Assembly (NCBI RefSeq): GCF_046719735.1
Contig: NZ_JAUTWQ010000003.1
Span: 30,246 to 94,245 of the forward strand
Reading direction: 5' to 3'
Length of the DNA stretch: 64,000 nt
Source of the DNA: Halobacillus rhizosphaerae
GTDB taxonomy: Bacteria > Bacillota > Bacilli > Bacillales > Halobacillaceae
Shown: piece after piece, positions 1 through 64,000 of the stretch
Layout: each line of letters begins with the position of its first letter
Position numbering within the stretch: the stretch's first letter is position 1
The notes under the pieces: generated by a model
The model's database searches: none
What the model saw: the letters and a program-made list of their open reading frames with translations, nothing else
Told to the model about the DNA's origin: nothing
Position numbers and translations under genes: made by a program

Positions 1-199
1 CGATTTTGTGAATTATTTTTTTGTAACAATGTTGTTCATCCATATAGATAGGATAGGAAAACGATGCTCATTTCCCATGCAACCATATCTCGATACATGC
101 ATCTTCTTTACCAGCCTGCAGCAGGGTTCTAAAGAGTATTTTTACACCATGAAATATTTTATTTCCACCCTATACTGGAGGGTGGTGTATAGATTTCGA

Positions 200-445
200 G
201 AGCAGTCATACAGCTAGGAGCGGAGGGGAACGGGGAGACTCCTGCGGGAGGAGAGTGCAGAATGAGACCCCACAGAGCGAACAGCTCGAGGAGGCTCATC
301 GCGCGCCCGCGGAAAGCGAGTCGTTCCCCGCAGCCTCTAGATTCTCATCAAAAGTCTCGAAATCGAATCTTTCACAATTAAAGTGGACATGTGAGTGTGC
401 CTGCAGATTTGTATGCTTCCTCACCAGTACCATAGTGGGTTAGGC
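200..445. other. GC-rich structured non-coding island (candidate ncRNA or leader; identity unknown)
   Basis: The ~120 bp at 220-340 is strongly GC-rich in an otherwise AT-rich genome. It contains nested complementary segments (CCTGCGGG / CCCGCAG, GAGGCT / AGCCTC). The ORFs 8..217 and 255..443 lack an RBS and have implausible composition. Confidence 0.3.
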
Positions 446-1861
446 TCAAACACGAGCCTTTCTGTTGATCATTTTCTTTTGTAAAGAAAGCATACGAATC
501 AGTAAAAAAACTGCTCCTACTGTTAGACCAATAATCAAGCTCATCCAATAGCCATAGGGACCAAAACTAGTGTAATTAGCAAGCAGATATCCGCTTGGCA
601 AACCGATAACCCAATAAGAGATAAACGCCATAATTAAGGTAATATTCACATCTTTGTAACCGCGCAAAACCCCTTGAATCGGCGCACCAACGGCATCAGA
701 AAGCTGGAAAAATATGGCGTAAAAAATGAAATTTTTCGTTAAAGCAATGACATGTGGATCCGAACTGTATAATTTGGCTACGGAATCATCAAACGTGTAC
801 AAAATCACCCCTGCAAGAATCGAAAGGAGGACAGCCAGAGAAATTCCAATATAAGAATACGTTCTGGCGTCTGTATATCTTTTTCCACCGGCTTCATACC
901 CCACAGCGATAGTAAGGGTAAAAGCAATACTTAATGGCAGCATATAAAGAAAAGATGCAAAATTAATCGCTGCCTGGTGAGCGGCGATGGTAGAAGTATC
1001 AAATGCCGTCATAAAAAAAGTGACTGCAGCAAATATACTGGTTTCAAAGAAAATAGCAAAACCAATAGGAAGACCGATTTGTAACTGCGCCCACCATTCT
1101 TTTAATGAAGGAGTCATCCATTTCTTGAAAATATCATAACTTTTTAAGGGGTGGACCTTTTGGATAACAGCGGCCACGATAATGAATGCCACCCAATAGG
1201 TTAGTGCTGATGCAAGTCCTGCCCCTATGCCTCCTAGAGAGGGGAATCCCCATTTTCCGAAGATGAATACATAGTTGAAGAAGATATTTGTAGGCAGAGT
1301 AAGTAAAATTATGAGCATGGAAATTCTCGTAAGGCCAAGCGCATCAATAAAAGATCGTAGCAGATTAAACATGAACAATGGTATAATTCCGATTCCAAGT
1401 GTGATTAAATAATACTTGGCTACATGACTGACTTCCGGCTCGATATTCATAAGTGAGAGGACTGGATTCAACAGAAAAAAACCAACCACCGCAACGACAA
1501 TAGCGAGAGCAATAGATAAGTAAACACCTTGCTTCACAGCGGGAGCAATTTCTTTTTCCTGTTTTCCACCTTTCAACTGGGCAACGATGGGGGAAATGGC
1601 CATGAGAATTCCGTTCAGCCCCGTGAATACAGGCACCCAGATACTTGAGCCAATGGCCACACCAGCAAGCTGTTCTGGCCCGGCTTTTCCAGACATGACT
1701 GTATCAAAGAAGTTCATCGCATACATCCCAATTTGAGTGATGACAATGGGCAGCAGAATCGTCAGGAATAATTTTATTTTTTGCTTAAATGTGTTTGTTT
1801 CATACATAGGGTTCACCCTTTTTTGGTACAATTCATGTAGAACATGAGGATTATAGCACAA
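446..1861 (-). CDS. MATE family multidrug efflux transporter
   Basis: 471 aa polytopic membrane protein with 12 predicted TM segments. Composition is typical of the NorM/MATE family. Confidence 0.8.
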   Translation of the reverse strand: MCYNPHVLHELYQKRVNPMYETNTFKQKIKLFLTILLPIVITQIGMYAMNFFDTVMSGKAGPEQLAGVAIGSSIWVPVFTGLNGILMAISPIVAQLKGGKQEKEIAPAVKQGVYLSIALAIVVAVVGFFLLNPVLSLMNIEPEVSHVAKYYLITLGIGIIPLFMFNLLRSFIDALGLTRISMLIILLTLPTNIFFNYVFIFGKWGFPSLGGIGAGLASALTYWVAFIIVAAVIQKVHPLKSYDIFKKWMTPSLKEWWAQLQIGLPIGFAIFFETSIFAAVTFFMTAFDTSTIAAHQAAINFASFLYMLPLSIAFTLTIAVGYEAGGKRYTDARTYSYIGISLAVLLSILAGVILYTFDDSVAKLYSSDPHVIALTKNFIFYAIFFQLSDAVGAPIQGVLRGYKDVNITLIMAFISYWVIGLPSGYLLANYTSFGPYGYWMSLIIGLTVGAVFLLIRMLSLQKKMINRKARV

Positions 1862-1913
1862 TTGTGATGGTGAGCCTAGTTAGAATGATTAGAGAAGGGA
1901 CGTTGAAATACCG

Positions 1914-2987
1914 ATGAATACCAAGCGAATATTGTTTACAGGCGGAGGAACTGCAGGACATGTGATCGTGAATCTAGCTCTTATTCCTGAGTTCCAGAAG
2001 CTTGGTTATCAAGTAGATTACATTGGCTCTTACGAAGGAATTGAACGGAAACTTATTGAATCCCAGGAAGGTGTTACGTACCACGCGGTTTCTACGGGAA
2101 AATTGAGAAGATATATGTCAAAAGAGAATTTGAAGGATCCGTTTAAAGTGATGAAAGGTCTCCTGCAATCGATCCGGATTATCCGTAAGAGGAAGCCTCA
2201 GGTCATTTTTTCAAAAGGAGGATTTGTTTCGGTTCCTGTAGTTGCGGCAGCTAAATTGAACAGAGTCCCAGCAATTATCCACGAATCGGACTACACTCCG
2301 GGGCTTGCCAATAAGCTGTCTTTCCCGTTTGCAAAGAAAGTTCTTGCAACATTTCCTGAAACGATGGAGCACCTGCCAAAGGATAAAGCACAGTATATTG
2401 GAGCGGTCGTCCGTGAAGAATTATTTGAAGGTAAACGGGATAAAGGATTGAGAATCTGCGGATTCACTAATGATAAACCCGTGATCATGATCATGGGGGG
2501 AAGTACGGGTTCGAAACGGATTAACGATGCCATTCGGAATAACCTCGATCGTCTTTTAAAGGAAGTGCAGATCCTTCATATTTGCGGGCAAGGGAACCAG
2601 GATGCTTCCATCAAGAGAGAGGGTTACGTACAGTTTGACTATGTAAATGAGGAACTCAAGGACTTATTTGCAGCAAGTGACTACATTATTTCCAGGGCAG
2701 GATCGAATGCCATTTTTGAATTCCTTGCCTTGCGTAAACCGATGCTGCTCATCCCTCTCTCGCGAAAAGCCAGTCGAGGCGACCAAATATTAAATGCGGA
2801 TTCCTTTGTAAAGCAAGGGTATGCCAGGAAATTAGAAGAAGAAGAGTTGACGGAGGAGAGCTTACTAGCGGAGATTAAAAAGCTAATGAGCGAAAAAAAC
2901 GAGCTGCTTGAGCATATGAAGAATTATCAGAGTGAAAAAACAAAAGACCGCGTAGTTGAGATCATTCAGGCAGCAAAGAAATCATAA
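1914..2987 (+). CDS. MurG-like GT28 glycosyltransferase (undecaprenyl-PP-MurNAc-pentapeptide GlcNAc transferase paralog)
   Basis: The N-terminus ILFTGGGTAGHV matches the MurG G-loop, and the protein has the two-domain GT-B length. It is divergently arranged with the MATE gene. Confidence 0.75.
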   Translation: MNTKRILFTGGGTAGHVIVNLALIPEFQKLGYQVDYIGSYEGIERKLIESQEGVTYHAVSTGKLRRYMSKENLKDPFKVMKGLLQSIRIIRKRKPQVIFSKGGFVSVPVVAAAKLNRVPAIIHESDYTPGLANKLSFPFAKKVLATFPETMEHLPKDKAQYIGAVVREELFEGKRDKGLRICGFTNDKPVIMIMGGSTGSKRINDAIRNNLDRLLKEVQILHICGQGNQDASIKREGYVQFDYVNEELKDLFAASDYIISRAGSNAIFEFLALRKPMLLIPLSRKASRGDQILNADSFVKQGYARKLEEEELTEESLLAEIKKLMSEKNELLEHMKNYQSEKTKDRVVEIIQAAKKS

Positions 2988-2994
2988 ACCCTTA

Positions 2995-3029
2995 CCGCTG
3001 AGAGATCTCATCCTCAGCGGTTTCTTCTT
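2995..3029 (+). terminator. rho-independent terminator
   Basis: Hairpin CCGCTGAGAG...CTCAGCGG followed by TTTCTTCTT. Confidence 0.7.
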
Positions 3030-3146
3030 ATGAAAAATAATTGCGTAGACAGCAGAAGGCGGTTTCAAATACTTAGAATTACCGACGTTATGCGTTACAA
3101 TAGATTGGAATCTATTATTACATTTTTTTGAGCAGGAGTAGATAAA

Positions 3147-3503
3147 GTGAAACCAATAATTTGCCGTTATTGTTCTAAAGAAATTCGGGATCGAGATGAA
3201 CTTGTCACTGCTTCCAATTGGTTTCGAATCCGTCCCTATCATTTTCGGTGTTTTAGCTTACTTGAACAAGATACAAAAACAGTCGCTGGTGCTTGGACGC
3301 CGATTAATGGCAGAACCGGCTTAGTTACGGTACTGATCATGGTGGTATTATCTATCGTTATGCTTGGTACAAGTTTGTTAGGAGGAATTGGTGATTTAAT
3401 AGGGATTTTAGCTTTGTATCCAGTATTATTACGGTTGATCTCATTTATAACCATTGAGAGCAGACTGCCGAAGTTTGTGGAAGATAAAAAGCCTCCACAA
3501 TAG
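3147..3503 (+). CDS. hypothetical membrane protein with N-terminal Cys pair motif
   Basis: 118 aa with CRYC...C motifs followed by two hydrophobic helices. Start inferred from the ORF track. Confidence 0.35.
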   Translation: MKPIICRYCSKEIRDRDELVTASNWFRIRPYHFRCFSLLEQDTKTVAGAWTPINGRTGLVTVLIMVVLSIVMLGTSLLGGIGDLIGILALYPVLLRLISFITIESRLPKFVEDKKPPQ

Positions 3504-3661
3504 TTTTTTCGTCTCCATTTTTGGACTCCTCTCTTTAGCCTGGCAGGAATTATAAGGAAAGGAGTCGAATGAAATTAAGGAGGACAAGATGGGGCATAGA
3601 TTGCATTCTAGTAACTAGGTGCTCACATTTAATAATAAATATTTATCTGGAGGCGTTATAG

Positions 3662-4426
3662 ATGAGTAAGATGGGTTTGCAGCTTTATTCGATTAAAGAA
3701 GAAGTGGAGAAAGATTTCCTGGGCACTGTAGCTAAAGCTGCCGATATGGGATATGATGGCGTTCAATTTGCCGGGTTCTTTGACACCCCAGCCGAGCAAG
3801 TACGAGACCTGTTAAATGAAAAAGGAATCGAGGCAGCAGGTGCCCATATTGGAATAGATCAGTTAAGAGGAGACCAGCTCGCTGAAACCCTCGAGTACAA
3901 TAAAACGATTAATAATTCTCTCATTATTTGTCCTTATATTCCTGAGGAAATGAGACAAAGCGGAGATGATTACCGTAAGCTTGCTGAATTATTAAATGAG
4001 ATTGGTGCTGCCTGTCTTCAGGAAGGCTTTACTTTTGCTTATCACAACCATGCATTTGAATTTGAAAAGTATGGAGATAAAACAGGTTTTGAAATTCTTT
4101 ATAAGAATACGGACCCTGCCTACGTGAAAATGGAGCTGGATTGTTTCTGGGCGCTGTATGCTGGATATGACCCGAATGATATTATTCAGACGTATGGCGA
4201 TCGCGTTGTTTCTTTACATATTAAAGATATAAAGAAACAAGGGAATGAGAATGTTAGCACGGAGATTGGAAATGGACACTTGGACATAGAGGAGATTATT
4301 AAAACGAGCAATGATCATTTAGTGAAATGGTTTGTTATCGAACAAGAACATTACGAAATAGATCAAATGGAAAGCACAAAAATGAATGCAGACAACCTGA
4401 AAAAAATGCTCGTGTCCGCCAAGTAG
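3662..4426 (+). CDS. sugar phosphate isomerase/epimerase (xylose-isomerase-like TIM barrel)
   Basis: 254 aa with TIM-barrel signature segments (HNHAFEFE, ELDCFW, SLHIKD). Confidence 0.65.
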   Translation: MSKMGLQLYSIKEEVEKDFLGTVAKAADMGYDGVQFAGFFDTPAEQVRDLLNEKGIEAAGAHIGIDQLRGDQLAETLEYNKTINNSLIICPYIPEEMRQSGDDYRKLAELLNEIGAACLQEGFTFAYHNHAFEFEKYGDKTGFEILYKNTDPAYVKMELDCFWALYAGYDPNDIIQTYGDRVVSLHIKDIKKQGNENVSTEIGNGHLDIEEIIKTSNDHLVKWFVIEQEHYEIDQMESTKMNADNLKKMLVSAK

Positions 4427-4570
4427 TTTTCTGCAAAAACAAAGACCGTGATAAAACTAGGCGGGAAGCGAAATAGCAGCCTATTAGAAATAATGGCCCT
4501 GGCACAATTGGAAAGTGTGTCAGTCACATCATTGCTGTATACTGAAAAAGGGTGAAATAATTTATTAAAT

Positions 4571-4612
4571 AACCCGAACCTTTCATTAACAGGGGTTCGG
4601 GTTTTCTATGTT
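4571..4612 (+). terminator. rho-independent terminator
   Basis: Hairpin AACCCGAACC...GGTTCGGGTT followed by a T-run. Confidence 0.7.
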
Positions 4613-4613
4613 T

Positions 4614-4765
4614 AGATCTAAACGCTTCTCTCCTCTTTTGATCCTCCAGTTGCGAGTCGCAGATCCACGCGGTTCTATGCCATCGACTTCCCGAGGGGGA
4701 GTGCGCCCCTCTTACAGCCGCTGACTTAGCCCAGGGGATCTAAACGCTCCTCTCCGCTTTTATTC
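4614..4765. repeat. pair of imperfect ~29-bp direct repeats flanking a ~95-bp GC-rich hairpin-containing core
   Basis: AGATCTAAACGCTTCTCTCCTCTTTTGAT sits at 4614-4642 and GGATCTAAACGCTCCTCTCCGCTTTTATT at 4737-4765. The core contains GAGGGGGAGTGCGCCCCTC. Confidence 0.4.
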
Positions 4766-4874
4766 TTTCTTGCAGGGGTTGTTATTTTGTGGTAATGTAA
4801 TTTTCGTTGCTTCGAATATCTGCAAGGGCTTGTTTCAACGTCATTCCGTTTAAATGAGGAAGGGAGAATGACAA

Positions 4875-7151
4875 ATGACTGACAACCACCCTGATTTAGA
4901 TCAAGAGCTTGAAAGACTTTCTTTTACTAAAGCGTATATGGACCATTTAATTACGGCGCAGGAAGCAGACCAGGAAACCCTTAAGAAACGTCAGGAAGAT
5001 ACGCTTAGTAAATTGGACTTTAAGGACAGCAGCCTTCGTTATCAAGAGATGCTGGCTCATTCCAATTTTATGAAGATGTCTAAAGATCAGCTTGAGAACC
5101 TCAAACATCTACGAAAGAAACCTTATTTTGCCCGCATTGATTACCATCGAAAAGAAAAACCAGACCAGGAAGTATTCTACATCGGTAAAGTTTCATTATT
5201 TGACCGGGAAACCCAGCAGCCCATTATCCTTGACTGGCGTTCGCCGCTTGCGAATGTCTATTATGAAGGCCGTCTTGGAGAGGTAAGCTACGAAGCTCAC
5301 GGTGAACGATATGAGGGAGCGTTATCATTAAAGCGCCAATACCAAATTGAGGACGGAGAGCTGCATGATTTTAGGGATATTGACGTTACCACTAAAGATG
5401 AACTGCTGCAAGACTCCTTATCCCAAAATGCTGAAAGCCGTCTGACTGAAATAGTTTCCACGATTCAAGAAGAACAGAACCGAGTGATACGTGCAGACCT
5501 TAGAAGACCCATTATTGTTCAGGGAGCAGCAGGAAGCGGCAAAACAACCATTGCTTTACACCGTATCTCTTACTTTCTATACTCCATGAGAGACATATTC
5601 AAACCTGAAGAAATGCTGATTCTTGCCCCTAACCGTTTATTCATCCAGTATATTTCAGAAGTATTGCCAGAGCTTGGGGTTGAAAAAGCCAGGCAGACGA
5701 CCTTTAGTGATTTTGTCAGAGAAGTCACGGGAATTCATTGGCCGGTCGACAGTCAGCAGGCAACTCTCATGAAGGCGATTGAATCGGAAGAACCTCAGGA
5801 AGATTCGATTGCCTTGTGGATGGCAGGCTATAAAGGATCGAAGGAATTCAAACAGCTGCTCGACCGCTATATACAAATTCTTAAGAAAAAATACTTAGTA
5901 GACCAGGACTTTATGATGGGTGAATTTAAAATAAAAAGCGGGAAAGCCATTAAACGGTTATTTATTAAAGAATACAACTATTTCCCTTATGAAGTCCGAG
6001 TTCAGAAGATAAAATCCATTCTCCAAAGTGAATTACGAAGGAAGAAGAAACAGATTCTCTCCAAGGTCGCTGCCAAATACGATCAAGAACTAGATAAAGC
6101 ACTCTTTGGAATGACTGACCCGGCTAAGAGAAAAACGCGGGTCAGCTTTCTCATTACTCGCAAGGAAGAGAAACTAAATGAAATAAAAAAGGAAGCGCGT
6201 ACGGCCGTTTCCAAATATATGAAACAGTATCCTAAGTTGAAATTAACAGAAGTATATCAAGAATTATTCAGTGAATCTGTCTTTTCTTCTCTATTGGAAG
6301 AGGATTCGGAATCAATAAGGGAAATGCGAAAGCTCACCAGCTCCTATTTAAAGCAGAGACAGCTCTCTTCTGAGGACCTTGCAGCCCTGCTTTATCTGAA
6401 GTCGTTTATCACTGGAATTGCGAAAGAAGATCAAGCGAAGAAAGTAGTGATTGACGAAGCACAGGATTACAGTTATTTAGAAATTTATAGCTTAAGGCGT
6501 GCCTTTCAAACAGATTTATTCACAATTGTCGGCGACTTAGCTCAGGGAATTTACCGTTACCGTGGATTAAAGCACTGGGATCAATTAAAAGAAGATGTTT
6601 TTCACAAAGTAAATTACTTAACTTTGCAAAAAACGTATCGAACGACCATTGAGATTATGAATGCTGCGAATGAACTGCTCATGCTTATGCCTGATAATCT
6701 ACCCAAAGCAGAACCGGTAGTCCGGCATGGGGAAAAGCCCTTATTTCTTGAGAAACAAGCAGATTGGATGGAACGCTTCTCCGAGCTTCTACATCACCTG
6801 GAAGAACAGAAGATGACTAGTTATGCGATCGTTACGAAGACAAAACAAGAAGCAGTTCAGGCGGCAGAAGAGCTTAAGGAAGCGGGACATGATTTTCAGG
6901 CTTTTCACGAAGAGCAGGGAATGAGTAATCGGATGATTTTACCAGCCTATTTGGCAAAAGGGCTGGAATTTGATGTGGTATTTTTATATTGCGATCAATA
7001 TCCCTACAGACTTACAGAATTAGATATTAAAATGCTGTATGTAGCGATGACCCGACCGCTGCATTCGCTTTTTTTTATCGGAAATGAGCCAGCTGACTTT
7101 TTACTAACTCACCTGGATTCATCTTTGTATCATACCGATGCCCAGGTTTAA
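4875..7151 (+). CDS. UvrD/HelD-like superfamily I DNA helicase (helicase IV-like)
   Basis: Walker A GAAGSGKTT, a UvrD-like central region and the C-terminal motif LYVAMTRP. Confidence 0.8.
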   Translation: MTDNHPDLDQELERLSFTKAYMDHLITAQEADQETLKKRQEDTLSKLDFKDSSLRYQEMLAHSNFMKMSKDQLENLKHLRKKPYFARIDYHRKEKPDQEVFYIGKVSLFDRETQQPIILDWRSPLANVYYEGRLGEVSYEAHGERYEGALSLKRQYQIEDGELHDFRDIDVTTKDELLQDSLSQNAESRLTEIVSTIQEEQNRVIRADLRRPIIVQGAAGSGKTTIALHRISYFLYSMRDIFKPEEMLILAPNRLFIQYISEVLPELGVEKARQTTFSDFVREVTGIHWPVDSQQATLMKAIESEEPQEDSIALWMAGYKGSKEFKQLLDRYIQILKKKYLVDQDFMMGEFKIKSGKAIKRLFIKEYNYFPYEVRVQKIKSILQSELRRKKKQILSKVAAKYDQELDKALFGMTDPAKRKTRVSFLITRKEEKLNEIKKEARTAVSKYMKQYPKLKLTEVYQELFSESVFSSLLEEDSESIREMRKLTSSYLKQRQLSSEDLAALLYLKSFITGIAKEDQAKKVVIDEAQDYSYLEIYSLRRAFQTDLFTIVGDLAQGIYRYRGLKHWDQLKEDVFHKVNYLTLQKTYRTTIEIMNAANELLMLMPDNLPKAEPVVRHGEKPLFLEKQADWMERFSELLHHLEEQKMTSYAIVTKTKQEAVQAAEELKEAGHDFQAFHEEQGMSNRMILPAYLAKGLEFDVVFLYCDQYPYRLTELDIKMLYVAMTRPLHSLFFIGNEPADFLLTHLDSSLYHTDAQV

Positions 7152-7212
7152 ATCGGGGCATCTTCAGGGTACTTAACTCTGTAGAGCTATTTATTAAAGG
7201 AGTGTATATATC

Positions 7213-8037
7213 ATGAGTTTAACGGATACAGCAACCTTGAAAAATGGAGTGAAAATGCCCCAGGTAGGACTTGGAGTTTATAAAATGGAAGATGGGAATG
7301 AAGTTGTAAAAGCAGTTAAATCTGCATTGGATCTTGGCTATCGTCATATTGATACGGCTTCGTTCTACGATAATGAAGAAGGCGTTGGTCAGGCGATTCT
7401 GGAAAGTAAAATCCCTCGTGAAGAGTTATTTATTACCACTAAAGTCTGGAACGATGAGCAAGGCTATGAGGAAACTTTACAGGCGTTCGATCGCAGTCTG
7501 AATAAGCTAGGAATTGAGTACCTTGATCTTTATTTGATCCACTGGCCAGTAGGTGGGAAATATAAAGAAACATGGAAGGCACTCGAGAAGCTTTATAAAG
7601 ACGGAAAAGTGAAAGCTATTGGTGTTTGCAACTTTATGGAACATCATCTTGAAGACTTAATAAAAGATGCTGAGGTTAAGCCAATGGTCAACCAGGTAGA
7701 ATTTCATCCGGAACTTTACCAGAAAGATTTGGCAGAGTACTGCCGGCAGAATGAAATTCAATTAGAAGCCTGGGCGCCACTAGGAAGAGGGAAATATTTT
7801 GATGCGGCGATTTTAAAAGAACTTGCGGATAAATATAATAAAACACCTGCGCAGATTATCTTAAAATGGGACTTGCAGCACGGAATTGTGACGATCCCTA
7901 AATCATCTAATAAAGATCGTCAGGCACAAAATGCTGACCTCTATGATTTCGAACTAACGGATGAGGAAATCCAGCAGATTAATGAACTTCATAAGGATAA
8001 TCGGATCGGCTTCCACCCTGATGAATTCAATTCCTAA
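7213..8037 (+). CDS. aldo/keto reductase (glyoxal/methylglyoxal reductase-like)
   Basis: AKR signatures GYRHIDTA, LIHWP and IPKSS over a 274 aa length. Confidence 0.85.
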   Translation: MSLTDTATLKNGVKMPQVGLGVYKMEDGNEVVKAVKSALDLGYRHIDTASFYDNEEGVGQAILESKIPREELFITTKVWNDEQGYEETLQAFDRSLNKLGIEYLDLYLIHWPVGGKYKETWKALEKLYKDGKVKAIGVCNFMEHHLEDLIKDAEVKPMVNQVEFHPELYQKDLAEYCRQNEIQLEAWAPLGRGKYFDAAILKELADKYNKTPAQIILKWDLQHGIVTIPKSSNKDRQAQNADLYDFELTDEEIQQINELHKDNRIGFHPDEFNS

Positions 8038-8045
8038 TTGGTATA

Positions 8046-8090
8046 AAAAATCCTGCAGAGAAAATGATTTCTCTGCAGGATTTTTATTTA
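8046..8090. terminator. bidirectional rho-independent terminator between convergent genes
   Basis: Perfect hairpin AATCCTGCAGAGAAA...TTTCTCTGCAGGATT flanked by A-run and T-run. Confidence 0.75.
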
Positions 8091-8178
8091 GTTCACATTG
8101 TTGTTTATCCGACCCCCCTTACAGGACCGGGCATTGTCCGGAAGGGGACTCGGCTTACAGGTAACTCAGGTTATAAAA

Positions 8179-9018
8179 TTATTCAGTTGGAAACCCGGAT
8201 CCCTGAAGCAGCTCTTCTGTAGATGCCGCTAATAAATCTTCAGTATGAAGGGATGGATGCCGTTTCATATAAGCATGTATAATGCGGTAGCCAAGGTGGT
8301 AGCCCATCCATTTAGGGAGCCGGCGCGTTCCGTTTCCATATAAATAAATTTGATGATGGTCTAAGCCTTTTCTTGAAAGCTGGTGCAGGAACTCTTTATT
8401 CCAGCAATCAAGAGCCTGTTCTTCCGAATATAATGAAGTCCAAGGGGCAAGCCACTCGTCACCGCACTGTTCCTTGACTGCGTATTCGCCTATCCCTTCC
8501 ATGATAATAGAGTCGCTTAAAGTGAGTTCTTGCAGTTCAGTCTGGCCAGATGCCAGCCGGCAGACATGGCTGTACTCATGCGCGAGGAGCGCTTTTATTT
8601 CCTCTTTGTTCACGTACGGAGATAAGAACAAAAATATAACTTCTTTATAAGCGAGTCCATTCTTTTTTACAGCTTGTTTTCTTGTTGCCTGCTGCGCTTT
8701 TTTAATGGGAAAAATATAAATCGGAATGTCTGGCCCCTTCCATTTTCTTTTCAGGAGTTTGTATTCCCTTTCTACAAACCTCCATAGCTGCAATTCCTCC
8801 ATTTTATTCAGCGTGTGCAGAAGATGATTTCTCTCTTCTGGTTCAAAAAGACCTTGCTCCAGCAGATTATAGTGAATTTCTTCTCTATGTACATGCGGAA
8901 ACAACGATTTTAATGGTTTAGCGACCACATCACATTGAATAAAGTACCATTGCGATCGTGGGGCTCGTTTACTCTTTTCAACATACGTACGGATCATATC
9001 TTGAGTGGGTATCAACAT
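8179..9018 (-). CDS. DUF2268-like putative Zn-dependent protease
   Basis: HExxH motif (AHEYSHV) in a ~280 aa soluble protein. Confidence 0.5.
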   Translation of the reverse strand: MLIPTQDMIRTYVEKSKRAPRSQWYFIQCDVVAKPLKSLFPHVHREEIHYNLLEQGLFEPEERNHLLHTLNKMEELQLWRFVEREYKLLKRKWKGPDIPIYIFPIKKAQQATRKQAVKKNGLAYKEVIFLFLSPYVNKEEIKALLAHEYSHVCRLASGQTELQELTLSDSIIMEGIGEYAVKEQCGDEWLAPWTSLYSEEQALDCWNKEFLHQLSRKGLDHHQIYLYGNGTRRLPKWMGYHLGYRIIHAYMKRHPSLHTEDLLAASTEELLQGSGFPTE

Positions 9019-9177
9019 AGAACGTCTCTCCTTTACTTAAAACCATTCTATGCTTCACTAAGAGAAAATTATGAACAAATTGATGCTATAAGCAATCGTC
9101 CATACCATTCCCTCTATTGGACATATACTAACAGCACATATCATTTTTATGTGACTTTGACATAGAGGAGGATACGC

Positions 9178-9420
9178 ATGCCGTACGGAGATCTTTATGG
9201 ACGCTGCAGACAGTTTCATGGCAGACCAGTCAGAATTGCTTGTCATGATGGAAGAACGCATCTAGGTGAAGTTACTAGAGTAGACAGGGATCGAGTTTGG
9301 ATTCGTCCGTTGAACGGAAATCGTGGTTTTGGATATGGTTATTATGGATGGGGTTATGGTTATCCCGTTGCTTTTGCTGCAATAGCAACGATTGCAGTCG
9401 CTTCACTATTTTTTTGGTAA
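9178..9420 (+). CDS. small Gly/Tyr-rich protein with C-terminal hydrophobic segment
   Basis: GYGYYGWGYGY low-complexity segment plus a terminal TM helix. RBS GGAGGA lies 6 nt upstream. Confidence 0.4.
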   Translation: MPYGDLYGRCRQFHGRPVRIACHDGRTHLGEVTRVDRDRVWIRPLNGNRGFGYGYYGWGYGYPVAFAAIATIAVASLFFW

Positions 9421-9510
9421 AATCATGGATTCAAATATAAGGGCACGAGAGTCTTTCGCTTATATTTGATCATTGACCTTACAAAGGCCGACCTTTTTTG
9501 TTTTTTGGCA

Positions 9511-9542
9511 AGTTGAAAAGCCTCGCTGTCAAGCGAGGCTTA
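9511..9542 (-). terminator. rho-independent terminator of ger operon
   Basis: Hairpin AAGCCTCGCT...AGCGAGGCTT followed on the minus strand by TTTTCAACTT. It overlaps the gerC-like stop codon. Confidence 0.65.
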
Positions 9543-10673
9543 TTCTGTGATTCCATGGCGCAGCATCTTAAATTTCACATGAATATCCACATCTAAATTA
9601 GGAATGGTTTCTCTCCACTGCTTCTCAGTTAACCGCTGTGTCCGATTTTTGCTATTGTAATTTCTGCCAAACCCCACAGGGTCAATCTGATCCTCTTTTA
9701 ATTGTTCGATCAACCCTTCTAATTGCTTTGTTAATTCTTTTTCTACTTCTCGTTCTATTTTATCTATGACCTTCATTTGTTTTAAATCAATATCTTTGGA
9801 TAGCTCTAAAAGTCTGGCATCCATTTTGATATGAACGGTTTGCTTAGAAGGAGAGCCTTGTTTTGGAGAAATTTTGACTTTACTGTTGATTTCATGAAAA
9901 GAAACTAACAGAGGACCTTCATCATAATCTTGTTTGCTCGTTTCTTTTTTATCCTCCTCAAATGCATCTTTTTCAAGTTTTAATTGAAATTGCCCATCCG
10001 AGAACTCATTCTTTAAGATCATTAATTTATAAATATCCTCCTGAGGAAGTTCATCTTGGAAAGAATCTTCCTTAAATAAAGCTAAACCTTTGATCACCGC
10101 TTTATTATTTTCAAGTTTCATCAAAGGGAGAACAGGATCTATTCCCACGTCATAATACATATGGTTAAACTCATGCAGCGTACAGTTTGGAATAATTTGT
10201 CTATGAATACTTTTCTCCAGGAGCCGCTGCATATAAGTACCGATGTTGGGCGCGTCTTCTGAATTAGCTGAATTCAATAATTCAGCTGCCTGGTTATCAG
10301 CTATAGCTAGATAGCCCATGTCAGAAACTTTGGCATCCCTTGAAAGGGTATCCATGTATCCTTCCAGTCCGCTTTTTGCAATATCTCTTCCGTAGATTTC
10401 TAAGCGAACTTGGCCGGAAACCAACTTGTGACTAGTTTTTGTATCTGCATTTAAACGCAGTCCTTTAGAAGTAGCCGCTTCACTTATAAGTACTTGAGAC
10501 GTAGTAGGGGAAGTAGAGCTGAATTGGTTGATTACCATACTTCCCCTTAATTTATTATTGTCTATTTTGTCATAGCCGACTGCTGTAATAATACCTAACT
10601 GCTCCAAGTAATTTTTGGGAAGACATCCCGTCAGCAATAGTGATAGGAGAAGAAACAGAATGCTTATTCTCAT
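9540..10673 (-). CDS. spore germination protein, Ger(x)C lipoprotein family
   Basis: Signal peptide with lipobox LLTGC. Third gene of an A-B-C operon. Confidence 0.8.
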   Translation of the reverse strand: MRISILFLLLSLLLTGCLPKNYLEQLGIITAVGYDKIDNNKLRGSMVINQFSSTSPTTSQVLISEAATSKGLRLNADTKTSHKLVSGQVRLEIYGRDIAKSGLEGYMDTLSRDAKVSDMGYLAIADNQAAELLNSANSEDAPNIGTYMQRLLEKSIHRQIIPNCTLHEFNHMYYDVGIDPVLPLMKLENNKAVIKGLALFKEDSFQDELPQEDIYKLMILKNEFSDGQFQLKLEKDAFEEDKKETSKQDYDEGPLLVSFHEINSKVKISPKQGSPSKQTVHIKMDARLLELSKDIDLKQMKVIDKIEREVEKELTKQLEGLIEQLKEDQIDPVGFGRNYNSKNRTQRLTEKQWRETIPNLDVDIHVKFKMLRHGITE

Positions 10674-11776
10674 GAGGAATGCCCCTTTTTAAGTCGTTTT
10701 TTAATTTTAACGATTGGATAAAGAATCAGGGGGTAAATAAAAACGAGATAAAACCCTGATTTTGCGGCAAAATCCGTAAGCTTGTCAATATTGATCCGGT
10801 ATTCAATTAGCATAGAAGCAATAAAGAGACAAACTGCCAGCGTGTACATCGTAGGTTTTTCCGGTGCGTTAAAGCTCCTGCGAAATATACGGATGATCAT
10901 CCAAAAAAAGATAATTAAGTTAGGCAGAATAACTGTCATCCACAGGGATACGGCGAGAACATCAAATCGTTCAATAAAGGAGAAATGGATGATTTTAAAA
11001 AGCGAAAGCGTTGCCCAGACCGATTCTTTCAATTGACCGGGGCTGAAGTAGCCTATGGAAACGACGGTGACAAGAAAGATAAGCAGATTCGTTAAGAAAA
11101 TCCCGGCGTGAAGTGGGAGGTGGATATCTTTCTTATTCCGGATATAGGGATAAATGAAGAAGAGCACCTCGAATCCTAGAACTGAATAGCTCATCTTAAA
11201 TGCTCCTCGTAATATATCCATATAGCTATGAATTCCAATCGGAGTAAAGTGGCTCCAATCCATAAGTGATAAAGGTTTATATAGGGAGAAAACAAGCCAG
11301 ATGGTTCCGAAAAAAAACAAAAAGCTAACCCCGACCATGACACGAAAACCACCCAGCAAACTATAAACCACTAAAAAAATTAAAAATAGACTCATCAGCC
11401 ATGTAGACATTTCAGGCAAGACAAATACCTGAACAACCTCAATGTAATTCTTTAAAACAGCTAAGAGAATGGAAAACAAATAGACGAGGTAAGCAGAGGA
11501 AATCAACCTTCCTATCCACTTGCCAAACACATCTTCTTGAATGCCTAAAATATCGGCGCTTTCATACTCCTTAAGAATCAGCAACATAATCCAAACCACA
11601 AAGTGGATACAGAGGCTGGCAATAATGATGGAAATCCAGGCATCCGATTCAGCCTCTACAAATAATATCCGCGGAACTCCCATCAGTCCTGCACCAATCT
11701 GTAAAGTGTGAACGATAAAGAATACATAAAAAGCTTGAACAGCCTGGTCAGACGAGATCGTTAAATTTATTTTCAT
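10670..11776 (-). CDS. spore germination protein, Ger(x)B (APC-type permease-like) family
   Basis: 368 aa with ~10 TM helices. Overlaps flanking ger genes by 4 nt. Confidence 0.8.
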   Translation of the reverse strand: MKINLTISSDQAVQAFYVFFIVHTLQIGAGLMGVPRILFVEAESDAWISIIIASLCIHFVVWIMLLILKEYESADILGIQEDVFGKWIGRLISSAYLVYLFSILLAVLKNYIEVVQVFVLPEMSTWLMSLFLIFLVVYSLLGGFRVMVGVSFLFFFGTIWLVFSLYKPLSLMDWSHFTPIGIHSYMDILRGAFKMSYSVLGFEVLFFIYPYIRNKKDIHLPLHAGIFLTNLLIFLVTVVSIGYFSPGQLKESVWATLSLFKIIHFSFIERFDVLAVSLWMTVILPNLIIFFWMIIRIFRRSFNAPEKPTMYTLAVCLFIASMLIEYRINIDKLTDFAAKSGFYLVFIYPLILYPIVKIKKRLKKGHSS

Positions 11777-13257
11777 GGTTCATCCACATCTTTATGGATG
11801 GTCGCTTTATCTTTGCTGTATTTCGCTTGATCTTTAGGCATGACATTCACCGGCCTTCTTGTATTTTTCTGAAAGGGCAGGCGGATGATGGAATCATTAA
11901 AATCTTTGGCTTGAAACGGGTATAAGGGTGCGAGATAAGGACGCCCTAATGATTTCTGTTTAAGCAAATGGATAACCAAAAAGCTGAGCCCTGCGAAGAT
12001 TCCAATTAATCCATATGCCCCTGCTAACACGATCATGGGAAAGCGAATGACTCGAATCGCTGTTCCCATTAGATAGCTGGGAGCTGTAAAGGAAGCAAGT
12101 GCACTCAATGCTACAATAATGATTAAAATATTACTCGTAAACCCCGCTTTTACAGCCGCTTGTCCTAACACGATACCGCCTACAATACCCATCGTTTGGC
12201 CAACCTTAGTCGGAAGTCTTGCCCCTGCTTCTCTTAACAATTCAATAAGCAGTTCCAATAACAGAGCTTCAAAGACAGGAGGAAAGGGAACCGTAGATCT
12301 TGATTGCCCCAAGGTAATCAGCAGGGAGGCCGGAATGGTTTCATAATGATAAGTTAAGGCTGCCACGTACATAGGTGTAAGAATAATGGAAATAAACATT
12401 GACCAGAACCGTAGTAAACGAATAAAAGTTCCCATGTTCCATCGCATATACAGATCTTCCGTGGATTCAAAAAAACTGAATAGCGTCATTGGACCAATTA
12501 ATACGGTAGGACTTTTGTCTACAAGTACCCCTACTCTTCCTCTGGAAAGAGAATGGCAGAACCTGTCAGGAAGCTCGGTAAACAGGAGCTGTGGGAAGAC
12601 AGAACTTGATGAATCTTCTATATACTGTCCTAATACGCTCGTATCTTCCACTTCGTCAACGGTCAATTCTTTGATTCTCTGCCTGAAGGTTTTCACATTT
12701 TCTTCATTGGCAAGTGACTTTAAATAAACGAGGCGGATTTCTGATTGAATTCGCTCCCCGACAATCAATTTTTCTACGACTAAGTCCTCTGTATCCAGCC
12801 GCCAGCGGAGGACATTTAAATTCGTCTGCAGTGATTCTGTAAATGAAACTTGCGGTCCGAATACTAATGATTCTGTTTCCGCCCTGGCAAGCTGCCGTTT
12901 AGATTGCTCGGGCACGTCAAAGATAATTGCTTCTTTTTCTCCTGGAAAATAGATGGCGGCAGATCCATGAATGATCTTCTTCGAAATGTCGGGCACAGAG
13001 TTGACGGTTTCTGAGGAAGCCAGCGGAATTTTATTTTGCAGTTCTTGAATGGTCCAGGGTTTTCTATTGCTCATAAGAGGTTCCAGCAATTCATGTTCTA
13101 GTTGTTCCTTGTTTACTTGATAATTAACGAAATGCAGGATGATTTTCTGGCCTTTAATATGAAAGATTTTTTGCACTAAGTCTGGACTTTGATTGAATTG
13201 ATCTTCGAGTGCTTGAATATAGGCCTCTAAGTCCATAGGTAATTGGGTACCGTTCAT
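11773..13257 (-). CDS. spore germination protein, Ger(x)A family
   Basis: 494 aa with an N-terminal soluble domain and C-terminal TM segments. First gene of the tricistronic operon. Confidence 0.8.
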   Translation of the reverse strand: MNGTQLPMDLEAYIQALEDQFNQSPDLVQKIFHIKGQKIILHFVNYQVNKEQLEHELLEPLMSNRKPWTIQELQNKIPLASSETVNSVPDISKKIIHGSAAIYFPGEKEAIIFDVPEQSKRQLARAETESLVFGPQVSFTESLQTNLNVLRWRLDTEDLVVEKLIVGERIQSEIRLVYLKSLANEENVKTFRQRIKELTVDEVEDTSVLGQYIEDSSSSVFPQLLFTELPDRFCHSLSRGRVGVLVDKSPTVLIGPMTLFSFFESTEDLYMRWNMGTFIRLLRFWSMFISIILTPMYVAALTYHYETIPASLLITLGQSRSTVPFPPVFEALLLELLIELLREAGARLPTKVGQTMGIVGGIVLGQAAVKAGFTSNILIIIVALSALASFTAPSYLMGTAIRVIRFPMIVLAGAYGLIGIFAGLSFLVIHLLKQKSLGRPYLAPLYPFQAKDFNDSIIRLPFQKNTRRPVNVMPKDQAKYSKDKATIHKDVDEP

Positions 13258-13547
13258 GATCTCACCATCTCTCGAAAGTAGCTGGAATTAGTATGTGATA
13301 AAGCATTTTATTTATGAAAAGAGATACTATGTTTTAGAGGTTATTTTCATACGGGGTTCTTAAATTGCGTTTAACAGCGTTTAGTAATACCTGCCTCATA
13401 TGCATGAAATCAAAGGATTAACTCCAGGACGCTTCCTCGAGTACGGTCTTTGACTTTCCAAACATGAAATGAACAGAGTCTTCATGAAAAATTAAGCAAG
13501 AAAATATGAAAAGATGGGAAGAATGATAGGAAAAGGAGGGAAAATAT

Positions 13548-14570
13548 GTGGAACATCAATTAATCGAAGTTTATGTACCGGATCATCATTTTGAATCCAT
13601 TGACGAAAAATTAAAACAGTACAATTACCAATCGTATTGGGTTTCCAGTGAATCTGAAGAACGAATGCTTGTAAGAATCTTAGTAGGAACGAGAGAAGTG
13701 GAAGAGATTCTTAACTATTTGGAGGGCGTCTCTAATGTAGTTGAAGGGTTTGAAACGATGCTTATTCCTGTAAAAACATATTTTTCTAAGGAAACCGTCA
13801 ACCGTTCTTCCAAGGAAGAAGTGGAAAAGGAAGAGGAAGAAAATGAAAGGATCCGTTTACTTCGTGCCAGCAGACAAGAACTGATTACCTCTGTAGAAAA
13901 AAGCGGTACGATTACCTGGAATTATTCCCTGCTTATTATTTTATCTGCTATAGTAGCTACGGTCGGATTCTTAAAAGACAGCGAAGCCGTTGTAATTGGA
14001 GCCATGGTGATTGCGCCTATGATCGGTCCTGTCATTGCGGTTGCTTTCACTTCCGTATTAGGAGATTACAAACTACTGGGCAGAGCGGCCGTAACTTCTT
14101 TATATGGGATTGGCATTGTTTTATTTATTTCCATACTATTTGGGTATTTTTCTGATATGGGAATGCACACCGACCAATATTTAGACCGCACAAAGGTTAC
14201 GATTATCGATATTTATCTCGGGGTCGCCTCAGGAGCTGCTGGAGCATTGGCGTTTTTAAATCGATTATCTGGAAATCTGGTGGGAGTCATGGTAGCTGTT
14301 GCCCTTCTGCCTCCGACGGTTGCGATGGGGATGTCCATTGGAGATGGGGCTTATCTTCACGCGTATGGGGCATTTCTTCTTGTAACAGTTAATATTATGT
14401 CCATTTTACTGGCCGCTGTAACGATGTTTTCGATTAGCGGAATTCGGCCCGTCCGTTGGGAAGAAGTGAGAAAAGCGAATGTTTCCAGGCCGTTATCTAT
14501 TATTTTCGTGATTATTATTGTCGTCATTCTTGCCTTAGTTATAGTGATTGGTAAGGATGTAAATGCATAG
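13548..14570 (+). CDS. DUF389/TIGR00341-like membrane protein
   Basis: N-terminal soluble domain followed by multiple Gly-rich TM helices (MVIAPMIGP motif). Confidence 0.5.
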   Translation: MEHQLIEVYVPDHHFESIDEKLKQYNYQSYWVSSESEERMLVRILVGTREVEEILNYLEGVSNVVEGFETMLIPVKTYFSKETVNRSSKEEVEKEEEENERIRLLRASRQELITSVEKSGTITWNYSLLIILSAIVATVGFLKDSEAVVIGAMVIAPMIGPVIAVAFTSVLGDYKLLGRAAVTSLYGIGIVLFISILFGYFSDMGMHTDQYLDRTKVTIIDIYLGVASGAAGALAFLNRLSGNLVGVMVAVALLPPTVAMGMSIGDGAYLHAYGAFLLVTVNIMSILLAAVTMFSISGIRPVRWEEVRKANVSRPLSIIFVIIIVVILALVIVIGKDVNA

Positions 14571-14587
14571 ATGAGACCGTTAGGAAA

Positions 14588-14634
14588 TAAACTTCCGGAG
14601 TCTGCATCTTTCTGAGGAAGTTTATTTCTTTTTA
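14588..14634 (+). terminator. rho-independent terminator
   Basis: Hairpin AAACTTCCGGAG...GAGGAAGTTT followed by a T-run. Confidence 0.7.
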
Positions 14635-14703
14635 ATTCACGGTTGATTAAAAATTTTGAAAATTATATAATATATAATCATGGATAGAAAGGAGGTCACG
14701 ATC

Positions 14704-14763
14704 ATGGAAAAGCTAAGATTTGAAAGAATCCGTAACTTTATAAAGATCGTGGCTCCATTCTAA
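14704..14763 (+). CDS. putative 19-aa leader peptide (MEKLRFERIRNFIKIVAPF)
   Basis: RBS GGAGGT lies 7 nt upstream. It is followed by the terminator hairpin at 14828-14856. Confidence 0.25.
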   Translation: MEKLRFERIRNFIKIVAPF

Positions 14764-14827
14764 CCCTTTAAGAACGTGATTACGGGAAAATGAAAGCCGC
14801 GTATTGCCGTGGCCGTTTAATGTTCTC

Positions 14828-14856
14828 AAGCATACGTCCTGGACGTATGCTTTTTT
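14828..14856 (+). terminator. candidate attenuator/terminator in ABC transporter leader
   Basis: AAGCATACGTCCTGGACGTATGCTT followed by TTTTTTG. Confidence 0.5.
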
Positions 14857-14954
14857 GCGTCTTTTACAGAATTTCTGCTTTATGGTTAGTTTCAGCTGCG
14901 AACTTTATGAAAAGTTCACCAGTTGTTCTATATAAAAAATTCTAGGAGGTACTT

Positions 14955-15056
14955 ATGAGATGGAAAGAATCAGAGTCAGGAAAGAATGGAACGATGATTG
15001 GAAAGAAAGCGGCTAGCTGGATTTTAATTGGGAAAGGGCGGGACTTTTATGTTTAG
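14955..15056 (+). CDS. putative 33-aa upstream ORF overlapping the ABC exporter start
   Basis: RBS AGGAGGT lies 6 nt upstream of the ATG. It overlaps the ABC gene start by 8 nt. Confidence 0.25.
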   Translation: MRWKESESGKNGTMIGKKAASWILIGKGRDFYV

Positions 15057-15465
15057 TGTGTTATTTAAATTAGGTTGGTTTTTTAAAAAATATTGGAAGC
15101 GTTACACCTTCGCTATTATCGCGCTGATTGTTGTAAGTGCGATTGATCTGATTCCTCCTAAATTAGTAGGGATGGCGATTGATGAGATCCAATTTAATTC
15201 ATTGAAGATGGATAAACTCATTCATGTGATGCTGCTGTATGGAGGGTTAATTGCAGCGAGTTATACGCTCTCCTATCTTTGGGATTATACCCTGTTCAGC
15301 GGTGCCATGATTATGGAGCGTTCGATGCGTTCACGGCTGATGAACCATTTCCTGAAGATGACGCCTACTTTCTTTGGGAAGAATCGTACCGGTGATTTAA
15401 TGGCTCGCGCGACCAATGAATCCGTTGCTCTAATGTTGCCATTAAATCACCTATACAATTCTTAA
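15049..15465 (+). pseudogene. 5' fragment (first ~135 codons, TM helices 1-3) of an ABC exporter gene interrupted by prophage insertion
   Basis: ABC exporter TMD N-terminus (KKYWKRY, GDLMARATNE) ends at 15465. The recombinase stop codon lies at 15481, with no Walker A or ABC signature downstream. Confidence 0.6.
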
Positions 15466-15480
15466 CTAATGGTTATCCCC

Positions 15481-16989
15481 TTAGAGAAAATTTACAGTCA
15501 CGCTCGCTTTCGTTGCATCTTGATTTTTTAACCATATTATTTCTTTGATTATGCTCTTATAAAGATTGTTCATTGCTTCATGATCCTTGGCTTCTAGAAT
15601 GTCTTGCATAAACAATCCAATTGATGAGATTGTTTCATTACGTTCATTCTTATCTGTGACTTGCATTTGCTTTCTTATTTTTTTCAAATCGTTTTCCAGT
15701 TCTAACTTATTCTCTTCACGCTGTTTCATTTTCTTTCTGTAGCGATTGAGGTCGTAAGCACCTTCCTCATAAGCATCCTCAATTCGTTCAATTGCAAGTT
15801 CTTCTTTTGCCAACCTATCTTCTAAGTCATTGATTTTATTTTGTAAATTGTTTTCCTTTTGTTTCTGCATATCATCTTTTTCTACATTTTCAAGTCGGTA
15901 CTTAATAATGTTTGCTGTTTGATAAATTGCATCTTGGATTATGTCAGTGTATCCACCTCTGTTTCCACATTCACAATTACACATACTTTCTGGTGTTTTA
16001 TGAGGTATGTTTTTTCCACATGATCCACATTTAATTAATCCAGAGAACATTCTTGCTTGGTTGGTGTATCTTCTTTTTGGTCGATTTTTGAATATGTCTT
16101 TCATTTTGTTTAGTTCTTCTTCTGTGATTATTTCCTTATGACAATTTTCAACCACAATCCATTTTGATTCTGGGATGCGTTCATATGGTCTTGCATTAGG
16201 ATGTTTTTCTCTGTACTTTTTTGAAGCACCTTTAGATTTATTTCCAACTATGCAACCTGTATACACTCTATTACACATCATCCTCTGAATTGTTGAATGA
16301 TACCATTTACCACCTTTAGGTGAAGGAAGTTTTAATTTATTCAATTCCCAAGCTACTTCATAAGTTGATTTTCCATTTAATATCCATTCCACCATCATTC
16401 GTATGTGCTTGTACTTTTCTTCATCAACATCTAAACCCTTTGTTTTTGGATTGTAGATGTAACCATATGGTGCAAGACTATAGACAAAGTTTCCTGCAAA
16501 TAATCCATTTCTTTTACCATCTCTTAGCCTACGTTTAATTTCTCTGTATTCAAATTTCGAAATAAATCCTTGAATTTCTGCTTGCTGTTCATCACTTTCA
16601 TTGTTGAAGTCAAATATCTTATAGGGACTTATTGTAATGTAGTAAGTGTAGGTATTTCTAAAAGTAATTAGGATTTTTTCTTGATCTCCACTTCCTCCAC
16701 GACCAATACGTGCATAATCATATCCTATGACAGCATCAAATGATTTTTCTTCAACGTCTTGTAATAGTTGTTGCATTATTGGTCTTCCTGCTATGGAGTC
16801 ACCAGAACCAATTTCTTCGTATAGGACATACTTCCAACCTTCATGTTTACATTTTGCTATCATTGCAGATTTATGTTTTTCTAAGTCTTTTTCTAAATCA
16901 CCACGACTTTTCCTAACATATAGTGCAACGGTATCTATATTTGATTCTTTAGGTGCAGAAATTTCATCAGCTTGCACTTGAGTTGTCAT
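15481..16989 (-). CDS. large serine recombinase (prophage integrase)
   Basis: N-terminal resolvase catalytic domain (YVRKSRGD), recombinase domain, Cys-rich zinc ribbon (CGSCGKN...CNCECG) and coiled coil. Confidence 0.9.
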   Translation of the reverse strand: MTTQVQADEISAPKESNIDTVALYVRKSRGDLEKDLEKHKSAMIAKCKHEGWKYVLYEEIGSGDSIAGRPIMQQLLQDVEEKSFDAVIGYDYARIGRGGSGDQEKILITFRNTYTYYITISPYKIFDFNNESDEQQAEIQGFISKFEYREIKRRLRDGKRNGLFAGNFVYSLAPYGYIYNPKTKGLDVDEEKYKHIRMMVEWILNGKSTYEVAWELNKLKLPSPKGGKWYHSTIQRMMCNRVYTGCIVGNKSKGASKKYREKHPNARPYERIPESKWIVVENCHKEIITEEELNKMKDIFKNRPKRRYTNQARMFSGLIKCGSCGKNIPHKTPESMCNCECGNRGGYTDIIQDAIYQTANIIKYRLENVEKDDMQKQKENNLQNKINDLEDRLAKEELAIERIEDAYEEGAYDLNRYRKKMKQREENKLELENDLKKIRKQMQVTDKNERNETISSIGLFMQDILEAKDHEAMNNLYKSIIKEIIWLKNQDATKASVTVNFL

Positions 16990-17572
16990 TAATTATGTCA
17001 GTCCTTTCATACGTTAAAGTTACTGAAAATAAATCATTTTCATTTGGTGTAATATCTGTTGCCATCCAAGACTTTTCAACAGTTCCCCATAAGCCTTGTT
17101 TTTCAGCTTGGCTTGAAATTGCATTGTAAGACCTGTCCAAATAAATCATACAACCTTTGACACCATGAGTAGGATAGTATTTCTTCAAAATTTCTATTTC
17201 TTCATCAGTCCAACCATCTTTTCTAGTCTTCATTCTTTGTTGCTTGGCGAGTTCTTGAGCCTCTACTGTTTTCTTTAAACCAAGTTGATGAGCTTTCCTT
17301 CGTAAATCATTTTCATTAATCTCCATGTGGGCAAATTCTTCAACTAAATCTGCATTAATTGAATGAGGGTAAAGTTCACTTAATTTTTTCTTATCTTTGT
17401 CTGACCAAATAATTCTCTTTTTTCTTTTTCTTTTAAGTCCAAGCCTTTCTGCTTTATCTCTAACTTCACTGGCTTGAAAACGTTTAAGGAGGGCAGTAGT
17501 TTTTTCAATGCCTTTTACTTGATAATTTTCTTTAAGGATTTTAATTTCTTCGCTTGTCCAAATATCAGTCAT
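16967..17572 (-). CDS. protein with three Myb/SANT-like repeats (DNA-binding; candidate recombination directionality or regulatory factor)
   Basis: Three repeats of W-T/S-x-EE-I-x-x-L-K-x-x-Y...LGLKK. It is co-oriented with, and 22 nt overlapping, the recombinase gene. Confidence 0.4.
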   Translation of the reverse strand: MTDIWTSEEIKILKENYQVKGIEKTTALLKRFQASEVRDKAERLGLKRKRKKRIIWSDKDKKKLSELYPHSINADLVEEFAHMEINENDLRRKAHQLGLKKTVEAQELAKQQRMKTRKDGWTDEEIEILKKYYPTHGVKGCMIYLDRSYNAISSQAEKQGLWGTVEKSWMATDITPNENDLFSVTLTYERTDIINDNSSAS

Positions 17573-17625
17573 TATAAACCTCCTATATGATTATTCTTTG
17601 TATTTATTATACCAATTTTCTTGAT
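17573..17625 (-). promoter_or_regulatory. sigmaA-like promoter with extended -10 (TGgTATAAT) for the Myb-like/recombinase operon
   Basis: Minus strand reads TTGTTT-N17-TGGTATAAT. RBS AGGAGG lies 9 nt before the start. Confidence 0.5.
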
Positions 17626-17660
17626 AAAAACAATAAAAAAAGAACATATCGCTATGTTCT
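17626..17660 (-). terminator. rho-independent terminator
   Basis: AGAACATATCGCTATGTTCT hairpin followed on the minus strand by TTTTTTATTGTTTTT. Confidence 0.7.
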
Positions 17661-17676
17661 AAATAGAGTATTCTTA

Positions 17677-17799
17677 TTATGGATATCTTTTATGTATTTC
17701 TTTTGCAATACGGTCAATGACTTCTTGGGGAACTTTTTCAGCATAGTCATTTTTAAATTTTTCAAACAATTTATGATTAGGGATAATCCGTACTTTCAT
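17677..17799 (-). CDS. small 40-aa ORF (MKVRIIPNHKLFEKF...) with RBS GGAGTGA
   Basis: Below the ORF-track threshold. A strong terminator lies immediately downstream. Confidence 0.3.
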   Translation of the reverse strand: MKVRIIPNHKLFEKFKNDYAEKVPQEVIDRIAKEIHKRYP

Positions 17800-17843
17800 G
17801 TTGGTCACTCCTTGGTATAATAAAATAAAGGGAGGTATTAACC

Positions 17844-18158
17844 ATGTCTTTATTTAAAGGGAAGATATATTGTTTCACGTGTAACAAAAAACATAAGTAT
17901 AAAAAACGATCTAAAAAGCCTGTATATGTATGTTCTAAATATGATAATTATGGTTCTAATGCTTGTGACAGAAATCAAATCAGTGAGGAAGAGGTAGTTT
18001 GGCTTATTTCTGGTCACTTTGCAATTGGTGAAATAGATGTTACAAGAGAGTTTATAATTGAAAATGTCTCACATATTATTGCAGGTGCAGAATCTATAGA
18101 GGTCTTCTACAATAACGGACAAAAATCGCTAATATCATCAACTCAGATGATTAAGTAA
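17844..18158 (+). CDS. small protein resembling only the zinc-ribbon/C-terminal portion of a large serine recombinase
   Basis: Motifs G-K-I-Y-C-F-T-C...YVCSKY...C mirror the recombinase zinc beta-ribbon. It has its own TATAAT and RBS AAAGGGAGG. It is one of only two plus-strand genes in the prophage. Confidence 0.4.
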   Translation: MSLFKGKIYCFTCNKKHKYKKRSKKPVYVCSKYDNYGSNACDRNQISEEEVVWLISGHFAIGEIDVTREFIIENVSHIIAGAESIEVFYNNGQKSLISSTQMIK

Positions 18159-18205
18159 TAAAAATACATCAATTTGCATATTTATTCTTTAGGGTGAACT
18201 AGCTA

Positions 18206-18275
18206 TAAAAATACCCTAGAGGTTGAGGGAGGAAAAGGGCTTTAAAACCAATGTTTCTTCTCAACCTCTAGGGTG
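18206..18275 (-). terminator. long perfect hairpin (15-bp arms ACCCTAGAGGTTGAG/CTCAACCTCTAGGGT, 33-nt loop) with T-run on minus strand
   Basis: Seen directly in the sequence. Confidence 0.5.
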
Positions 18276-18378
18276 AAAAAATCTCCATTACACATTTTAA
18301 ATAGGGAAAATACGTGTAAAATTAGGGTTAATGTATAATATGTATATTAAAATCGAAACAGAACACAATTTGAAATTA

Positions 18379-18402
18379 TTATTATTTATTGCATTTGTTT
18401 GA
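18379..18402 (-). promoter_or_regulatory. SPBRE-like promoter element (variant ATTATTTATTGCATTTG)
   Basis: Shares the family core. Lies upstream of an ORF-free interval ending at the 18213-18275 hairpin. Confidence 0.35.
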
Positions 18403-18793
18403 AATTTAAATTTTTGTCAAAGATATATACACCATTATCCGAGTTCTCATACATTACAGTATGAGGGAAGAACAATTCGGTTAATAACGCATTAAAATTC
18501 GGCATATTAGTAATAGATTCATCAAGGTAAATGTGAGTATATCTTGACCCTTTTCTCACAGGATTATCTTTGATAGATGACATTACAATTTTGCTACCAT
18601 TTTGATATCTAGCAGTGTATCTATGATGTAAGTCAACTGTTTCGTTGCTTAACTTTGAATTTTTCTTTTCTTTCTTCATTAATTCTGTTACTAGGTGCAT
18701 ACTTCTTGACCTACTACCTAAATCAAGATGGTTATGCAACACTAAGATAATTCTATTTTCCATTGTTATCATTCCTTCTGTAAACTCCACCAC
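18386..18793 (-). CDS. hypothetical protein (possibly C-terminal part of a frameshifted gene)
   Basis: 135 aa. Overlaps the upstream ORF by 41 nt in a different frame. Confidence 0.3.
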   Translation of the reverse strand: MVEFTEGMITMENRIILVLHNHLDLGSRSRSMHLVTELMKKEKKNSKLSNETVDLHHRYTARYQNGSKIVMSSIKDNPVRKGSRYTHIYLDESITNMPNFNALLTELFFPHTVMYENSDNGVYIFDKNLNFKQMQ

Positions 18794-19103
18794 GTATATC
18801 CTTACCTTGTGATTTCAGCCAGTTAAGCATTTCAAGACCGATTGAATCATCTACTAGTAAAGGTTGATTGTTATTTAAAACTTCTTTGGTGAATGTTTGT
18901 GCTAATCGAAGTACAGTAACTTCTGTATATAAAAGCATATCTGCTCTTGTTTGATTACCTACTACAATTGCAAAGTTGTTTTTTAAAGCAATATCAGTTA
19001 AGACAGGAAGGTAGTCATTAACACTAACTTCATTGCCAATTTCAACTAGTTTTCCTTTATTCAATTTTCTTCTTAGAAAAAAATTTTTCATAATAGAAAT
19101 CAC
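18753..19103 (-). CDS. hypothetical protein (possibly N-terminal part of a frameshifted gene; weak phosphoesterase-like GNxx/HNH motifs)
   Basis: 116 aa. Its start overlaps the ligase stop by 4 nt. Confidence 0.3.
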   Translation of the reverse strand: MISIMKNFFLRRKLNKGKLVEIGNEVSVNDYLPVLTDIALKNNFAIVVGNQTRADMLLYTEVTVLRLAQTFTKEVLNNNQPLLVDDSIGLEMLNWLKSQGKDIRGGVYRRNDNNGK

Positions 19104-20407
19104 TCTCCGTAATTTATATCCTCCACAGTCTTGTCGTGACGGATACCTTTAAATGTCGGGAATCGCATAGATGGTAGACCTGTCTTTTCATCTTTACTTT
19201 CTTCAAAGAATTGCACTTCAATGATCTTTCCAACAATAAGGTCTGGGCATTCTATATAATTATGACGATCCTCTAGTGTAAAACCAGAACCCACACCAAC
19301 TAAATTACCTTTGTATTCAACATTTACACGACTCAATAATCCCTCAAATTGACCGTCAATAGCTCTCTCTGCACTCATTACAAGCAAGTCTGCTGTTTTA
19401 AACTCTTTAACTTTTTGAAGATCAACAGTTCTTTTTGCTTGATATAGCCCATCTGCTGAATTAATCATCAGACCTTCAAAACCTTCTGCTGTGACTTTAG
19501 ACATAATGTTAGGGATAATACTTTTATCTTTTCCTTCATATAGAACAGGAAGAGTATAAATATATTCACTTTCTTCTATGATTTGCTCATCAAGTAAGTC
19601 AAGCTGTTTTCTTCGTTTCTCATATGTATTTTTTGAAGTTCCATCTTTAAATTCTGTCAAAGGTAGCATGTCAAACATGTAAAACTCTAAGTTTTTCTTC
19701 TCACCATCTTTACGAACTACCTTTTGTGTAGCTGTAAAAAGTTCTTTGGAAGGAAGATTATCCTCATTCTTTAATAAGATTTCACCATCAAACACCCATC
19801 CATCGGGTAATGCTTCAAAGTGTTCTTCTAAATCAACCATTCCTTCAATCTGCTGACCACTTCTAGTGAAAAATTTTGTTTGACCATCTTCTTTAACTGC
19901 TAGGCAACGGTTTCCATCAAGTTTAAGAGTAACGAAAAATTTGCCTGTAATTTTCTTTTCTTTCTTAGCAAAGGACTCAGCCAACATTACTGAGAAACTT
20001 GGAACAGTGTCTTTACCATATACTTTATTTACAGTCTTACTTGTGATGCCAACTTTTAGTGATTTAGTGACGAATTTTCTTACAAATGTTTTTAGTTCAT
20101 CTGAATCTAAGGAGTTGATAAAGTGTTGGATATTGGCAATATCAAAATCTCTACCACTATTACGTGTTGAAAGATAAGTAATTAATGAATCAAGAGAACC
20201 AATGTCAATTAAAACTTCTTGATTTTTTACTTTTTTATTTATTTTCTTTGTAGAAAGTCCTGTAACTACATATGGATTTAGAAGAAACACAAGGGCTTTG
20301 CGAAAATCCTCATTGCCCTCATGCTGTTTTAAAATTTCTTCTTTTGCCGTTTTAGCTCCATTAGTTTCTAATTGGTGAAAAATTTCATAAACTTCTTGTA
20401 TATTCAT
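19100..20407 (-). CDS. ATP-dependent DNA ligase
   Basis: Motif I KLDGNR (lysine adenylation site), nucleotidyltransferase and OB domains, 435 aa. Confidence 0.85.
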   Translation of the reverse strand: MNIQEVYEIFHQLETNGAKTAKEEILKQHEGNEDFRKALVFLLNPYVVTGLSTKKINKKVKNQEVLIDIGSLDSLITYLSTRNSGRDFDIANIQHFINSLDSDELKTFVRKFVTKSLKVGITSKTVNKVYGKDTVPSFSVMLAESFAKKEKKITGKFFVTLKLDGNRCLAVKEDGQTKFFTRSGQQIEGMVDLEEHFEALPDGWVFDGEILLKNEDNLPSKELFTATQKVVRKDGEKKNLEFYMFDMLPLTEFKDGTSKNTYEKRRKQLDLLDEQIIEESEYIYTLPVLYEGKDKSIIPNIMSKVTAEGFEGLMINSADGLYQAKRTVDLQKVKEFKTADLLVMSAERAIDGQFEGLLSRVNVEYKGNLVGVGSGFTLEDRHNYIECPDLIVGKIIEVQFFEESKDEKTGLPSMRFPTFKGIRHDKTVEDINYGE

Positions 20408-20426
20408 ATTACACCTCTAATTAATA

Positions 20427-20440
20427 ATTATTTGTTGCGG
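20427..20440 (-). promoter_or_regulatory. SPBRE-like element upstream of DNA ligase
   Basis: Minus strand reads CCGCAACAAATAAT, 18 nt before RBS AGAGGTG. Confidence 0.5.
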
Positions 20441-21036
20441 TTTCGAGTGGATTTAATAAGTTCATCTGCCAAACCATATTCAATAGCTTCATGGGGAGTT
20501 AAATACCAGTCAATTTGATATTTAATAGCTTCTTCCATTTTTTCTTTTGGTAGGTTTGTGACACTGAGAAGAAATTCATTCATTCTCGTTCTTAGTGAAA
20601 TTGCTTGTTTTAGATATTCTTCTACTCCTTGAGTTTTTGCATGGATACCAAAAGCAGTATCATGAAACATAAATGTTGCCATTGGATGTGCAAACCTTCT
20701 ATGACCAGAAGCAAAGATATAAAATCCCATGCTCATTGCTTTACCATAGATGTATGTATAAACAGGAGTTTCACTAGAATCAATAACCCCTGCTAAAGCA
20801 ATACCATCGTGACAAACACCACCATAAGAGTTGACAATTACTTTGATTGGTTCTCTTACATAATTTTCGTCTTCTTTTTCTTTTTCGCTGTCAATACGAT
20901 TGATTTCAATAATTTCCATCAGAATGTTTTCAACAGATTGGGCATCTACATCTTTATTTAAGATAAATTCCCTTTTCTTTCTGTTATTTTTATTATTGTT
21001 ATTGTTCTCATTATTGTTTTTGTTTTGTTCTGACAT
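20428..21036 (-). CDS. ClpP-like serine protease with N-terminal Asn/Lys-rich extension
   Basis: ClpP catalytic Ser context GKAMSMGFYI, His in HRRFAHP and Asp downstream. Confidence 0.7.
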   Translation of the reverse strand: MSEQNKNNNENNNNNKNNRKKREFILNKDVDAQSVENILMEIIEINRIDSEKEKEDENYVREPIKVIVNSYGGVCHDGIALAGVIDSSETPVYTYIYGKAMSMGFYIFASGHRRFAHPMATFMFHDTAFGIHAKTQGVEEYLKQAISLRTRMNEFLLSVTNLPKEKMEEAIKYQIDWYLTPHEAIEYGLADELIKSTRNRNK

Positions 21037-21062
21037 AGTGAATCTACCTCTCTTTATGTATT

Positions 21063-22088
21063 TTAATGTGCTAAAGTGTCTGCTTCTCTTAAAAACTCAA
21101 GACGTTTGAAATGATCTTCCCCAACATGATTTTTTAATTTGTCTGGATTTGCTTTATCATCCAGTAAAAACATATGAAACTGAATAAGCAATGAAACTGT
21201 ATGTATAAATGATTCATCAAAACCTAACCGTTTAAGTATCCTTATAGCAATTTGTGAACCAACATGTTCATGTCCAATGAAATTCGCATATCTTACTTCT
21301 TCACCTTTTCGATTAATAAAGCTTTTACAAAGATGTTTTCCGAGATCATGAAGAAGTGCAGTCCATAGCATGATTTCTCTTTCTCTTTCGTTTTCTGCAT
21401 TATAGTTGTCTAAAACATGTTTATAAACATAATATGTGTGTCTACTTACTGAGAATGAATGGTATTTAGAATCTTGTGCTAAATCCATCACCTTACTAAA
21501 TTCATTGAAATATGTAGAAAGAAAATTCATGAGGTCATATCCTTCTCTACCAAGTGAAACACCTAGTCTAACTGCATCAGAAAACTGTTTCGGAAACTCA
21601 TTATTCAAAGTTTCATCATCATATTCGAATATAATCTTATTCCAACCTTCACTATAAATAGGTATTTGGAGATTCTTATACATTCTTTCTATTGCACCAA
21701 ATGGTACAACACGTTCCCTTTGAAGATTTTGAGATTGTGCAATTTCTAGATTAGAAGTCAAATATACAATAGTCTTGAATGAGTTTTTTGGCAGTTGTCG
21801 AAGCAAGTGCGAACGTTTTTTACGACTAATATTGGTAGCATCATAAATTACGAACTTTCCTTTCTTCATTGCTTCTAATGTTCGCTTTCTCATTTCTTCA
21901 AACACAACTGCATTATTTTCTTGACTTGATTCATCACCAAATAATTCAAGTCTTATAGCATCAGATGAAAGATATGCTATTTCCACATCTACATCTTCAA
22001 CTTTAGTGGCTGAAATTAAAGCTTCTGCAAATGTAGACTTGCCACTCCCGGCAAGCCCACAAAGCATAAGAAATTTTGGTTGATCCAT
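21063..22088 (-). CDS. bifunctional polynucleotide 5'-kinase (N-terminal, T4 Pnk-like) fused to C-terminal HD phosphohydrolase: RNA/DNA end-healing enzyme
   Basis: Walker A GLAGSGKST and IYDATNISRKKR match the T4 Pnk kinase domain. The C-terminal half has the HD motif LLHDLGKH plus downstream His residues. Confidence 0.7.
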   Translation of the reverse strand: MDQPKFLMLCGLAGSGKSTFAEALISATKVEDVDVEIAYLSSDAIRLELFGDESSQENNAVVFEEMRKRTLEAMKKGKFVIYDATNISRKKRSHLLRQLPKNSFKTIVYLTSNLEIAQSQNLQRERVVPFGAIERMYKNLQIPIYSEGWNKIIFEYDDETLNNEFPKQFSDAVRLGVSLGREGYDLMNFLSTYFNEFSKVMDLAQDSKYHSFSVSRHTYYVYKHVLDNYNAENEREREIMLWTALLHDLGKHLCKSFINRKGEEVRYANFIGHEHVGSQIAIRILKRLGFDESFIHTVSLLIQFHMFLLDDKANPDKLKNHVGEDHFKRLEFLREADTLAH

Positions 22089-22106
22089 GTTACACCTCTT
22101 TATGTT

Positions 22107-22126
22107 ATTATTTGTTGCACTTATAG
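22107..22126 (-). promoter_or_regulatory. SPBRE-like element upstream of Pnk-HD gene
   Basis: Minus strand reads CTATAAGTGCAACAAATAAT. Confidence 0.5.
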
Positions 22127-23380
22127 TGATTCAGATTCTTCCATGTCTAATACATCATCAGCTTTTATAATTGACTCTAAAACTTTAAAGTGGAAGTTTT
22201 TATGCTTGTAAGCTGTGAATTTTTCCTTGTTGTCAACTCTAACAATAATTCCTTCACGAATATGTGTTTTTCCAATTGGATCAGCACCATCTTCATACTT
22301 TTTAACTCTGGTCATTAAGTCTTCAACAGTGGTAAATTCGAATTTATCAAACTCTGGGCAATATTTAACTCCCATTTGTTCACAGCGCATTTTAACTAAG
22401 TGCCAAGGGTATTCTACTGTATGACCATCTTCATTTGTCATAGTCATACGATAGACATAAATATCACTCTTACCATTCTCACAACCATATGTATATTGAG
22501 TCTTTTCACCAAATTGCTTAATGAAGCTTTTGTCTTTGGTTTTACTATTGTTGCATTCTGGCATAATGAATTGATTTTCACCAGTGTATCCTACAACCTC
22601 ATAGTATACGCTTTCACCTTTTTGAAGTTTGTTATCGAAGAAATCATGCCATTGTTGTCGGAAACCATTTCCACCATAATATCCACCTTCAAAATTTTTT
22701 AATGTAACATTCCTTGTTCCAGTTACATGTTCCCAATCTTTGTGGTTGATATTGAATCTCTTCAATAGTTTATTTAAGAAAGATGTTTTCTTTTTAATTG
22801 CATAAGATGTTCGTTGAGAAGTACCATGCATTTTTAAAGTAATGTAACATAAGTCACCTTCTTTAAAACTATTGGTATTGTATGCTAATTGTGCTGTATC
22901 AAGGTGTTTTTCAAAGTAAGGAAATGATTCTTTATCTTTAACTTTCTTCTTAGGTTGATTCGGCATATCTTTCTTTTCTTTGCCTTTAGGGATGTATTTT
23001 TCACAGATGACAGTTCCATTTAATACAGTGACAGAATCTCCTTCTTTGAGTGAAGAAGTTTTGCAGAATCGAGATAAACTTTCTATTGGCATAAATAAAC
23101 CATCAGATTTTTCACCTCTAAGTTTAATTGTCGTAATGTGACGTTTGTTTGGATCAAGATAACCACCAGAATTACTTCCACTAATACGAAGCAAGTTGTT
23201 TTCCTTTGCGTATTCTAAACCTAACTTTCCATCTGTAGGGAAATAAACACCTAAGTCTCCAACTTTTACATCTAAACCAACAATTACATCATTACCAAAT
23301 AAAGTTGCAACTTGTAACCTGTCTGCATTTGAATGTTTTCTTAATTCTTTGACACTAGTTATGTATGCTTGATAAGCCAA
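22121..23380 (-). CDS. ATP-dependent RNA ligase with N-terminal tRNA-binding OB domain (DraRnl/Rnl5-like)
   Basis: N-terminal KHSNADRLQVATL...GDLGVYFPTDG resembles the Trbp111/CsaA tRNA-binding fold. Ligase motif I is KMHGTS; motif IV is EGIIVR; motif V is K-x-K. TTG start with RBS AAGGGGA. Confidence 0.6.
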   Translation of the reverse strand: MAYQAYITSVKELRKHSNADRLQVATLFGNDVIVGLDVKVGDLGVYFPTDGKLGLEYAKENNLLRISGSNSGGYLDPNKRHITTIKLRGEKSDGLFMPIESLSRFCKTSSLKEGDSVTVLNGTVICEKYIPKGKEKKDMPNQPKKKVKDKESFPYFEKHLDTAQLAYNTNSFKEGDLCYITLKMHGTSQRTSYAIKKKTSFLNKLLKRFNINHKDWEHVTGTRNVTLKNFEGGYYGGNGFRQQWHDFFDNKLQKGESVYYEVVGYTGENQFIMPECNNSKTKDKSFIKQFGEKTQYTYGCENGKSDIYVYRMTMTNEDGHTVEYPWHLVKMRCEQMGVKYCPEFDKFEFTTVEDLMTRVKKYEDGADPIGKTHIREGIIVRVDNKEKFTAYKHKNFHFKVLESIIKADDVLDMEESESL

Positions 23381-23401
23381 TTTACTATCCCCTTAATGTT
23401 T

Positions 23402-23430
23402 ATTTTACAATTATTTGTTGTATCTGTCAA
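23402..23430 (-). promoter_or_regulatory. SPBRE-like promoter TTGACA-N17-TAAAAT upstream of RNA ligase
   Basis: Minus strand reads TTGACAGATACAACAAATAATTGTAAAAT. Confidence 0.6.
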
Positions 23431-24266
23431 TCAATAATTTTAGTGAGATCAAACATCCCACTATCTGTCTTGCTTAATTCAATAAATTTCTTAATGTCTA
23501 TTGGACTTAACTCTATTCCTTGTTTTCTGTAATAGGATATCAGCAAAGCAATTTGCCCTGCCACAAATGGTGAAGCCATTGAAGTTCCAGACATAATTGC
23601 ATAATTGTTATCTTTATAGGTACTTATAATATTAGTCGAAGGTGCAAGTACATCTAACCCTTCACCATGATTGGTAAAGTTCGTTCTTCGCATATCTTCT
23701 CCTACCCCACCAACTCCTATCACTTCTTTTAAGTGTGCAGGATATTCGACTTCATTGATTCCAGAGTTTCCAGTGGCACAAACAATTGTGATTCCTTTTT
23801 CATAAGCTCTCATTATTCTCTCTAAGAGAATATTTGGTAAGCCTTTTCTAATGCCTAAACTCATGCAAAGAACATCAATCTTGAAATTAATTGCAAAGGT
23901 AATTCCATCTAAAATGCTTGCCATACTGCCGTTTCCGTTATCATCTAATACTTTAGCTACATATAACTCTGCTTCTGGGGCAATGCCTGTTTTTTCACCA
24001 ACAAGTAAACCTGCTACATGTGATCCATGACCATACAAATCAGAAACATCTTTTGTTTTGGTGAACATATTTATACCTAATTTGAAAGATTTTAAATCTG
24101 GATGACTCTCATCTATTCCAGTATCTATAGTGGCAATCTTTACACCTTCACCTTTTGTTTTATTCCAAACTTGAGGAATGTTTAGTGCTTCTATACCCCA
24201 ACTATATGTAAAATCTTCTTCTAGTTCATTTAAAATTATCTTACTATGTAGTTCATTATTTATCAT
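23427..24266 (-). CDS. subtilisin-like serine peptidase (S8 family)
   Basis: Catalytic triad motifs DTGID, HGSHVAG and GTSMASP. Confidence 0.8.
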   Translation of the reverse strand: MINNELHSKIILNELEEDFTYSWGIEALNIPQVWNKTKGEGVKIATIDTGIDESHPDLKSFKLGINMFTKTKDVSDLYGHGSHVAGLLVGEKTGIAPEAELYVAKVLDDNGNGSMASILDGITFAINFKIDVLCMSLGIRKGLPNILLERIMRAYEKGITIVCATGNSGINEVEYPAHLKEVIGVGGVGEDMRRTNFTNHGEGLDVLAPSTNIISTYKDNNYAIMSGTSMASPFVAGQIALLISYYRKQGIELSPIDIKKFIELSKTDSGMFDLTKIID

Positions 24267-24278
24267 TATTGTGTTCTC

Positions 24279-24704
24279 CTATGGTATTGTAGGCATTAAA
24301 ACTTTCACCATTTGACCGAATGTTAGCAAACCTGCAACAACTGTAGGTACAAAGTCAGTTGGACTTAATACATCATCAAATGATTTCTTTTCTTCTTCAA
24401 TTGATTTTGGCTCAGTCATTGGTACTTCTGAAAATTTAGGTACACTATCTTGAACCTGTTTGATTTGTTGTATTTGATCCTGTTGCTTCATCACAATCTC
24501 TGACAATTTAGCATTTACAGATTCTATATTTTTAATATGACTGCTTTGAGTTTGATTGTACTTAGCAATTGCTGTTATTTTTCCATTTAGTCCATTTAAA
24601 TAGCTGAACAATAATAGAATTAATACCGCTATAATTAATCGCTTCAAATTTTTGTTGAATTTGTTTTGTGTTTTTTTATTAGAATATTTCTTCATATCCT
24701 TCAT
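24279..24704 (-). CDS. membrane-anchored coiled-coil protein
   Basis: N-terminal TM helix, Gln-rich coiled coil and C-terminal TM. Confidence 0.3.
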   Translation of the reverse strand: MKDMKKYSNKKTQNKFNKNLKRLIIAVLILLLFSYLNGLNGKITAIAKYNQTQSSHIKNIESVNAKLSEIVMKQQDQIQQIKQVQDSVPKFSEVPMTEPKSIEEEKKSFDDVLSPTDFVPTVVAGLLTFGQMVKVLMPTIP

Positions 24705-24936
24705 CTCCTATGTTTTTACAAATCCATTTAGTCAATTCTCCAATATCATGAGAGAAATGGAAATGTGTTCTGGTATCCAATAGTTGATATTGGTCATAGA
24801 ATTTGTGTTCTAAAATCTCTTCTTCATATTCTTCAATTGTATTAAAAGAGAAGAGATAGTCATTAAGACCTCCATTTGGCTCTTCATTAAAGGCAAAAAG
24901 CCAATACCTTCCCTTTTTACTTTTCATTAAATTCAC
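24679..24936 (-). CDS. hypothetical protein
   Basis: 85 aa ORF in an operon context. Confidence 0.3.
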   Translation of the reverse strand: MNLMKSKKGRYWLFAFNEEPNGGLNDYLFSFNTIEEYEEEILEHKFYDQYQLLDTRTHFHFSHDIGELTKWICKNIGDEGYEEIF

Positions 24937-25520
24937 TCCAACGGTGCTAAGAACTTTAAATAACTCTTCAAACTATTATATAGTGGTTTGAATTTATCCT
25001 TATAATCTTGCCAATCTGTTGAATCCATATCCATGATTTCCTTGTAATATCCATTTGCTCTAGAGTAATTAACGATTTTATTGTATTTGGCAATTTGTAT
25101 ACCAAATTCTAAGATTCTCAATGAATGAAATAGACTTTTTTTAGCAATGTAGATTTCACCATCTTTTAGTTTTTTTCCACACTTTCCAAAACTAACTGAT
25201 GCTGTGGATGATATTGACCTTCGTAGAGTTTCTTTATTCCTTTTAAAGAATACTAAATACGGATCATTTTCACTTTGAAAAATACATTCTAAAGCACTTA
25301 TGTAGTGTTCTTCGATTCGTCTTATGAATGCAGGTTCACTTAAAACTTTGAAATTACCCTCATCATTGTCTACGCTATATTCATAATCAGAATCGGCATC
25401 TACTACAACAATATAATCAAAATCAGAATCTTTAGTGGCAGTTCTATAAATTCGAGAGCCATAGAGGTATTTCTTTAAAATTGGCTCGCTTATGCTCTCT
25501 CTTACTTCATATTCCTCCAT
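24933..25520 (-). CDS. pol-beta superfamily nucleotidyltransferase (NTase 1)
   Basis: GS-x9-DxD signature YGSRIYRTATKDSDFDYIVV. Paralogous to the ORF at 37003..37752. Confidence 0.5.
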   Translation of the reverse strand: MEEYEVRESISEPILKKYLYGSRIYRTATKDSDFDYIVVVDADSDYEYSVDNDEGNFKVLSEPAFIRRIEEHYISALECIFQSENDPYLVFFKRNKETLRRSISSTASVSFGKCGKKLKDGEIYIAKKSLFHSLRILEFGIQIAKYNKIVNYSRANGYYKEIMDMDSTDWQDYKDKFKPLYNSLKSYLKFLAPLE

Positions 25521-25562
25521 TTTACTCCCCCATCATTTTGATAAAAGACTGATTTTATACAA

Positions 25563-26126
25563 TTACTGATTCTGTTCAATAATTGAGTGTATAATTTTTA
25601 TTGTTTCATTTTCTTTATCTCGAATGTTCTTTACGACATAATCATAATCGGTTCTGTTTTTCATTTCTTCTTCATATGTAGAAATTCTTGATAAAGCATC
25701 GTCAATCGTATCTCCACGAAGCAACATATTAGCCAAGCAATCCTTTTTATCCATGTGTAAGAAAATTCCAATGGAATCTGGAAAAGCATTACTAACCTGT
25801 TTGTAGCCATCATAGTTGACGATAATATAAACGTTATAATTTTGACTAAGAACTCGCTTGATTTCTTTTTTTGTAATACCATATAATTTACCATCATATA
25901 CAACACTTTCAGCAAATTCATCATTCTCTCTCATTTTGTCGAAAGTAGCTTCATCAACGTAATAATATGTTACACCATCAGTTTCATTTTCACGAATTTT
26001 TCTAGTTGTATGTGAAATACATTCTCCAATAAATTTAGTTACTTTTGCATTGTAATTTCGCTTTAGCAAATTCATTAAATAAGTTTTCCCAGAACCAGAA
26101 GGTGCTGTGATCAAAACAATTCCCAT
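25563..26126 (-). CDS. guanylate kinase-like nucleoside monophosphate kinase
   Basis: P-loop APSGSGKT and the guanylate-kinase motif SHTTRKIRENETDGVTYYYV. Confidence 0.7.
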   Translation of the reverse strand: MGIVLITAPSGSGKTYLMNLLKRNYNAKVTKFIGECISHTTRKIRENETDGVTYYYVDEATFDKMRENDEFAESVVYDGKLYGITKKEIKRVLSQNYNVYIIVNYDGYKQVSNAFPDSIGIFLHMDKKDCLANMLLRGDTIDDALSRISTYEEEMKNRTDYDYVVKNIRDKENETIKIIHSIIEQNQ

Positions 26127-26145
26127 AAAGATAACTCCTTTATAA

Positions 26146-26166
26146 TTATTTGTTGTACTTAACGGT
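26146..26166 (-). promoter_or_regulatory. SPBRE-like element upstream of guanylate kinase
   Basis: Minus strand reads CCGTTAAGTACAACAAATAAT. Confidence 0.5.
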
Positions 26167-26446
26167 TTTTCTTACGAGATTTCTTAGCAATCTTACTACG
26201 CTTTTTAGCTTTTTCTTTTTGGTTTTTAGGTTTTGGTTGTTTGAATTTTTTACTTGCTTTAGAGAATTTATTAAAGTTTGCTATCGCATCTCTTACTTCT
26301 TCCTCAGACATATTTTCTTCTTCTGCAACTTCACGAATAATTTCCTCTAAGGATTTCTCTTCAACATCTTCCATACCTTCAATTGTATAGTCTTTCTTCA
26401 AATCCTCTTCACTTGGCATTAGTTCTTTAAATTCTGGTTTTTGCAT
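26159..26446 (-). CDS. small Lys-rich acidic/basic protein (start corrected to ATG 26446)
   Basis: The track start TTG 26497 lies inside the TTGACA -35 hexamer. The ATG at 26446 has RBS AAAGGATG. Confidence 0.35.
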   Translation of the reverse strand: MQKPEFKELMPSEEDLKKDYTIEGMEDVEEKSLEEIIREVAEEENMSEEEVRDAIANFNKFSKASKKFKQPKPKNQKEKAKKRSKIAKKSRKKNR

Positions 26447-26469
26447 ACATTTCATCCTTTCTAAATGTA

Positions 26470-26498
26470 GATTAACATTATTTGTTGCACTTGTCAAT
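26470..26498 (-). promoter_or_regulatory. SPBRE-like promoter TTGACA-N17-TAATCT
   Basis: Minus strand reads TTGACAAGTGCAACAAATAATGTTAATCT. Confidence 0.55.
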
Positions 26499-26535
26499 GG
26501 GTAAAAAAAGAGAAGAGGATTATCCTCTTCAATTT

Positions 26536-27258
26536 TTATTTACCAGTTGAACCCCATCCACCAGTACCACGTGTACTTGGTTTGCTTAACAATTTATCAT
26601 AATCAACATGCACATCTTCTGCTTGAGATTGTGGGAAAATCACTGCCTGTGCTATTGCTTTTTTATATGGTACAAAGTATGTATTCGTTTTTTCATCAAA
26701 ATATTTTTCATCAACATCACTTGAAATTACAATGTCTGCAACTAATGGTACAACTTGAAGGATAACTTCTCCTTGGTATGTAGAGTCAATTAAACCACTT
26801 ACAATGATTAATCCTGTACTTCCTATAGAAGATCGTTCATGTTTTAGAGATAGTACATCTTCAATATCTAAGTATGAAGCAAACCCTAGAGGAATTCTAG
26901 CTAATGTGAATTGCGGTATGCGTAACTCATATACTTGTTTACCATCAATAACTTGTGGTTCAAGCCTTGCATAACAATCTCTTCCACCATTTTCTTTCTT
27001 TTTTGTGGGAATAACTCCACCATTTACAGAAGCTAAGTATGTAGTTTTCTCATTTTTGACTAATTTTTTCTTAGCCTCAAATTTTAGCTTATCAATTGCC
27101 CAGAGGTCTAGTTCTTTTTCATTTCCGTCATTGAAGATAACAGTGGCTTTGTGAGTTTCTTTGTTAATTGATTTTACGATTGCTGATGTTTTATCTTCTC
27201 TAACCCAAACTACTTCGTCTTGCTTATAATATCTTTTTTTCTTTTGTTTTTTATCCAT
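26536..27258 (-). CDS. dut: dUTPase (trimeric type) with N-terminal extension
   Basis: Motif 3 LSLKHERSSIGSTGL, GLIDSTYQGE and the C-terminal RGTGGWGSTG motif 5. Confidence 0.8.
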   Translation of the reverse strand: MDKKQKKKRYYKQDEVVWVREDKTSAIVKSINKETHKATVIFNDGNEKELDLWAIDKLKFEAKKKLVKNEKTTYLASVNGGVIPTKKKENGGRDCYARLEPQVIDGKQVYELRIPQFTLARIPLGFASYLDIEDVLSLKHERSSIGSTGLIIVSGLIDSTYQGEVILQVVPLVADIVISSDVDEKYFDEKTNTYFVPYKKAIAQAVIFPQSQAEDVHVDYDKLLSKPSTRGTGGWGSTGK

Positions 27259-27324
27259 GTTATGTGTGATCTCCTTAAGTTCTAATTGAAAAGGTGGAAT
27301 GAATCCACCTTTATTAACGTATTT

Positions 27325-27353
27325 ATTATACCATTATTTGTTGCTCTTGTCTA
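27325..27353 (-). promoter_or_regulatory. SPBRE-like promoter TAGACA-N17-TATAAT upstream of dUTPase
   Basis: Minus strand reads TAGACAAGAGCAACAAATAATGGTATAAT. Confidence 0.6.
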
Positions 27354-27362
27354 ATTTAGATG

Positions 27363-28319
27363 CTATATATCGTAATCATCGTCATTCATTTCTTCTACCA
27401 CAGACATTAAATATCCATTACCTACAGATGAAAAGAAATCATGGTTAGTCGTAGATGTAGATAGCCCATTCATGACAATCGGATTTACGTCTTCTGATGT
27501 ATCTGGAAATAATGGAGATAACCCTAAATTCATTAGTGCCTTATTAGCGTTATATCTAAGAAATAACTTTACATCTTCTGTCCAACCAACTTCATCATAT
27601 AGATATTCAGTGTATTTACACTCATTTTCATAAAGCTGATAAAGTAACTGGTAAGTCCAAATCTTTATTTCTTCCTGTTCATACTCATTCAATTTAGAAA
27701 ATCCAACTTTGAATTTATATCCAATATAACTTCCATGTGCGCTCTCATCACGTATAATGAGTTTTATAACTTCTGCAACATTAATAAGTTTTGACTTACC
27801 TAAGTAATTTAATGGTGTGTAGAATCCAGAATAAAATAAGAATGATTCTAAAAATACACTTGCTACTTTTTTCTGCAACGGTGTTCCATTTTCATATATT
27901 CCTACAATAATTTTCACCTTTTGTTGAAGTGCTTCATGTGTTTCAGCCCAATCGAATATCTCTCGAATTTCTTTATTGGTATTCAATGTGCTAAAAATTG
28001 AAGAGTAACTACGTGCATGTTCAGATTCCATAAATGCTATGTTATTGTAGACTGCTACTTCGTGCTTTGTAATTGCATCTGGTTTAAGGGCATCCACACC
28101 AACCTCTGATTGAAGAGTGTCTAGCATAGTCAGTCCAACAAATACTCTTTCTACCAATTTCTTTTCTTTGTCTGGAAGATTTGTCCAATCTGATTTATCT
28201 TTAGATACTGGCATTCTAGTGGATAGCCAAAACTGTTCTGTAAGTTTTTCATAAGTCAGTTTGTCAATTTTATCTTCAATAGCATTCCAGTTTATTGCTT
28301 TATAATTATGTATGTTCAT
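27363..28319 (-). CDS. nrdF: ribonucleotide reductase class Ib small subunit
   Basis: Di-iron ligand motifs ESEHARSY and DESAHG. 318 aa. Confidence 0.85.
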   Translation of the reverse strand: MNIHNYKAINWNAIEDKIDKLTYEKLTEQFWLSTRMPVSKDKSDWTNLPDKEKKLVERVFVGLTMLDTLQSEVGVDALKPDAITKHEVAVYNNIAFMESEHARSYSSIFSTLNTNKEIREIFDWAETHEALQQKVKIIVGIYENGTPLQKKVASVFLESFLFYSGFYTPLNYLGKSKLINVAEVIKLIIRDESAHGSYIGYKFKVGFSKLNEYEQEEIKIWTYQLLYQLYENECKYTEYLYDEVGWTEDVKLFLRYNANKALMNLGLSPLFPDTSEDVNPIVMNGLSTSTTNHDFFSSVGNGYLMSVVEEMNDDDYDI

Positions 28320-28334
28320 CTATTGCTACCTCTC

Positions 28335-30557
28335 TTAAATACTGCAACTTTCGCATTCATTTGCACCAATGGTATCTCCGTCATCAGTGTGAGTTCTGAT
28401 ATAGTACACACTTTTGATTCCTTTTTTCCAAGCATAATTTCTAAGAATTGTTAAATCTCTAGTGGTTTTTTTTGTTGGATATTTACTATTTACTTTCCAC
28501 TCATACATACCTTCTGGAAGTTCTGACCTCATAAACATTGTCATACTTAGACCTTGATCTACATGAATCTGTGCTACAGCATAAGTATCAATTATTTTTC
28601 TTTGGTCAATATCATAAGCAGAAACATAGTATGGCAAAGTTTCTTCTGAAAGATAAGGTGCAGGATAATAAACTTTTCCACGCTTACCTTCTGTTCTTTC
28701 TTCAATACGGTGAGTTATTGGATGTAGAGAAGCAGTTGCCTCATTTACATAAGAAATTGAACCAGTTGGTGCAGTTGCTAATCTATGTGAGTTATATAAC
28801 CCATAAGTTTTAACATCATTTTCTAAGTAGTACCAATCTTGTAAAGAAGGAATATAGATATCTTTAAATAAATTTTTAACCTTATCATTGCTAAAAATAA
28901 ATTCACCTGTTTCATGAGATAAATGGTTATGATATCCTTCAACTTTACTTAGATAATTAGAAAAATATGAACCATCTGCATAACCAGACTTCTCAAAGTC
29001 TTTAAATGTTGTGTTTCTCTCTCTAGATATATTGTTACTTTCCACCAGAGTCCAATAGTTGAGTAGCATATAATACACACTGATTGTCTCCAATGCTTCT
29101 GGTGAACCATATTCGATCTTACTTTTAGCAAGAAAACCATGTGCATTCATTACACCCAAACCTACAGCGTGGTTTTCATCATTACCATTCTTGACTGTTG
29201 GAACTACATCAATTGATGAATTATCTGTCACATATGTCAAAGCTCTTAACATTGTTCTTACCGATTTTCCAAAGTCTTTTGACTCCATCAGATTGACCAT
29301 GTTTGTTGAGGCTAGATTACAACTTACATCTGTTCCCAATACTTCATAAGATTGATCATTATTGATGATTGAATTTTTATGTGGTTGAAAAATCTCAGTG
29401 CAAAGATTACTCATTACTATCACACCATCAATAGGATTATTCTTATTAACAGTGTCAATGTTTATGATGTATGGGTATCCACTTTCATTTTGTAGGTTAC
29501 TGATTTCTGTCTCTAGTTCACGTGCTTTAATTTTTGTCTTACGAATATTGGGGTTGTTTACCATGTTGTCATATTCTTTTGTAATATCTACATATGAAAA
29601 AGGAACACCATAAAACTTCTCAACATCATGAGGACTAAACAAGTACATATTCGCATTGTTTTTTGCTAATTCGTAAAATTTGTCTGGAACAGTCAACCCA
29701 AGTGATAGTGTTTTTATTCTAACTTTTTCATCTGCATTTTCCTTTCGGACAGATAAAAAATCTACAATATCTGGATGAAATACATTCAAATATACAACTC
29801 CTGCCCCATCCCTTGCTCCACCTTGGTTAGCATAAGAAAAAGCATCTTCAAATAATTTCATTACAGGAATTACACCATCAGCTAATCCATATACTCCTTT
29901 AATTGGATCGTTATTGGCACGAATATTTGATAAGTTGATTCCTACCCCTCCACCCAATTTTGATAATTGTAGGGCAGAGTTTATAGTTCTTCCAATTGAG
30001 TTCATATCATCTGAGATAGTTAATAAGAAGCAAGAAACCATCTCTCCTGCACGTTTCTTTCCAATATTGAGAAATGTTGGAGTTGCAGGTTGATAACGTT
30101 GATTGATAAGTTCGTCTGCTAAATCCATTGCAAATGTAGTGTCTCCACCTGCTAATGCCAATGCATTAAATGCTACTCGATCTTCATAACGTTCAAGTAT
30201 CCATTCTTTATCATCTGTTTTCATTGCATATTGAGAATAAAACTTATAAGCTCCCATAAAAGAACGAAATCTAAATTTAAAACTATAAATAAATTTAAAT
30301 AACTGTTTTACAAATTCTCTATCATATTTATCTAAAAAATCTTTTTTTATGTAATTATTTTCAATTAAATAATCTAATTTTTCCTCAAGTGTATGGAAAA
30401 ACATAGTTTTTGGGTTTACAAATTCTAAAAAGTAAGATTTAACTGCCTCTTTATCTTTATGTAATTGTATTTTCCCATCTTTAGGAATATTAAGCAGATT
30501 GTTTAATTTAAAATATGTTTCTTCTTGTCTTTTCCCACTTAGTTTTGGTGATTCCAT
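28335..30557 (-). CDS. nrdE: ribonucleotide reductase class Ib large subunit
   Basis: 740 aa with an NrdE-like N-terminus, SNLCTEI active-site Cys and C-terminal CESCSI pair. No intron or intein is evident. Confidence 0.85.
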   Translation of the reverse strand: MESPKLSGKRQEETYFKLNNLLNIPKDGKIQLHKDKEAVKSYFLEFVNPKTMFFHTLEEKLDYLIENNYIKKDFLDKYDREFVKQLFKFIYSFKFRFRSFMGAYKFYSQYAMKTDDKEWILERYEDRVAFNALALAGGDTTFAMDLADELINQRYQPATPTFLNIGKKRAGEMVSCFLLTISDDMNSIGRTINSALQLSKLGGGVGINLSNIRANNDPIKGVYGLADGVIPVMKLFEDAFSYANQGGARDGAGVVYLNVFHPDIVDFLSVRKENADEKVRIKTLSLGLTVPDKFYELAKNNANMYLFSPHDVEKFYGVPFSYVDITKEYDNMVNNPNIRKTKIKARELETEISNLQNESGYPYIINIDTVNKNNPIDGVIVMSNLCTEIFQPHKNSIINNDQSYEVLGTDVSCNLASTNMVNLMESKDFGKSVRTMLRALTYVTDNSSIDVVPTVKNGNDENHAVGLGVMNAHGFLAKSKIEYGSPEALETISVYYMLLNYWTLVESNNISRERNTTFKDFEKSGYADGSYFSNYLSKVEGYHNHLSHETGEFIFSNDKVKNLFKDIYIPSLQDWYYLENDVKTYGLYNSHRLATAPTGSISYVNEATASLHPITHRIEERTEGKRGKVYYPAPYLSEETLPYYVSAYDIDQRKIIDTYAVAQIHVDQGLSMTMFMRSELPEGMYEWKVNSKYPTKKTTRDLTILRNYAWKKGIKSVYYIRTHTDDGDTIGANECESCSI

Positions 30558-30913
30558 TCTTCAACTTCCTTTTTAAATTTCACAACATCGTCATTTGTTC
30601 CACTAAATTCAAACGTGAAAAGTAGAGGTTTGTCATATTTATTAGATAAATCTTTTGCATTAAAACAATAATCTTTATCAAAGTTTAAACTTCCACTTCC
30701 AACAAAACCGATAAGGTGCTTGATATTGTCTTTATATTCTATCAACTCACTGATGATATCAGTGATTTCACTATCATATGTAGGTACTATGATGATAAAA
30801 TCCTCATTAATTTCTATTAAAGGATTCGAGAAATCTACTTCCAAATTTCTCATTTCAACTGATTTGACAAAATTCCTTACATTCCCGGTAAGAGAAATAA
30901 AGGTGATTAACAT
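30539..30913 (-). CDS. nrdI: NrdI flavodoxin-like protein
   Basis: 124 aa in position between nrdH and nrdE. N-terminus is MLITFISLTGNVRNFV. Confidence 0.7.
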   Translation of the reverse strand: MLITFISLTGNVRNFVKSVEMRNLEVDFSNPLIEINEDFIIIVPTYDSEITDIISELIEYKDNIKHLIGFVGSGSLNFDKDYCFNAKDLSNKYDKPLLFTFEFSGTNDDVVKFKKEVEEWNHQN

Positions 30914-31146
30914 TATTCACTTAACTCTGCCAATTTATCTGGTTGAAAACCTGTGAATGGCTTTTCACCTTCAACTACTACTACTGGCATTTGACTCAAT
31001 TTAAGCACTTCTACAACATAGTTAAATGCTTCTTGGTCTTCTTCAACGTTGATAGCTGTAAATTCTACACCTTCACCTTTTAAAACATTTTTAGTCATTT
31101 CGCATTGTACACAACCATTTTTTGTGTAAACTGTAACCTTTTTCAT
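30913..31146 (-). CDS. nrdH: NrdH-redoxin (glutaredoxin-like)
   Basis: 77 aa with a CVQC redox motif. First gene of the nrd cluster. Confidence 0.7.
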   Translation of the reverse strand: MKKVTVYTKNGCVQCEMTKNVLKGEGVEFTAINVEEDQEAFNYVVEVLKLSQMPVVVVEGEKPFTGFQPDKLAELSE

Positions 31147-31234
31147 CTGTAAACTCTCCTAATTTAAGTTATTATTCATGTCATAAAATATAGAAGACAC
31201 TATATGTTGTGTCTTCTATCATGACATACTACTA

Positions 31235-31263
31235 ATTATAGCATTATATGTTGCACTTGTCAA
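31235..31263 (-). promoter_or_regulatory. SPBRE-like promoter TTGACA-N17-TATAAT upstream of nrdH
   Basis: Minus strand reads TTGACAAGTGCAACATATAATGCTATAAT. Confidence 0.65.
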
Positions 31264-31271
31264 AAATCATG

Positions 31272-31574
31272 CTATCTAATAGTTCTTTTATTATCTAATC
31301 TTTCCATGACTTCAAGAATAACATCAAATCCTTCTGGCTCTTCTCTCTTTAACCATTGTCTTAGTTCATTCCATCTTAAAGCATGGTTTTTAAATCTAAT
31401 TTTATCTAATTCTTTCTTCCAATATTTTGCTATCTTAGTTCCGATTTCATAAATATCTGATCTAGAATTATCTGAAAGGTGAATACTTTCATTCACTTGA
31501 ATTTTGTGAATCATTTCATGAAGGTCATAATCTACTCTTGGATCAAGTCTATCCATATCTATGATTTCACCCAT
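31272..31574 (-). CDS. hypothetical protein
   Basis: 100 aa ORF. Confidence 0.3.
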   Translation of the reverse strand: MGEIIDMDRLDPRVDYDLHEMIHKIQVNESIHLSDNSRSDIYEIGTKIAKYWKKELDKIRFKNHALRWNELRQWLKREEPEGFDVILEVMERLDNKRTIR

Positions 31575-31588
31575 TAGGATTCCCCCTA

Positions 31589-32413
31589 TTACTTCTTAGC
31601 TTCAACTAGTGTGTTCGCACCTTGTATTTCCACCCAACCATGTTTCATACGTGCCTCCATCTCCATCTTCTTAAGAAGTTCTGGTGTAATGGACTGTTGT
31701 ACTAAGCGGTTCGCTTCTGCTTCTCCACGTGCCTGTTCAATTTGTGCTTTAGCTGTACCTTCTGCTTCAACCTTTTTCTTTTCTGCTTCTAGTTTTGCTT
31801 TTTGCACTTGAATACGAATTTTTTCAACGTCTTGTTGTGCATCTACAACTGCTTGGATAGCTTTTTGCGTATTCTTGTCTGGATGTGGAGTACCAAATAC
31901 TACATTTTCAACTTCAAAACCATGAGGCTTAACATCTGCTTTAAATTTCTTAAAGATTTCTGTACGAATTTCTTCACGTTTCTGGAATACTTCTAGAATT
32001 GTATATTTAGATGTGACTTCTAAAGCAGATTCATTCATACGTGCTTTCAACCAAGAATCTTCAATTGCTTTAGGTTTTTGACCTTTAAATTTGTTGTATA
32101 TGTATGGAAGTTTGTCAACGTTGTTATAATACTCTACTGTCATATTTACTGAAAGAGGTTTACCATCTTTTGTTGCTAGACTCAGTGAATCATAATTGAT
32201 TGTTTCTGTACTAACTGGATATTCAGTGATTCGCTTCATTGGATTTACAAAGTGTAAGCCTTGACTTAATGTATGATCTTCTACACCATGACTACGACTG
32301 TAAACAACACCTGCATGACCTTGATTGATTGTTGCTGTAAAAGAAAACCAACCTACTATCAACATAACGAATATCACAACACCTGCTACTAAACCTGCTA
32401 CTAATTTACTCAA
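31589..32413 (-). CDS. SPFH/band-7 (prohibitin/stomatin-like) membrane-anchored protein
   Basis: N-terminal TM helix, SPFH core and C-terminal Ala/Glu-rich coiled coil (QKAKLEAEKKKVEAE). TTG start. Confidence 0.6.
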   Translation of the reverse strand: MSKLVAGLVAGVVIFVMLIVGWFSFTATINQGHAGVVYSRSHGVEDHTLSQGLHFVNPMKRITEYPVSTETINYDSLSLATKDGKPLSVNMTVEYYNNVDKLPYIYNKFKGQKPKAIEDSWLKARMNESALEVTSKYTILEVFQKREEIRTEIFKKFKADVKPHGFEVENVVFGTPHPDKNTQKAIQAVVDAQQDVEKIRIQVQKAKLEAEKKKVEAEGTAKAQIEQARGEAEANRLVQQSITPELLKKMEMEARMKHGWVEIQGANTLVEAKK

Positions 32414-32433
32414 ATTTTTATCCCCTTTTTCTC

Positions 32434-32495
32434 ATTATTTGTTACACCTGTTAGGGTGTAAATTAACTATACTATTATTTGTTACACTTGTAAAG
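32434..32495 (-). promoter_or_regulatory. two tandem SPBRE-like elements upstream of SPFH gene (TTTACA-N17-TATAGT and TAACAG-GTGTAACAAATAAT)
   Basis: Seen in sequence. Confidence 0.55.
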
Positions 32496-32504
32496 AGTTA
32501 TTTT

Positions 32505-32582
32505 CTATTTTTTACTAATATTTTTTCCAACAAAGAATGCTACTGATCCGAATACAAACAGTAAGAACAGTACATATGCCAT
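32505..32582 (-). CDS. tiny 25-aa hydrophobic peptide (MAYVLFLLFVFGSVAFFVGKNISKK), candidate type I toxin-like
   Basis: Strong RBS GAGGTGG lies 4 nt before the ATG. It has a single TM helix plus a basic tail. Confidence 0.3.
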   Translation of the reverse strand: MAYVLFLLFVFGSVAFFVGKNISKK

Positions 32583-32606
32583 GTTTCCACCTCATTAGAT
32601 AGAATT

Positions 32607-32634
32607 TTACAAATTCAGAAAATTATGCTAATAT
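32607..32634 (+). promoter_or_regulatory. plus-strand sigmaA-like promoter TTACAA-N16-TAATAT (candidate sRNA promoter)
   Basis: Seen in sequence. No plus-strand CDS lies downstream. Confidence 0.35.
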
Positions 32635-32777
32635 ATTAATTGTAGTTAGGTTGAATAAAAATCATTTTTGTGGTGATCGTCTGTGAGCGAGATAAGTTTC
32701 GTCTGTGAGCGAAGGTGATTCAAAATCCGAATATTTATGAATAACACCTCCATCTCTCAACCTAACTTCCACTCCCG

Positions 32778-32828
32778 ATATGAGAGTTACTTACTGTTTA
32801 GAGTAGGTAGCTCTCATATTTTTATTTC
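32778..32828 (+). terminator. plus-strand intrinsic terminator (ATATGAGAG...CTCTCATAT + TTTTATTTC)
   Basis: T-run lies only on the plus strand. It overlaps the stop of the minus-strand topoisomerase gene. Confidence 0.5.
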
Positions 32829-34975
32829 ACCAATTCAGAAAAATCATTATCTTTAAGATATTTCCCTACCCCGGCATTAGCTGTTCGGTAATAGTCCACC
32901 TCTGGATAATCTTCACCAACTGTATGATAAGATTTTACATTACTTTCATTTTTAGACTTCATAACTGTAACACCGATAGTGGTCTTACTTGTTTTAGAGT
33001 TAATCATAGACGTATTGAAGACAAGTGCTTTATCTATAGAAGAAACAGAGAGTATGTCAATATCATCGTTAATTAAATTCCAATAGATACCTTTCTTATC
33101 TGCATAAGCCTTTTTTAGCATAGACCTATTTTGTTTTGTTTCATAAGCAGTAAGATCAATCTTTGCTACCTTTCCATCATCAAATCCTATTATTAGCTGT
33201 CCTTTATAATCATTGGTGACAGTCACATAAAGAATCTCTTCATCTTTTAAGCTTAATAGTGAAGGTAAAAACTCTCCTAAAACAGAAGGTTTGTGATCCT
33301 CTAGTTCATATGCTTTATATTTATAAACATTCTGTTTATCAGTAAATACAAGTATATCAGAATTATTTGTTGTATCTATTTCATTAATGATTTCATCTCC
33401 ATCTTTAATTTTGATATTAAAGTTACCTCTGAGAGATGTTAATGGGATTTTCTTTATGTATCCTTCTTTTGTAATAAAGAATCGGACATTATAATCTTCA
33501 ACCGTTAAACTTTCATCCTCAATCACAGGAACGTCATTTACATTGATAAGACCTGTCTTGCGATCTTCTCCATATTTTTTTTTAACTTCTTTTAATTCAT
33601 CTATAATATGATTAGCTAAAGTTCTTCTATCAGAAAGTAATCTCTCCAATTTTTCGATTTCACTAGCTAATGTGTCAATTTCATTAATACGATTAAGCAG
33701 ATATTCTTCATTTAGATTTCTCAATTTGATATCAGCGATAAATTCAGCTTGTTTTTGATCAATACTAAGCTCAGTTACAAGATTGTTTACAACTTCACTA
33801 TTGACTTTAGTTTCTCTAATTAAACTAATTGTTTTGTCAATATCTAGAATAACTATTTTCAATGCATTCAGAAAATGCATTCTTTCGTATGCCTTAACTA
33901 ATTCAAACTTTACCCCACGCTTAATGGCATTTGCTCTAAATCCTAGCCACTCATGTATAATCTCTTTAATGCCTAAAACTTTTGGTCTTCCATTTACAAC
34001 AATATTGAAGTTGCAAGAAAAAGTTGATTCTAATGGTGTAAGTTTAAATAATTTTTCTACTAACTGTTCTTTGTTGGTATTATTCTTAACTGTTATTTCA
34101 ATTCCTTTTGAGTCAATACCAACAATATTGTCTATGTCAATAATCTCTTTCAATTTTCCTTCTTTAACTAAATCTGAAACCTTATCAATAATAGCTTCAA
34201 ATGTAGTGCTATAAGGGATTTCTTCAAAGACAATAGAATTATCCAAAATTTGATATGTAGAACGGATAGTGATTGATCCACGACCAGTATTGAATATCTT
34301 CTTTAATTCATTTTCTTTGTGAATAATGTTCCCACCAGAAGGAAAATCTGGTGCAATAATAAAATCAGAAACATTTGTGCCTTTTGGATTTCCAATATAA
34401 GCAATCGTAAAATCAATCACTTCATTTAAATTGAAAGATGCTATGTTGCTTGCCATCCCATTAGCAATACCACTTTGAGGATTGGTTAAGATTGCAGGGA
34501 ATGTTACAGGCAACAATCTTGGTTCTTTTTCTGTTCCATCATAATTATCCACCATTTCAACGGTGTCATTGTTAATGTCTTTGAAAAGTTCATTTGAAAC
34601 AGATGACAGTCTTACCTCAGTGTATCTTGCACTTGCAAACTGCATGTCTCTAGAGTATTGCTTGCCAAAGTTTCCTTCTGAATCAATGTAAGGTAAAAGA
34701 AATGATTCTGCATCTTTAGACATTCTAACAAGTGCTTCATAAATTGCCATATCACCATGAGGGTGAAGGAACATTGTTCTTCCTACAACCCCTTGTGATT
34801 TCTTTCTACTACCTTTAAGTAAACCCATTTTCATCATGGTATATAAAATACGTCTTTGTGATGGTTTAAACCCATCAATTTCTGGCAAAGCTCTCTCTCT
34901 AATAACATAAGCAGTATAGGGCATGTAATTATTAGTTAAAGTATCTATAATGTTTTGCTCAATAATGTTTGACAA
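32822..34975 (-). CDS. type IIA DNA topoisomerase subunit A (GyrA/ParC-like)
   Basis: Active-site tyrosine context FASARYTE and N-terminus PYTAYVIRERALPEIDGFKPSQRRILY. Confidence 0.85.
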   Translation of the reverse strand: MSNIIEQNIIDTLTNNYMPYTAYVIRERALPEIDGFKPSQRRILYTMMKMGLLKGSRKKSQGVVGRTMFLHPHGDMAIYEALVRMSKDAESFLLPYIDSEGNFGKQYSRDMQFASARYTEVRLSSVSNELFKDINNDTVEMVDNYDGTEKEPRLLPVTFPAILTNPQSGIANGMASNIASFNLNEVIDFTIAYIGNPKGTNVSDFIIAPDFPSGGNIIHKENELKKIFNTGRGSITIRSTYQILDNSIVFEEIPYSTTFEAIIDKVSDLVKEGKLKEIIDIDNIVGIDSKGIEITVKNNTNKEQLVEKLFKLTPLESTFSCNFNIVVNGRPKVLGIKEIIHEWLGFRANAIKRGVKFELVKAYERMHFLNALKIVILDIDKTISLIRETKVNSEVVNNLVTELSIDQKQAEFIADIKLRNLNEEYLLNRINEIDTLASEIEKLERLLSDRRTLANHIIDELKEVKKKYGEDRKTGLINVNDVPVIEDESLTVEDYNVRFFITKEGYIKKIPLTSLRGNFNIKIKDGDEIINEIDTTNNSDILVFTDKQNVYKYKAYELEDHKPSVLGEFLPSLLSLKDEEILYVTVTNDYKGQLIIGFDDGKVAKIDLTAYETKQNRSMLKKAYADKKGIYWNLINDDIDILSVSSIDKALVFNTSMINSKTSKTTIGVTVMKSKNESNVKSYHTVGEDYPEVDYYRTANAGVGKYLKDNDFSELVK

Positions 34976-34988
34976 TTAATGTTTCCTC

Positions 34989-36953
34989 CTAGCTGACAAC
35001 ATCTTCAATCCAATGATGAAGGTTTTCTTCAATATACTCTTTTCTTCCTGCTAAATTATCACCTAGAAATAATTCAAATGCATCCAATGTTTTATCTACA
35101 TCAGTTGGCATAACCTTGACTAATTTCCTAGTTTCTGGATTCATCGTTGTATCCCACATCATCTTGGCAGAGTTTTCACCTAGACCTTTTGAACGCTTTA
35201 TTTCATTGATTGTGTTACCTAATTTGGATACCAACTGATCTTTTTCCCTATCATTATATGCAAGAAATACTTCTTTCTTCTTGGTCGTAATAGTGAATAA
35301 AGGAGATTCTGCAATATAAATATAACCTTCTTCAATTAGAGTGGGCATTAATCTATAAATAGCAGTTAAGATTAATGTTCTGATATGAAATCCATCCACA
35401 TCTGCATCTGTAATGATAATGATTTTCGACCATCGTAATTTATTCAAATCAAATGTATTTAGGTCTTTTGAGTGTTTTGATTTAACTTCAATACCACAAC
35501 CTAAAAGTTTGATCATATCTATAATAATTTCGTTTTTGAAAATTTTGTCGTAGTCTGCTTTTAAACAGTTAAGGATTTTCCCACGTAATGCGTAAATTGC
35601 TTGGAAATTTGCATCTCTACCTTGTTGAGTAGAGCCAAGTGCAGACTTCCCTTCTACAAATATTAATTCTGGCTTAATATTATTTTTAGATTTTTTACAA
35701 CCAACAAAACCATCTATTCTTGAAGTTAGGTTGTTTACTGTTCCACCAAGTTTTTTCTTAACATCTAAGCGTGTTTTTTCAGCTTTTTCACGACTTCTTT
35801 TATTAACCAAAGCCTGTTTAAGAATTAAATCAGCATCATTAGGATTCTCGACAAAGTACACCTCAAGTTGTTCTCTCAACCACTTGGTAATAGATTGCTT
35901 CATAAAATCAGAACCAATTTTCTTTTTAGTCTGGTCTGTAAACAAAGAAATGGTCGAATATGTACTAGTCACTACAATTAAACTATCTGAAATATCATCA
36001 AAAGAAATTTTCTTTTCGTTTTTGTTGTACAGGCTATTTTCTTTTAAAAACTTATCTATAACGTAGACGAAGGAGTTTTTAATGAAGTCTTCTGGTGTAC
36101 CTCCATTTTCTAACCAAGAAGAGTTATGGTAGTATCTTTTATAGGATGTTTCACGATTAAAACTAAAGAAAATGTTTGCCTTGATTCTATAATCTTTATC
36201 AGATTCATTATCTTTACCTTTTTGTTCAGTAGAAAAAGATACAACATCAGTTAGAACATGTTCTTCATTTGACATTGTTTTAATGAAGTCAGATACTCCA
36301 TTTTCATAGAAATATTCAGTCCTTAAACCAGTATTCATGTCAAAGAACACAAACTTAAGTCCACCATTTACGATAGCTTGATCTTCTAGCGTAGTAATAA
36401 TGAAGTCATTATCAATTTCACCCTTACCACGAAAAACTTCTTCACTTGGTTTCCAAGTAATTTCAGTTCCAATCTTTTCCCCAGTGTTATCTTCATCAGA
36501 GAATACTTCTTCAACACCTTTATTATATCTTACAGTATAAATTGTATCTTCTTTAAATGAGGTCGCTGTAAAAAAGTCAGAAGTGTAATTAGAACCAGTT
36601 GCACCAACTCCATTAGTCCCAAGACTATATTTATAGTCACTACCATCTTCCTCATTATTTTTGTATTTACCACCTGCCCAAAGCAGATCAAACACTTTCT
36701 TATAAGCATACTCACCATTAGAATTTTTACCCATAGGTACTCCACGACCAAAATCACGAACAGTAACAGAGCCATCGGTATTCTTGCTAATAAATATTTC
36801 ACTTCCATAACCTGCATGAAATTCATCAATTGAGTTGCCTAGAATTTCTAAAAATGTGTGGTTGTGACTCTCTAATCCAATAGATGCAGGTTTGGCTCTT
36901 ACACCACCTAAAATACCAAGTGATTGTATAGAATCATTGCCATAATTACTCAC
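34989..36953 (-). CDS. type IIA DNA topoisomerase subunit B (GyrB/ParE-like ATPase + TOPRIM)
   Basis: GHKL ATPase N-terminus, TOPRIM FVEGKSA and ALRGKILN. GTG start. Confidence 0.85.
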   Translation of the reverse strand: MSNYGNDSIQSLGILGGVRAKPASIGLESHNHTFLEILGNSIDEFHAGYGSEIFISKNTDGSVTVRDFGRGVPMGKNSNGEYAYKKVFDLLWAGGKYKNNEEDGSDYKYSLGTNGVGATGSNYTSDFFTATSFKEDTIYTVRYNKGVEEVFSDEDNTGEKIGTEITWKPSEEVFRGKGEIDNDFIITTLEDQAIVNGGLKFVFFDMNTGLRTEYFYENGVSDFIKTMSNEEHVLTDVVSFSTEQKGKDNESDKDYRIKANIFFSFNRETSYKRYYHNSSWLENGGTPEDFIKNSFVYVIDKFLKENSLYNKNEKKISFDDISDSLIVVTSTYSTISLFTDQTKKKIGSDFMKQSITKWLREQLEVYFVENPNDADLILKQALVNKRSREKAEKTRLDVKKKLGGTVNNLTSRIDGFVGCKKSKNNIKPELIFVEGKSALGSTQQGRDANFQAIYALRGKILNCLKADYDKIFKNEIIIDMIKLLGCGIEVKSKHSKDLNTFDLNKLRWSKIIIITDADVDGFHIRTLILTAIYRLMPTLIEEGYIYIAESPLFTITTKKKEVFLAYNDREKDQLVSKLGNTINEIKRSKGLGENSAKMMWDTTMNPETRKLVKVMPTDVDKTLDAFELFLGDNLAGRKEYIEENLHHWIEDVVS

Positions 36954-36978
36954 TTATTCACTCCCTTTCTATAAATTA

Positions 36979-37007
36979 TTTTATAATTATTTGTTACATT
37001 TGTCAAG
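36979..37007 (-). promoter_or_regulatory. SPBRE-like promoter TTGACA-N17-TAAAAT upstream of topoisomerase B gene
   Basis: Minus strand reads TTGACAAATGTAACAAATAATTATAAAAT. Confidence 0.6.
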
Positions 37008-37752
37008 GTATAAATAGTTCAGCTTTAACAATTTTTTTAACAGTTTCTTTTAACCACTCATTAACCTCTTCATCTACAGCAAAACTATGATATTTCTCTT
37101 TCAAAGGTAAGAAATATGTATCATGATACCAATTCACGTACTTGATAAATTCTTCTTGGGAATATGCACCCTGTTTAAATCCCATCACAAAATCACGATC
37201 TTCATTATGATATGTAATAGCAGATTTAAAATCTTTAAAATCATTAGCCTCAAACCTTACAATGAAATCTAGATTTCTAAATGCGTGTTGCGCTTGCTTG
37301 GTATCATAACCAAATTTGTCTGCAAGATGTTGAGTTCCTTCTGTTGGTTTATTCAGAAGTTGCATCTTTTGTCGAAATGTACCACCACATGCATCAAATA
37401 ATTGTTTTAGATTCATTTTTGCAATTTCATCTTTTTCTTGAATCATCTTTCCAATTTCAAGGAAAGAGTGTGTGGTATCAGTCTCAATTTCTTGATCAAT
37501 TGAGAATAATGGTTCAAGAAAATTGATGTTAGATTTATAAAATAAATGTGGTAACTTACGAATATCATGCACATCTATATCTTCTGTTGTACCTATCGTT
37601 TGTTTTGAAAATACTTCTTTATTATATAGATCATCGAATGTTGGGGCTATAAAAACTTTATAATCCCTATCAGATGTTTCATCATTTAAGTTGTAGTTGT
37701 GACTACCTACTAAAGCTCTGAATAACACAATTCTATCTTCAATTTTTTGCAT
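37003..37752 (-). CDS. pol-beta superfamily nucleotidyltransferase (NTase 2)
   Basis: GSHNYNLNDETSDRDYKVF signature. Paralogous to the ORF at 24933..25520. Confidence 0.45.
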   Translation of the reverse strand: MQKIEDRIVLFRALVGSHNYNLNDETSDRDYKVFIAPTFDDLYNKEVFSKQTIGTTEDIDVHDIRKLPHLFYKSNINFLEPLFSIDQEIETDTTHSFLEIGKMIQEKDEIAKMNLKQLFDACGGTFRQKMQLLNKPTEGTQHLADKFGYDTKQAQHAFRNLDFIVRFEANDFKDFKSAITYHNEDRDFVMGFKQGAYSQEEFIKYVNWYHDTYFLPLKEKYHSFAVDEEVNEWLKETVKKIVKAELFIP

Positions 37753-37761
37753 GGATTCACC

Positions 37762-38343
37762 TTACTTCATGCTTAGAAGGTCACTCTTATATTCTTTAGA
37801 GTTCACCAATAGCATTGTATATTTTTTCAAGTTATGTCCTGTTTGGAGAGAACATTTTTTAAGATTGTTAATTTCATCTTTTGCAAAATCTCTCTGATCT
37901 TTCAAGAACTTCAATTGTTCTTCTGCATGACGAATTTCATCTTCAATGATAGATGCTTTCATTTCTTTTTCTTCTAGCTGTTCTAGGATTTTGAAATCTG
38001 CTTCATCTTTTTCAAGAGTTAGTTTCTCAATCTCTTTTAATAATTCTCTTCGAACAGTAGCATTTAGTTCATCTGGATAACCCAAATCAACTTTGTATGT
38101 AGTAATAAATGCATCATCTGTTGTATTATTTACAAAAACAATATCATCTTTTATGTAGTAGTTTCTTGTAACATTATCACCAATAGCACCCTTGTAAATG
38201 AATTGTGCATATTCAAAGGTAGTGTTGGCATGTTCATGAATTTGATCCTTGTTCTTAGTTATGTATGCATTGATTTCTTTTCTATCTACTTCTAAAACTC
38301 GCTCTGCCCATCTCTCTAAAAAGTGTTTTGTGCAATTTTTCAT
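37762..38343 (-). CDS. hypothetical coiled-coil protein
   Basis: 193 aa. Confidence 0.3.
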   Translation of the reverse strand: MKNCTKHFLERWAERVLEVDRKEINAYITKNKDQIHEHANTTFEYAQFIYKGAIGDNVTRNYYIKDDIVFVNNTTDDAFITTYKVDLGYPDELNATVRRELLKEIEKLTLEKDEADFKILEQLEEKEMKASIIEDEIRHAEEQLKFLKDQRDFAKDEINNLKKCSLQTGHNLKKYTMLLVNSKEYKSDLLSMK

Positions 38344-38373
38344 GTTATTATCTCCTTTATGTTTGTTATTGTC

Positions 38374-38817
38374 TTATAGAATTACAATTAATACAATCAA
38401 CATGTAGATGAAGTATGAAATCCATATGGTAGGATTCAAATAGGCACGATACTTCCTTTTATAAACCCTTTTTCTAACTTTCATTATGTCTTCTTTGCTC
38501 TCTATTTTGTTAGTCTTTTTAATAAATGTTTTCAGTAGAGATATAATCATCAATACTAACAACACAATAGATGGATATAAAAATGGGTCAACCAATACTG
38601 CAAAACTTACATAAACTAATTGCCCAATAAATAATGGAATTAATATTAAAGTTTTAAGTGAGTTTATTAACAAATCTGTAGGTGGTTCTGATACATACCC
38701 TTGTTCAAAATCCTTAATTTCATGCTCTACAATTTTTATCAGATTTTCTTGTAAAGACTTAATTTTTGTTATTAGAATTACATTAAAAACTAAAAATATT
38801 ATTGTCCAAAATACCAT
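38374..38817 (-). CDS. hypothetical membrane protein
   Basis: 147 aa with 3-4 TM helices. Confidence 0.3.
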   Translation of the reverse strand: MVFWTIIFLVFNVILITKIKSLQENLIKIVEHEIKDFEQGYVSEPPTDLLINSLKTLILIPLFIGQLVYVSFAVLVDPFLYPSIVLLVLMIISLLKTFIKKTNKIESKEDIMKVRKRVYKRKYRAYLNPTIWISYFIYMLIVLIVIL

Positions 38818-38846
38818 TTAAATCTCTCCTTGTATGTTTTGAATAA

Positions 38847-39218
38847 TTATCTAATTATTTTTTGCGCTTGTGCATTGCCGGAAATATCGTCACAGTTAAT
38901 ATTTCTTTCTGCTTTAACATCTCCATCAATATCATCACAGTTCACGTTATTACCTGCTGTTACATTGCCATTAATGTCATCACAATTAACATTGTTTTTG
39001 GCTTCAACATTTCCAGTGACGTTTCCTTTAATATAGATTGATTCTTCACTCATAATGCTATCTACATTGCAAATCACAGTAATTTCGGTCTTTTTATTAT
39101 CAAGATCATCAACAGCTACACCATCTACAAATACAGTATCATTTGTTATAGAAATATTGTTACCAATGTATGTCTTATTGTTAATGCTTACCTGTCCTTT
39201 GTTTCCGAAAAATTTCAA
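38847..39218 (-). CDS. protein with three 15-aa tandem repeats (NVNCDDIxGNVxAxN; beta-helix/bactofilin-like)
   Basis: 45-bp DNA tandem repeats at ~38880-39015. Confidence 0.4.
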   Translation of the reverse strand: MKFFGNKGQVSINNKTYIGNNISITNDTVFVDGVAVDDLDNKKTEITVICNVDSIMSEESIYIKGNVTGNVEAKNNVNCDDINGNVTAGNNVNCDDIDGDVKAERNINCDDISGNAQAQKIIR

Positions 39219-39457
39219 TATGTATTTCTCCTTTGATAAAAGTACACTTTTATTTAATCGAATAGTGAAAAGATTATGTCTAGAATTTCAAGTAACACTT
39301 CAATTGGCAACCAAAGAAACTCAAGAAATTTATTACGCTTCTTTTTTCGTTTACTTGCCATTCCAGAATAGACCTTGTGCAAATTGTTTTAAAGATTTTG
39401 CGATTTGTGAAGCAGTCTTACTAGTGGTTTTACCAATAGATTTTGCAGTGTTTTTCA

Positions 39458-40024
39458 TTATTTTTCTCCTTTACCAAACAATTTTTTCATAAAGTTTGTT
39501 TTTTCTTCTTTTATTGCATCTTGGATTTTTGAATAATCTTCTATTTCTTTCTTGATCTCTTCTTCAAGTTCTTCAATCTCTTTTATCATCTCTGATATCA
39601 ATTCTTCTTTTGTCTTTTCATCTTTTGTTAAATCTTGTTCCAAATCGCCAAATATGATATCAGTTCGATACTCCATTAGGTTTCTATCAACATCAAAATG
39701 TCTATTTGTTATATGCCCTTTAAAACCACATACTGTAATGTTGTCTCCTTCTTCTGGAACATGGTCGTGGTCTTCTTCTTTGATAATTAGCCAATCTGTT
39801 AGACACCAATGAAAACAAACTAATTCATTAATTTGATCAACCATGTCAAACTTCTTATACGATTCTAGGTTTTTTAATACATCTGAAAGTTTATCTTTTA
39901 CTGTTCCGGGGAAATCAAAATCTTTTCTTAAAGAATCTCTAATAAATGATTTAAAATTTTTCAGAGTATATGTATCAACATAAAGCTCTTGATAGTTCTT
40001 TCTGCCGTAATAGATACTTTTCAT
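39458..40024 (-). CDS. hypothetical acidic coiled-coil protein
   Basis: 188 aa. Confidence 0.3.
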   Translation of the reverse strand: MKSIYYGRKNYQELYVDTYTLKNFKSFIRDSLRKDFDFPGTVKDKLSDVLKNLESYKKFDMVDQINELVCFHWCLTDWLIIKEEDHDHVPEEGDNITVCGFKGHITNRHFDVDRNLMEYRTDIIFGDLEQDLTKDEKTKEELISEMIKEIEELEEEIKKEIEDYSKIQDAIKEEKTNFMKKLFGKGEK

Positions 40025-40203
40025 TAGTTTTCACCTTTGATTTCATCATTTAATTGTTTTACCAATTTTCTCGCAACCTCTGGATGACAAGGAAATTCAA
40101 ATTTGTTACCTCTTGAAATCAGAATGATCATAGCTGAATTTCCTTCACATTCGTAAGAAATCTTTGAATCTGGGAAAAGAGTTAATACTGTTTTTACACC
40201 CAT
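40025..40203 (-). CDS. small 59-aa ORF (MGVKTVLTLFPDSKISYECEG...)
   Basis: Below the track threshold. Fills the gap directly downstream of the promoter element at 40241-40262. Confidence 0.3.
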
Positions 40204-40233
40204 TCTGTAACCACCTTTATCTGGATTAATTAC

Positions 40234-40262
40234 AGTATATGATTATTTGTTGTATTTGTCAA
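40234..40262 (-). promoter_or_regulatory. SPBRE-like promoter TTGACA-N17-TATACT
   Basis: Minus strand reads TTGACAAATACAACAAATAATCATATACT. Confidence 0.6.
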
Positions 40263-40265
40263 TGC

Positions 40266-40772
40266 TTATTTTTCCCCTTCTGAAAATTTGGGCAACCAAT
40301 GTGGTAATCCATCCTCATCCCATATTGCAGTCCAAGTTCTACGCTCATCGTCTTCTGGTGGTACAAGAATTTTCTTACCTTCGATTACTTCACGTAGTTC
40401 CCAACCATGATCTCGAATGGCAAGAAATGCATCTGCAAGTTTACTATTTATAGAAGGTTTACTTTCTGGTACTTTTATAAATGATCCACAATCAAGGCAT
40501 TTTCGTTTTGGTGGGCTTGATAAATATAATTCATCAGATAGTCTAGAGTGTTTACATTCTTTTGAAATTTCTTCTTTGACGAATATAAACTCCTTTTCAT
40601 TAAGTACAGAGTGCAACTTCCAACCTCTTTCTTCTAAATTATTAAACATAGAAGTAAGTGTATGGTTGTAACTAAAGTTTAATGGCACAGACGTTTCGCA
40701 TATAAATTTCCAATCAATATCGACTTTTCTTAATTTCTCTCCTTTTAATAAACCATATTCCAAAGTATTCAC
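40266..40772 (-). CDS. hypothetical protein with PPKRKCLDCG zinc-ribbon motif
   Basis: Shares the motif S-x-PPKRKCLDCG-x-F with the ORF at 47471..47770. Confidence 0.35.
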   Translation of the reverse strand: MNTLEYGLLKGEKLRKVDIDWKFICETSVPLNFSYNHTLTSMFNNLEERGWKLHSVLNEKEFIFVKEEISKECKHSRLSDELYLSSPPKRKCLDCGSFIKVPESKPSINSKLADAFLAIRDHGWELREVIEGKKILVPPEDDERRTWTAIWDEDGLPHWLPKFSEGEK

Positions 40773-40792
40773 TCCTTTATAAAATGAAAGTT

Positions 40793-40987
40793 TTATACAT
40801 TGTAAAGATTGATACCCAATTCAAAACTTTCTTCTGCAAATTCACCTTTATTGTAAATCCCTATGTATGTTCCATCTGTGAAAAAAATAAGAATGCATCC
40901 ATTTTCCTTTTCGGTCACTTTTTTAATAGTCTTTCCAATTAATTCTTTAAAATTATCAATATCCGACTTAGTTTTCATGTTTGTCAA
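40793..40987 (-). CDS. hypothetical protein
   Basis: 64 aa. Confidence 0.25.
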   Translation of the reverse strand: MTNMKTKSDIDNFKELIGKTIKKVTEKENGCILIFFTDGTYIGIYNKGEFAEESFELGINLYNV

Positions 40988-41283
40988 CCCATCCCTTCAA
41001 AAAATCCTGCAATTAAAAGAATAATAAGTATAGGCAACCAAAACACTGACGTTATAATCCGATCTGACAGTGGTACGTCATGATGATATGGGACAGTGAA
41101 ATAAACAATTACACCTATAAATATATAGATAGCAATTATTAAACCAATCATGGTCTAATTCCTTCTGCTAAATACATGAGTGTAATACCAATTCCTTCTA
41201 AACGAATTTTCATAAATCCAAGTGCTATCCAAACAATTGTTTGTGCAATTCCATTCATTATGTATTTCTTCATATTAATCTCC

Positions 41284-41580
41284 CTAAGTATGTTTAATTT
41301 TAGTTAATTCAATTTCAACCTTGTCAATTCCAACATAAACACCCTTTATAGGTTCACCATAGCCATTCAAAAATTCTGGTGCATTTCTCTCATCATTGTA
41401 TATGGTAGAAATTTTATAACTTAGAGTATCCTCGCTAATAATTGTTTTTTTAAGTTCTTCTAGGAATGGTGTAATATATTCGATTCTTTCCTCTTCTGTC
41501 ATTTCATCCCATTGGTTTCTATATGCCATCTTCACATTCATCCTTTTTAAAATATTCTTCGTAGTCTGAAATAGTAGCAT
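41284..41580 (-). CDS. hypothetical protein
   Basis: 98 aa. Confidence 0.25.
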   Translation of the reverse strand: MLLFQTTKNILKRMNVKMAYRNQWDEMTEEERIEYITPFLEELKKTIISEDTLSYKISTIYNDERNAPEFLNGYGEPIKGVYVGIDKVEIELTKIKHT

Positions 41581-41767
41581 TGTTTTGATTGATTTTTAAT
41601 TCATCATCCCACTCAAATTCTTTTGATTCTTTTAAAGTAGCAATTTCAAACCCAACCCATAATTCATAACCCAAATTTTCCAAAGCATGTTTTATATTTT
41701 CAATATCAAGATCATCATTGGCATCTATCAAATAAATTCCTGCTTTATAAACTTTTGCCATTCTCAA
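41519..41767 (-). CDS. hypothetical protein
   Basis: 82 aa. Confidence 0.25.
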   Translation of the reverse strand: MRMAKVYKAGIYLIDANDDLDIENIKHALENLGYELWVGFEIATLKESKEFEWDDELKINQNNATISDYEEYFKKDECEDGI

Positions 41768-42096
41768 TCCTCCACTTCTATTCCCCAGAATCCAAAACCA
41801 TGAGGATCACTTGCATCATATTGGTATTCTGTTGGAATTAGATTTTTGGTAATGCACATGCAGTGTCTACAAGCTTTACCTTCCCAATCAAAACCACTAC
41901 CATAGTCAGAGTAGATCACCACATCTTCGTCTTTTTCACAGGTGCATTCTCTCCATTCATGGTTTCTCCAATTTTCAGACATTTCCTTATTTGTCTTGTA
42001 AAGGGCAGGAATACACACATCAGAAGTTCCATCATACTCATAGTGCATTACAAGATTATCTTTTTTAAATGTTACTGTTCCACTAGCATGACTCAT
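41764..42096 (-). CDS. hypothetical Cys-rich protein
   Basis: 110 aa with multiple Cys/His. Confidence 0.25.
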   Translation of the reverse strand: MSHASGTVTFKKDNLVMHYEYDGTSDVCIPALYKTNKEMSENWRNHEWRECTCEKDEDVVIYSDYGSGFDWEGKACRHCMCITKNLIPTEYQYDASDPHGFGFWGIEVED

Positions 42097-42125
42097 TTAA
42101 ATACCTCCTGCATAAAAGGATAATT

Positions 42126-42464
42126 TTATTCATAAAAATTACGATCTATATATCCATAACCAATAAATGTACGTTTGAAGTTATCACCATTTAAGTATTC
42201 ATCTGCATTACTAAATTCATATAGCCTTTGTCTATTTTTCATGTAGATTGTTTTCTCTATAGAGAAGCCATATGATTGCATGAGTTTGTAGCCAGAATAT
42301 ATTTTATAGGAGTCAATTGGAATCCAGTAACCTTCTTCACTTCTGACTACAATTTTAATACCCTTCTTAGATACTCTTGAGAAATAAAACTCTCCTTCTA
42401 AGAAAGTAGCATTTTTATTTAGTACAATATTTTTCTTGGCTTTTAAGATTCTGACTTCGATCAT
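42126..42464 (-). CDS. hypothetical protein
   Basis: 112 aa. Confidence 0.25.
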   Translation of the reverse strand: MIEVRILKAKKNIVLNKNATFLEGEFYFSRVSKKGIKIVVRSEEGYWIPIDSYKIYSGYKLMQSYGFSIEKTIYMKNRQRLYEFSNADEYLNGDNFKRTFIGYGYIDRNFYE

Positions 42465-42514
42465 CTATTTCACCCCTTTAGATTCCTCTGTTGACCTTTC
42501 ATTTCTCTACCACT

Positions 42515-42745
42515 TTAAAGTAATTGATTTTCGTTTGACTGCCAAACACTAATATGAAAACCATCAACCATATTAAGTTTTTTAGTTCTAATTGTGCCAT
42601 TTTCAAAATATGAGAAGTCATTCATTTCCTTTACTTTATTAATTGCTTCCTGTCTCGTTTCAGCTACAACTAATTCAGTTTTCGCATTATAATCTCCATA
42701 TTCTGCACCATTATCTAAGTCTATTCTAAATAGAAACACTAACAA
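42515..42745 (-). CDS. hypothetical protein
   Basis: 76 aa. Confidence 0.25.
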   Translation of the reverse strand: MLVFLFRIDLDNGAEYGDYNAKTELVVAETRQEAINKVKEMNDFSYFENGTIRTKKLNMVDGFHISVWQSNENQLL

Positions 42746-42962
42746 ATTCCTCCTTGGTTAAAATAAGAGTTTTATCAATCTTCTTTTAGATTTTCAACAG
42801 CTTGATTAATGATTTTATGTATTTCCACAAACTTATCTCTATCTGTTCTACTGTCATCTTTTACCACATGCTTAATGTAAACCATTGCATGTGCATGTAC
42901 TGTATCAATCTTGGCATTTCTGAAAACTTTATTATAGTTGTTTTCCATTTTGATATCTCCTT

Positions 42963-43598
42963 TTATTCATCATCTTTACTAGCAATGGCATCCTCAATAC
43001 AAACCATTAGAATTGCATCATATAAAGGAATGTTACTTGTATCTTTCACTTCCAAATCATAAGAATTTGTTAGTGCAAAATTCTTGCTAACCTTGTAATC
43101 AACATTTCCCTTATTGTCCATGAAATTATTTTTCTTCATTACAGAGAAATTAATTTGGTCACTTACTCCGATCTGTTTCTGATTCTTGTCAAAGAAATGA
43201 AAGTAGTAACCGATTGAAGTAAATTTAGTGGCAGTCTTTTCACCTATGAATCCTAATGTCTTACCTTTTTTATCTTGAATAACTGCTGACCTGCTCAATC
43301 TACCAAATCTTTTGATCTCTTGCTCTTGAATGATTATGTTGCCATCAGTATCTTTCATGGTAAATTTATCACCAAACATTTTAATTAGCTCACCTTCGAC
43401 TGTGGCAACTTTTTTACCATCCACTTCAATAACATATTCTTTAGATAGAGAAAATGGTTGTTCATTTACAGTGATTGTCTTGGCATTGTTTAAAGTTTCT
43501 AGAGACTCTTCTACACTAGGTTTATCCTGTGGTGTTGGAGTAGTGCAACCTGCAAGCAGAAGGACAGACATTAACAATAAAGTAATTATTTGTTTCAC
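42963..43598 (-). CDS. putative lipoprotein
   Basis: Signal peptide with lipobox LLAGC. Confidence 0.5.
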   Translation of the reverse strand: MKQIITLLLMSVLLLAGCTTPTPQDKPSVEESLETLNNAKTITVNEQPFSLSKEYVIEVDGKKVATVEGELIKMFGDKFTMKDTDGNIIIQEQEIKRFGRLSRSAVIQDKKGKTLGFIGEKTATKFTSIGYYFHFFDKNQKQIGVSDQINFSVMKKNNFMDNKGNVDYKVSKNFALTNSYDLEVKDTSNIPLYDAILMVCIEDAIASKDDE

Positions 43599-43601
43599 TT
43601 G

Positions 43602-43877
43602 TTATACATCTTCCTTTCTTCTTAATTCATGAAACCGTTTTAAGATGAATTGTGGATATTGTGATTCGTCAACAGATTTTTCAAGCAAATCAAACATTTT
43701 TCTTTCGTGTTCTAGATGTAGTTCAAGCATTTTGCTTTCACCTTGAAGTCTAATTATTTCCGTTCTCATTTGTCCAAATATACTACCAAGTTCTAACATT
43801 GAATCATATTCTAAATTTAATACTTCACCAACATGTGATACTTGTTTCCAGAGTTTATCAAGTTCTTCTTTATTCAT
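43602..43877 (-). CDS. hypothetical protein
   Basis: 91 aa. Confidence 0.25.
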   Translation of the reverse strand: MNKEELDKLWKQVSHVGEVLNLEYDSMLELGSIFGQMRTEIIRLQGESKMLELHLEHERKMFDLLEKSVDESQYPQFILKRFHELRRKEDV

Positions 43878-44199
43878 TATTCATCATGCCCTTCAACCAT
43901 ATATTCACCACATCTACGGCACTTAGGTACATAAGTCAAAGGCTGTGTGATTAATGGTATATATTTTTTATTACACTCTTCGCAAACATAAGTTTTTGCA
44001 ATTAGAAAACCACTTCCAAACCACATTTATGTTTCACCTCCATCAGTCAAAATAATCTCTCATAATCCAACCAAGATATGTGTAATAACCAATGAAACCC
44101 AAACTACTTGCACCGATAATTCCTCCGACAGTCCAAATTAACCACATAGGAATGAAAATTGTCATTTAATCACCTCACATGTATAAAAGAGAAGTTTTA

Positions 44200-44415
44200 T
44201 CAATTCATGTCTTCATTGCAAATCTCACATACACAATAAGAATCCCATTGAGTACCTTCACTTTTTCTTGCAGAAGTACCATCATCAAAAGTGTGAGTGC
44301 ATTTTTCCAATAACTCATTTAGTTCCATATTTTGCTTCATTTCAAGTAGCTGTGCTTCATGTTTATGATTTAGTTTCATGATCTCAATATCATGTGCTAG
44401 TTTACTGTATTTCAT
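44200..44415 (-). CDS. hypothetical protein
   Basis: 71 aa. C-terminal Cys cluster. Confidence 0.25.
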   Translation of the reverse strand: MKYSKLAHDIEIMKLNHKHEAQLLEMKQNMELNELLEKCTHTFDDGTSARKSEGTQWDSYCVCEICNEDMN

Positions 44416-44634
44416 TTATTTCACCTCTTCTAAAGGGTACATTGCCATAATTTCACGATAGCCCACTAGTAACATTTGTTCACTTTCTTCATTCCAAAAG
44501 GCACTCAAACCACTTGGGTTAAAGTTTTCACATTTACCTACAAACTGACGATTTTTTCCACCGACATACTCTTCATAGAATACCAAGTAATTACCATTGC
44601 CAATATAATTAAGATTTTCTCTCATAGTGTTCAC
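44416..44634 (-). CDS. hypothetical protein
   Basis: 72 aa. Confidence 0.25.
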   Translation of the reverse strand: MNTMRENLNYIGNGNYLVFYEEYVGGKNRQFVGKCENFNPSGLSAFWNEESEQMLLVGYREIMAMYPLEEVK

Positions 44635-44840
44635 CTCAATGTATAAAAAGTTTTATTCATTATTACATCTTTTCTCAATTTCCTCATACTGAATACTTTT
44701 AACTAATTCAACAATCATACTAACTATATCTTTTTGTACAGGTGTTTTAGGTAGAATTGTTTCTGCTAATTTTTTAATATTTCGAAGGTCTTCTAATTGT
44801 TTTTCGTTCATGTCATCACCTCACATGTATAAAAAAAGTT

Positions 44841-45221
44841 TTATTCATAATCTCTAAGAAAATCATTCAACCTTGTTTTATATGTATTACTTTCTGAAAT
44901 AAATTCTGCTAAAATCATATAGGCTTCTTTTTCCTTTTCTTCTTCCCAATCATCAGAATGTACAACTGCAAAACCATTGTCATTATCATAATGATTATAT
45001 ACAACCGACATTGCACTATCTGATTCAAAGTTTCCAAGAGATTTTTGTTTCTCCCATTCATTAAATCTTTCTTTTGATAGATAGCCTTTCCCTAGACACC
45101 AAAACATGTAACTAGGAATAGTTAAATTGCTTTCAAAATAATCAAGGAAATCTTCTCCCATTTCCATTTGCCAATTTATTATAACTTTATAGATGTCATC
45201 TTTATTCAATTGGTTAAACAT
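44841..45221 (-). CDS. hypothetical protein
   Basis: 126 aa. Confidence 0.25.
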   Translation of the reverse strand: MFNQLNKDDIYKVIINWQMEMGEDFLDYFESNLTIPSYMFWCLGKGYLSKERFNEWEKQKSLGNFESDSAMSVVYNHYDNDNGFAVVHSDDWEEEKEKEAYMILAEFISESNTYKTRLNDFLRDYE

Positions 45222-45550
45222 CTTTTCACCTCACTATGTATAAAAGGAAAGTTTTATCCGTTGTTGATTTCTTTAATTACTTCTAATGCTTTTTCTGTAA
45301 TATCAACTTTAATCACAGTACCTTCATCTTCAACTTCAAGAATAACTGCATCCATCTCTGTATAAATTTTAACTTTAGGATTTACTAACATCATTTTACC
45401 TCCTTTGTAAAAAGTCGCATTTTAATTTATCTGTTCAATATATCTTCTATTTCCTTCTTAATTTTCAATCTTCTCAATAGGTCATCTGTTTCTTTTTTAA
45501 AAGGGTGAGTTATATTTGTAGCCACACATGGTCGTTTGTTAGGGTTCTTT

Positions 45551-45817
45551 TTAATACGTGCCATTTACTTTTCCAACTTCTTCAATTATTTCATTAACTG
45601 TCAAATGGAAAGGCTCTTTCATATTTTTACCTAGAAACATATGATGCCAAGCATCATTAATGTCATTTACTTGCTTTGAGGTTAATTCAGACTTGATTTC
45701 TTTCCATAATGTATGTGCTTTTTGTTGAGTATATATGCAACAAGCCTTGCTTCTAAACTGTATTAATTTCTTAATCAGATGCTCTTTCTCCACTTGTTTC
45801 ACCTCATAAAATATCAA
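45551..45817 (-). CDS. hypothetical protein
   Basis: 88 aa. Confidence 0.25.
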   Translation of the reverse strand: MIFYEVKQVEKEHLIKKLIQFRSKACCIYTQQKAHTLWKEIKSELTSKQVNDINDAWHHMFLGKNMKEPFHLTVNEIIEEVGKVNGTY

Positions 45818-45999
45818 TCGCTAGTAATTGTAAAACTGTTATCATCTTCATCAATAGTTATAACGATCTCTCTCACTGGTGCATTTTCACAATCGCTAAA
45901 CTCTTGCATATCAGTTGCCAGTTCCTTAATTACTTTCATTAACTCATTAACTGTTTTTGCTCCCTGTTGCATACTCATATTTTCCACCTCTAAATTTAT

Positions 46000-46245
46000 T
46001 TAGTCCTTGATACATTCACAATTTCCTAGAGAGTACATCATTTTTTTATGGTTATTTGAAAATTTACCATGTGTCCATGAAACTTCATGTTTGCCACAAT
46101 CTTCGCAATAGGAAATTTTAACTGAACAATTTTCATGGATTTCTTTTGTTTTATATGTGCAACCAGAGACTACATTATTACAATCACCAGTTTTTATCCA
46201 ACGTAAAAGTGTTCTCTTCAAGCCAATTAAATGACAGGGAATCAT
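46000..46245 (-). CDS. hypothetical Cys-rich zinc-finger-like protein
   Basis: 81 aa with C-x-x-C pairs. Confidence 0.25.
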   Translation of the reverse strand: MIPCHLIGLKRTLLRWIKTGDCNNVVSGCTYKTKEIHENCSVKISYCEDCGKHEVSWTHGKFSNNHKKMMYSLGNCECIKD

Positions 46246-46285
46246 AATTTCATCCTCTCTATATTGGTTAAAAGTCGCATTTTAT

Positions 46286-46516
46286 TCATTTAACCATTTC
46301 ATTTAGTTGCTCTGGTGTAAATTTTCTTCCTGTTCGCTTATAGATTGAAAGACTTCCAAACTTATCAAAACATGCCTGTTCTTCTATCACCTCATAGAAA
46401 ATATTATTTTCAAATTCCAGTAATAAATTGAAAACTTGTATAACATCATTGTTTAAAAGTCTATATGCTCTTACATGTCCTTTTGGTGGCTCTGAGTTTT
46501 CTATCCGTTTTATCAT
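46286..46516 (-). CDS. hypothetical protein
   Basis: 76 aa. Confidence 0.25.
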   Translation of the reverse strand: MIKRIENSEPPKGHVRAYRLLNNDVIQVFNLLLEFENNIFYEVIEEQACFDKFGSLSIYKRTGRKFTPEQLNEMVK

Positions 46517-46547
46517 TCTATCGCCTCTTTATAAAATAGAAGTTTTA

Positions 46548-47420
46548 TCAATCAAATACATTTAACCATTCTTGATTTATTTTGTTATTATTTCTATCTC
46601 CACTAATGCCACCTTTTTTTCTACCTTCTGAAATTAAGTGTGAATTTTCAGACAGTTTTCTACCTTCTGAAACATAAACTTTTATTTTCATTTTATTTAT
46701 TTTTGCTGATTGTTGTAACTTATGTACATAGTCTATAATATTGAAATCGTAACCATAACCAGATGTATTTTGATATGGTGGGTCAATATATATGATACTG
46801 TTGTTCTCTGGTATTGATAAATCATTAATATCTGTACAAACAGCTTTAATATTGTCCATTTTATCTAAAATCATCTTAACTCTTTCAAGTAAAGTGTTTG
46901 GCATAGGCATCATGGGATTTACTGGACTTTTACGGTTACTTGTTTTTGTTGGAGTCCAATAACTCCTAAAGCTTGAAGTACACCACTCGTTCTTATTCTT
47001 CAACCAGATGGCTTTTGAACCAAAAGAAGAAGCTTGAAGAATAAGGAATTTATAAACTGTATCAATGTTAGCAGGTTGACTGTAAATATATTTAACGTGT
47101 TTTTGAATCTCAGATACATTTTTTGGAATTTCATTTATGTATGTGTTAAAAATATTAATGTCAAAACTTCCATCTGATATACTTTGCCAAAAACTACCCC
47201 AAACACTCTTGTCTAGCATTTTAATGTTTTCTGCTTTTATACCTCTATTAATTAATTCAATAGAGACAGACCCACTCCCACAGCATAAATCATAGAATTT
47301 AGTATCTTCGTTAATTTCATTTTCTTTATAAAAAATATCAACAATATCTTTTGCTATACGACTTTTTCCACCTTGATACGCACAAGGAATGGTTAATTTA
47401 TCCTTTTTCGTTTTTGACAT
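46548..47420 (-). CDS. Dam-like N6-adenine DNA methyltransferase (orphan)
   Basis: Motif I DLCCGSGSV, motif IV DPPY and N-terminal YQGGKSRIA resembling Dam AGGK. No adjacent restriction endonuclease. Confidence 0.8.
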   Translation of the reverse strand: MSKTKKDKLTIPCAYQGGKSRIAKDIVDIFYKENEINEDTKFYDLCCGSGSVSIELINRGIKAENIKMLDKSVWGSFWQSISDGSFDINIFNTYINEIPKNVSEIQKHVKYIYSQPANIDTVYKFLILQASSFGSKAIWLKNKNEWCTSSFRSYWTPTKTSNRKSPVNPMMPMPNTLLERVKMILDKMDNIKAVCTDINDLSIPENNSIIYIDPPYQNTSGYGYDFNIIDYVHKLQQSAKINKMKIKVYVSEGRKLSENSHLISEGRKKGGISGDRNNNKINQEWLNVFD

Positions 47421-47431
47421 TTAATCACCTT

Positions 47432-47458
47432 TATATAATTATTTATTGCATTTATAAA
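47432..47458 (-). promoter_or_regulatory. SPBRE-like promoter variant TTATAA-N16-TATAAA upstream of Dam methyltransferase
   Basis: Minus strand reads TTATAAATGCAATAAATAATTATATAAA. Confidence 0.45.
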
Positions 47459-47470
47459 ACTCGCATTTTA

Positions 47471-47770
47471 TTAATCTAATTCTGTTATTCCTTGTTGAAT
47501 TGATAATCTTAAACTTGCAATATGCTCTAATCTAGTATTGTCGAATTTATCTCTAGAATTTTGAATGTCCGTTTCCATCGACTCTAAGCACTCTAATATA
47601 TCAATTAAAATTTCTCTGGTTGTCAATTTCTTATTTAAGTTTTTTTGCAATTGTGCTTCTGTAAAGAATCCTCCACAATCTAAGCATTTTCTTTTAGGTG
47701 GTTCTGATAGGTATATACAATCTTGAAGATTGGTATGCTTGCATGAATTTTTTTCATTCATATTTTTCAC
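47471..47770 (-). CDS. hypothetical protein with PPKRKCLDCG zinc-ribbon motif
   Basis: Paralogous motif to the ORF at 40266..40772. Confidence 0.35.
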   Translation of the reverse strand: MKNMNEKNSCKHTNLQDCIYLSEPPKRKCLDCGGFFTEAQLQKNLNKKLTTREILIDILECLESMETDIQNSRDKFDNTRLEHIASLRLSIQQGITELD

Positions 47771-47933
47771 CTCTGTATAAAATGGAAATTTTCTTCAAAG
47801 TAATTTTACTAATTTTTGTAGGTCATCTTTGGCTATTCTTACATAATTATGATTAATAGTTATGTAAACATGATTTTCTCCAATATCGAACTCTATACCT
47901 TCTACAGCTTCTTCTTGACTGCTTACTTCTTTA

Positions 47934-48212
47934 TCAATTACAACTTTCATTTAATTCGATCTCCTTCACAATGTCTTCAAGCTCTTCTTCACCATGAATA
48001 TCTCTTACCATTTCCAAATAATGAGACATAGGGTATTCATCTTCTAAATCCTGAAATCTATATTCGAAATCTCTGGTTGCTTCTTTTATTGCTTCGGCAA
48101 TAAAAAATTTCCTCAATTTTCTCTTAGACATATTTACCAAAATGAAATTATCTACAATAGTAGACCAAACTGAATATTTGCCATTTGTTTGTTTAACAAT
48201 TCTTCTACCCAT
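47934..48212 (-). CDS. hypothetical protein
   Basis: 92 aa. Confidence 0.25.
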   Translation of the reverse strand: MGRRIVKQTNGKYSVWSTIVDNFILVNMSKRKLRKFFIAEAIKEATRDFEYRFQDLEDEYPMSHYLEMVRDIHGEEELEDIVKEIELNESCN

Positions 48213-48244
48213 GCCTAAACCTCCTGTATGTATCGTAATTTTAT

Positions 48245-48285
48245 TATATAATAATTTGTTGCATTTGTAAAGTGCAACAATAATT
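48245..48285 (-). promoter_or_regulatory. SPBRE-like promoter TTTACA-N17-TATAAT embedded in a palindrome TTGTTGCA-N9-TGCAACAA
   Basis: Minus strand reads AATTATTGTTGCACTTTACAAATGCAACAAATTATTATATAAT. Confidence 0.6.
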
Positions 48286-48506
48286 TATTCTTTATTATTT
48301 TCTTTCTTGGATTTCTCATATAATTCTTCAATCATTTGATCAAACATTTCTTCTGCAAACTTGCCACCCTGCATACCTGTTCCTTCGCAATCTGGGCAAG
48401 GATATCCAGTATCATTAATATGCGCTCTTTCTGTTCCACTGCCGTTACACCATTTACAATTAGCAAATAATTTCTCTTGCTCTGCTGTTAATTTCATTTT
48501 TGACAT
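48285..48506 (-). CDS. small DnaJ-type zinc-finger protein (CxxCxGxG repeats)
   Basis: CKWCNGSG...CPDCEGTG. Confidence 0.45.
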   Translation of the reverse strand: MSKMKLTAEQEKLFANCKWCNGSGTERAHINDTGYPCPDCEGTGMQGGKFAEEMFDQMIEELYEKSKKENNKE

Positions 48507-48536
48507 TTTAAATCCTCCTTGTGTAAAAGAAACATT

Positions 48537-48758
48537 TTATTCATTAATCTTAATTCCCAATACCTTGCTTATCTGAATAAACATTGCATGTAATTCATTT
48601 GTATTAAGACTATTAGTTGCACAAACACCTTGTCTTTTCTTGAAATCTTCTATAACTGTCAAATGAAAGTCAACTCCATTATCAGTTGCTAATTCCATTT
48701 TTTGATGAGATTCTTCTGTTTCTTTCATTAAAGAGAAGATAGTTTTTAATTCATTCAT
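48537..48758 (-). CDS. hypothetical protein
   Basis: 73 aa. Confidence 0.25.
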   Translation of the reverse strand: MNELKTIFSLMKETEESHQKMELATDNGVDFHLTVIEDFKKRQGVCATNSLNTNELHAMFIQISKVLGIKINE

Positions 48759-48793
48759 TTTCTAACCTCCTAAATATGTATAAAACAAAGATT

Positions 48794-49285
48794 TTATTTA
48801 TTTCTAATTAGTTTTTCATACTCATAGTATTCATAAATTTTTCCACTGTAGGTACTTATGAGTTTTTCATAATCTTCCTTTAGTGCTGTAAATCCATTGT
48901 AAACATAGCATCTCTTCAAATCTTCCATGTCATTTGCTGTAGCAGGTATCAGATTTTGATGACCAATAATTTTTCTAGCGTTCTCATTTAAACCAGACCA
49001 CCATTGACCATTACATTTAACGACTTCTCCGTTTTCTAGAGGGATTTCAAATTCTCTTCCTGCAAATGCTTTCCATTTACCAATCGGTTTTTCATAATAT
49101 AAACAATCAAAGAATACACCTGTTTGATCTTTCCCTATAATCACATCATCAAATTTGCTGTATGTAAGTTTAATCTTATCTTTCATAACTAAAGCAACTC
49201 GACCATTGAATTTTACTAAAGCTAAAAGCTCCTGCATTTTAGAATCATCCTCACTCATATTCTTCTGGGTTTTCATAATAATCAT
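48794..49285 (-). CDS. hypothetical protein
   Basis: 163 aa. Confidence 0.25.
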   Translation of the reverse strand: MIIMKTQKNMSEDDSKMQELLALVKFNGRVALVMKDKIKLTYSKFDDVIIGKDQTGVFFDCLYYEKPIGKWKAFAGREFEIPLENGEVVKCNGQWWSGLNENARKIIGHQNLIPATANDMEDLKRCYVYNGFTALKEDYEKLISTYSGKIYEYYEYEKLIRNK

Positions 49286-49463
49286 CGACTGAATTTTTAA
49301 ATCCGTTCATTACATCTTCTTCTGTATCTTCACTATCATAGTGACCAGAAAGCATTTCCCAATCAGTTTCGATCTCTGTGACAGTATAAAAAATCATATC
49401 CCATCCACCCAAACACTCTTCACGCTTTACTTCAATTTCAAAACCTCTATAGATTGTTTTCAT
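49251..49463 (-). CDS. hypothetical acidic protein
   Basis: 70 aa. Confidence 0.25.
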   Translation of the reverse strand: MKTIYRGFEIEVKREECLGGWDMIFYTVTEIETDWEMLSGHYDSEDTEEDVMNGFKNSVDDYYENPEEYE

Positions 49464-49716
49464 AATAAAAAACCCTACCTAATGATTCTAGATAATCTTC
49501 AAATTCACAAACATACATTGTTTTACATTCGTAATCTTCAATTTCACAAAAGTAAGCATAATCACCTTCAATTTCACAAAAGTAAGCATAATCACCTTTA
49601 TAGTCCATATCTGGTGATACTCCGATAATTTTCAGAGTATCACCATTAGAATAATCATGAAACTTATCACCGATCTTGAATTTTGGCTCAACAGTATATT
49701 TTGACATTCTATTCAC
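49447..49716 (-). CDS. hypothetical protein containing in-frame 30-bp tandem duplication
   Basis: GDYAYFCEIE is repeated. The DNA repeat units are at 49541-49570 and 49571-49600. Confidence 0.3.
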   Translation of the reverse strand: MNRMSKYTVEPKFKIGDKFHDYSNGDTLKIIGVSPDMDYKGDYAYFCEIEGDYAYFCEIEDYECKTMYVCEFEDYLESLGRVFYYENNL

Positions 49717-50053
49717 CTTCGATCTTTGTAGTAAATGTGATTTTCTTATGTTCTTTTATGAGTTTTTCATACTCACTTTCTTGATAATTTTCTTTCTTTG
49801 ATATTTTTAGAAATTCCTTAACTCTCTCGATAATCAATTTCTCAACCTCTTTGCTATCCAATTTCTTGAGTACATCTACACATCTCTTTTGAAATACACT
49901 ATTGGAATAACATTCACCAAAAGTATTTACCAAATCTAAAGACCAACAGGTTTTGTAAAATAAAGATTTCTCAGTTTTAAATTTAATATCATAATACAGA
50001 AGGTCATACCAATCTGAATGTTTTAGAGTTGCTTTGATCTTAATTTCCATCAT
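49709..50053 (-). CDS. hypothetical protein
   Basis: 114 aa. Confidence 0.25.
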   Translation of the reverse strand: MMEIKIKATLKHSDWYDLLYYDIKFKTEKSLFYKTCWSLDLVNTFGECYSNSVFQKRCVDVLKKLDSKEVEKLIIERVKEFLKISKKENYQESEYEKLIKEHKKITFTTKIEGE

Positions 50054-50496
50054 TATTCACCTTTTAACAGTGATTCAATTTCGTCAATTTCAAGCTCAAC
50101 CTTTTTGCCATCAGATAATAATTCAGAAAGTTTTGTTTCCATTGCTTTCATTTTTTTAATTTCATCTTTCTTATAAAGAATGTCTAATTTTGAAGTGATA
50201 TCAGTGATCCATTCATCAAGTTTGTAGCCACTGTATTCAACTTCATTTTCCATTTTTAAGAATTTTGAAGATAGAAAATATGTATGTAGTTTAATAAGTA
50301 AATGTTGTAGTTTTTCTTTATCTAAAGCATTTAAATTGAATCTTACTCCATCTAGTTCTAAGCTACAGTTTGTCACTGGTGAAAATCGTGTTAGTATACC
50401 AATATTCTTTTTCTTTTCTGCAATTTGCTTCTTTAATAATAAAATTCTTTCATCATTATTAGCCATTATTTTTACCATCCTTATATAATTTTCCAT
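50053..50496 (-). CDS. hypothetical coiled-coil protein
   Basis: 147 aa. Confidence 0.25.
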   Translation of the reverse strand: MENYIRMVKIMANNDERILLLKKQIAEKKKNIGILTRFSPVTNCSLELDGVRFNLNALDKEKLQHLLIKLHTYFLSSKFLKMENEVEYSGYKLDEWITDITSKLDILYKKDEIKKMKAMETKLSELLSDGKKVELEIDEIESLLKGE

Positions 50497-51529
50497 TTTC
50501 TAAATAAACATTTTTATACGTTGGTTTATAAGCATTGAACAAATCTTCTAGAGTTCCTTGATAAGTTTCATCTCTGCTACCCCAACGGCTATTGTCTTTA
50601 ATTCTTTTGGTGACAGTATACAGACCATCATTATTTCTACTTTCCCTAAAGTCAATGGAATCTTTTTGTTGATCATAACAGCAAATCCGCCAATTGTTCT
50701 CAAGACCTGCTCTAATCTCTTCTAATGTATAAGGAAGGTATTTATCTTTACTATGGTCAATTGGGGAATAGCTTGAGTTACATTCCATTTTATCGAAGAG
50801 TTCTGCATAATTTTCTACACATTCCTCTGAAACAACAGAGATTAGTTTTCTTGTAACTGCTTTCATGATTCTGAATCCGCTATAACAATTGTCAGTGTAG
50901 AAGTAGAATGATTTACCTTTTTTCTTTTCTGCTTTCTCATGTCTCCAACTATAATTATATTCATCAAACTTACCCATGAATATTAATTCTTCATTATCTT
51001 TAGTTAAATATGTAGCACCTATTTTTAAATCTTTAGCTTTGATAAACTCATTGGCATGAACAATAGCATTATATTCAGTCATAGCTTTATAGTCTGGTGA
51101 ATCAACTGGCACTAAAACTAAATCTGTACCATCCCAAGCATAGACAAAATCACCTTCAAGACCTTTACCTTTAATTGAGTTAGTATTTTCTAGTATGTAT
51201 AAGAGATTTGGTACACTAATTTCAAACTCGAATCCTCTTGGATCATAGACACGTACATAAGTTTGTCGGTGATTCCAACCAGTATCATACCCACCTGCTT
51301 TTTTATTTAAGACAAATCCAGAAGTAGGTTCATTGTCAAAGATTTCATTATCAATTTTGCTATCTCTCCAACCATTCCAAGAAGCTTCTTTGCGTAATTT
51401 TCCTTTTTCATCGAAATAAATTATATAAGCAAGCTTTCCAGTGTATGTATCATTGCGATTAACAAATCCAACATTAATCTGTTTGGGCATAAAAATATTA
51501 GTTTTCATAATCAAACTCCTTAAAATCAA
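50459..51529 (-). CDS. hypothetical protein
   Basis: 356 aa with no recognisable motif. Confidence 0.3.
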   Translation of the reverse strand: MILRSLIMKTNIFMPKQINVGFVNRNDTYTGKLAYIIYFDEKGKLRKEASWNGWRDSKIDNEIFDNEPTSGFVLNKKAGGYDTGWNHRQTYVRVYDPRGFEFEISVPNLLYILENTNSIKGKGLEGDFVYAWDGTDLVLVPVDSPDYKAMTEYNAIVHANEFIKAKDLKIGATYLTKDNEELIFMGKFDEYNYSWRHEKAEKKKGKSFYFYTDNCYSGFRIMKAVTRKLISVVSEECVENYAELFDKMECNSSYSPIDHSKDKYLPYTLEEIRAGLENNWRICCYDQQKDSIDFRESRNNDGLYTVTKRIKDNSRWGSRDETYQGTLEDLFNAYKPTYKNVYLENGKLYKDGKNNG

Positions 51530-51866
51530 AGTGAGTTTCTTCTAATTTAAATATTTTACCTTTATATTCAAGTACAGTAGCTACAAAAACATCAACAAAT
51601 TCTACAACTTTATATCCATCTTCAAAACTAATATTAAATTGATTCTCAACACCATATGGATAGATTGATGAATGTAAGCCTTCAAATTCAAATGGGCATC
51701 TAGCTTCCACTTTTAGCATAAACTCTGCTTCACTGTATTTATTTCTATCATCTTCACTATCATGTAAATATTCACACAAAACATTCATTTTCTTATATGT
51801 TCCATCTTTTACATGTCGGTAAGTAAGCAATGTTTTTACTGTTGGAATAACCATGATTTCATTCAC
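51498..51866 (-). CDS. hypothetical protein
   Basis: 122 aa. Confidence 0.25.
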   Translation of the reverse strand: MNEIMVIPTVKTLLTYRHVKDGTYKKMNVLCEYLHDSEDDRNKYSEAEFMLKVEARCPFEFEGLHSSIYPYGVENQFNISFEDGYKVVEFVDVFVATVLEYKGKIFKLEETHFDFKEFDYEN

Positions 51867-52089
51867 CTCTCATGACAATTTTGAACTTTTCTTTTAGTGT
51901 TAATGAATCATCAATTAAATATGGAATTGGTTGAATCATTGTCTTGGCATATTCTGAATCCTTTTCATCTTCAAGTAATTGATTGAAAAACTCTGTAGTC
52001 ATCTTAACTACTTTTACACGTTTCCCCTGCTTTGCTTCTGCCGTCAAAATTAAAGAGTATAAACTGTCTAATTGATTAAATTTTTCCAT
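51859..52089 (-). CDS. hypothetical protein
   Basis: 76 aa. Confidence 0.25.
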   Translation of the reverse strand: MEKFNQLDSLYSLILTAEAKQGKRVKVVKMTTEFFNQLLEDEKDSEYAKTMIQPIPYLIDDSLTLKEKFKIVMRGE

Positions 52090-52103
52090 TGTTAATCTCT
52101 CCT

Positions 52104-52631
52104 TTATTTTAAATCAATATTGTATCCTTCTTTTACAGTTCCTTGAGGAACATAGATATATTTCTTAGTACCAGTAAAAAACATAAATTTAAGAAAATTA
52201 TTTTCAAATCCCTCTTCAATCTCTTCAATTCTAGGTTTTGAATTATCATCTATGTATCTAACCACATAGCTACTTGCATTAATTGAATCAATTTTATAAC
52301 CACCATCTTTTTTAATCGCATAGTTATATTGAAGTTCTCCATCTATATAACCACTACCTAAGAAGAACTCACCATGAACCCCTTGACCATCTTGTAATGC
52401 CACTATATTAATAGTTGATGAAACTTTGTGATAACGTTCTCCATTTTCAAAAATATGATTGAGGAATATCATTGCAGGAAAGAGTACAAGCAAAAATCCT
52501 AGAATGCAACCTGCAAACATTCCTACTCCTATAAACTTTTCGCCAAGACTATGTTCTGTTATTAAAGAGACTATAAATACTACAGTCAACGTTAATACCA
52601 GTGCAATGAAAACATAAATAATCGAACCCAT
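52104..52631 (-). CDS. hypothetical membrane protein
   Basis: Three N-terminal TM helices. Confidence 0.3.
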   Translation of the reverse strand: MGSIIYVFIALVLTLTVVFIVSLITEHSLGEKFIGVGMFAGCILGFLLVLFPAMIFLNHIFENGERYHKVSSTINIVALQDGQGVHGEFFLGSGYIDGELQYNYAIKKDGGYKIDSINASSYVVRYIDDNSKPRIEEIEEGFENNFLKFMFFTGTKKYIYVPQGTVKEGYNIDLK

Positions 52632-52660
52632 TTTAATCTCCTTTTTATAAAAGTGTAATT

Positions 52661-53116
52661 TTATTCGCTATCATTAAGAATTATTTCTCCATCTTCTCCG
52701 ATAAATGCTCTACCATAATCCCAAGACAGCAACTTTGCATTACCATGACCGCCTCTAACAGTCACAATTTCTCTACCTTCATATGTAGCATAATGATCTT
52801 TTTTTAAACAAATTCTTGCAGGTTCTTTTGCTTCAAATTTTTCAAATTCTTTATCTAAGTCAGTGACTTTTCCATCTATTTCATCTTGAGTGACCACAAT
52901 TTTATGACCATCTATATCAAATATGTATCTGTCATTAATTTTAATGTAATCTTTTTCTTTTGATTGTTTTGAGATTATTTTATTATTTAAATACTTACAA
53001 ATTAAAAGAAACATTGCCCAACTTACAACAATACCAAACATAAGTATAAGTAAAGCCATAGATATCATATCACTCTTTATCATTTGATTCACCATTTTCA
53101 TTACCACTAATTTCAA
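52661..53116 (-). CDS. hypothetical membrane protein
   Basis: One TM helix plus a soluble domain. Confidence 0.3.
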   Translation of the reverse strand: MKLVVMKMVNQMIKSDMISMALLILMFGIVVSWAMFLLICKYLNNKIISKQSKEKDYIKINDRYIFDIDGHKIVVTQDEIDGKVTDLDKEFEKFEAKEPARICLKKDHYATYEGREIVTVRGGHGNAKLLSWDYGRAFIGEDGEIILNDSE

Positions 53117-53281
53117 ATGATAATGTTGCAGGAAAAATCAAACAAAGCAATGGAAATAGACTTCCTGTTGTGATTATTGCGACACTAATAGCTATAGAAG
53201 TAGCTATCCAAGTAATTGCATAAGCAGTTGTAGCTTTCATAAATAGTTCATCCTTTCATAAAACATTGCTTTTATCCAAAA

Positions 53282-53527
53282 TTATTTCAGCACTTCAAGC
53301 ATATATGCTACGAATTTTATAATTAAATGAATTACAAAACACACTAATACGACAACAAATATGCATCCTAAAACAGAAAACAATAAAGCAAACCCGAATG
53401 CAACCCCTTCCATTAGAGAAAATACTAAAAACAAAGCTAAAGAGAAGAATACTATCAAGAATAACCATTGTTTCCAATTTAAATCTTCCATGTTAATCAC
53501 CTCTGTATAAAATATATTTTTTATCAA
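53282..53527 (-). CDS. small membrane protein (2 TM)
   Basis: 81 aa. Confidence 0.3.
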   Translation of the reverse strand: MIKNIFYTEVINMEDLNWKQWLFLIVFFSLALFLVFSLMEGVAFGFALLFSVLGCIFVVVLVCFVIHLIIKFVAYMLEVLK

Positions 53528-53763
53528 TCTTCTTTTATAACTTCAATCTCATATCCCTTAATAGATACTTCCTCTATCTCCACACATCTATCTGGTATAT
53601 TAAATCCACCATTTCCAATTTGATTTAATGCATCTCCAAATAACTCTGTGGCTTCTTCTTTACTTGAAGCAGGGATAAATTGAGTAAAAGTTGATGGCTC
53701 TAATCTATTTTCCGTTGGGTGAGTTATATTCCATACATGACAGATGAATAATTTTAATTTCAT
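53524..53763 (-). CDS. hypothetical protein
   Basis: 79 aa. Confidence 0.25.
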   Translation of the reverse strand: MKLKLFICHVWNITHPTENRLEPSTFTQFIPASSKEEATELFGDALNQIGNGGFNIPDRCVEIEEVSIKGYEIEVIKED

Positions 53764-53784
53764 GTCATTACCTCCAATGGTTTA

Positions 53785-53994
53785 TCAATCTTCTCCGAAA
53801 CTACGAGTTTTATATGTTACTTTAAAACTCTCTATTTTAGAAGTTGCAACATATAATCCTGCAATTCCGAAAAAATTATTCTTCTTCATGGTTTCGCAAA
53901 GAAAATCTTCAAATTCTTTTTTATTCAAATCACTTTTGTATTCATCTTTGTAAGTATTATCACTTGTAGCTATTTGTAGTTTATATGTTTTCAT
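53785..53994 (-). CDS. hypothetical protein
   Basis: 69 aa. Confidence 0.25.
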   Translation of the reverse strand: MKTYKLQIATSDNTYKDEYKSDLNKKEFEDFLCETMKKNNFFGIAGLYVATSKIESFKVTYKTRSFGED

Positions 53995-54007
53995 GTTATC
54001 GCTCCTT

Positions 54008-54211
54008 TCAATCTTGGAAATATCGCCTTACATCTTCTTTTAGTGAATATAGCCTTGCGATCTTGCTATCCACCAAGTCATTCCATTCTTGAAATTCTCT
54101 TTGACACACTTCACCTTCATTTTGTACGATACCTCTTAGATGTTGAATATCTGTTCCAAGCTGTACAATTTCATCAAACAATTCTCTTCTGCTTTTATGC
54201 TGTCTAGGCAT
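54008..54211 (-). CDS. hypothetical protein
   Basis: 67 aa. Confidence 0.25.
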   Translation of the reverse strand: MPRQHKSRRELFDEIVQLGTDIQHLRGIVQNEGEVCQREFQEWNDLVDSKIARLYSLKEDVRRYFQD

Positions 54212-54214
54212 TTG

Positions 54215-54865
54215 TTAATCCTCCTTTCTAATTGGATTAATAATAAATTCTAAGTAATCAATATTGATCCATGTTAATATTTTTTCATATCTCTCCAAAG
54301 AGAAATTGAGGTTATCACTAGCATACCAATCATCAAGTTCATGTTTCCATTTACTGCTATTACAAGATTTACATGCAGGAACATTGTTAGATAGATCATT
54401 TTCTCCATCATGAATTACATGCTCCTTGTGTAGAGATTGATTGTAAATCTTGACTGAATCATTTTGAGAAATTCCACAATAAGCACATTTGTACTTAAAA
54501 TATTTTAAACAATTCTCCCATTCAACATCTGTAATCTCATGTTTTTTGTTCTCAGTGCGTTTTTTTCGATATTCTTTAATTTTGTCTTTATTCTTCATCT
54601 GCCACGCTTTGTATTGCCCATTTTTTCTGTATTCTTTTCCATATGTATAAAAATGTTGTCTTCCCTTTTCAGACACATTATACTTATGAAGTGATTCTTT
54701 TCTCTTGTTGGGATTATCTTTTTGCCATTTAGCACTCTTATATTTTGTACAATTCTTACAGTAAGGAAAGTAATAAATATATTCACCTTTTTTAACGGAC
54801 TTGGCTTTCTTTTTATAAAATTCACTATAGCTTTTAACTTTATTGCATATATTACATTTTTTCAT
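54215..54865 (-). CDS. HNH endonuclease with N-terminal Cys-rich zinc-binding region
   Basis: HNH core CAYCG...HKEHVIHDGENDLSNNVPACKSCNSSK. Confidence 0.7.
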   Translation of the reverse strand: MKKCNICNKVKSYSEFYKKKAKSVKKGEYIYYFPYCKNCTKYKSAKWQKDNPNKRKESLHKYNVSEKGRQHFYTYGKEYRKNGQYKAWQMKNKDKIKEYRKKRTENKKHEITDVEWENCLKYFKYKCAYCGISQNDSVKIYNQSLHKEHVIHDGENDLSNNVPACKSCNSSKWKHELDDWYASDNLNFSLERYEKILTWINIDYLEFIINPIRKED

Positions 54866-55071
54866 TGCCTCAATCTTTCATCTACTTCTCTAAATCTAGG
54901 AATTTCTTCATCGTTTTCCACTCTAACTAATTCATGAAATACCTCTGTTGGTCTAACCCAAACCATTCCATTTTCAACACTCATATAGATTGTCACTTCT
55001 TCTAAAGATGGTTCATACCAACCTTCGAATAAAACACGATACAATCCACCTTTATAATGTTTGTAAAGCAT
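54862..55071 (-). CDS. DUF1653-like small protein
   Basis: YKHYKGGLY N-terminal motif. Confidence 0.4.
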   Translation of the reverse strand: MLYKHYKGGLYRVLFEGWYEPSLEEVTIYMSVENGMVWVRPTEVFHELVRVENDEEIPRFREVDERLRQ

Positions 55072-55379
55072 TAGTTACTATCTCCCTTTTTCTTCGCAAT
55101 TGACAAATTTAAGTCCTTTACAAAATAATTACCATCATAAGAAACATTTACTATATTTTCCTTTTTTACTGCACGATATGTCTGACTTGCAACTTCCAGT
55201 TCAATACGCTGATTATCCTTTTCTACAATTATGTAATAATCAAAATCGTCATAACATCTAATACAGTCAATCTTTTTCTTGATTTTATCTTTAATTACAG
55301 CATTTTCGATTGTGCTAGTTGATTCACAGCCAGTAAAAAATAATATGGATGAGAGACAAATCAATAGTAGTAGTCTCAT
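55071..55379 (-). CDS. putative lipoprotein
   Basis: Signal peptide with lipobox FFTGC. Confidence 0.5.
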   Translation of the reverse strand: MRLLLLICLSSILFFTGCESTSTIENAVIKDKIKKKIDCIRCYDDFDYYIIVEKDNQRIELEVASQTYRAVKKENIVNVSYDGNYFVKDLNLSIAKKKGDSN

Positions 55380-55388
55380 TTTAACCTC

Positions 55389-55811
55389 CTAAACAGCATA
55401 ATTAATTTTTGCTTTTGGCAATTTTAAAGCCCATCTATATAGTTTAAGATTAATCTGTACCAGTTCTTCAAATCCTTCTATGCCAGTTAAATTTCTATTA
55501 AAATTATCTATATAAAATGTAGTTTCAGATCGAAAGTGAAATCCTTCTGGGCAGGACTTAGGTGGAACTTCAAAGTATAGATATGTACCAATCATTCCTT
55601 GGTTTAAGTGACCACTGCAACAATATTTAGTCGTATATCCTTTCTTATTCAATTCAATAATTGTTGGAAGGATTAATTCGTCAACTTCAACTACACTTCC
55701 ATTACATTTAGGAGAAGGACAATAAGATACTACATAACCTTGGTTTATAACTTGTAGCTGATATTCTTCAAATTCTCCATAACATTTAGTACACATGTGA
55801 TGCATTGGCAT
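55389..55811 (-). CDS. hypothetical Cys-rich protein
   Basis: 140 aa with C-x-x-C, CPSPKC and CCSGH motifs. Confidence 0.3.
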   Translation of the reverse strand: MPMHHMCTKCYGEFEEYQLQVINQGYVVSYCPSPKCNGSVVEVDELILPTIIELNKKGYTTKYCCSGHLNQGMIGTYLYFEVPPKSCPEGFHFRSETTFYIDNFNRNLTGIEGFEELVQINLKLYRWALKLPKAKINYAV

Positions 55812-55821
55812 TCATCCTTTA

Positions 55822-55848
55822 TATGTGATTATTTATTGCACTTATAGT
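55822..55848 (-). promoter_or_regulatory. SPBRE-like element variant with TATAAA -10
   Basis: Minus strand reads CTATAAGTGCAATAAATAATCACATATAAA. Confidence 0.45.
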
Positions 55849-56105
55849 TCCCGGCTAAATTCATCCTGCAAAAGACTACTAAGATCAAAGTTTGATACCA
55901 GATTACCTTCAATAGTCTCAATTACAACATTCTCTGAATCATTCAACATGTGTGTCACGAAGTTAGCACTAATAAAATCTCCAAATGTTAGTTCATGACG
56001 GTCTTTCTTTTTGTAATAAATTCCACCAGATACCTCTTTAAAATAAGCATTTGACATTGCTAATACCTTTAAATTCATTGTGTGAGTTTCGTATGTATAT
56101 AACAT
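55842..56105 (-). CDS. hypothetical protein
   Basis: 87 aa. Confidence 0.25.
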   Translation of the reverse strand: MLYTYETHTMNLKVLAMSNAYFKEVSGGIYYKKKDRHELTFGDFISANFVTHMLNDSENVVIETIEGNLVSNFDLSSLLQDEFSREL

Positions 56106-56144
56106 TTTATTTCTCCTTTTGGGTTTACCCCGGTTATTAATTTT

Positions 56145-56173
56145 ATATTATCATTATTTGTTGTATCTGTCAA
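56145..56173 (-). promoter_or_regulatory. SPBRE-like promoter TTGACA-N17-TAATAT, divergent from plus-strand gene 56237..56695
   Basis: Minus strand reads TTGACAGATACAACAAATAATGATAATAT. Confidence 0.6.
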
Positions 56174-56236
56174 TAAGACTTTTTTGTAGGATTATGTTAA
56201 AATTATAATTATTATTTTGTATTAGGAGTGATCATA

Positions 56237-56695
56237 TTGTCGTTTAATGAGAGAGAAGCCCTACAAACAATGTTATCGTTTGCCAATGACCAGATGAAAG
56301 AAGCTAAAGAAATGTATTTTGAAGTGCTTACTAAAATTAGAGAAGTAGATGAGCGTGATTTATATAATGAAGATGACAATTCCAGTAATGAAGATTTAAA
56401 AGAACTGAAAGATGAAAATAAGAAGTTAAGGCAAGAAATTGAAAAGTTAAAGAAGGATAAACCAAAGAATAAGGTTCAATATGATATGAATGAAGTAGCT
56501 GATCATGTGCGAACCTTCATTGAAACACATGATGAAGATGATGTATCCTCTAAAGAAATTAGAGATTATTTAGCAGAACTTGATTTTACTTGGGCTAATT
56601 TTAGCATTGCAATGGGACAAATTATGAATCATGATAAAGGAATTGTAAAAGCAGGAAGAGGACTTTATGCTGTCAAAGGTGAATCAGAAGGGTAA
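56237..56695 (+). CDS. plus-strand coiled-coil protein with C-terminal winged-helix-like segment (candidate regulator); start TTG 56237 preferred over GTG 56228
   Basis: Only sizeable plus-strand gene in the prophage. It is divergent from the promoter element at 56151-56173. RBS AGGAGTG. Confidence 0.4.
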   Translation: MSFNEREALQTMLSFANDQMKEAKEMYFEVLTKIREVDERDLYNEDDNSSNEDLKELKDENKKLRQEIEKLKKDKPKNKVQYDMNEVADHVRTFIETHDEDDVSSKEIRDYLAELDFTWANFSIAMGQIMNHDKGIVKAGRGLYAVKGESEG

Positions 56696-56707
56696 TAATA
56701 CCCTTCT

Positions 56708-57181
56708 CTAACCTTTATGGAATTTGTACAATGTAAGTTCACTTTCTTCAAAGGCTATTAAGAGTAGTTCTTCGACTATTTTCCAATCAGCCCCACCCCT
56801 GTAACATCCCACCATATAAGGCATAGCAACTGTTAGTTCATGTTTTCTAGCCATTTGACTAACGGTTTTAAAACATTTGAAAAGACTTTCAGTGCAAGTG
56901 TAGATTCCACCATCATAACCATAGTTGTTTTGTCCAAACATATTAGCAACCCACTTTTTGTGACCAACATTTACACCTAGAACTCTTCCCAATAGATTTT
57001 TTGTATCACCATTATTCAAAGTGACTTCTTCAACCGCATCTCTATATGATGTATAGGCATCTGGGTAATTATTTTTGATTTGCAAAGCTACTCCACTACC
57101 CATTTTACCTTGACAATTGACTTGATGGGCAATAATATTTTCTTTTGCTTTTAAAAGATCACCATAGACAATTTTTATCAT
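56708..57181 (-). CDS. macro domain protein (ADP-ribose binding/hydrolase)
   Basis: Macro-domain signature VYGDLL...IAHQVNCQGKMGSGVALQI. Confidence 0.7.
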   Translation of the reverse strand: MIKIVYGDLLKAKENIIAHQVNCQGKMGSGVALQIKNNYPDAYTSYRDAVEEVTLNNGDTKNLLGRVLGVNVGHKKWVANMFGQNNYGYDGGIYTCTESLFKCFKTVSQMARKHELTVAMPYMVGCYRGGADWKIVEELLLIAFEESELTLYKFHKG

Positions 57182-57447
57182 TAGTGAAGTAATCCATCGT
57201 TTTCAATATCATGGAGAAGTTCATTTAAAATTGACTTAAGAAGAATATCAATATCTTCAAATGTAGGGTCGTGTCCATTTAGTAAATCGCTCTGATACTC
57301 ATTCATAACATTTATAGTTAATACAGTAGAAAGTTTGTTCAATTCTTCTGGTGTTAGACTTGATGTTGTACCACCTGCTTTTAATGTTTCTGCAATACCT
57401 GCCACTGCATACAATTTCATTAATAAATCTTTTCTTTTTTTATCCAT
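57181..57447 (-). CDS. hypothetical protein
   Basis: 88 aa. Confidence 0.25.
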   Translation of the reverse strand: MDKKRKDLLMKLYAVAGIAETLKAGGTTSSLTPEELNKLSTVLTINVMNEYQSDLLNGHDPTFEDIDILLKSILNELLHDIENDGLLH

Positions 57448-57451
57448 TATT

Positions 57452-57904
57452 TCATCCTCCTATTTCATCCATAGCTTTATTTGCTAACTGATCTGCTAAC
57501 TCATTTCCACTTTCCCCAGAATGTCCTTTTACTTTCGACCACTCTACACTTTCTTGATTGTCAGAAAGTAGGAGTAATCTTTGCCAAAGTGATTCATTCT
57601 CAACAGGTTTACCATCAGATTTCTTCCAGTTTTTCTTAACCCACTTCTCAACCCATGAAGTCATTCCATTACACACATAAGCACTATCTACACGCATTTC
57701 AATTGGGATGTTTTTTGTTTTAATGGCTTCTAATGCTTTGATACAAGCTGTGAGTTCCATTCGATTATTCGTGGTGTTTTGCTCTCCACCAAATAATTCT
57801 TTTGTTTTGCCTTTATATTCTAAGACAGCACCCCAACCACCAATATTTTCTGCATGTTGATTCCCACGACAACCACCATCACAATATATAATTATTTTTT
57901 GCAA
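57452..57904 (-). CDS. ribonuclease HI
   Basis: YCDGGCRGN, TNNRMEL and HSGESGNELADQLA motifs. Confidence 0.8.
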   Translation of the reverse strand: MQKIIIYCDGGCRGNQHAENIGGWGAVLEYKGKTKELFGGEQNTTNNRMELTACIKALEAIKTKNIPIEMRVDSAYVCNGMTSWVEKWVKKNWKKSDGKPVENESLWQRLLLLSDNQESVEWSKVKGHSGESGNELADQLANKAMDEIGG

Positions 57905-58173
57905 TTGTCCAAAACCGCAGTTCCAGTTGATTTCTTTGTAATTGAAGTAACTTGTATGCCAAGTTGATTAATTCTCAAATATTGAACTTTGTCTTTTAGA
58001 AATTCTATAACTTCATGAAGTTGTTCTCTATGACAAAATGCATATCTTGCACTTACGTTACCATCTACTACATTCCCAAAGAATACTACATGATCTGGTT
58101 CAACATGGTAGTTTTTACGCTTGTAATCTCTTAAATGATTATTTAATTCTATTCTCAAATTTTCTATAGTCAT
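57892..58173 (-). CDS. hypothetical protein
   Basis: 93 aa. Confidence 0.25.
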   Translation of the reverse strand: MTIENLRIELNNHLRDYKRKNYHVEPDHVVFFGNVVDGNVSARYAFCHREQLHEVIEFLKDKVQYLRINQLGIQVTSITKKSTGTAVLDNCKK

Positions 58174-58400
58174 TTTATTATTTTCTCCTTTTTAGTAAAA
58201 TCTAAAATTACCTCTTTAAAGCATATTTCAAGCACCCTAAAATTTGTATAAAATGAATATTTTATTAAAAGACTTTCTCTTTAATCCTAACTTCACCACA
58301 TTTGCGACACTTTCTCTTGGTTTGTTGAATCCTATAATTACCAACCTCTGTATTTCTTAGAGACTTAAATATATCCCATTTATGAAAACAATTATTTTTG

Positions 58401-58667
58401 TCAAACATCTTTATCTAGAACCTTTTTTGTCTCTTTATTAGAAAGCACCTTTGTCTCTTTTGGCAAATTCTTGGTGTTCTTTCGTTTCTTCAAAGCTCTG
58501 AATTTATCTACGAATTTTTCATAACTCTTTTCATCTACCATTTTCCAACATACAGAAACAAACTTCCAAGTCACATTCGTCAAGACAAACACTACAACTA
58601 CTGCAACAGCAAAGCCAATAACATTACCAACTACTCCCATGAAACCAAGCAAAATATCTGTAATCAT
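58401..58667 (-). CDS. small membrane protein
   Basis: 88 aa with an N-terminal TM helix. Confidence 0.3.
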   Translation of the reverse strand: MITDILLGFMGVVGNVIGFAVAVVVVFVLTNVTWKFVSVCWKMVDEKSYEKFVDKFRALKKRKNTKNLPKETKVLSNKETKKVLDKDV

Positions 58668-58728
58668 TATTTACCTCCTAATATGTTTTCTATATAAGAA
58701 AAGGTGAGAATGTTTTCCCACCTGTATT

Positions 58729-60405
58729 TTAAATCAAAGCATAATCTTGAAGAACAACCTGTGGAATAACAACCTTTTTCTTTGTTTTAAAATTAAACCA
58801 CTGATTGAGTTTTAATTCTCCAACTGCTTCTAAGTCATCAAAAGGTGCTAGATCAGAAGCATATTCTTCATCAACTCTAAACCTAATTAATTCTAAGTTA
58901 TTAAATGTAGTTATTTTAACTGTCTCTCTGGTTTCTCCTAAAACTGCCGTATCATTTACTCGTATTCCAGTTACTTTAACTATAATTTTAGGGAATCCAC
59001 TACCACAAACAAGATTAAATTGTTGAATTGCTTTCATATATTCATTTATTTCTGAAACATCTAACTCTAAATCATAAAGGGCAAACGGTTCTTTCTCGGT
59101 CAGTGTAGGCATTAGACGATCAATGTAAGTTTTAAGATTTTCAATATGTTCTTCTGCAAGAACAAATCCACCTGCTCCTTTATGACCGATAACTTCAATA
59201 TCATTTTCAAATCCTTTAAGAAAGTCTAAGAAGTTGAAATTGTTGTAGCTTCTAAAACTACCACTCAAATAGCCTTTATGTAATCGACCTACGATAGCAG
59301 GTCTTCTATAATTATCTGTAAGCTGTTGTGCAACTAAGCCATTAAATCCTTTGGATGACTTATCATCCATAACAATAAGCACTTTTTCATCTTCATTGAT
59401 GGCATTTGAATATTGCTCAAAGATTTCCTTCTGTCTTGCTTTTCTGGTTTTATTTAACTTATCCATTTTCAATCGTAATTTTTTACAGATTTTATCATCA
59501 TCTTCAAGAAGGATATCTATTGCTAATTTAATTTCTCCCATTCTCGCAACTCCATTTATTAGAGGTGCAATGGTAAATCCAATAGCAGAACAATCAACAT
59601 TATAAAGATCAACTTTACCGCCTTTTAGTATCCTTACAAGACCTGTATTCGTTATGTTTCTTAAACCATGCATGATGAGATAACGGTTTTCAAGTACATC
59701 TACTCTCATCATATCTGCATACATCCCAACTGCAACTAAATCAATAAATTGCCAAACATCTACTTCGTCTAAAGTATCCTCTATGACTTGTAATACTTTG
59801 AATACAACTCCTGCACCAGAAAGAAATTTATTAGGATATAAACAATCTTCCTGCTGTGGATTAACCATAATACAATAAGGATTTTCTTTTTCAATAGCAT
59901 GGTGGTCTAGAATGACAATATCTGTTCCTGCTTTGATAATCTTCTTACAGGTTTCGGGATCATTTGTAGAAGAGTCTATTAAGATTAAAAGGTCTGCATC
60001 TTCAATTTTTTCTCTATTGCTAATACTTCTATTCAATCTTTCCTCTTCAATGTCTTCTGTGATCAATATTTGTTCTGTAATTCCATGACCGTCATTTCTT
60101 TCACCATAAATAAAGTCAACATTTTCAGTATAGTTAAAAAGATACCTCATCATTATTGTACTTGATGTAAGACCATCAGCATCACAGTCGTATGAAATCA
60201 CAATATTTTCTTTGTTCATGATTGCTTTAATAATTCGATTACTTGCTTCTTCGATATTTTTTAATAAGTAGGGGTCATGAAGTTCTTCTGATGTAGGTTT
60301 AAGAAATCTTTCTGTATTCTCAACCCCTCTTATCTTAGCTATCTGATCTACAGGAGAATCACTACTATTTGGCTTCTCTTTCGCCTTCCTCTGAATCCAT
60401 TTCAT
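58729..60405 (-). CDS. RecJ-like DHH family single-strand DNA exonuclease
   Basis: DHH motifs YDCDADG, LILIDSS, ILDHH and DHHA1 GHKGAGGF. Confidence 0.8.
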   Translation of the reverse strand: MKWIQRKAKEKPNSSDSPVDQIAKIRGVENTERFLKPTSEELHDPYLLKNIEEASNRIIKAIMNKENIVISYDCDADGLTSSTIMMRYLFNYTENVDFIYGERNDGHGITEQILITEDIEEERLNRSISNREKIEDADLLILIDSSTNDPETCKKIIKAGTDIVILDHHAIEKENPYCIMVNPQQEDCLYPNKFLSGAGVVFKVLQVIEDTLDEVDVWQFIDLVAVGMYADMMRVDVLENRYLIMHGLRNITNTGLVRILKGGKVDLYNVDCSAIGFTIAPLINGVARMGEIKLAIDILLEDDDKICKKLRLKMDKLNKTRKARQKEIFEQYSNAINEDEKVLIVMDDKSSKGFNGLVAQQLTDNYRRPAIVGRLHKGYLSGSFRSYNNFNFLDFLKGFENDIEVIGHKGAGGFVLAEEHIENLKTYIDRLMPTLTEKEPFALYDLELDVSEINEYMKAIQQFNLVCGSGFPKIIVKVTGIRVNDTAVLGETRETVKITTFNNLELIRFRVDEEYASDLAPFDDLEAVGELKLNQWFNFKTKKKVVIPQVVLQDYALI

Positions 60406-60739
60406 ATCCTAAACTTGCTCCCTCTGATTCAAGGTGGAAATCTTCATTGGAAATTTGCATATTCAACTCGCCCATTTCTTGATATCCTTTAACAGCATCC
60501 ATCATGGTTTCCATCCTTTTAAGACTATCAAAATACTGGTCAAAACTAACTTCAACAATATCATTTTCTAATTTTTGGTCAGAAGAATATTCTCTTACAA
60601 ATTCCATAATCTCTGTCATTTTTTCAATAGAATAACCCTTTTCAAGTAGTTGATTTGTTAGATTTTGGTGATGACCACTGACTCTTAAAAATAACCCCGA
60701 AGCTGTTAGTTGATTGGCAACCTGTGCAAAATTTTCCAT
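60365..60739 (-). CDS. hypothetical acidic protein
   Basis: 124 aa. Confidence 0.25.
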   Translation of the reverse strand: MENFAQVANQLTASGLFLRVSGHHQNLTNQLLEKGYSIEKMTEIMEFVREYSSDQKLENDIVEVSFDQYFDSLKRMETMMDAVKGYQEMGELNMQISNEDFHLESEGASLGYEMDSEEGEREAK

Positions 60740-60754
60740 TTTCTCATTTCCCCT

Positions 60755-60781
60755 TTAAATAATTATTTGTTGTTCTTGTAA
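60755..60781 (-). promoter_or_regulatory. SPBRE-like element (TACAAG-AACAACAAATAAT)
   Basis: Lies upstream of the ORF at 60365..60739. Confidence 0.45.
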
Positions 60782-60861
60782 TAATAAGATATGGAAACAT
60801 TCTCTTATTGTTTGGGCATTAGTAGAAAATGGTTTCAAGCCCAAACTTTTCTTTTTTGTTT

Positions 60862-60890
60862 CTGTAATGTAATCTTACTATTATTTGTTG
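60862..60890 (-). promoter_or_regulatory. SPBRE-like promoter TTGACA-N17-TAAGAT
   Basis: Minus strand reads TTGACAAGCACAACAAATAATAGTAAGAT. A ~100-nt leader with a TTTGGGC/GCCCAAA hairpin follows. Confidence 0.55.
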
Positions 60891-60934
60891 TGCTTGTCAA
60901 TGCTTTTCCAAACAAAAACACGAATAAGTGTTCG

Positions 60935-62020
60935 TTATTTTTCGACATTAAATTCGATTTCTTCTATTGCTTCAAGCATTTGTTTCCACACATCAAATCC
61001 TTTATCAATAGGAGAGTCTTTATGATTGAGTAAATCATTTCGGTCAATCATTTTATACACCTTTCTGTTTGTAAACAACTGTCCAGATTCATCTATTTCT
61101 TTTTCCTTTAATCCTTTGTCGTAGCAGAGAATTATTTCAATATCTAAACCAAGTTGTTTTATTGTATGGACTTGCTCTTCCGATATTTTAGATGCACCTA
61201 TGGCAAGAGTATTATAGACACCTAGATCAAACATTTTCATACAGGATTTTTCACCTTCGAATATAAATACCTTTTTCTCCATTAGAATATAAGGAAGTGC
61301 GAAGTGAAAATTAAACCATTCATAACCATTATTACAACGGTGAAGATAAATGTATTTCTTTTCTAAATCATCTTTGTCATGCATGATCCTTCCTTTAACA
61401 CCTACTAATTTTCCAAAACGATTGCGAATAGGTACGGTTATTCGCTTAGTATCTAAGTCAAATCCAATACCGTACATTATTTGTGTTTCTCTGGATATAC
61501 CCTCTTTCACCCAATCATCAAATGGGAGTGGTTGATCCCAATAGAAATACTCATTTAATACTGTCTCTGGGAGAATAGGGTTAGGTTTAATTTCTTTTCT
61601 TCTTTTTTTGTTATTGGTAAATTGTCTTAGGCAAGCTGTATAATCTTTAACTGCCATAGTACCTTTTTTACCTTTTAAATATTGAGTCCATCCAAACAAT
61701 TCACAAATGAAAGTCTTGGCTTTTTGTAGATTTTGTTGAAGTTCTGCACCCCTATGATCAAAATGAATATAATTTACCAGATTAAAAATATCACCCTCAA
61801 AATCTGCTCTATTTCTAATACTGCAAGACATAAATTCATTCATCTTTACTTGAACTGCTCTTTTATTGGTGCTGTAAAACCTTTCTGGCAACTGTGCTGT
61901 AATTAAATGACCACCCTGTTCAGACTTCACATAATCACAGGAGATAGCTTCGAGAAGGTCTTCTACTTTGTCTTCATTTACTAATTTTTCTTTTATTTTC
62001 TTTAAATCAGACAACCTCAA
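60935..62020 (-). CDS. DNA primase (TOPRIM domain)
   Basis: TOPRIM FIFEGEKS and downstream acidic motif. TTG start with RBS TAAGGAGAGG. Confidence 0.65.
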   Translation of the reverse strand: MRLSDLKKIKEKLVNEDKVEDLLEAISCDYVKSEQGGHLITAQLPERFYSTNKRAVQVKMNEFMSCSIRNRADFEGDIFNLVNYIHFDHRGAELQQNLQKAKTFICELFGWTQYLKGKKGTMAVKDYTACLRQFTNNKKRRKEIKPNPILPETVLNEYFYWDQPLPFDDWVKEGISRETQIMYGIGFDLDTKRITVPIRNRFGKLVGVKGRIMHDKDDLEKKYIYLHRCNNGYEWFNFHFALPYILMEKKVFIFEGEKSCMKMFDLGVYNTLAIGASKISEEQVHTIKQLGLDIEIILCYDKGLKEKEIDESGQLFTNRKVYKMIDRNDLLNHKDSPIDKGFDVWKQMLEAIEEIEFNVEK

Positions 62021-62053
62021 CCTCTCCTTATGTGATTATATGTTGCACTTTTA

Positions 62054-62076
62054 TTATCTATTACCTTTGTCATTTG
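62054..62076 (-). promoter_or_regulatory. SPBRE-like element upstream of primase gene
   Basis: Minus strand reads TAATAAAAGTGCAACATATAATC. Confidence 0.45.
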
Positions 62077-63598
62077 CTACAAAACACCATCCAATTTCCT
62101 TGAAATGGTTATTATTAAATGAAGGTTCAATAACTAGGACAGCTTGACCATTATCATTTGTTTGACCAAAACGATTTTTTGGAGTGAACCATAGGTAATA
62201 TGTTTTACCCCACTCAAGATAAAACTCTTCTCTTCTATATTCACCATCTTCACCTTTGACATTTCTCCAACATTTCAAAGGTTTTGCTTTAGCACTATCA
62301 CTGTAGTATTCAGATGACCATACAGGTCTAAACATATACATGATACTTGCTTCGTTTTTGGATGCTTTACCTTCACCAATAGCTTCAAAGTCAAGATATT
62401 TATTACGGATAGCACTATCTGCTAACTGGAATGTAACAACAGTTCTTAGATTCATTCCACCTGCATTTTTACGTGTGAGTCTATAAATTACTTTCATATC
62501 TTCTACAAAAGTTTCCCAACGTTTTTCATACTGAGAATTGTCTGACACTTTATGAGTGTCAATTAAAAGATTTGTGTATCCTCTGTTTGCCCAAAACCGT
62601 ACAATTTTTTCTAAATCTTTCATCACGTATTTTTCCATGAATATGATCTTAATTAAGGCTTCATTTCCTTCTGTTAGCTCATGCATACGATTGAAAGCTT
62701 TAGTAATTTTATCCTTATCAACATCAGACAATTTTCCATTTTTTAATTTCTTCCGATCAAGACCAGTATGAAATTCATGCCACAAGATACTAAGTACGAT
62801 TTTTTCACGAAATGCCTGTGCATCTTCCTCATTCAAGATAACAATAGCTTTTTCATTGTTTACTACACAACTCATTACAAATTTTTCAGAAGTAATAGAT
62901 GATTTACCAGTACCACCAAATCCACCTATCATTGTCACATGTCCTCTTGGAGTACCTTGAGAAATGCTTTGAAGTAATCGACTATTATAGTAAGGTAGCA
63001 TATCTGCTGATTCTTCTATGAGTTTTCTAATATATTCTTGAGGGTCTATGTATAGGTTTTCAGCTTCATACCTATTAATGTTATCTAATCCAATTTTGTT
63101 TGCTTTATCTGTCCAATAAGAGGCAAGGAGTTCCCTTGGCATCTCTTTCCAGTTATACCTTCCCTTTTTAAGGAATACTTTATCACCAAATAATGCATAC
63201 AGTTGTCTGATAGTATAATTCCTTTTAATGCTTTCATAATAGTGTTCAATGTTTTCACTGTTGTATTTAACAATTTCTACGGCATCTTCAATTGTCGTTA
63301 ATCCACCATATTTATTAAATTCATCTTCTATATTGAAATCCTTCACAGATTTCATTACTGAAATATCATCAAACTTCTTGATATTCTCATCTTGGTACAG
63401 TCTTCTACCTAATTCAAAGTAGAAGCCCCAAACTTCATGAATAAATTCATCTTGAGATATTGTATCTGAATATTCTGTATAATGATTAAAAGGGTCAGAC
63501 CAACAAAGTCCAACGAAATAAGCTTCATTAACCTCTGCTTTGGTTCTTATTTCTTTTACTTCTTTCTCAACTAACTCTTGAGTTGTATCTTGCGCCAT
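62054..63598 (-). CDS. DnaB-like replicative DNA helicase
   Basis: Walker A GGFGGTGKSS in a RecA-like C-terminal domain. It is adjacent to the primase. Confidence 0.7.
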   Translation of the reverse strand: MAQDTTQELVEKEVKEIRTKAEVNEAYFVGLCWSDPFNHYTEYSDTISQDEFIHEVWGFYFELGRRLYQDENIKKFDDISVMKSVKDFNIEDEFNKYGGLTTIEDAVEIVKYNSENIEHYYESIKRNYTIRQLYALFGDKVFLKKGRYNWKEMPRELLASYWTDKANKIGLDNINRYEAENLYIDPQEYIRKLIEESADMLPYYNSRLLQSISQGTPRGHVTMIGGFGGTGKSSITSEKFVMSCVVNNEKAIVILNEEDAQAFREKIVLSILWHEFHTGLDRKKLKNGKLSDVDKDKITKAFNRMHELTEGNEALIKIIFMEKYVMKDLEKIVRFWANRGYTNLLIDTHKVSDNSQYEKRWETFVEDMKVIYRLTRKNAGGMNLRTVVTFQLADSAIRNKYLDFEAIGEGKASKNEASIMYMFRPVWSSEYYSDSAKAKPLKCWRNVKGEDGEYRREEFYLEWGKTYYLWFTPKNRFGQTNDNGQAVLVIEPSFNNNHFKEIGWCFVANDKGNR

Positions 63599-63620
63599 CT
63601 ATGTACCACCTTATCTTACT

Positions 63621-64000
63621 TAGTCATCTAGGAAATCAGAGAGTTCAACTTTATCCTTCCTCTGCTTTTTATAGCTAGATTCATAATCTTCTTCCACTTG
63701 GACTATTTTAGGTTGTTTCTTGATTCTCATTTCCTGCTCTTCACGATCTTTGATTCTCTGGTCTACTACATATAATTTATCTAAAATAATTCTAAGTGCA
63801 TATTTAAAAGCAGAAGTGAAAGATTCGAAGCCCTTTTCTCCATTCCAATATCTAATTGTGTCTGCACAAAATTCAAAGGTTTCTTGAATAACAGGATAAG
63901 GATACCCTTCTTTATAGCGTTTTCCTGTCTTTTGTCCACTTAATGCAGGTTCTCCATTTCTTATCTTTTGTAAGAAAGGATATGCCTGTTCTGGTAATGG
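63621..64000 (-). CDS. 3' end of a CDS continuing beyond the window (acidic C-terminal tail ...ELSDFLDD; possibly SSB-like or other replication protein)
   Basis: Open frame from the window edge to TAA at 63621-63623. It sits directly upstream (in minus sense) of the helicase. Confidence 0.3.

What the first reader, a model, noticed from the sequence alone, without database searches (positions are those of the whole stretch)
18379..62076. Family of 18 or more conserved promoter-embedded elements (SPBRE-like): GTGCAACAAATAAT at a fixed position within sigmaA-type promoter spacers
In minus-strand reading, the 14-bp core (G/A)TGCAACAAATAAT recurs immediately after a -35-like hexamer (mostly TTGACA) and 3-5 bp before a -10-like hexamer (TATAAT, TAAAAT or TAATAT). 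It recurs upstream of most operons from the ligase to the primase. Plus-strand sites are 20427, 22107, 23411, 26146, 26477, 27331, 31241, 32434, 32473, 36985, 40241, 47438, 48251, 55828, 56151, 60761, 60868, 62054 and the variant at 18379. One copy (48251-48285) sits inside a perfect palindrome TTGTTGCA-N9-TGCAACAA, which suggests dimeric protein binding. A conserved spacer sequence is not needed for sigmaA recognition, so this is most likely a shared operator for a phage master repressor or activator. SPbeta has an analogous repeated element (SPBRE) reported to be bound by its repressor; this is from memory. Alternatively it could be a recognition element for a phage-specific transcription factor.
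Basis: partly seen in the sequence, partly recalled or inferred. Interest (0 to 1): 0.7.

Follow-up and report, generated by a model that had tools for sequence, protein, structure and literature searches.

The report
Repeated prophage repressor-binding sites in promoters
A 14-base sequence repeated about 21 times between the early genes of a large Halobacillus prophage is most likely the docking site of the prophage's MrpR-type master repressor, that is, a diverged relative of the known SPBRE/MrpR switch of Bacillus phage SPbeta and not a new kind of element.

Summary
The motif family is real. RTGCAACAAATAAT occurs 19 times at one mismatch or fewer against 0.23 expected, 18 of them on the minus strand. 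About 20 of 23 matrix hits lie in the 11% of the prophage that is non-coding or at gene boundaries. Only 11-12 copies sit in sigmaA-type promoters, in the register TTGACA-N1-motif-N2-TATAAT. Nine have no usable -35 or -10. Eight of those nine lie 14-22 nt before a start codon, directly before the ribosome-binding site.

The window is a Halobacillus rhizosphaerae prophage related to Tsamsa/Kenyattavirus-like siphoviruses. It shares its replication-gene order with SPbeta. An MrpR-family protein (26% identical to SPbeta MrpR, E=2.6e-25 to PDB 8A0A, nucleophile Tyr replaced by Phe) is encoded on the same contig, ten genes beyond the window's right end.

SPbeta's SPBRE, which MrpR binds in published ChAP-seq, shows the same two site classes and the same promoter register, but a different sequence. 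Each MrpR-encoding relative I examined carries its own variant, for example TGATAC in FADO where this prophage has TGCAAC. Orthologous sites follow each genome's own variant.

The best reading is an MrpR-type operator set. It is a new member of a known kind. Binding is untested, and the role of the promoter-less copies is inferred.

The parts
23402..23430 (-). Class 1 copy. Promoter TTGACA-g-ATACAACAAATAAT-tg-TAAAAT, motif at 23410-23423, upstream of the RNA-ligase-like gene 22121-23380.
   Evidence: Pfam
26469..26497 (-). Class 1 copy. TTGACA-a-GTGCAACAAATAAT-gt-TAATCT, motif at 26477-26490, upstream of gene 26159-26446.
27325..27353 (-). Class 1 copy. TAGACA-a-GAGCAACAAATAAT-gg-TATAAT, motif at 27333-27346. 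The leader carries a 9-bp hairpin followed by a U-run, before gene 26536-27258.
31235..31263 (-). Class 1 copy. TTGACA-a-GTGCAACATATAAT-gc-TATAAT, motif at 31243-31256, upstream of the glutaredoxin / nrdI-like / nrdE / nrdF-like ribonucleotide reductase operon. The leader carries a 20-bp hairpin.
   Evidence: Pfam
32466..32494 (-). Class 1 copy. TTTACA-a-GTGTAACAAATAAT-ag-TATAGT, motif at 32474-32487, upstream of the SPFH/Band 7 gene 31589-32413.
32434..32447 (-). Class 2 copy GTGTAACAAATAAT, 40 bp downstream of the 32474 copy and 20 nt before the TTG start of 31589-32413. The two form a tandem operator pair.
36978..37006 (-). Class 1 copy. TTGACA-a-ATGTAACAAATAAT-ta-TAAAAT, motif at 36986-36999, upstream of the gyrB/gyrA-like topoisomerase genes.
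38846..38874 (-). Class 1 copy with a weak -35. TGCACA-a-GCGCAAAAAATAAT-ta-GATAAT, motif at 38854-38867.
40234..40262 (-). Class 1 copy. TTGACA-a-ATACAACAAATAAT-ca-TATACT, motif at 40242-40255.
48243..48284 (-). Class 1 copy. TTTACA-a-ATGCAACAAATTAT-ta-TATAAT, motif at 48251-48264. An inverted near-complete second copy lies at 48272-48284 (GTGCAACAATAAT on the + strand), separated by the 7 nt that hold most of the -35. The 13-7-14 layout resembles a recombinase core site.
56145..56173 (-). Class 1 copy. TTGACA-g-ATACAACAAATAAT-ga-TAATAT, motif at 56153-56166. It is divergent from the Rok-like gene 56237-56695 (+).
60872..60900 (-). Class 1 copy. TTGACA-a-GCACAACAAATAAT-ag-TAAGAT, motif at 60880-60893. 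It is followed by a structured leader of about 100 nt. The arrangement is conserved in vB_BcoS-136 and L025.
60762..60775 (-). Class 2 copy GAACAACAAATAAT, 22 nt before the ATG of the small gene 60365-60739 that precedes RecJ. The orthologous site is present in FADO, Tsamsa, vB_BcoS-136 and L025, each carrying its own phage's 5' half.
62035..62048 (-). Class 2 copy GTGCAACATATAAT at the helicase-primase junction, 14 nt before the TTG start of the primase gene. At the same junction relative L027 has a full promoter, TTGACT-t-ATGCAACATATAAT-gg-TATACT.
55828..55841 (-). Class 2 copy GTGCAATAAATAAT, directly after the stop codon of 55842-56105 and 16 nt before the ATG of 55389-55811.
47438..47451 (-). 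Class 2 copy ATGCAATAAATAAT, 17 nt before the ATG of the D12-class adenine methyltransferase gene 46548-47420.
26145..26158 (-). Class 2 copy GTACAACAAATAAT, directly after the stop codon of 26159-26446 and 18 nt before the ATG of the guanylate kinase gene 25563-26126.
22107..22120 (-). Class 2 copy GTGCAACAAATAAT, directly after the stop codon of 22121-23380 and 18 nt before the ATG of the kinase/HD-phosphatase gene 21063-22088.
20427..20440 (-). Class 2 copy CCGCAACAAATAAT, overlapping the stop codon of the ClpP-like gene 20428-21036 and 19 nt before the ATG of the ATP-dependent DNA ligase gene 19100-20407.
18381..18394 (-). Terminal copy ATGCAATAAATAAT at the 3' end of the early gene array. 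It has no promoter hexamers and no gene immediately downstream.
43585..43598 (-). Probable extra copy acaa-GTGAAACAAATAAT, whose GTG is the start codon of a lipoprotein gene (MKQIITLLLMSVLLLAGC...).
57883..57911 (-). Doubtful copy. TGGACA-a-TTGCAAAAAATAAT-ta-TATATT has the lowest matrix score and lies inside the overlap between gene 57892-58173 and the start of the RNase H gene.

Best explanation
The 14-mer, with its flanks (consensus ACAA-RTGCAACAAATAAT-nATA), is the operator of the prophage's own MrpR-family master repressor. That protein is GenBank MFQ3543524.1, encoded ten genes upstream of the helicase, just beyond the right end of the window.

In 11-12 copies the operator fills the 17-nt spacer of near-consensus sigmaA early promoters, so a bound repressor would keep host RNA polymerase off them in the lysogen. 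In eight further copies the operator has no promoter around it and sits between a stop codon and the next ribosome-binding site. There it would act as an extra binding site, either blocking read-through transcription or helping cooperative occupancy of the roughly 45-kb early region. Each copy is asymmetric and all point the same way. This fits one monomer of a protein with a tyrosine-recombinase fold clamping one arm-type site.

Shown here: the copies, their register, their non-coding location, the presence and position of the MrpR-family gene, and the lineage-specific variants in related phages. Taken from the literature: MrpR binds SPBRE and represses promoters that carry it in SPbeta. Inferred: that this MrpR homologue binds this 14-mer, and what the promoter-less copies do.
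For: Copy number, strand bias and non-coding enrichment are far beyond chance. With an unbiased promoter definition (at most 1 mismatch per hexamer, 17-nt spacer), 8 of 11 minus-strand promoter-like sites in the prophage carry the motif in one identical register, and none on the plus strand or in the host DNA does.

The window is from Halobacillus rhizosphaerae, since its helicase is 100% identical to P0001. An MrpR-family protein, P0217, with Pfam domains PF22822 and PF22823, lies on the same 263,854-bp contig. Protein accession numbers rise from left to right across the window, which places that gene ten genes to the right of the helicase. P0217 matches the MrpR crystal structure 8A0A at E=2.6e-25. 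It aligns full-length with YopR at 26% identity, and in that pairwise alignment SPbeta's Tyr304 position aligns with Phe328, so it should not be an active recombinase.

All four relatives fetched around the helicase show the gene order MrpR, x, x, YorF, YorG, YorM, YorR, YorH, helicase, primase, RecJ.

In SPbeta, MrpR binds SPBRE (ChAP-seq, EMSA, ITC, lacZ fusions; PMC10516654). SPBRE copies have the same two classes and the same promoter register. The correlation between the two spacer matrices peaks at zero offset, r=0.48.

Each MrpR-encoding phage has its own homogeneous variant. FADO has RTGATAYAAATAAT 13 times, in both classes. Tsamsa has AGCACAAAAATTAATGA. Staphylococcus SPbeta-like and Geobacillus E3 have GAAATAAAATATAA 11-14 times. 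FADO and SPbeta both infect B. subtilis yet differ in this sequence, so the spacer is not dictated by the host polymerase.

Orthologous promoter-less sites keep the element while following each genome's own variant. At the helicase-primase junction the window has lost both hexamers but kept the 14-mer that sits in a full promoter in L027.
Against: There is no binding or expression data for this phage. The MrpR gene lies outside the window, and I placed it only through contig length and accession order.

The SPBRE sequence itself is absent: the 16-mer gives 6 matches against 3.3 expected, none at the sites. The most conserved SPBRE block (AATATGTATA) has no counterpart here.

The 3' half, AAATAAT, is shared by the early promoters of all Tsamsa-like relatives, where it abuts an extended -10 TG. 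Part of the conservation could therefore be a property of the promoters themselves.

In SPbeta, MrpR also shifted DNA without an SPBRE at higher protein excess, and the authors suspect additional specificity factors.

No experiment anywhere explains the promoter-less copies.
Confidence: 0.75

Rival explanations
1. The conserved spacer is only a shared 'strong early promoter' consensus. It was inherited by duplication and kept because it improves recognition by host sigmaA RNA polymerase (an AT-rich spacer or -16 region), with no dedicated repressor involved.
For: The 3' half, AAATAAT, followed by an extended -10 (TG) is common to the early promoters of all Tsamsa-like relatives. The hexamers are near consensus and the spacer is always 17 nt.
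Against: Nine copies keep the full 14-mer without a usable -35 or -10. In the eight next to a gene start, a transcript started there would begin within or after the ribosome-binding site. The 5' half differs between phages of the same host: FADO has TGATAC and SPbeta has ATACAA, both in B. subtilis. The window's promoters lack the TG. Orthologous sites track each genome's own variant.
Confidence: 0.1
2. The motif is bound by a different factor. Candidates are a phage activator that replaces -35 recognition (as the T4 MotA box centred near -30 does, from my own knowledge), the Rok-like winged-helix protein encoded at 56237-56695, or a host regulator.
For: The motif occupies roughly -30 to -16, and nine copies lack a -35. 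A Rok-like DNA-binding gene is the only clear opposite-strand gene in the array.
Against: At the eight promoter-less copies that adjoin a gene start, a start site placed by the -10 register would fall 0-7 nt before the start codon, beyond the Shine-Dalgarno sequence. From my own knowledge, Rok prefers AACTA/TACTA-type AT-rich DNA, and that is absent from the motif. The matrix found no hit in the 15 kb of host DNA. The experimentally established binder of the equivalent element in SPbeta is MrpR.
Confidence: 0.1
3. The element works mainly as RNA or as a recombination substrate. It could be an intercistronic processing or translation-enhancing sequence. Alternatively it could be a repeated boundary cassette that promotes shuffling of gene modules, like the PeSL cassettes of T4-type phages (from my own knowledge).
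For: All copies have one orientation, the same as the genes. Eight lie at a near-fixed distance before a ribosome-binding site. Copies sit at gene boundaries in a region rich in small variable ORFs. Three class 1 promoters are followed by stable hairpins.
Against: The exact register with the -35 and -10 hexamers in 11-12 copies has no RNA-level explanation, because those copies lie upstream of their own start site. The window gives no evidence of recombination junctions. This reading would not explain why every phage carrying such elements that I examined also encodes an MrpR homologue.
Confidence: 0.05

Closest known systems
SPBRE (SPbeta repeated element) and its binder MrpR/YopR in Bacillus phage SPbeta (Lazarevic 1999 as cited in PMC4191935; Kohm et al., PMC10516654)
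   Same: Both are repeated asymmetric elements in the intergenic regions of the early gene clusters. Both fill the 17-nt spacer of sigmaA-like promoters, from the ACA of the -35 to the TATA of the -10. Both have additional copies directly before ribosome-binding sites (yopM, yopV and yonX-2 in SPbeta). Both share positions in register (ACAARTRCAA..AATA....TATAAT). In both, an MrpR-family protein is encoded upstream of the replication module YorF...YorI-YorJ-YorK.
   Different: The sequences differ: RTGCAACAAATAAT here against ACAAAWAATATGTATA in SPbeta, and the SPBRE 16-mer is not enriched here. The repressor is only 26% identical and has Phe where SPbeta MrpR has Tyr304. The host genus (Halobacillus) and phage clade (Tsamsa/Kenyattavirus-like, helicase 65-71% identical) differ. 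The copy density is higher, about 21 in 46 kb against about 11 in all of SPbeta. Binding is not tested.
Early promoters of Tsamsa-like and FADO-like large Bacillus siphoviruses (vB_BcoS-136, Tsamsa, FADO, and metagenomic relatives L025-L027)
   Same: They have the same promoter layout, TTGACA-N17-TATAAT, with a conserved spacer ending in AAATAAT. They have the same promoter-less copies at orthologous junctions (before YorF, and before the small gene preceding RecJ). They have the same position for the MrpR homologue.
   Different: The 5' half of the element is specific to each lineage: TGCAAC here, TGATAC in FADO, GCACAA in Tsamsa, and loosely conserved in vB_BcoS-136. The relatives carry an extended -10 TG that the window's promoters lack. 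In the paper library I searched, SPBRE is mentioned only in SPbeta papers, and the Tsamsa genome paper mentions no motif or repressor.
Tyrosine-recombinase core sites (loxP, dif, attP core; from my own knowledge)
   Same: MrpR has a tyrosine-recombinase fold. One monomer of such a protein covers an arm of about 11-14 bp, which matches the size of this element. The site at 48251-48284 has two inverted arms around a 7-bp spacer.
   Different: All other copies are single arms. The protein lacks the nucleophile tyrosine and most catalytic residues. SPbeta MrpR showed no recombination activity.
PeSL early-promoter/stem-loop cassettes of T4-type phages and T4 MotA boxes (from my own knowledge)
   Same: Both involve many copies of a conserved promoter-associated sequence between small early genes. 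Some promoters here are followed by hairpins. The element lies near -30.
   Different: Here the conserved part is the spacer, not the hexamers plus a hairpin. Promoter-less copies cannot start useful transcripts. I did not look for a MotA/AsiA-type system.

Membership tests
SPBRE/MrpR-type operator set | Many copies of one asymmetric element, confined to intergenic regions of the phage early region and in one orientation. | tested here: met
   There are 23 minus-strand and 2 plus-strand matrix hits. Eighteen are fully non-coding and two straddle gene ends, with 10.9% of the region non-coding (P about 1e-13). The matrix found none in the host DNA.
SPBRE/MrpR-type operator set | The element is embedded between the -35 and -10 of sigmaA-type promoters, as at SPbeta yorE, yorM, yorZ and yosX. 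| tested here: met
   Eleven to twelve copies follow TTGACA-N1-motif-N2-TATAAT. The SPbeta copies follow TAGACA-AATACAAATAATATGTA-TATAAT (PMC4191935).
SPBRE/MrpR-type operator set | Additional copies lie at or after the transcription start, next to the ribosome-binding site, as at the SPbeta yopM and yopV peaks. | tested here: met
   Eight copies lie 14-22 nt before start codons. The SPbeta yopM, yopV and yonX-2 copies are followed directly by AGGAG, and those genes are ChAP-seq targets.
SPBRE/MrpR-type operator set | Sequence match to the SPbeta SPBRE consensus. | tested here: not met
   The SPBRE 16-mer at 3 mismatches or fewer gives 6 matches against 3.3 expected, none at the sites. Only partial in-register similarity exists: spacer matrix r=0.48 at offset 0, and the next best is 0.35. 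The element is therefore an analogue, and probably a homologue, of SPBRE but not SPBRE itself.
SPBRE/MrpR-type operator set | A cognate MrpR-family repressor (MrpR_N_CB plus MrpR_C_cat domains) is encoded by the same prophage. | tested here: met
   P0217 (MFQ3543524.1) carries PF22822 and PF22823 and lies on the same 263,854-bp contig, ten accession numbers after the helicase. This position is syntenic with the relatives. It matches PDB 8A0A at E=2.6e-25. The gene is outside the window, so its placement inside the prophage is inferred from gene order.
SPBRE/MrpR-type operator set | The repressor physically binds the element and represses promoters that carry it. | not testable with these tools
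   This is shown only for SPbeta (PMC10516654). It needs EMSA, ChAP-seq or reporter assays with the Halobacillus protein.
Activator-dependent (MotA-box-like) promoters | A box near -30 replaces the -35, and transcripts start a fixed distance downstream of a -10 and include the gene's ribosome-binding site. | tested here: not met
   Copies without a -35 would place the start 0-7 nt before the start codon, past the Shine-Dalgarno sequence. Copies with the motif also have near-consensus -35 hexamers.
Structured or curated RNA element | A match to a known RNA family. | tested here: not met
   There were no Rfam matches at gathering threshold in the whole window and no tRNA or tmRNA genes.

The most novel reading that the evidence does not exclude
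The promoter-less copies and the lox-like inverted pair at 48251-48284 are not spare operators. They would be the framework of a higher-order silencing complex. In this reading the recombinase-derived repressor occupies about 21 arm-type sites spread every 0.3-8 kb. It blocks read-through at gene junctions and may bring distant sites together, as its recombinase ancestors do. The whole early region of at least 45 kb would then be shut down as one unit rather than promoter by promoter. The lineage-specific 5' half (TGCAAC, TGATAC or GCACAA) would act as an immunity code separating co-infecting relatives.
Probability: 0.2. Interest if true: 0.6.

Novelty: new member of a known kind. Interest (0 to 1): 0.4.

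Why it matters
The SPBRE/MrpR switch has been characterised in one phage, SPbeta. This window suggests that the same logic operates in a distant clade of 160-kb Tsamsa/Kenyattavirus-like siphoviruses and in a Halobacillus prophage. That logic is a catalytically dead, recombinase-fold repressor recognising an asymmetric element built into early-promoter spacers.

Each lineage carries its own operator variant at orthologous sites. This gives a ready-made natural series for working out how the MrpR fold reads DNA, and for predicting immunity groups among these phages. It also suggests that the 'integrase' or 'tyrosine recombinase' labels on the Tsamsa-group proteins are probably wrong.

For genome annotation, the 14-mer marks the early promoters and the repressor-controlled regulon of this prophage. 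None of this is conceptually new, so the value is incremental.

Tried and rejected
Retrieving the rest of the prophage:
- A megablast of 12 kb of the window against the phage collection found nothing.
- Exact look-ups of the helicase, both as the window translation and as P0001, found no contig on record. I could therefore not read the prophage beyond 64000, and placed the MrpR gene through accession order instead.

Searching for the motif elsewhere:
- Scans for TTGACARRYRCAACAAATAAT found only single, apparently unrelated matches: 3 loci in IMG/VR and 17 loci in GTDB representative genomes.
- The Psychrobacillus and Bacillaceae loci among them have no further copies.
- This exact variant therefore appears confined to this lineage in those collections.

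Other checks that gave nothing:
- No homologue of MrpR, AimR, YonO, YopS or YonR lies inside the window (tblastn).
- The generic promoter and terminator scans are not enriched over shuffles in this AT-rich DNA. They are informative only because their top minus-strand hits coincide with motif sites. One of the three scan calls exceeded the size limit.
- Rfam and tRNA searches were empty.
- The palindrome at 48256-48280 is not a convincing terminator: -7.7 kcal/mol, z=-2.0, and no U-run.
- The SPBRE sequence is not printed in the paper's text, so I derived it from the SPbeta genome at the promoters the paper names.

Full report
**Observation.** RTGCAACAAATAAT with one mismatch or fewer occurs 19 times in the window against 0.23 expected, and 18 of the 19 are on the minus strand. 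A position matrix built from 21 sites finds 23 minus-strand and 2 plus-strand hits. First-order Markov simulations of the prophage part give about one hit on both strands. With a simple gene model, 10.9% of the prophage part is non-coding. Eighteen of the 23 hits lie wholly in that fraction and two more straddle a gene end (P about 1e-13). Two are off by 12 and 19 nt (60880 and 62035), and a few copies were missed (38854, 43585, 57891).

**Anatomy.** The copies fall into two classes.

- Class 1 has 11 copies plus one doubtful one. Its layout is TTGACA, one base, the 14-mer, two bases, then a TATAAT-like hexamer, which gives a 17-nt spacer.
- With an unbiased definition (at most 1 mismatch per hexamer, 17-nt spacer), 8 of the 11 minus-strand promoter-like sites in the prophage carry the motif in exactly this register. 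None of the plus-strand or host-DNA sites does.
- Class 2 has nine copies that keep the 14-mer and traces of the flanks (A.AA before, .ATA after) but have no usable -35 or -10.
- Eight of the nine lie 14-22 nt before a start codon, directly before the Shine-Dalgarno sequence. Three abut the upstream gene's stop codon and one overlaps it.
- The ninth (18381) sits at the end of the gene array with no gene just downstream.

A transcript positioned by the promoter register at the eight junction copies would start at or past the ribosome-binding site. These copies therefore cannot be promoters for the adjacent gene.

The palindrome at 48256-48280 is real. It consists of two inverted near-complete copies (13 and 14 nt) around 7 nt, and it is unique in the window.

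**Source and context.** The helicase gene at 62054-63598 is 100% identical to a Halobacillus rhizosphaerae protein on a 263,854-bp contig. G+C falls from about 40% to about 31% near 15-16 kb. A large serine recombinase gene lies at 15481-16989, next to a truncated ABC-transporter gene. This marks the prophage's left end.

From about 18.4 kb to 63.6 kb nearly all genes are on the minus strand. They encode DNA ligase, RNA ligase, ribonucleotide reductase, a type II topoisomerase, RNase H, RecJ, primase, helicase and many small ORFs.

The closest cultured relatives are 160-170-kb siphoviruses: vB_BcoS-136, Tsamsa, FADO and others. Their helicases are 63-71% identical and their RNR about 74-77%. 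Gene order around the helicase matches SPbeta's yorF to yorK module.

**The SPbeta precedent.** The literature states that SPBRE was predicted in 1999 as a repressor site in the yorE, yorM, yorZ and yosX promoters. It also states that MrpR/YopR, a monomeric protein with a tyrosine-recombinase fold and no recombinase activity, binds SPBRE. The evidence is ten ChAP-seq peaks, EMSA, ITC at about 0.24 uM, and five-fold repression of PaimR and PyosX fusions.

I extracted the element from the SPbeta genome at those genes. The consensus is (TAG)ACAAATACAAAWAATATGTATATAAT. Five copies fill a 17-nt promoter spacer. Three (yopM, yopV, yonX-2) are followed directly by AGGAG. These are the same two classes as in the window.

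In the promoter register the two elements share ACAARTRCAA..AATA....TATAAT. The correlation between the spacer matrices is highest at zero offset (r=0.48; the next best is 0.35 at -3). The SPBRE 16-mer itself is not enriched in the window. The element is therefore a diverged counterpart of SPBRE and not SPBRE itself.

**The repressor.** No MrpR homologue lies inside the window. All four relatives fetched around the helicase encode one 6-8 kb upstream of it. Three carry Pfam MrpR_N_CB plus MrpR_C_cat, and vB_BcoS-136 gp109 is 27% identical to YopR at E=2e-29.

A profile search with these proteins recovered P0217, a 343-aa MrpR-family protein of H. rhizosphaerae, on a contig of the same length as the helicase contig. 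Its accession is MFQ3543524.1 and the helicase is MFQ3543514.1. Accessions rise from left to right across the window: recombinase ..429, RNR ..447, Rok-like ..505, RecJ ..511. The repressor gene therefore lies ten genes to the right of the helicase, just beyond the window, in the syntenic position.

P0217 matches the MrpR structure 8A0A at E=2.6e-25. It aligns full-length with YopR at 26% identity. In that pairwise alignment SPbeta's Tyr304 aligns with Phe328, and the Tsamsa-group homologues share the conserved NLKGFLT motif at that place. These proteins therefore look like DNA binders and not recombinases.

**Comparative evidence.** Early promoters of the relatives share the layout and the 3' half of the spacer (AAATAAT, usually followed by an extended -10 TG). 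The 5' half is lineage-specific.

| Phage | Element |
|---|---|
| This prophage | TGCAAC 5' half |
| FADO | RTGATAYAAATAAT, 13 copies in 41 kb, both classes |
| Tsamsa | AGCACAAAAATTAATGA |
| vB_BcoS-136 | looser, ...CAAAAAATAATGA |
| Staphylococcus SPbeta-like, Geobacillus E3 | GAAATAAAATATAA, 11-14 copies, often next to ribosome-binding sites |

FADO and SPbeta infect the same host species yet differ, which argues against a requirement of host RNA polymerase.

Promoter-less copies are conserved at orthologous junctions and follow each genome's own variant. Before the small gene preceding RecJ, the copies read as follows:

- window: GAACAACAAATAAT
- FADO: GTGATACAAATAAT
- Tsamsa: ACATAAAAAATAAT
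- vB_BcoS-136 and L025: ACACAAAAAATAAT

At the helicase-primase junction L027 has a full promoter containing ATGCAACATATAAT. The window keeps GTGCAACATATAAT but has lost both hexamers. So selection acts on the 14-mer independently of promoter function. This pattern of homogeneity within a genome and divergence between genomes is what one expects of sites co-evolving with a trans-acting specificity protein.

**Mechanism.** I conclude, at about 0.75 confidence, that the element is the operator of the prophage's MrpR-type master repressor. Class 1 copies would occlude sigmaA promoters of the early operons. Those operons include ribonucleotide reductase, topoisomerase, RNA ligase, the RecJ operon and many small genes.

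Class 2 copies would be additional occupancy sites at gene junctions. I infer that they act as roadblocks to read-through in this long co-directional array, or that they support cooperative binding. Neither has been shown.

The asymmetry of the sites, their single orientation and their 14-bp size fit one recombinase-fold monomer per site. SPbeta MrpR is monomeric in solution. The 13-7-14 inverted pair at 48251-48284 looks like a recombinase core site and may be a high-affinity or relic arrangement.

**Rivals.**

- A purely promoter-intrinsic consensus (0.1) explains the shared AAATAAT half. It does not explain the promoter-less copies or the host-independent 5' half.
- A different binder (0.1) could be a MotA-like activator, the Rok-like protein at 56237-56695 or a host factor. 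This is not excluded, but it lacks support and conflicts with the geometry of class 2.
- An RNA-level or recombination-cassette role (0.05) fails to explain the exact promoter register.

**Novelty.** The kind is known (SPBRE/MrpR). This is a new, sequence-diverged member in a different phage clade and host genus. In the paper library I searched, SPBRE is discussed only for SPbeta, and the Tsamsa genome paper mentions no motif or repressor. Interest is moderate. The result extends a one-phage paradigm to a broad group and offers a natural series of operator variants, but it would not surprise a specialist.

Noticed in passing
window 56237-56695 (+): This is the only clear opposite-strand gene inside the early array. 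It encodes a 152-aa protein with a Rok winged-helix domain (PF23159, 31.2 bits, above the cut-off) and is named 'Rok-like winged helix domain-containing protein' in UniRef. It is divergent from the class 1 promoter at 56145-56173. It may be a prophage-encoded nucleoid-associated silencer expressed in the lysogen.
   Followed up: partly
window 15028-15480: A host ORF matches only the first 107 of 274 positions of the ABC-transporter transmembrane profile and stops next to the serine recombinase gene (15481-16989). G+C changes here. The prophage appears to be inserted into an ABC-transporter gene, as SPbeta splits spsM. The left attachment site should lie at about 15465-15480.
   Followed up: partly
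window 45410-45423, 46270-46283, 47456-47469 (all minus strand): A second small repeat, AAAATGCGA(C/G)TTTT, has three exact copies, each lying just after a stop codon in a short intergenic gap. The copy at 47456 lies 4 nt upstream of the 47438 motif copy. At 2 mismatches or fewer there are 7 matches against 2.7 expected. Its function is unknown.
   Followed up: partly
window 27259-27320, 31147-31230, 60776-60866 (minus strand): The leaders transcribed from three class 1 promoters contain unusually stable hairpins. One has a 9-bp stem followed by UUUUC (z=-3.3), one has a 20-bp stem (z=-4.6) and one has two stems (z=-3.4). They could stabilise the 5' end, act as attenuators or be small RNAs. 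The roughly 100-nt leader before the RecJ operon is partly conserved in vB_BcoS-136 and L025.
   Followed up: partly
window 17844-18158 (+): A 104-aa ORF matches only the zinc beta-ribbon domain of large serine recombinases (PF13408, E=5.5e-9). It lies next to the intact recombinase gene but on the other strand. It is probably a remnant of a second recombinase gene.
   Followed up: no
window 60365-60739 (-) and the orthologous genes in L025-L027: In relatives, the small gene before RecJ carries a weak-to-clear MazE_antitoxin_C hit (unmarked in L027, weak in L025 and L026). In the window it gives a marginal tblastn match to SPbeta YosL (E=0.078). YosL is reported to be needed for the SPbeta lytic cycle and to act as a MazE-like antitoxin. 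The window gene sits behind both a class 1 and a class 2 copy.
   Followed up: partly
L002 31280-32257 (SPBc2 record NC_001884): The reference SPBc2 record carries Glu at MrpR position 136, where every aligned homologue has Gly. This is the published heat-sensitive c2 allele (G136E), so the RefSeq protein is the mutant form.
   Followed up: yes
L024 178-1179, L028 19998-21023, L029 20001-21014: MrpR homologues in Tsamsa-like phages are annotated 'integrase' or 'site-specific tyrosine recombinase' (FADO's as hypothetical protein). In the pairwise alignment of P0217 with YopR, the position of SPbeta's Tyr304 is Phe, within a motif these proteins share. They are probably lytic-cycle repressors, and the recombinase annotations are likely wrong.
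   Followed up: partly
L031 (Staphylococcus phage SPbeta-like) and L030 (Geobacillus virus E3): A different repeat, (A)GAAATAAAATATAA, occurs 11-14 times per 31-41 kb, nearly all on the coding strand and often just before ribosome-binding sites. It may be the MrpR operator equivalent in these more distant phages.
   Followed up: no
window 33362-33375 (-): A high-scoring copy, ATACAACAAATAAT (matrix score 18.7), lies inside the gyrA-like gene without the usual ACAA flank. It could be a chance match, since about one hit is expected, or an intragenic binding site.
   Followed up: no

Follow-up and report, generated by a model that had tools for sequence, protein, structure and literature searches.

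A probable two-gene RNA break-repair cassette in a Tsamsa-like prophage of Halobacillus rhizosphaerae

In the Runella HD-Pnk and in DRB0098, the HD domain precedes the kinase (PMC6097658, PMC1997131). Kinase activity of DRB0098 and 3'-phosphatase activity of the RM378 enzyme have been reported experimentally (PMC1997131), and the Runella HD-Pnk was reported to be bifunctional (PMC6097658). The characterised Rnl5 ligases seal nicks in duplexes where RNA supplies the 3'-OH and work only feebly on single-stranded substrates, and the OB domain of NgrRnl has a role in adenylylation and nick sealing (PMC4408790). In the Thrax phages, a kinase and ligase pair has already been discussed as T4-like anti-PrrC repair (PMC9703825). 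Here we describe a related locus in the window, that is, the whole 64,000-nucleotide stretch of DNA that was analysed. The locus is probably a two-gene RNA break-repair cassette, and it belongs to a giant siphophage of the Tsamsa-like kind that has inserted into the genome of Halobacillus rhizosphaerae.

The window belongs to a prophage whose relatives are the giant siphophages of Bacillus in the Tsamsa-like ("tyrovirus") group. At about 15.4 kb of the window the GC content steps down from 40% to 31%, beside a truncated ABC-transporter ORF and a large serine recombinase, indicating that the phage is integrated. The initial annotation had proposed a temperate Bacillus phage; the integrated phage stands, whereas the host is H. 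rhizosphaerae and not a Bacillus, the two core proteins of the locus being 100% identical to entries from that species. The phage also has an RlaP-family nucleotidyltransferase gene, a further RNA-repair gene, and enzymes of this family extend the damaged 3' ends of RNA with added nucleotides (PMC12776372). No tRNA genes, Rfam matches or anticodon-nuclease genes were found within the window.

Five consecutive minus-strand ORFs were listed at 19100-24266, and their coordinates and every motif quoted for them by the initial annotation were recovered. That annotation had counted the 435-aa DNA ligase gene in the block without describing it. The five genes are as follows.

19100..20407, minus strand: ATP-dependent DNA ligase, 435 aa (PF01068, E 4.7e-20, plus OB_2 domain; phrog_114, E 2.9e-92)
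20428..21036, minus strand: ClpP-like serine protease, 202 aa, with an Asn-rich N-terminus (PF00574, E 4.7e-25)
21063..22088, minus strand: Pnk-HD, predicted bifunctional end-healing enzyme, 341 aa (Pfam AAA_33 and HD)
22121..23380, minus strand: predicted Rnl5-like ATP-dependent RNA ligase, 419 aa, TTG start (PF21189; phrog_968)
23427..24266, minus strand: S8 subtilisin-like protease, 279 aa (PF00082, E 6.3e-48)

Shine-Dalgarno-like sequences were present for all five genes, the intergenic gaps were 20-46 nt, and no terminator-like site was found inside the block. The block proteins are conserved at 50-75% identity across hundreds of database entries, so that these are real genes rather than chance ORFs.

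The translation of the 341-aa protein contains GLAGSGKST, IYDATNISRKKR and LLHDLGKH. Pfam placed an AAA_33 kinase at residues 7-142 (E 5.6e-19) and an HD domain at residues 210-337 (E 2.6e-8, exceeding the cutoff), in agreement with the proposal that a kinase is fused upstream of an HD domain. The two domains were delimited as follows.

21609..22088, minus strand: predicted 5'-OH polynucleotide kinase domain, about residues 1-160
21066..21536, minus strand: HD phosphohydrolase domain, about residues 185-341, predicted 2',3'-cyclic phosphodiesterase / 3'-phosphatase

The AF2 model of Pnk-HD had a pLDDT of 91.8 and a pTM of 0.91. A family profile built from 29 homologues matched PSTK (4e-17), CthPnkp (7e-16) and T4 Pnk (1.5e-10) in the PDB. 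In the homologue alignment, the invariant kinase residues were G11, G16-K17-S18 (P-loop), D43, R46, D83/T85/N86, R92, R124 and R126, and the SSD-x-x-R segment of the C. thermocellum Pnkp kinase aligned with D43 and R46. The invariant residues of the HD domain were H210, H217, H247-D248, K251, H273, H305, D337 and H341, so that the full H..HD..H..H..D set of metal ligands is present throughout the homologues. The closest relatives of the HD half are the HD regions of tRNA CCA/A-adding enzymes, and it is on this region that the matches to TIGR02692 and 3wfo (E 2e-7) fall. The HD domain of the E. coli CCA enzyme is reportedly a 2',3'-cyclic phosphodiesterase/phosphatase, a finding ascribed to Yakunin (2004). 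In the literature on kinase-first Pnk-HD proteins, no paper with a measured activity was found for any member.

AAA_33 and HD are generic superfamilies, weak matches to APS and thymidylate kinases were seen, and a guanylate kinase, an RNR and a dUTPase-like protein are encoded near the cassette. On these grounds Pnk-HD could function in nucleotide metabolism, as a kinase of (d)NMPs or nucleosides joined to a nucleotide phosphohydrolase, with an incidental ligase neighbour. We regard this as extremely unlikely, since polynucleotide or tRNA kinases, and not NMP kinases, lead the fold and profile matches, since D43 and R46, the equivalents of the CthPnkp phosphoacceptor site, are invariant, and since the ligase gene keeps its place beside Pnk-HD, chromosomal loci included.

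The initial annotation had described the kinase-first order as opposite to that of the Runella HD-Pnk, and the literature bears this out (PMC6097658); the HD-first order was confirmed directly in RM378 Rm378p110, with HD at 35-94 and kinase at 189-325. However, a large family has the kinase before the HD domain as its regular arrangement: every one of the 150 top-ranked cluster representatives (50% identity) was collinear with Pnk-HD. Pnk-HD also matched phrog_6931 (E 1.7e-39), with kinase residues 3-156 on profile positions 184-340. Judged from the phrog_6931 and RM378 comparisons, both halves are homologous to the HD-first Pnk enzymes, with the order swapped.

The 419-aa protein matched the phrog_968 'RNA ligase' profile with an E value of 1.5e-79 and contained the PF21189 OB domain at residues 7-99 (34.5 bits, cutoff 27). 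Its match to TIGR02306 (DRB0094 family) was partial and under the cutoff (52.7 bits), it also scored under the PF09414 cutoff, and the ligase-family profile matched no ligase in the PDB by sequence. The KMHGTS motif I that had been reported is present, and the ligase motif residues are invariant: across 30 ligase homologues, K183/H185/G186 (motif I), E261, E376/G377 and K392/K394 do not vary. By analogy with the ligase KxxG motif I (PMC4408790), Lys183 is the predicted adenylylation nucleophile. Two features were placed within the ligase gene.

22832..22834, minus strand: Lys183 codon (motif I KMHGTS), predicted adenylylation nucleophile (translation and alignment)
22991..23380, minus strand: N-terminal OB domain, about residues 1-130 (PF21189; phmmer; Foldseek)

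In the ligase, an OB domain at the N-terminus is followed by a Lys-rich linker and then by the nucleotidyltransferase domain, and there is no C-terminal appendage. Its AF2 model was of moderate confidence (pLDDT 69). In a Foldseek search of the PDB with this model, the top 13 matches were to NgrRnl (best E 3e-13), followed by T4 Rnl2, and the ligase has the architecture and fold of Rnl5. The OB domain had been assigned as a Trbp111/CsaA-type tRNA-binding domain. This assignment was replaced, because the domain carries the Rnl5 (DraRnl/NgrRnl) OB signature PF21189, matches the NgrRnl N domain by phmmer (residues 18-125, E about 5e-4) and belongs to a protein whose best full-length fold match is NgrRnl. 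Its Foldseek matches to PheRS-beta, Trbp111 (3ers), EMAP II, MetRS-C and Arc1p-C indicate a likeness to tRNA-binding OB folds that is real but weak (E 1e-3 to 0.1).

The functional unit is two genes, the ligase and then Pnk-HD. An RNA ligase gene was found directly upstream of Pnk-HD, on the same strand, in 23 of the 23 related loci with upstream sequence, and in most relatives the two ORFs overlap by a few bases. These loci include bacterial chromosomal (non-phage) contexts, where the pair is without proteases. A promoter-like site follows immediately on the stop codon of the S8 gene and precedes the ligase start by about 50 nt.

23402..23430, minus strand: sigma-A-type promoter-like site (TTGACA, 17 nt spacer, TAAAAT), 11 of 12 consensus positions

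A similar TTGACA..TAnAAT site was located 50-71 nt upstream of the ligase in nine related loci, with either ligase type; the pair has a conserved, putative promoter of its own. The ligase slot is filled by an Rnl1-type enzyme (PF09511) in most relatives and by an Rnl5-like enzyme in four. The phages vB_BcoS-136, Kirov, PBC2, Thrax1 and Thrax3 share the Rnl5-like ligase of the window. The Rnl1-type is the commonest partner of Pnk-HD and apparently the ancestral one. Since most relatives have it in the same slot, the ligase has been displaced in place, and since the ligase family varies within the slot, selection keeps a ligase next to Pnk-HD, whatever its family.

These comparisons of sequence and fold support the reading that Pnk-HD and the OB-domain ligase would form an end-healing and sealing pair. 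The N-terminal P-loop kinase of Pnk-HD would phosphorylate the 5'-OH, and the C-terminal HD domain would open the cyclic phosphate or strip the 3'-phosphate to leave a 3'-OH. The ligase would then self-adenylylate on Lys183, pass the AMP to the 5'-phosphate and seal the break. We infer that the natural substrate is tRNA or another structured RNA and that the cassette has a role in counter-defence. A broken anticodon loop is not the substrate expected of an Rnl5 enzyme, as these enzymes prefer duplex nicks.

The cassette lies in the replication and nucleotide-metabolism arm, between the DNA ligase on one side and RNR/topoisomerase genes on the other. HD-Pnk enzymes are said to act on DNA as well as RNA, going by the title of a 2017 paper by Munir and Shuman. 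This location and this activity make a nucleic-acid repair other than anti-defence possible, in which the cassette serves DNA or replication-linked repair rather than RNA counter-defence. Pnk-HD would then heal 5'-OH/3'-phosphate DNA ends or RNA-primed nicks, and the ligase would seal RNA-3'-OH nicks such as ribonucleotide patches or primer junctions, working with the adjacent ATP-dependent DNA ligase in phage replication or after DNA damage. For Rnl5 enzymes, RNA is needed only in the 3'-OH strand, while the 5'-phosphate strand and the template may be DNA. Deinococcus becomes sensitive to ionising radiation when DraRnl is lost, and DRB0098 is in an operon with an irradiation-induced ATP-dependent ligase-like gene (PMC1997131). 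However, the usual partner of Pnk-HD is Rnl1-type, a family tailored to RNA stem-loop breaks (PMC4408790), the distant and chromosomal cassettes are without the DNA ligase, the HD half resembles that of tRNA nucleotidyltransferases, and the kinase resembles tRNA/RNA kinases. We therefore consider DNA repair rather unlikely and favour RNA break repair.

The initial annotation had treated the proteases as parts of the module and suggested that they degrade host defence proteins. In its fullest form, this view would make all five genes a single anti-defence operon, with the RNA enzymes repairing damage and the ClpP-like and S8 proteases destroying host defence proteins. The shared strand, the short gaps and the terminator-free interior fit such an operon, and so does the gene order (S8, ligase, Pnk-HD, ClpP, DNA ligase), which most Tsamsa-like loci preserve, the DNA ligase gene likewise being syntenic there. 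Both proteases retain their catalytic triads: the Ser/His/Asp triad of the ClpP-like protein aligns with ClpP structures, and the D/H/S motifs of the S8 protein align with best PDB matches that include the intracellular serine proteases 7y6m, 7xr8 and 2x8j. The S8 protease lacks both signal peptide and prodomain on inspection, which indicates an intracellular type. Against the curated models of ClpP proper and of the ClpP-related head maturation protease, the ClpP-like protein stayed under the cutoff. The view that it is not a maturation protease was upheld, as phage records with the orthologous block annotate the gene as ClpP and the Thrax phages have a separate prohead protease between the portal and capsid genes (PMC9703825). 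The ClpP-like gene was nevertheless undetected in two Tsamsa-like loci (L011 and L021), and the ClpP-like, S8 and DNA ligase genes are absent from every more distant cassette (L023-L025, L028-L030). The conserved promoter-like site sets the ligase off from S8, common descent alone predicts synteny within one phage lineage, and PADLOC and an anti-defence family search gave no meaningful matches. A single five-gene anti-defence operon is accordingly very unlikely, and degradation of host defence proteins found no support. The preferred reading makes the S8, ClpP-like and DNA ligase genes early-region neighbours specific to the lineage and leaves them outside the two-gene cassette.

Compared with known systems, the repair kit is real but mostly ordinary and is known in Tsamsa-like Bacillus phages. 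The cassette is syntenic in Tsamsa, Sophrita, Thrax1-5, PBC2, Kirov, vB_BcoS-136, FADO and PJN02, where records annotate the pair as "polynucleotide kinase / RNA ligase", and with the T4-like reading already published the claim of a distinct phage module does not stand. Tsamsa gp173-178, Sophrita gp163-167, Thrax gp97-103 and vB_BcoS-136 gp186-194 are orthologous blocks that share the gene order of the window, with proteins at 46-70% identity. They have no nucleotide-level match to the window, the host genus differs, and tyrosine recombinases are reported for Tsamsa in place of the large serine recombinase found here. The less ordinary features are the reversed domain order and the swapped ligase type.

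T4 Pnkp and Rnl1 follow the same logic, a phage kinase/3'-phosphoesterase with an ATP-dependent RNA ligase, and the kinase is N-terminal in both T4 Pnkp and Pnk-HD. The phosphoesterase is an HD domain here and a HAD/DxDxT domain in T4 Pnkp, the T4-like Rnl1-family ligase of most cassette relatives is Rnl5-like in the window, and, unlike in T4, the ligase and Pnk-HD genes are adjacent. The HD-Pnk enzymes of Runella slithyformis, Deinococcus radiodurans (DRB0098) and Rhodothermus phage RM378 have the same two modules in one polypeptide of about 340-360 aa, but run from HD to kinase. In Runella, an overlapping ligase ORF is likewise directly upstream, yet that ligase is uncharacterised and failed to seal the substrates tested (PMC6097658), and the Rnl5 type given for it by the initial annotation found no confirmation. 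No Tpt1 or methyltransferase-HIT companion is present in the window cassette. DraRnl and NgrRnl share with the window ligase the N-terminal OB and nucleotidyltransferase domains and the lack of a C-terminal appendage. DraRnl was not recovered by tblastn of a plasmid collection in which the presence of the Deinococcus megaplasmid is unconfirmed. The window ligase is about 80 residues longer than these Rnl5 enzymes, with its linker and with additional low-confidence segments inside and after the nucleotidyltransferase domain, and its partner is an end-healing enzyme, whereas the operon of DraRnl holds a DEDDh-like gene.

Translation of the window recovered all five open reading frames of the initial annotation and every motif quoted there. 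The genes form a block on the minus strand (19100-24266), whose core is a two-gene cassette encoding an RNA ligase and Pnk-HD, a fusion protein with a kinase domain first and an HD domain second:

19100-20407, minus strand, ATP-dependent DNA ligase
20428-21036, minus strand, ClpP-like protease
21063-22088, minus strand, Pnk-HD (341 aa)
22121-23380, minus strand, RNA ligase (419 aa)
23402-23430, minus strand, promoter-like site (TTGACA, 17 nt, TAnAAT pattern upstream of the RNA ligase)
23427-24266, minus strand, S8 protease

A ribosome-binding site was found for each of the five genes, and no terminator-like hairpin was detected inside the block. The RNA ligase gene lies directly upstream of Pnk-HD in the same operon, as in the HD-Pnk layout of Runella, with 32 nt between the ligase stop and the Pnk-HD start. 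The sole terminator-like hairpin within 17.5-27.5 kb (26512-26530) lies upstream of the block and is bidirectional: its stem of eight pairs has a T-run behind it on either strand.

Pfam places an AAA_33 kinase domain at residues 7-142 of Pnk-HD and an HD domain at residues 210-337 (34.5 bits against a cutoff of 22). The AlphaFold model, which used 29 homologues, was confident (pLDDT 91.8, pTM 0.91), and its fold matches below the top one were PSTK, Kti12, T4 Pnk, Pnkp1, mammalian PNKP and the fungal Trl1 kinase. The family profile matched PSTK, CthPnkp, T4 Pnk and Pnkp1 (E 4e-17 to 2e-10) as well as the HD region of the A-adding enzyme (E 2e-7). In the homologue alignment, the invariant residues of the kinase half were G16-K17-S18 of the P-loop, D43, R46, R124 and R126, comprising the P-loop Lys and Ser, the catalytic Asp and the phosphoacceptor/phosphate-binding Arg expected of a Pnk-clade kinase. 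Those of the HD half were H210, H217, H247-D248, H273, H305 and D337, and include the H...HD...D metal motif of the HD superfamily. The reading of the initial annotation was to be refuted if the HD half lacked metal ligands; since the ligands are all in place, that objection falls away. No HAD (DxDxT) 3'-phosphatase domain was matched in Pnk-HD, whose C-terminal half is the HD domain.

In Pnk-HD the kinase (7-142) precedes the HD domain (210-337), the reverse of the order in HD-Pnk enzymes. HD comes first in Runella HD-Pnk and in DRB0098 (PMC6097658, PMC1997131), and in Rm378p110 of phage RM378 HD occupies residues 35-94 and the kinase residues 189-325. The match of the window protein to PHROG 6931 (E 1.7e-39) places its N-terminal kinase on profile positions 184-340. 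The possibility that the RM378 PNK is kinase-first, which would make the architecture an already characterised one, was rejected because the RM378 genome shows HD first. The reversal pointed out in the initial annotation is thus confirmed, by the RM378 genome and, for Runella and DRB0098, by the literature. This order is nonetheless not rare. Against cluster representatives at 50% identity, Pnk-HD had 6421 matches at E<=0.001, of which 268 reached E<=1e-30; the top 150 were without exception collinear with the query, kinase first. Kinase-first Pnk-HD proteins thus make up a large family, and our literature search found no paper testing the activity of any member.

The RNA ligase matches PHROG 968 ('RNA ligase', E 1.5e-79) and has an OB domain of the PF21189 family over residues 7-99 (34.5 bits; cutoff 27). 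Its sole sequence matches in the PDB, found by phmmer, were to the N domain of Naegleria NgrRnl. The AlphaFold model was of moderate quality (pLDDT 69), and its first 13 PDB matches in Foldseek were without exception full-length matches to NgrRnl (E 3e-13 to 6e-11), with T4 Rnl2 next. Modelling both proteins, a check suggested at the outset, gave a confident Pnk-HD with Pnk-type kinase matches and an NgrRnl-like ligase on a moderate model. TIGR02306 (RNA_lig_DRB0094) requires 151.15 bits; the ligase reached 52.7, matched over residues 7-195 only, and PF09414 also fell below its cutoff (21.4 against 27). The ligase had no match to PF09511 (Rnl1), and no Rnl1 homologue was present anywhere in the window. 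As the ligase-family profile matched no ligase in the PDB, the Rnl5 assignment rests on the OB Pfam match, the partial TIGR02306 match and the moderate-confidence fold match.

Rnl5 ligases are defined by an N-terminal OB domain, the absence of a C-terminal appendage and the sealing of duplex nicks with a 3'-OH RNA strand (PMC4408790). The window ligase has the signature N-terminal OB domain. The chain ends 25 residues beyond its putative motif V (K392-x-K394), leaving no appendage; this tail has low model confidence. Residues K183-x-H185-G186, E261, E376-G377 and K392/K394 were invariant in 30 homologues, and the catalytic Lys and nucleotidyltransferase motifs I, III, IV and V are present, with motif labels set by inspection rather than by residue-level alignment to DraRnl. 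With the OB domain present and the appendage absent, what had been called a tRNA-binding domain is the Rnl5 signature OB domain. The likeness to tRNA-binding OB folds is nonetheless real, if weak, the isolated domain giving weak matches to PheRS-beta, Trbp111, EMAP II and MetRS-C.

Megablast of the block against phages gave no match, so its relatives are visible at the protein level only. A protein search found full-length Pnk-HD in 39 phage records, nearly all of them Bacillus giant siphophages, including Tsamsa, Sophrita, Thrax1-5, PBC2, Kirov, Izhevsk, vB_BcoS-136, FADO and PJN02. The gene order S8 protease, RNA ligase, Pnk-HD, ClpP-like protease, DNA ligase is kept in Bacillus giant siphophages, and the paper on the Thrax phages already names T4 Pnkp/Rnl1 and PrrC for these genes (PMC9703825). 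The cassette can therefore not be regarded as a distinct module, since the same block occurs in known Bacillus phages and its T4-like reading has been published. It is a genuine cassette for RNA end healing and sealing, and both its kind and its phage lineage are known.

We compared neighbourhoods at 24 more loci, gathered from collections of viral sequences and of genomes. All 23 loci that include sequence upstream of Pnk-HD have an RNA ligase there, immediately adjacent and in the same orientation, and in most of these the two reading frames overlapped by a few bases, most commonly 4 nt. The ligase was Rnl1-type (PF09511) in 19 of the 23, for example in Tsamsa (gp174) and L028, and Rnl5-like in four, the window being counted among the 23. 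The window cassette combines a permuted, putative healing enzyme with an Rnl5-like ligase where most relatives have an Rnl1. The more distant cassettes (39-46% identity; three on viral contigs, three on contigs of Bacillaceae genomes) were all Rnl1-type and lacked S8, ClpP and DNA ligase genes. Co-occurrence of the five genes, a check proposed in the initial annotation, is thus seen in Tsamsa-like phages, but the distant cassettes retain only the ligase and Pnk-HD. In Priestia iocasae the surroundings of the pair (chromate transporter, PadR, Spo0M and MatE genes) are not those of a prophage. The presence of the cassette on Bacillaceae chromosomes as well indicates that the two genes move between these hosts and their phages.

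On a neighbour-joining tree of Pnk-HD, drawn without support values, Rnl5-linked sequences were scattered among Rnl1-linked ones. This suggests that the ligase has been displaced in place repeatedly. The exchange may have taken in the whole ligase and Pnk-HD pair, since Pnk-HD is only 60% identical between Thrax3 (Rnl5-like) and Tsamsa (Rnl1-type), against ~80% for their S8 and ClpP proteins. Nine loci, among them both ligase types, have a TTGACA, 17 nt, TAnAAT site 50-71 nt ahead of the ligase gene.

The relatives showed further features. In many of them a third RNA ligase, Rnl2-like (PF09414, E 2.8e-22), is encoded downstream of the DNA ligase at a distance of a few genes (Tsamsa gp182 at 10139-11041 of L002, the Tsamsa locus; L003, L013-L017 and L024), of which no homologue was found in the window. 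Inserts of ~0.7-0.9 kb separate ligase and Pnk-HD at L011 (6065-6992) and L025 (6184-6887), and genes annotated as homing or GIY-YIG endonucleases overlap or adjoin Pnk-HD in FADO, PJN02 and Bacillus plasmids. Together, these observations suggest that mobile endonucleases target the ligase/Pnk-HD junction. A Pnk-HD with 63% identity to that of the window is also present in two plasmid records of 162-166 kb, NZ_CP076118.1 and NZ_CP106792.1 (Bacillus amyloliquefaciens and B. subtilis); as their size matches that of FADO and PJN02, these records may represent phage genomes that persist, or were submitted, as episomes.

The ClpP-like protein has a Ser-His-Asp triad: AMSMG, MFHD and IDWY align with ClpP segments, at what we take to be the catalytic Ser, His and Asp positions. 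It passed only the broad Pfam CLP_protease model, and scored below cutoff with TIGR00493 (64.5 against 308.6) and with the head maturation model NF045542 (54.6 against 120). Its residues 1-25 (20962-21036) form an Asn/Lys-rich low-complexity N-terminus, MSEQNKNNNENNNNNKNNRKKRE; in canonical ClpP the N-terminus forms axial loops that contact the unfoldase partner. The S8 protease has an Asp-His-Ser triad, with DTG, HGS/T-H and GTSMA aligned in the best PDB matches. These include intracellular serine proteases, and the protein is closest to intracellular subtilisins; inspection of its 20-residue N-terminus revealed no signal peptide or prodomain. The view that the proteases are probably not maturation proteases is supported, for the ClpP-like protein, by the separate prohead protease encoded between the portal and capsid genes of Thrax phages (PMC9703825). 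The further suggestion that the proteases degrade host defence proteins found no support beyond shared ancestry of gene order. Among the loci compared, the linkage of proteases to the cassette was confined to one phage lineage, and a PADLOC scan returned only generic HD/Cas3 and subtilase similarities.

The first 15.4 kb of the window have a GC content of ~40%; the Bacillales housekeeping genes there are GerA, DUF389 and one for an ABC-transporter membrane domain, of which just an N-terminal fragment is present. From 15481 onward GC is ~31%, the reading frames are nearly all on the minus strand, and the first gene encodes a large serine recombinase. Pnk-HD and the RNA ligase are both 100% identical to database proteins of Halobacillus rhizosphaerae. 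The window is therefore the left end of a large prophage integrated in Halobacillus, and not in Bacillus as the initial annotation had it. The region 15028-16989 resembles the left prophage junction: a 145-aa reading frame holding only the first ~107 positions of the ABC-transporter membrane domain stops 15 nt ahead of the 502-aa recombinase, where GC falls from 40% to 31%. The integration site is probably this ABC-transporter gene. An isolated plus-strand reading frame of 104 aa with a recombinase zinc-ribbon domain (17844-18158, PF13408) may be a remnant or accessory of a second serine recombinase. Further along the minus strand, 27363-30913 and 32822-36953 jointly encode NrdI with the large and small subunits of a class Ib ribonucleotide reductase, and the two subunits, GyrB-like and GyrA-like, of a type II topoisomerase; both sets are usual in the early arm of this giant siphophage group. 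Between them lies a phage SPFH/Band-7 protein gene (31589-32413, minus strand; PF01145, E 1.4e-28). SPFH modules have been proposed as scaffolds within certain RNA-repair systems; no tRNA-like RNA was detected near this gene. Scans for tRNA genes and Rfam families found none in the window, hence no tRNA-like partner RNA.

Two nucleotidyltransferase genes lie outside the block. A 249-aa protein encoded 15 kb from the cassette (37003-37752, minus strand) matches the RlaP family (PF10127, 32.5 bits against a cutoff of 23), and is a candidate additional RNA-repair gene. RlaP proteins are RNA-ligase-associated nucleotidyltransferases that add 1-2 nucleotides at damaged RNA 3' ends (PMC12776372). 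The second gene (24933-25520, minus strand) encodes a 195-aa Pol-beta-type nucleotidyltransferase with a GS...SDxD motif; most Tsamsa-like loci conserve it directly upstream of S8, and its Thrax counterpart is annotated 'nucleotidyltransferase'. Attempts to link it to RlaP by BLASTP and hhalign gave nothing significant, and it stays a generic Pol-beta nucleotidyltransferase.

RNA end-healing and sealing is a recognised phage answer to host RNases, and the existence of the cassette leaves that picture unchanged. The protease idea, which had raised the interest of the initial annotation, is backed by nothing but inherited gene order. Its value lies in the large kinase-first family, in the mobility of the two genes and in a natural swap: among phages that are close relatives, the ligase beside the same healing enzyme is Rnl1-type in some and Rnl5-like in others. 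The place beside Pnk-HD appears to have been refilled more than once by one ligase or the other, and the OB domain resembles tRNA-binding folds. On these grounds we entertain the idea, doubtful as it is, that phage Rnl5-like ligases and the Rnl1-type ligases of tRNA repair can stand in for one another in vivo, and that this Rnl5 clade seals healed breaks in tRNA or another structured RNA during infection. If true, this would be the first physiological role for the Rnl5 family, whose cellular role is described as open or uncharted in papers from the Shuman laboratory, and would make kinase-first Pnk-HD a dedicated healing partner. Some of the swap phages grow on B. subtilis or B. cereus, which are tractable hosts, and the swap could reveal the role of Rnl5 in cells.

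Our view of the cassette's mechanism is inferred from folds, conserved residues and gene linkage. T4 tRNA repair uses an Rnl1-family ligase (PF09511), whereas the window ligase is Rnl5-like and shares both the N-terminal OB domain and the absent C-terminal appendage with DraRnl and NgrRnl. T4 Pnkp carries a HAD (DxDxT) 3'-phosphatase; Pnk-HD has an HD domain instead. As in the window, the ligase gene of Runella lies upstream of that for its HD-Pnk (PMC6097658).

Follow-up and report, generated by a model that had tools for sequence, protein, structure and literature searches.

A spaced AT-rich palindrome at small-gene junctions and cassette boundaries of large SPβ- and Tsamsa-like phages

The small accessory genes of large SPβ- and Tsamsa-like phages of Bacillus and its relatives are joined by a two-fold symmetric AT element of 24 bp, T-R-R-ATAAAA-N6-TTTTAT-M-M-A. 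The element forms the only non-coding gap at these junctions, and its TAA usually ends the upstream gene or backs up that gene's own stop. It is also a cassette boundary where these phages swap genes. We propose, with a probability of about 0.36, that a putative phage-encoded homodimer reads the element as duplex DNA, that it acts in cis in early operons, and that the same site serves as a crossover point for cassettes.

The palindrome ATAAAA-N6-TTTTAT, with its strict spacing, lies in a Bacillus-type prophage of the 64,000-nucleotide stretch analyzed here (the window). Its core, ATAAAANNNNNNTTTTAT, had 13 exact matches, against 0.16 +/- 0.39 expected from 100 dinucleotide shuffles (maximum 2), confirming that it is a real motif; four further copies have one mismatch, two have a short spacer, and one is degenerate (Table 1). 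Every copy is inside the prophage, nearly all on the minus strand at gene junctions, and the 15 kb of host DNA in the window contains none at one mismatch or fewer. A sequence-only reading of this DNA had listed 14 positions, and the motif is present at all of them on the minus (gene) strand; the list was incomplete, lacking the copies so marked in Table 1. The stricter string used in that reading, TGTATAAAA-N(3-10)-GTTTTAT, has three matches in the window against none expected.

Table 1. Copies of the palindrome in the window, with their immediate surroundings
Position	Strand	Copy	Sequence-only reading	Context
58248..58265	-	exact, ATAAAAtattcaTTTTAT		in-frame TAA of ORF 58265-58408 just 5'; promoter-like sequence 3'; gene 57892-58173 begins 72 nt downstream
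53507..53524	-	exact		TGA stop of ORF 53524-53763 overlaps first base; then ACA, GAGGTG; start 53491
53258..53275	-	exact, ATAAAAgcaatgTTTTATgaaaggatg	missed	between ORF 53282-53491 and ORF 53070-53240
52647..52664	-	exact		own TAA is stop of ORF 52661-53116; then AAAAAGGAG
48780..48797	-	exact		own TAA is stop of ORF 48794-49285; SD AGGAGG 8 nt past element
48523..48540	-	one mismatch, 3' arm TTTTAC		own TAA is stop of ORF 48537-48758; then ACAAGGAGG
47777..47794	-	one mismatch, 5' arm AGAAAA		TGA stop immediately 5'; then ACAGAGGTG
47454..47471	-	exact, TGCGAG spacer	missed	then SPBRE-like promoter element AATAAATAATTATATAAA and D12 DNA methyltransferase gene 46548-47420
46531..46548	-	exact		TGA stop of methyltransferase gene overlaps first base; then AAAGAGGCG
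46268..46285	-	one mismatch (TTTTAA), TGCGAC spacer	looser copy at ~46250
45408..45425	-	degenerate, TTAAAAtgcgacTTTTTA	looser copy at ~45396	then CAAAGGAGG, start 45394
45240..45257	-	exact		own TAA is stop of ORF 45254-45394; then ACATAGTGAGGTG
44829..44844	-	4-nt spacer, ATAAAActttTTTTAT		own TAA is stop of ORF 44841-45221
44643..44656	-	2-nt spacer, ATAAAActTTTTAT		own TAA is stop of ORF 44653-44811
44183..44200	-	exact		TGA stop of ORF 44200-44415 overlaps first base; then ACATGTGAGGTG
42758..42775	-	one mismatch (TTTTAA)	missed	TGA stop overlaps first base; then CCAAGGAGG
42112..42129	-	exact	missed	own TAA is stop of ORF 42126-42464; then GCAGGAGG
40779..40796	-	exact		own TAA is stop of ORF 40793-40987; then AAAGGAGTG; TTG start at 40763
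39236..39253	-	exact, ATAAAAgtgtacTTTTATcaaaggag	missed; beyond its range	upstream of ORF 38847-39218
25541..25558	-	exact, in enzyme block	missed	after guanylate-kinase gene 25563-26126, before ORF 24933-25520

The same element occurs in FADO, PK-3, 2S-4, BcoS-136, Tsamsa, C30-3 and SPβ, so that the conservation in related phages on which the sequence-only reading had staked its case is clear. FADO carries 30 copies against 0.27 expected (26 intergenic; the early regions contain 26 and the 71-kb late block 4). SPβ has 34 copies of the core TAAAA-N6-TTTTA and at most four at any other spacing, its outermost pair being usually asymmetric (ATAAAA...TTTTAA), and three of four copies in a Virgibacillus prophage show the symmetric change TTAAAA-N6-TTTTAA. 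Our literature search found no paper describing the element.

Across seven phage regions the spacer was N6 in 94 of ~109 arm pairs, with no other spacing represented by more than five, rather than the N(4-8) first suggested; the only exceptions in the window are the N4 and N2 copies of Table 1. The inverse arrangement of the arms gave no spacing peak in the same survey. A perfect ATAAAA was found exactly 12 nt upstream of 68 of 127 SD-proximal TTTTAT sites, and one-mismatch forms were almost absent. The unit initially taken as conserved, 'TTTTATACA', gives way to the palindrome itself: the triplet after TTTTAT is ACA, AAA, CCA, CAA, GAA or GCA, and only its third base is kept. Among 91 non-redundant sites compared in a logo, this A(21) reached 91% and T(-3) 82%, at mirror-image positions. 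The conservation of A(21) is independent of SD position, and T(-3) falls at a wobble position of the upstream ORF.

At its 5' arm the element shares bases with the stop codon that ends the preceding ORF. Of 19 window copies, eight supply this stop through their own TAA, and six more have an in-frame TGA or TAA just 5' of the motif (14/19 in frame). Over 84 cases, 75% had the element's TAA in the reading frame of the upstream ORF, and it was very rare for an ORF to continue through the element. In 44 of 72 cases the SD begins 2 to 4 nt past the element (3 to 22 nt in SPβ), and the stop-to-start gap is only about 26 to 35 nt. The GAGG noted within a few bases of the motif is there at most copies, the exceptions being 58248 and 47454, where promoter-like sequence follows. 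Some copies lack a downstream SD or an upstream ORF. The spacers, 65 distinct ones among 105 sites, are biased toward pyrimidines on the gene strand (T253 A160 C139 G78). Ordinary junctions of the same genomes show A>T, C~G and no such element pattern, which argues for a strand-specific constraint on the spacers.

Homology between related phages breaks at the edges of the element, which thus delimits exchangeable gene cassettes. Of the ends of FADO/PK-3 HSPs, 17 of 30 lay within 25 nt of a copy, and breakpoints were found at 16 of 23 motif junctions versus 24 of 64 plain junctions (Fisher p=0.014, for three pooled, non-independent phage pairs). In the SPβ group, alignments end at the element's 5' edge (A1) or 3' edge (A2), and in eight records homology begins at query base 86, which corresponds to the element at 117,534. 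The closest known likeness, as a cassette boundary, is the T4 PeSLs, although the element lacks their promoter and terminator.

Invariant half-sites of 5 to 6 bp, a spacer constant in length but not in sequence, and mirror positions without covariation all point to a homodimer on duplex DNA. Such a binder could be a phage-encoded HTH regulator or a protein of the tyrosine-recombinase fold. Once bound, it would probably act in cis inside long early operons, possibly as a roadblock or silencer that stops RNA polymerase short of each small gene that could do harm; alternatively, it might modulate the SPBRE-type promoters that sometimes abut the element. As unrelated genes are repeatedly joined by the same junction of roughly 20 to 35 bp (element plus SD), the element could also serve as a crossover point for cassette shuffling via the phage's own recombination functions, and its TAA may have been adopted as stop codon through compaction of the intergenic gap. 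The operator for a dimeric regulator offered in the sequence-only reading, whose interpretation was partly supported overall, is thus the best fit to conservation, although its ~20 sites inside operons are unusual and no protein binding the element was identified. No HTH, sigma, RNAP or recombinase domain was detected among 60 window proteins scanned, a serine integrase being the window's sole recombinase. ChAP-seq of MrpR in SPβ yielded about 10 peaks, each accounted for by SPBRE (PMC10516654), so that MrpR itself is absent from the 34 SPβ copies. Also at odds with a DNA site are the number of sites within operons (20 to 30, atypical for an operator), the in-frame TAA, which a pure DNA site does not require, the strand bias of the spacer and the asymmetric outermost pair of SPβ.

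Several of these features would be expected if the element acted in the mRNA, tied to translation termination, so that translating one small gene would be coupled to, or gated by, translation of the gene before it; we regard this as possible but rather unlikely. A ribosome halted at the UAA would cover the A-tract and spacer, and on naked mRNA the U-tract and pyrimidine spacer would weakly mask the adjacent SD; instead of such masking, a phage RNA-binding repressor might sit on the A/U arms. Such a device would resemble the T4 RegA/gp43-type translational operators. It would account for the in-frame stop with rare read-through, the proximity of the SD, the pyrimidine bias confined to these junctions, and the finding of the same architecture in the host-RNAP-transcribed early operons and the YonO-transcribed late operon of SPβ; TGCGAG and TGTGA spacers would moreover give GNRA-type loops. 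When 65 junctions were modelled thermodynamically, the probability that the SD is unpaired fell from 0.52 to 0.40 when the 5' arm was destroyed (p=6e-8) and rose to 0.61 when the spacer was reverse-complemented (p=0.03), but these effects are small. A stable RNA hairpin was not supported: ΔG was 0 to -2 kcal/mol, z-scores relative to shuffled sequences ranged from -0.7 to +0.5, complementary pairs were not in excess at (-3,21), (-2,20), (-1,19), (7,12), (8,11) or (9,10), and Rfam gave no match for the element. Instead of covarying, the arms do not change at all; T(-3) and A(21) are kept although no positions between them pair, and the variable part is the loop, which proteins usually read. The copies without SD or upstream ORF and the variable SD distance in SPβ also weigh against action in the mRNA. 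The stem-loop suggested from sequence alone thus fares poorly as a structure, while the in-frame stop and spacer bias point to some mRNA-level constraint.

That the element has no dedicated molecular function, being a self-propagating junction linker copied in gene shuffling or arising incidentally from AT-rich stop and RBS contexts, seems improbable. Its association with mosaic boundaries, identical 18-mers between unrelated genes and the local clustering of same-spacer variants would fit, but arms and spacing are invariant among phages whose core proteins are only 23 to 63% identical and whose hosts are as different as B. subtilis, B. anthracis, B. cohnii and Virgibacillus. The near-absence of one-mismatch forms, the conserved wobble position T(-3) and the lack of the pattern at ordinary junctions also argue against it. 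More doubtful still are core-type sites (inverted arms, 6-bp crossover) at which one of the orphan proteins of the tyrosine-recombinase fold found in SPβ-like phages and Tyroviruses would excise, insert or swap small genes as cassettes in integron-like fashion. The 9-6-9 geometry is that of Xer-type sites, YopP, YopR and YomM are annotated in SPβ, and Tyroviruses carry three tyrosine recombinases (PMC9703825). The exact homology breaks at the element's edges agree with this idea, as do the differing spacers between identical flanks in FADO and 2S-4 (ATTAAA vs ACTGAC), and the identical spacers between unrelated genes, with TGCGAS copies flanking a two-gene block in the window. However, the arms are short for this family, the 105 sites have 65 distinct spacers, which recur near chance (~10 seen vs ~4 expected by our own estimate), the only recombinase found in the window is the serine integrase, and YopR, a repressor binding SPBRE, is catalytically dead; short-homology recombination through phage annealing proteins explains the same breakpoints. 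Unlike attC sites, which are 57 to 141 bp long with extrahelical bases, the element has neither feature.

It is very improbable that the element is a promoter, another early proposal, whether for an RNA polymerase or a sigma factor encoded by the phage, TATACA serving as its -10 or initiation region. Copies are co-oriented with genes and directly upstream of many, and TATA(C/A)A occurs in about half of them, recalling T7-type promoters, which end in TATA followed by a G-start. Nevertheless, TATACA itself is present in only about half of the copies, its ACA being replaced by CAA, CCA or AAA in relatives, and the palindromic core carries no direction. The stop-to-start gap is short, and with the SD so near, transcription initiated 6 to 8 nt beyond TATACA would begin inside the SD or downstream of it. 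No -35 is present at 16 to 18 nt, TTGATA-type left flanks being only 12 nt from TATACA; σA and phage-polymerase promoters were rejected on this geometry. The SPβ polymerase YonO has a single start site, upstream of yonK (PMC5467207), and no YonO homolog was detectable in FADO or the window. Dependence on host RNAP has been reported for Tyroviruses.

The suggestion of two differently regulated gene sets was not substantiated; the element also adjoins SPBRE-type promoters and occurs once in the enzyme block. Copies placed outside mRNA junctions favour the proposed recognition as duplex DNA: at least eight copies lie directly 5' of SPBRE-like promoters, and the copy at SPβ 76170 adjoins the aimR SPBRE promoter. 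A copy is located upstream of an MrpR-like gene in four phages, and the one at SPβ 57147 occupies the divergent yonH/yonI gap. At FADO 101376, the spacer between the arms reads TTGACA, and TATAAT lies 17 nt downstream.

The palindrome at the junctions of the small prophage genes is an 18-bp perfect inverted repeat, ATAAAA-N6-TTTTAT, with 13 copies in the window versus 0.16 expected from dinucleotide shuffles. Four further copies have a single arm mismatch, two have short spacers (N4 and N2, both within T runs), and one is degenerate. All the positions listed in the sequence-only reading of this DNA hold the motif in gene orientation; its list missed six window copies, including one at 25541 in the enzyme block and one at 39236, just beyond the range that it had covered. 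It had given the spacing as 4 to 8 nucleotides. The spaced palindrome stands, but this range was overstated, as N6 accounts for 94 of approximately 109 arm pairs in seven phage regions, where the inverse order, TTTTAT-N-ATAAAA, shows no spacing peak. The initial observation of a palindrome is confirmed and sharpened by these counts.

We built a sequence logo from 91 nonredundant sites in the window and in the phages FADO, PK-3, 2S-4, BcoS-136, Tsamsa, and C30-3. With the core numbered from 1 to 18, it reads T(-3) (82% of sites), R(-2), R(-1), ATAAAA, N6, TTTTAT, M(19), M(20), and A(21) (91%). The element is 24 bp long and two-fold symmetric. TATACA had been taken as a conserved part of it, which the wider set contradicts: the bases that follow TTTTAT are ACA, AAA, CCA, CAA, GAA, or GCA, of which the final A alone is constant. 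We counted 65 distinct spacers at 105 sites; the spacer is rich in T and C on the gene strand (253 T, 160 A, 139 C, and 78 G), compared with an excess of A over T and similar proportions of C and G at ordinary junctions. Its recurrence does not argue for a limited set of functional spacers, the count being near chance given the composition. A sub-family with TGCGA(G/C) or TGTGA spacers, which would form a GNRA-type loop if folded, occurs in clusters, ahead of unrelated genes and in phages of different hosts.

The element is closely fitted between coding sequences. Among 84 cases with a long upstream open reading frame (ORF), its own TAA is the stop codon in 47, an in-frame TGA or TAA lies immediately 5′ of it in 15, and the stop is directly ahead of it in 9; only about 6 ORFs run into it. 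The counterparts of these three stop classes in the window are 8, 6, and 3 of 19 copies. On the other side, the ribosome-binding site (SD) starts 2 to 4 nt past TTTTAT in 44 of 72 cases, and the median gap from stop to start is 32 nt. About eight copies (at least 8) are found directly 5′ of a promoter element resembling SPBRE, the operator of the SPβ master repressor MrpR (YopR), rather than of an SD, and a few are followed by nothing recognizable. A copy with a TGCGAG spacer, together with an SPBRE-like promoter, precedes methyltransferase genes of the window and of PK-3 that are not homologous to each other.

The palindrome is also present in related phages, including FADO and SPβ. FADO has 30 exact copies versus 0.27 expected, 26 of which are intergenic; by region, 26 are in the early regions and 4 in the 71-kb late block. 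SPβ has 34 TAAAA-N6-TTTTA sites and at most 4 with any other spacing. They mostly read ATAAAA-N6-TTTTAA and are located at yoq, yor, yos, and yot junctions; the TAA of the element is used as a stop in 13 of 27, and a few copies lie within the late operon transcribed by YonO, the SPβ RNA polymerase. IMG/VR contigs of 25 to 175 kb carry the element as well. A pattern scan of contigs yielded mostly lone chance matches in unrelated taxa, the informative ones being a Virgibacillus prophage with the symmetric variant TTAAAA-N6-TTTTAA and one contig of a metagenome-assembled genome labeled Microgenomates (JBAQNR010000007.1). The latter has 8 palindrome copies in 8 kb, each followed by a Firmicute SD of the TCAATAAGGAG type; at 130 kb, it probably represents a phage or prophage from a Bacillus-like host that was assigned to the wrong bin. 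Two of the 34 SPβ copies bear a “stem_loop” annotation in NC_001884 (SPβc2; 2622-2651 and 116406-116431). They are annotated singly as putative hairpins, with no recognition there of a family, of the fixed spacing, of a link to stop codons, or of a role at module boundaries. We found the element family described neither in that record nor in the MrpR, YonO, Tsamsa, and Tyrovirus papers or a review of SPβ, and a search with the motif string returned irrelevant papers only.

The window starts with approximately 15.4 kb of host DNA (GC content of ~0.40), followed by a large prophage (~0.31) whose genes are all on the minus strand; the drop in GC places the border at 15400-17600. Inward of the serine recombinase gene, the prophage encodes DNA and RNA ligases, a class Ib ribonucleotide reductase, and a two-subunit type II topoisomerase, then a long array of small ORFs at 39 to 58 kb, and then a RecJ/YorK-like exonuclease and a DnaB-like helicase. 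A megablast search of phage genomes with a 20-kb portion of the window identified no near-identical phage. The RecJ-like protein shares 56 to 63% identity with those of the large Bacillus siphophages PK-3, FADO, PJN02, 2S-4, Kirov, PBC2, BcoS-136, and Tsamsa, and the prophage therefore belongs to the SPβ/“Tyrovirus” neighborhood. An RNA-repair-like gene set (19100-23380 together with 37003-37752), made up of the RNA ligase, the AAA_33+HD kinase/phosphatase-like protein, the RlaP nucleotidyltransferase, and the ATP-dependent DNA ligase, suggests a defense against host systems that cleave tRNA or other RNA. None of 30 small ORFs at 41 to 58 kb has a Pfam domain over the cutoff. The sole domain hint among the small ORFs of the array is a subthreshold match of a 73-aa ORF (48285-48506) to a zinc finger of the DnaJ-type CXXCXGXG or Anti-TRAP-like kind.

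Coordinates of prophage genes and repeat copies in the window and in related phages
Feature	Sequence	Coordinates	Strand	Remark
Large serine recombinase, 502 aa	window	15481-16989	minus	outermost prophage gene, as sprA in SPβ
ATP-dependent DNA ligase	window	19100-20407	minus	
ClpP protease	window	20428-21036	minus	auxiliary gene
AAA_33+HD kinase/phosphatase-like protein	window	21063-22088	minus	
RNA ligase	window	22121-23380	minus	
Subtilase	window	23427-24266	minus	auxiliary gene
SPFH/band-7 protein	window	31589-32413	minus	auxiliary gene
RlaP nucleotidyltransferase	window	37003-37752	minus	
HNH endonuclease	window	54215-54865	minus	auxiliary gene
Macro-domain protein	window	56708-57181	minus	auxiliary gene
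RNase H	window	57452-57904	minus	auxiliary gene
TGCGA(G/C)/TGTGA-spacer sub-family	window	47454, 46268, 45408		
TGCGA(G/C)/TGTGA-spacer sub-family	FADO (L001)	35030-35500		
TGCGA(G/C)/TGTGA-spacer sub-family	BcoS-136 (L024)	18335		
TGCGA(G/C)/TGTGA-spacer sub-family	L013			
SPBRE-like repeat	window	47420-47453		
SPBRE-like repeat	FADO (L001)	e.g., upstream of 19889, 22010, 28143		
SPBRE-like repeat	L027	34105-34125		
Palindrome copy upstream of MrpR-like gene	Tsamsa (L023)	9101-9121		
Palindrome copy upstream of MrpR-like gene	C30-3 (L025)	9106-9126		
Palindrome copy upstream of MrpR-like gene	FADO (L001)	9833-9853		
Palindrome copy upstream of MrpR-like gene	BcoS-136 (L024)	2-22		

The sequence-only reading had offered an RNA stem-loop, an operator for a dimeric regulator, or a promoter as explanations for the palindrome. 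As RNA, the hairpin has a predicted stability of 0 to -2 kcal/mol only, and the junctions fold no better than shuffled sequences (z from -0.7 to +0.5). When TTTTAT is found just 5′ of an SD, a perfect ATAAAA is located exactly 12 nt upstream in 68 of 127 cases, and arms with one mismatch are nearly absent; the arms thus do not covary but stay invariant. The mirror pairs (-3,21), (-2,20), (-1,19), (7,12), (8,11), and (9,10) show no excess of complementarity, and in variants at (-3,21) and (1,18) the pair is almost never restored. A hairpin extended through the flanks or the spacer was also rejected, as there is no covariation. T(-3) is a wobble base of the upstream ORF, A(21) is retained regardless of the position of the SD, and each of them is conserved for its own sake. 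The stem-loop proposal is poorly supported as a stable or covarying structure, while the in-frame TAA and the spacer bias still suggest some constraint at the mRNA level.

Invariant two-fold half-sites, a spacer of fixed length and free sequence, and mirror-image flanks, with a symmetry maintained by sequence identity without compensatory change, are the predicted signature of a homodimer on duplex DNA. Some copies are found where there is no mRNA junction, in the divergent yonH/yonI gap of SPβ and directly against the SPBRE promoter of aimR. Another, in the late structural block of FADO (101376-101393; L006:13376-13393), has TTGACA as its spacer and TATAAT 17 nt downstream, and by its sequence this copy is a perfect putative σA promoter whose -35 box is framed by both arms. 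This copy and at least eight that adjoin SPBRE-type promoters are placed at promoters; most copies are within operons. Also away from mRNA junctions, a copy located 170 to 190 nt upstream of the gene for an MrpR (YopR)-like protein is conserved in Tsamsa, C30-3, FADO, and BcoS-136; these proteins have a tyrosine-recombinase fold and are 23 to 29% identical to SPβ YopR (E values from 1e-17 to 1e-28). Operators of helix-turn-helix (HTH) dimers of the CRP/FNR type have a 5-6-5 geometry, TGTGA-N6-TCACA, and are found at promoters in small numbers. The element shares with them its two-fold symmetry, invariant half-sites of 5 to 6 bp, and a fixed, free 6-bp spacer, but it is present in 20 to 34 copies per genome, mostly in operons between a stop codon and an SD. 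The operator proposal is thus favored for its match to the symmetry and the spacer, and the number of copies and their location within operons count against it. We rank first, with a probability of about 0.36, the reading that the element would be recognized as duplex DNA by a putative dimeric protein.

An action of the element at the level of the mRNA comes second and is conceivable rather than likely. It would account for a TAA that is in frame in 75% of cases, for the avoidance of translation through the element, and for the gene-strand pyrimidine bias of the spacer. In a thermodynamic model, the U-tract can weakly mask the SD, and the A-tract competes for the U-tract: the probability that the SD is unpaired, 0.52 for the native sequences, falls to 0.40 when the 5′ arm is removed and rises to 0.61 for a purine spacer (65 junctions). 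However, these modeled effects are small, and genome compaction can explain the adoption of a built-in TAA. For these two reasons, we ranked recognition of duplex DNA above an effect on the mRNA.

The geometry of the element and the lack of conservation of ACA across lineages led us to reject the promoter proposal. There is no -35 box at 16 to 18 nt for a σA promoter, and no conservation is seen 17 nt upstream; among the left flanks, TTGATA alone resembles a -35 box, at a distance of 12 nt from TATACA, and a start 6 to 8 nt beyond TATACA would land in or past the SD. A promoter consensus scan returned 91 promoter-like sites versus 108.6 in shuffles, none of them on palindrome copies. An antisense promoter (TGTATAAAA, plus strand) would also lack a -35 box and fits only half of the copies. 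σE, σK, σG, ECF, and MotA-type promoters fail because the half spacing of approximately 10 to 12 nt misfits their consensus sequences. A promoter for a phage polymerase is unlikely, with a palindromic core and an ACA that varies between lineages. YonO initiates at a single site (PMC5467207), and no homolog was found by tblastn with SPβ YonO in FADO or in the window; FADO “gene 32” (938 aa), considered as a YonO candidate, shows no similarity. Tyroviruses have been reported to depend on the host RNA polymerase (PMC9703825). A Pfam search of 60 window proteins revealed no sigma, polymerase, or HTH domain, and it provided no candidate in the window for a protein that binds the element.

Several other known signals were discarded. 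The element is not an intrinsic terminator, as its stem consists of A and U alone and its 3′ arm doubles as the U run; none of the five terminator-like sites of the region is a palindrome copy. Rfam gave 0 matches at E ≤ 1. The ComK box of B. subtilis consists of two AAAA-N5-TTTT boxes on one face of the helix, whereas the element has an N6 spacing and occurs as single boxes. A MazF target (UACAU) would require a T after TATACA, which is present in only 5 of approximately 10 window copies, and FADO has TATACAG throughout. The NusG pause motif TTNTTT is conserved at no register. The likeness of TTTTATCCA to a DnaA box, at most 7 of 9 positions without the CACA end, was taken as a coincidence.

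Comparisons between phages revealed a relationship of the element with genome mosaicism. Among FADO, PK-3, and 2S-4, 17 of 30 blastn HSP ends are located no more than 25 nt from a palindrome copy. We scored as breakpoints the junctions at which one flank is absent or relocated in the compared phage; they represent 16 of 23 palindrome junctions versus 24 of 64 plain ones (odds ratio of 3.8, Fisher P = 0.014, with three nonindependent pairs pooled). Some pairs of phages have the upstream gene and the element in common and unrelated downstream genes, others show the reverse, and in one case identical flanks surround different spacers. In the SPβ group, with yosC-yosH as the query, homology starts at query base 86 in 8 records, which corresponds to the element at 117,534, and other homologies end at 118,486 and 118,888, the 3′ ends of two more copies. 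The alignments break at the 5′ edge of the element at the yosC/yosD junction and at its 3′ edge at the yosF/yosG junction (SPR). With homology that breaks at its edges and flanks that are shared or swapped, the element is, as read from these alignments, a cassette boundary and the apparent point of crossover.

Such boundaries recall site-specific recombination. The XerCD dif site has an 11-6-11 organization, and integron attC sites have an R″/L″/L′/R′ architecture. The element resembles the core sites of tyrosine recombinases and attC in its inverted arms around a 6-bp center, a likeness of geometry only, and attC in its location at the 3′ end of promoterless cassettes, its overlap with the stop codon, and the cassette-level mosaicism. 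In contrast, its arms are shorter, its spacers are highly diverse, and the R″/L″/L′/R′ architecture is absent. If a phage-borne cassette system similar to an integron recombined at the palindromes, an orphan tyrosine-recombinase-fold protein of SPβ-like phages and Tyroviruses would bind 9-6-9 sites, small accessory genes would be swapped or excised as units, and the 6-bp spacer would serve as a compatibility code. The element-bearing phages have several orphan genes of this fold (PMC9703825). We regard this scenario as very improbable: it draws only on the geometry, the breakpoints, and the presence of such genes in these phages, and no recombinase was linked to the element.

The closest known system is that of the promoter-early stem-loops (PeSLs) of T4-type phages (Arbiol et al. 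2010, PMC2839356; Comeau et al. 2014, PMC4122927). Like the palindrome, PeSLs are short repeated intergenic cassettes that begin at the stop codon of a small ORFan and reach the SD and start of the following one, are concentrated in hyperplastic accessory-gene regions, and are found at breakpoints of insertions, deletions, and replacements between related phages. They differ in that their approximately 50 to 60 bp include both a σ70 consensus promoter and a terminator stem-loop that is stable and often G/C-rich, whereas our element of 18 to 24 bp has no -35/-10 geometry and is palindromic in A/T only, with a ΔG of approximately 0, and its TAA is the stop codon itself. As both the σ70 promoter and the stable hairpin of the terminator define PeSLs and are missing here, the element is PeSL-like in its evolution but not a member of that family. 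It represents a further variety of phage intergenic repeat, conserved from SPβ to Tsamsa-like phages. The REP sequences of Gram-negative bacteria are G/C-rich stable hairpins that act on mRNA 3′ ends and have a RAYT transposase as a partner. They are similarly high-copy short palindromes just past stop codons in co-oriented operons, but the element is A/T only, forms an unstable hairpin, and is phage-borne.

[quoted passage not shown] A 24-bp symmetric element with 20 to 34 copies per genome, conserved over phages with only 23 to 63% protein identity, has apparently gone undescribed in this group. If it is bound by a protein, that protein would control, insulate, or shuffle the whole set of small “host-takeover” ORFans, the least understood portion of SPβ-type genomes. 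Because the element predicts cassette boundaries, it can aid annotation, and its copies are natural join points for the engineering of SPβ-type phages. As a Gram-positive counterpart of the PeSLs, it also allows a test of whether regulatory repeats drive phage mosaicism, as proposed for PeSLs; the integron-like scenario, if true, would imply a dedicated machinery for such mosaicism. The element is open to direct testing in B. subtilis 168.

SPBRE itself was known from in silico prediction well before the identification of its binder, and it is the motif of the MrpR ChAP-seq, whose peaks did not reveal the palindrome (PMC10516654). Both are repeated, phage-specific DNA elements of the same phage group, in places adjoining each other. 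The SPBRE sequence that we obtained from ten SPβ promoters is ACAAATACAAATAATATGTATA(T)AAT, located in the spacer and the -10 box of TAGACA-N17-TATAAT promoters. The palindrome has no similarity to ACAAATACAAATAATATGTATA, the 15-bp SPBRE consensus, which is not palindromic and is found at approximately 10 sites per genome, at promoters rather than at gene junctions. A second repeat, (G)TGATA(C/T)AAATAAT(N)ATATAAT, upstream of larger genes, corresponds to the SPβ SPBRE (ACAAATACAAATAATATGTATATAAT), which early promoters carry in their spacer and extended -10; this repeat is presumably the “SPBRE-like family” that had been noticed earlier. Upstream of yopM (27921), yopV (33450), and yonX (18810) in SPβ, SPBRE and the -10 box directly abut the SD (TATGTATATAGGAGG). 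Transcription initiated from that -10 would begin no earlier than the SD, and such copies may act purely as operators and not as promoters.
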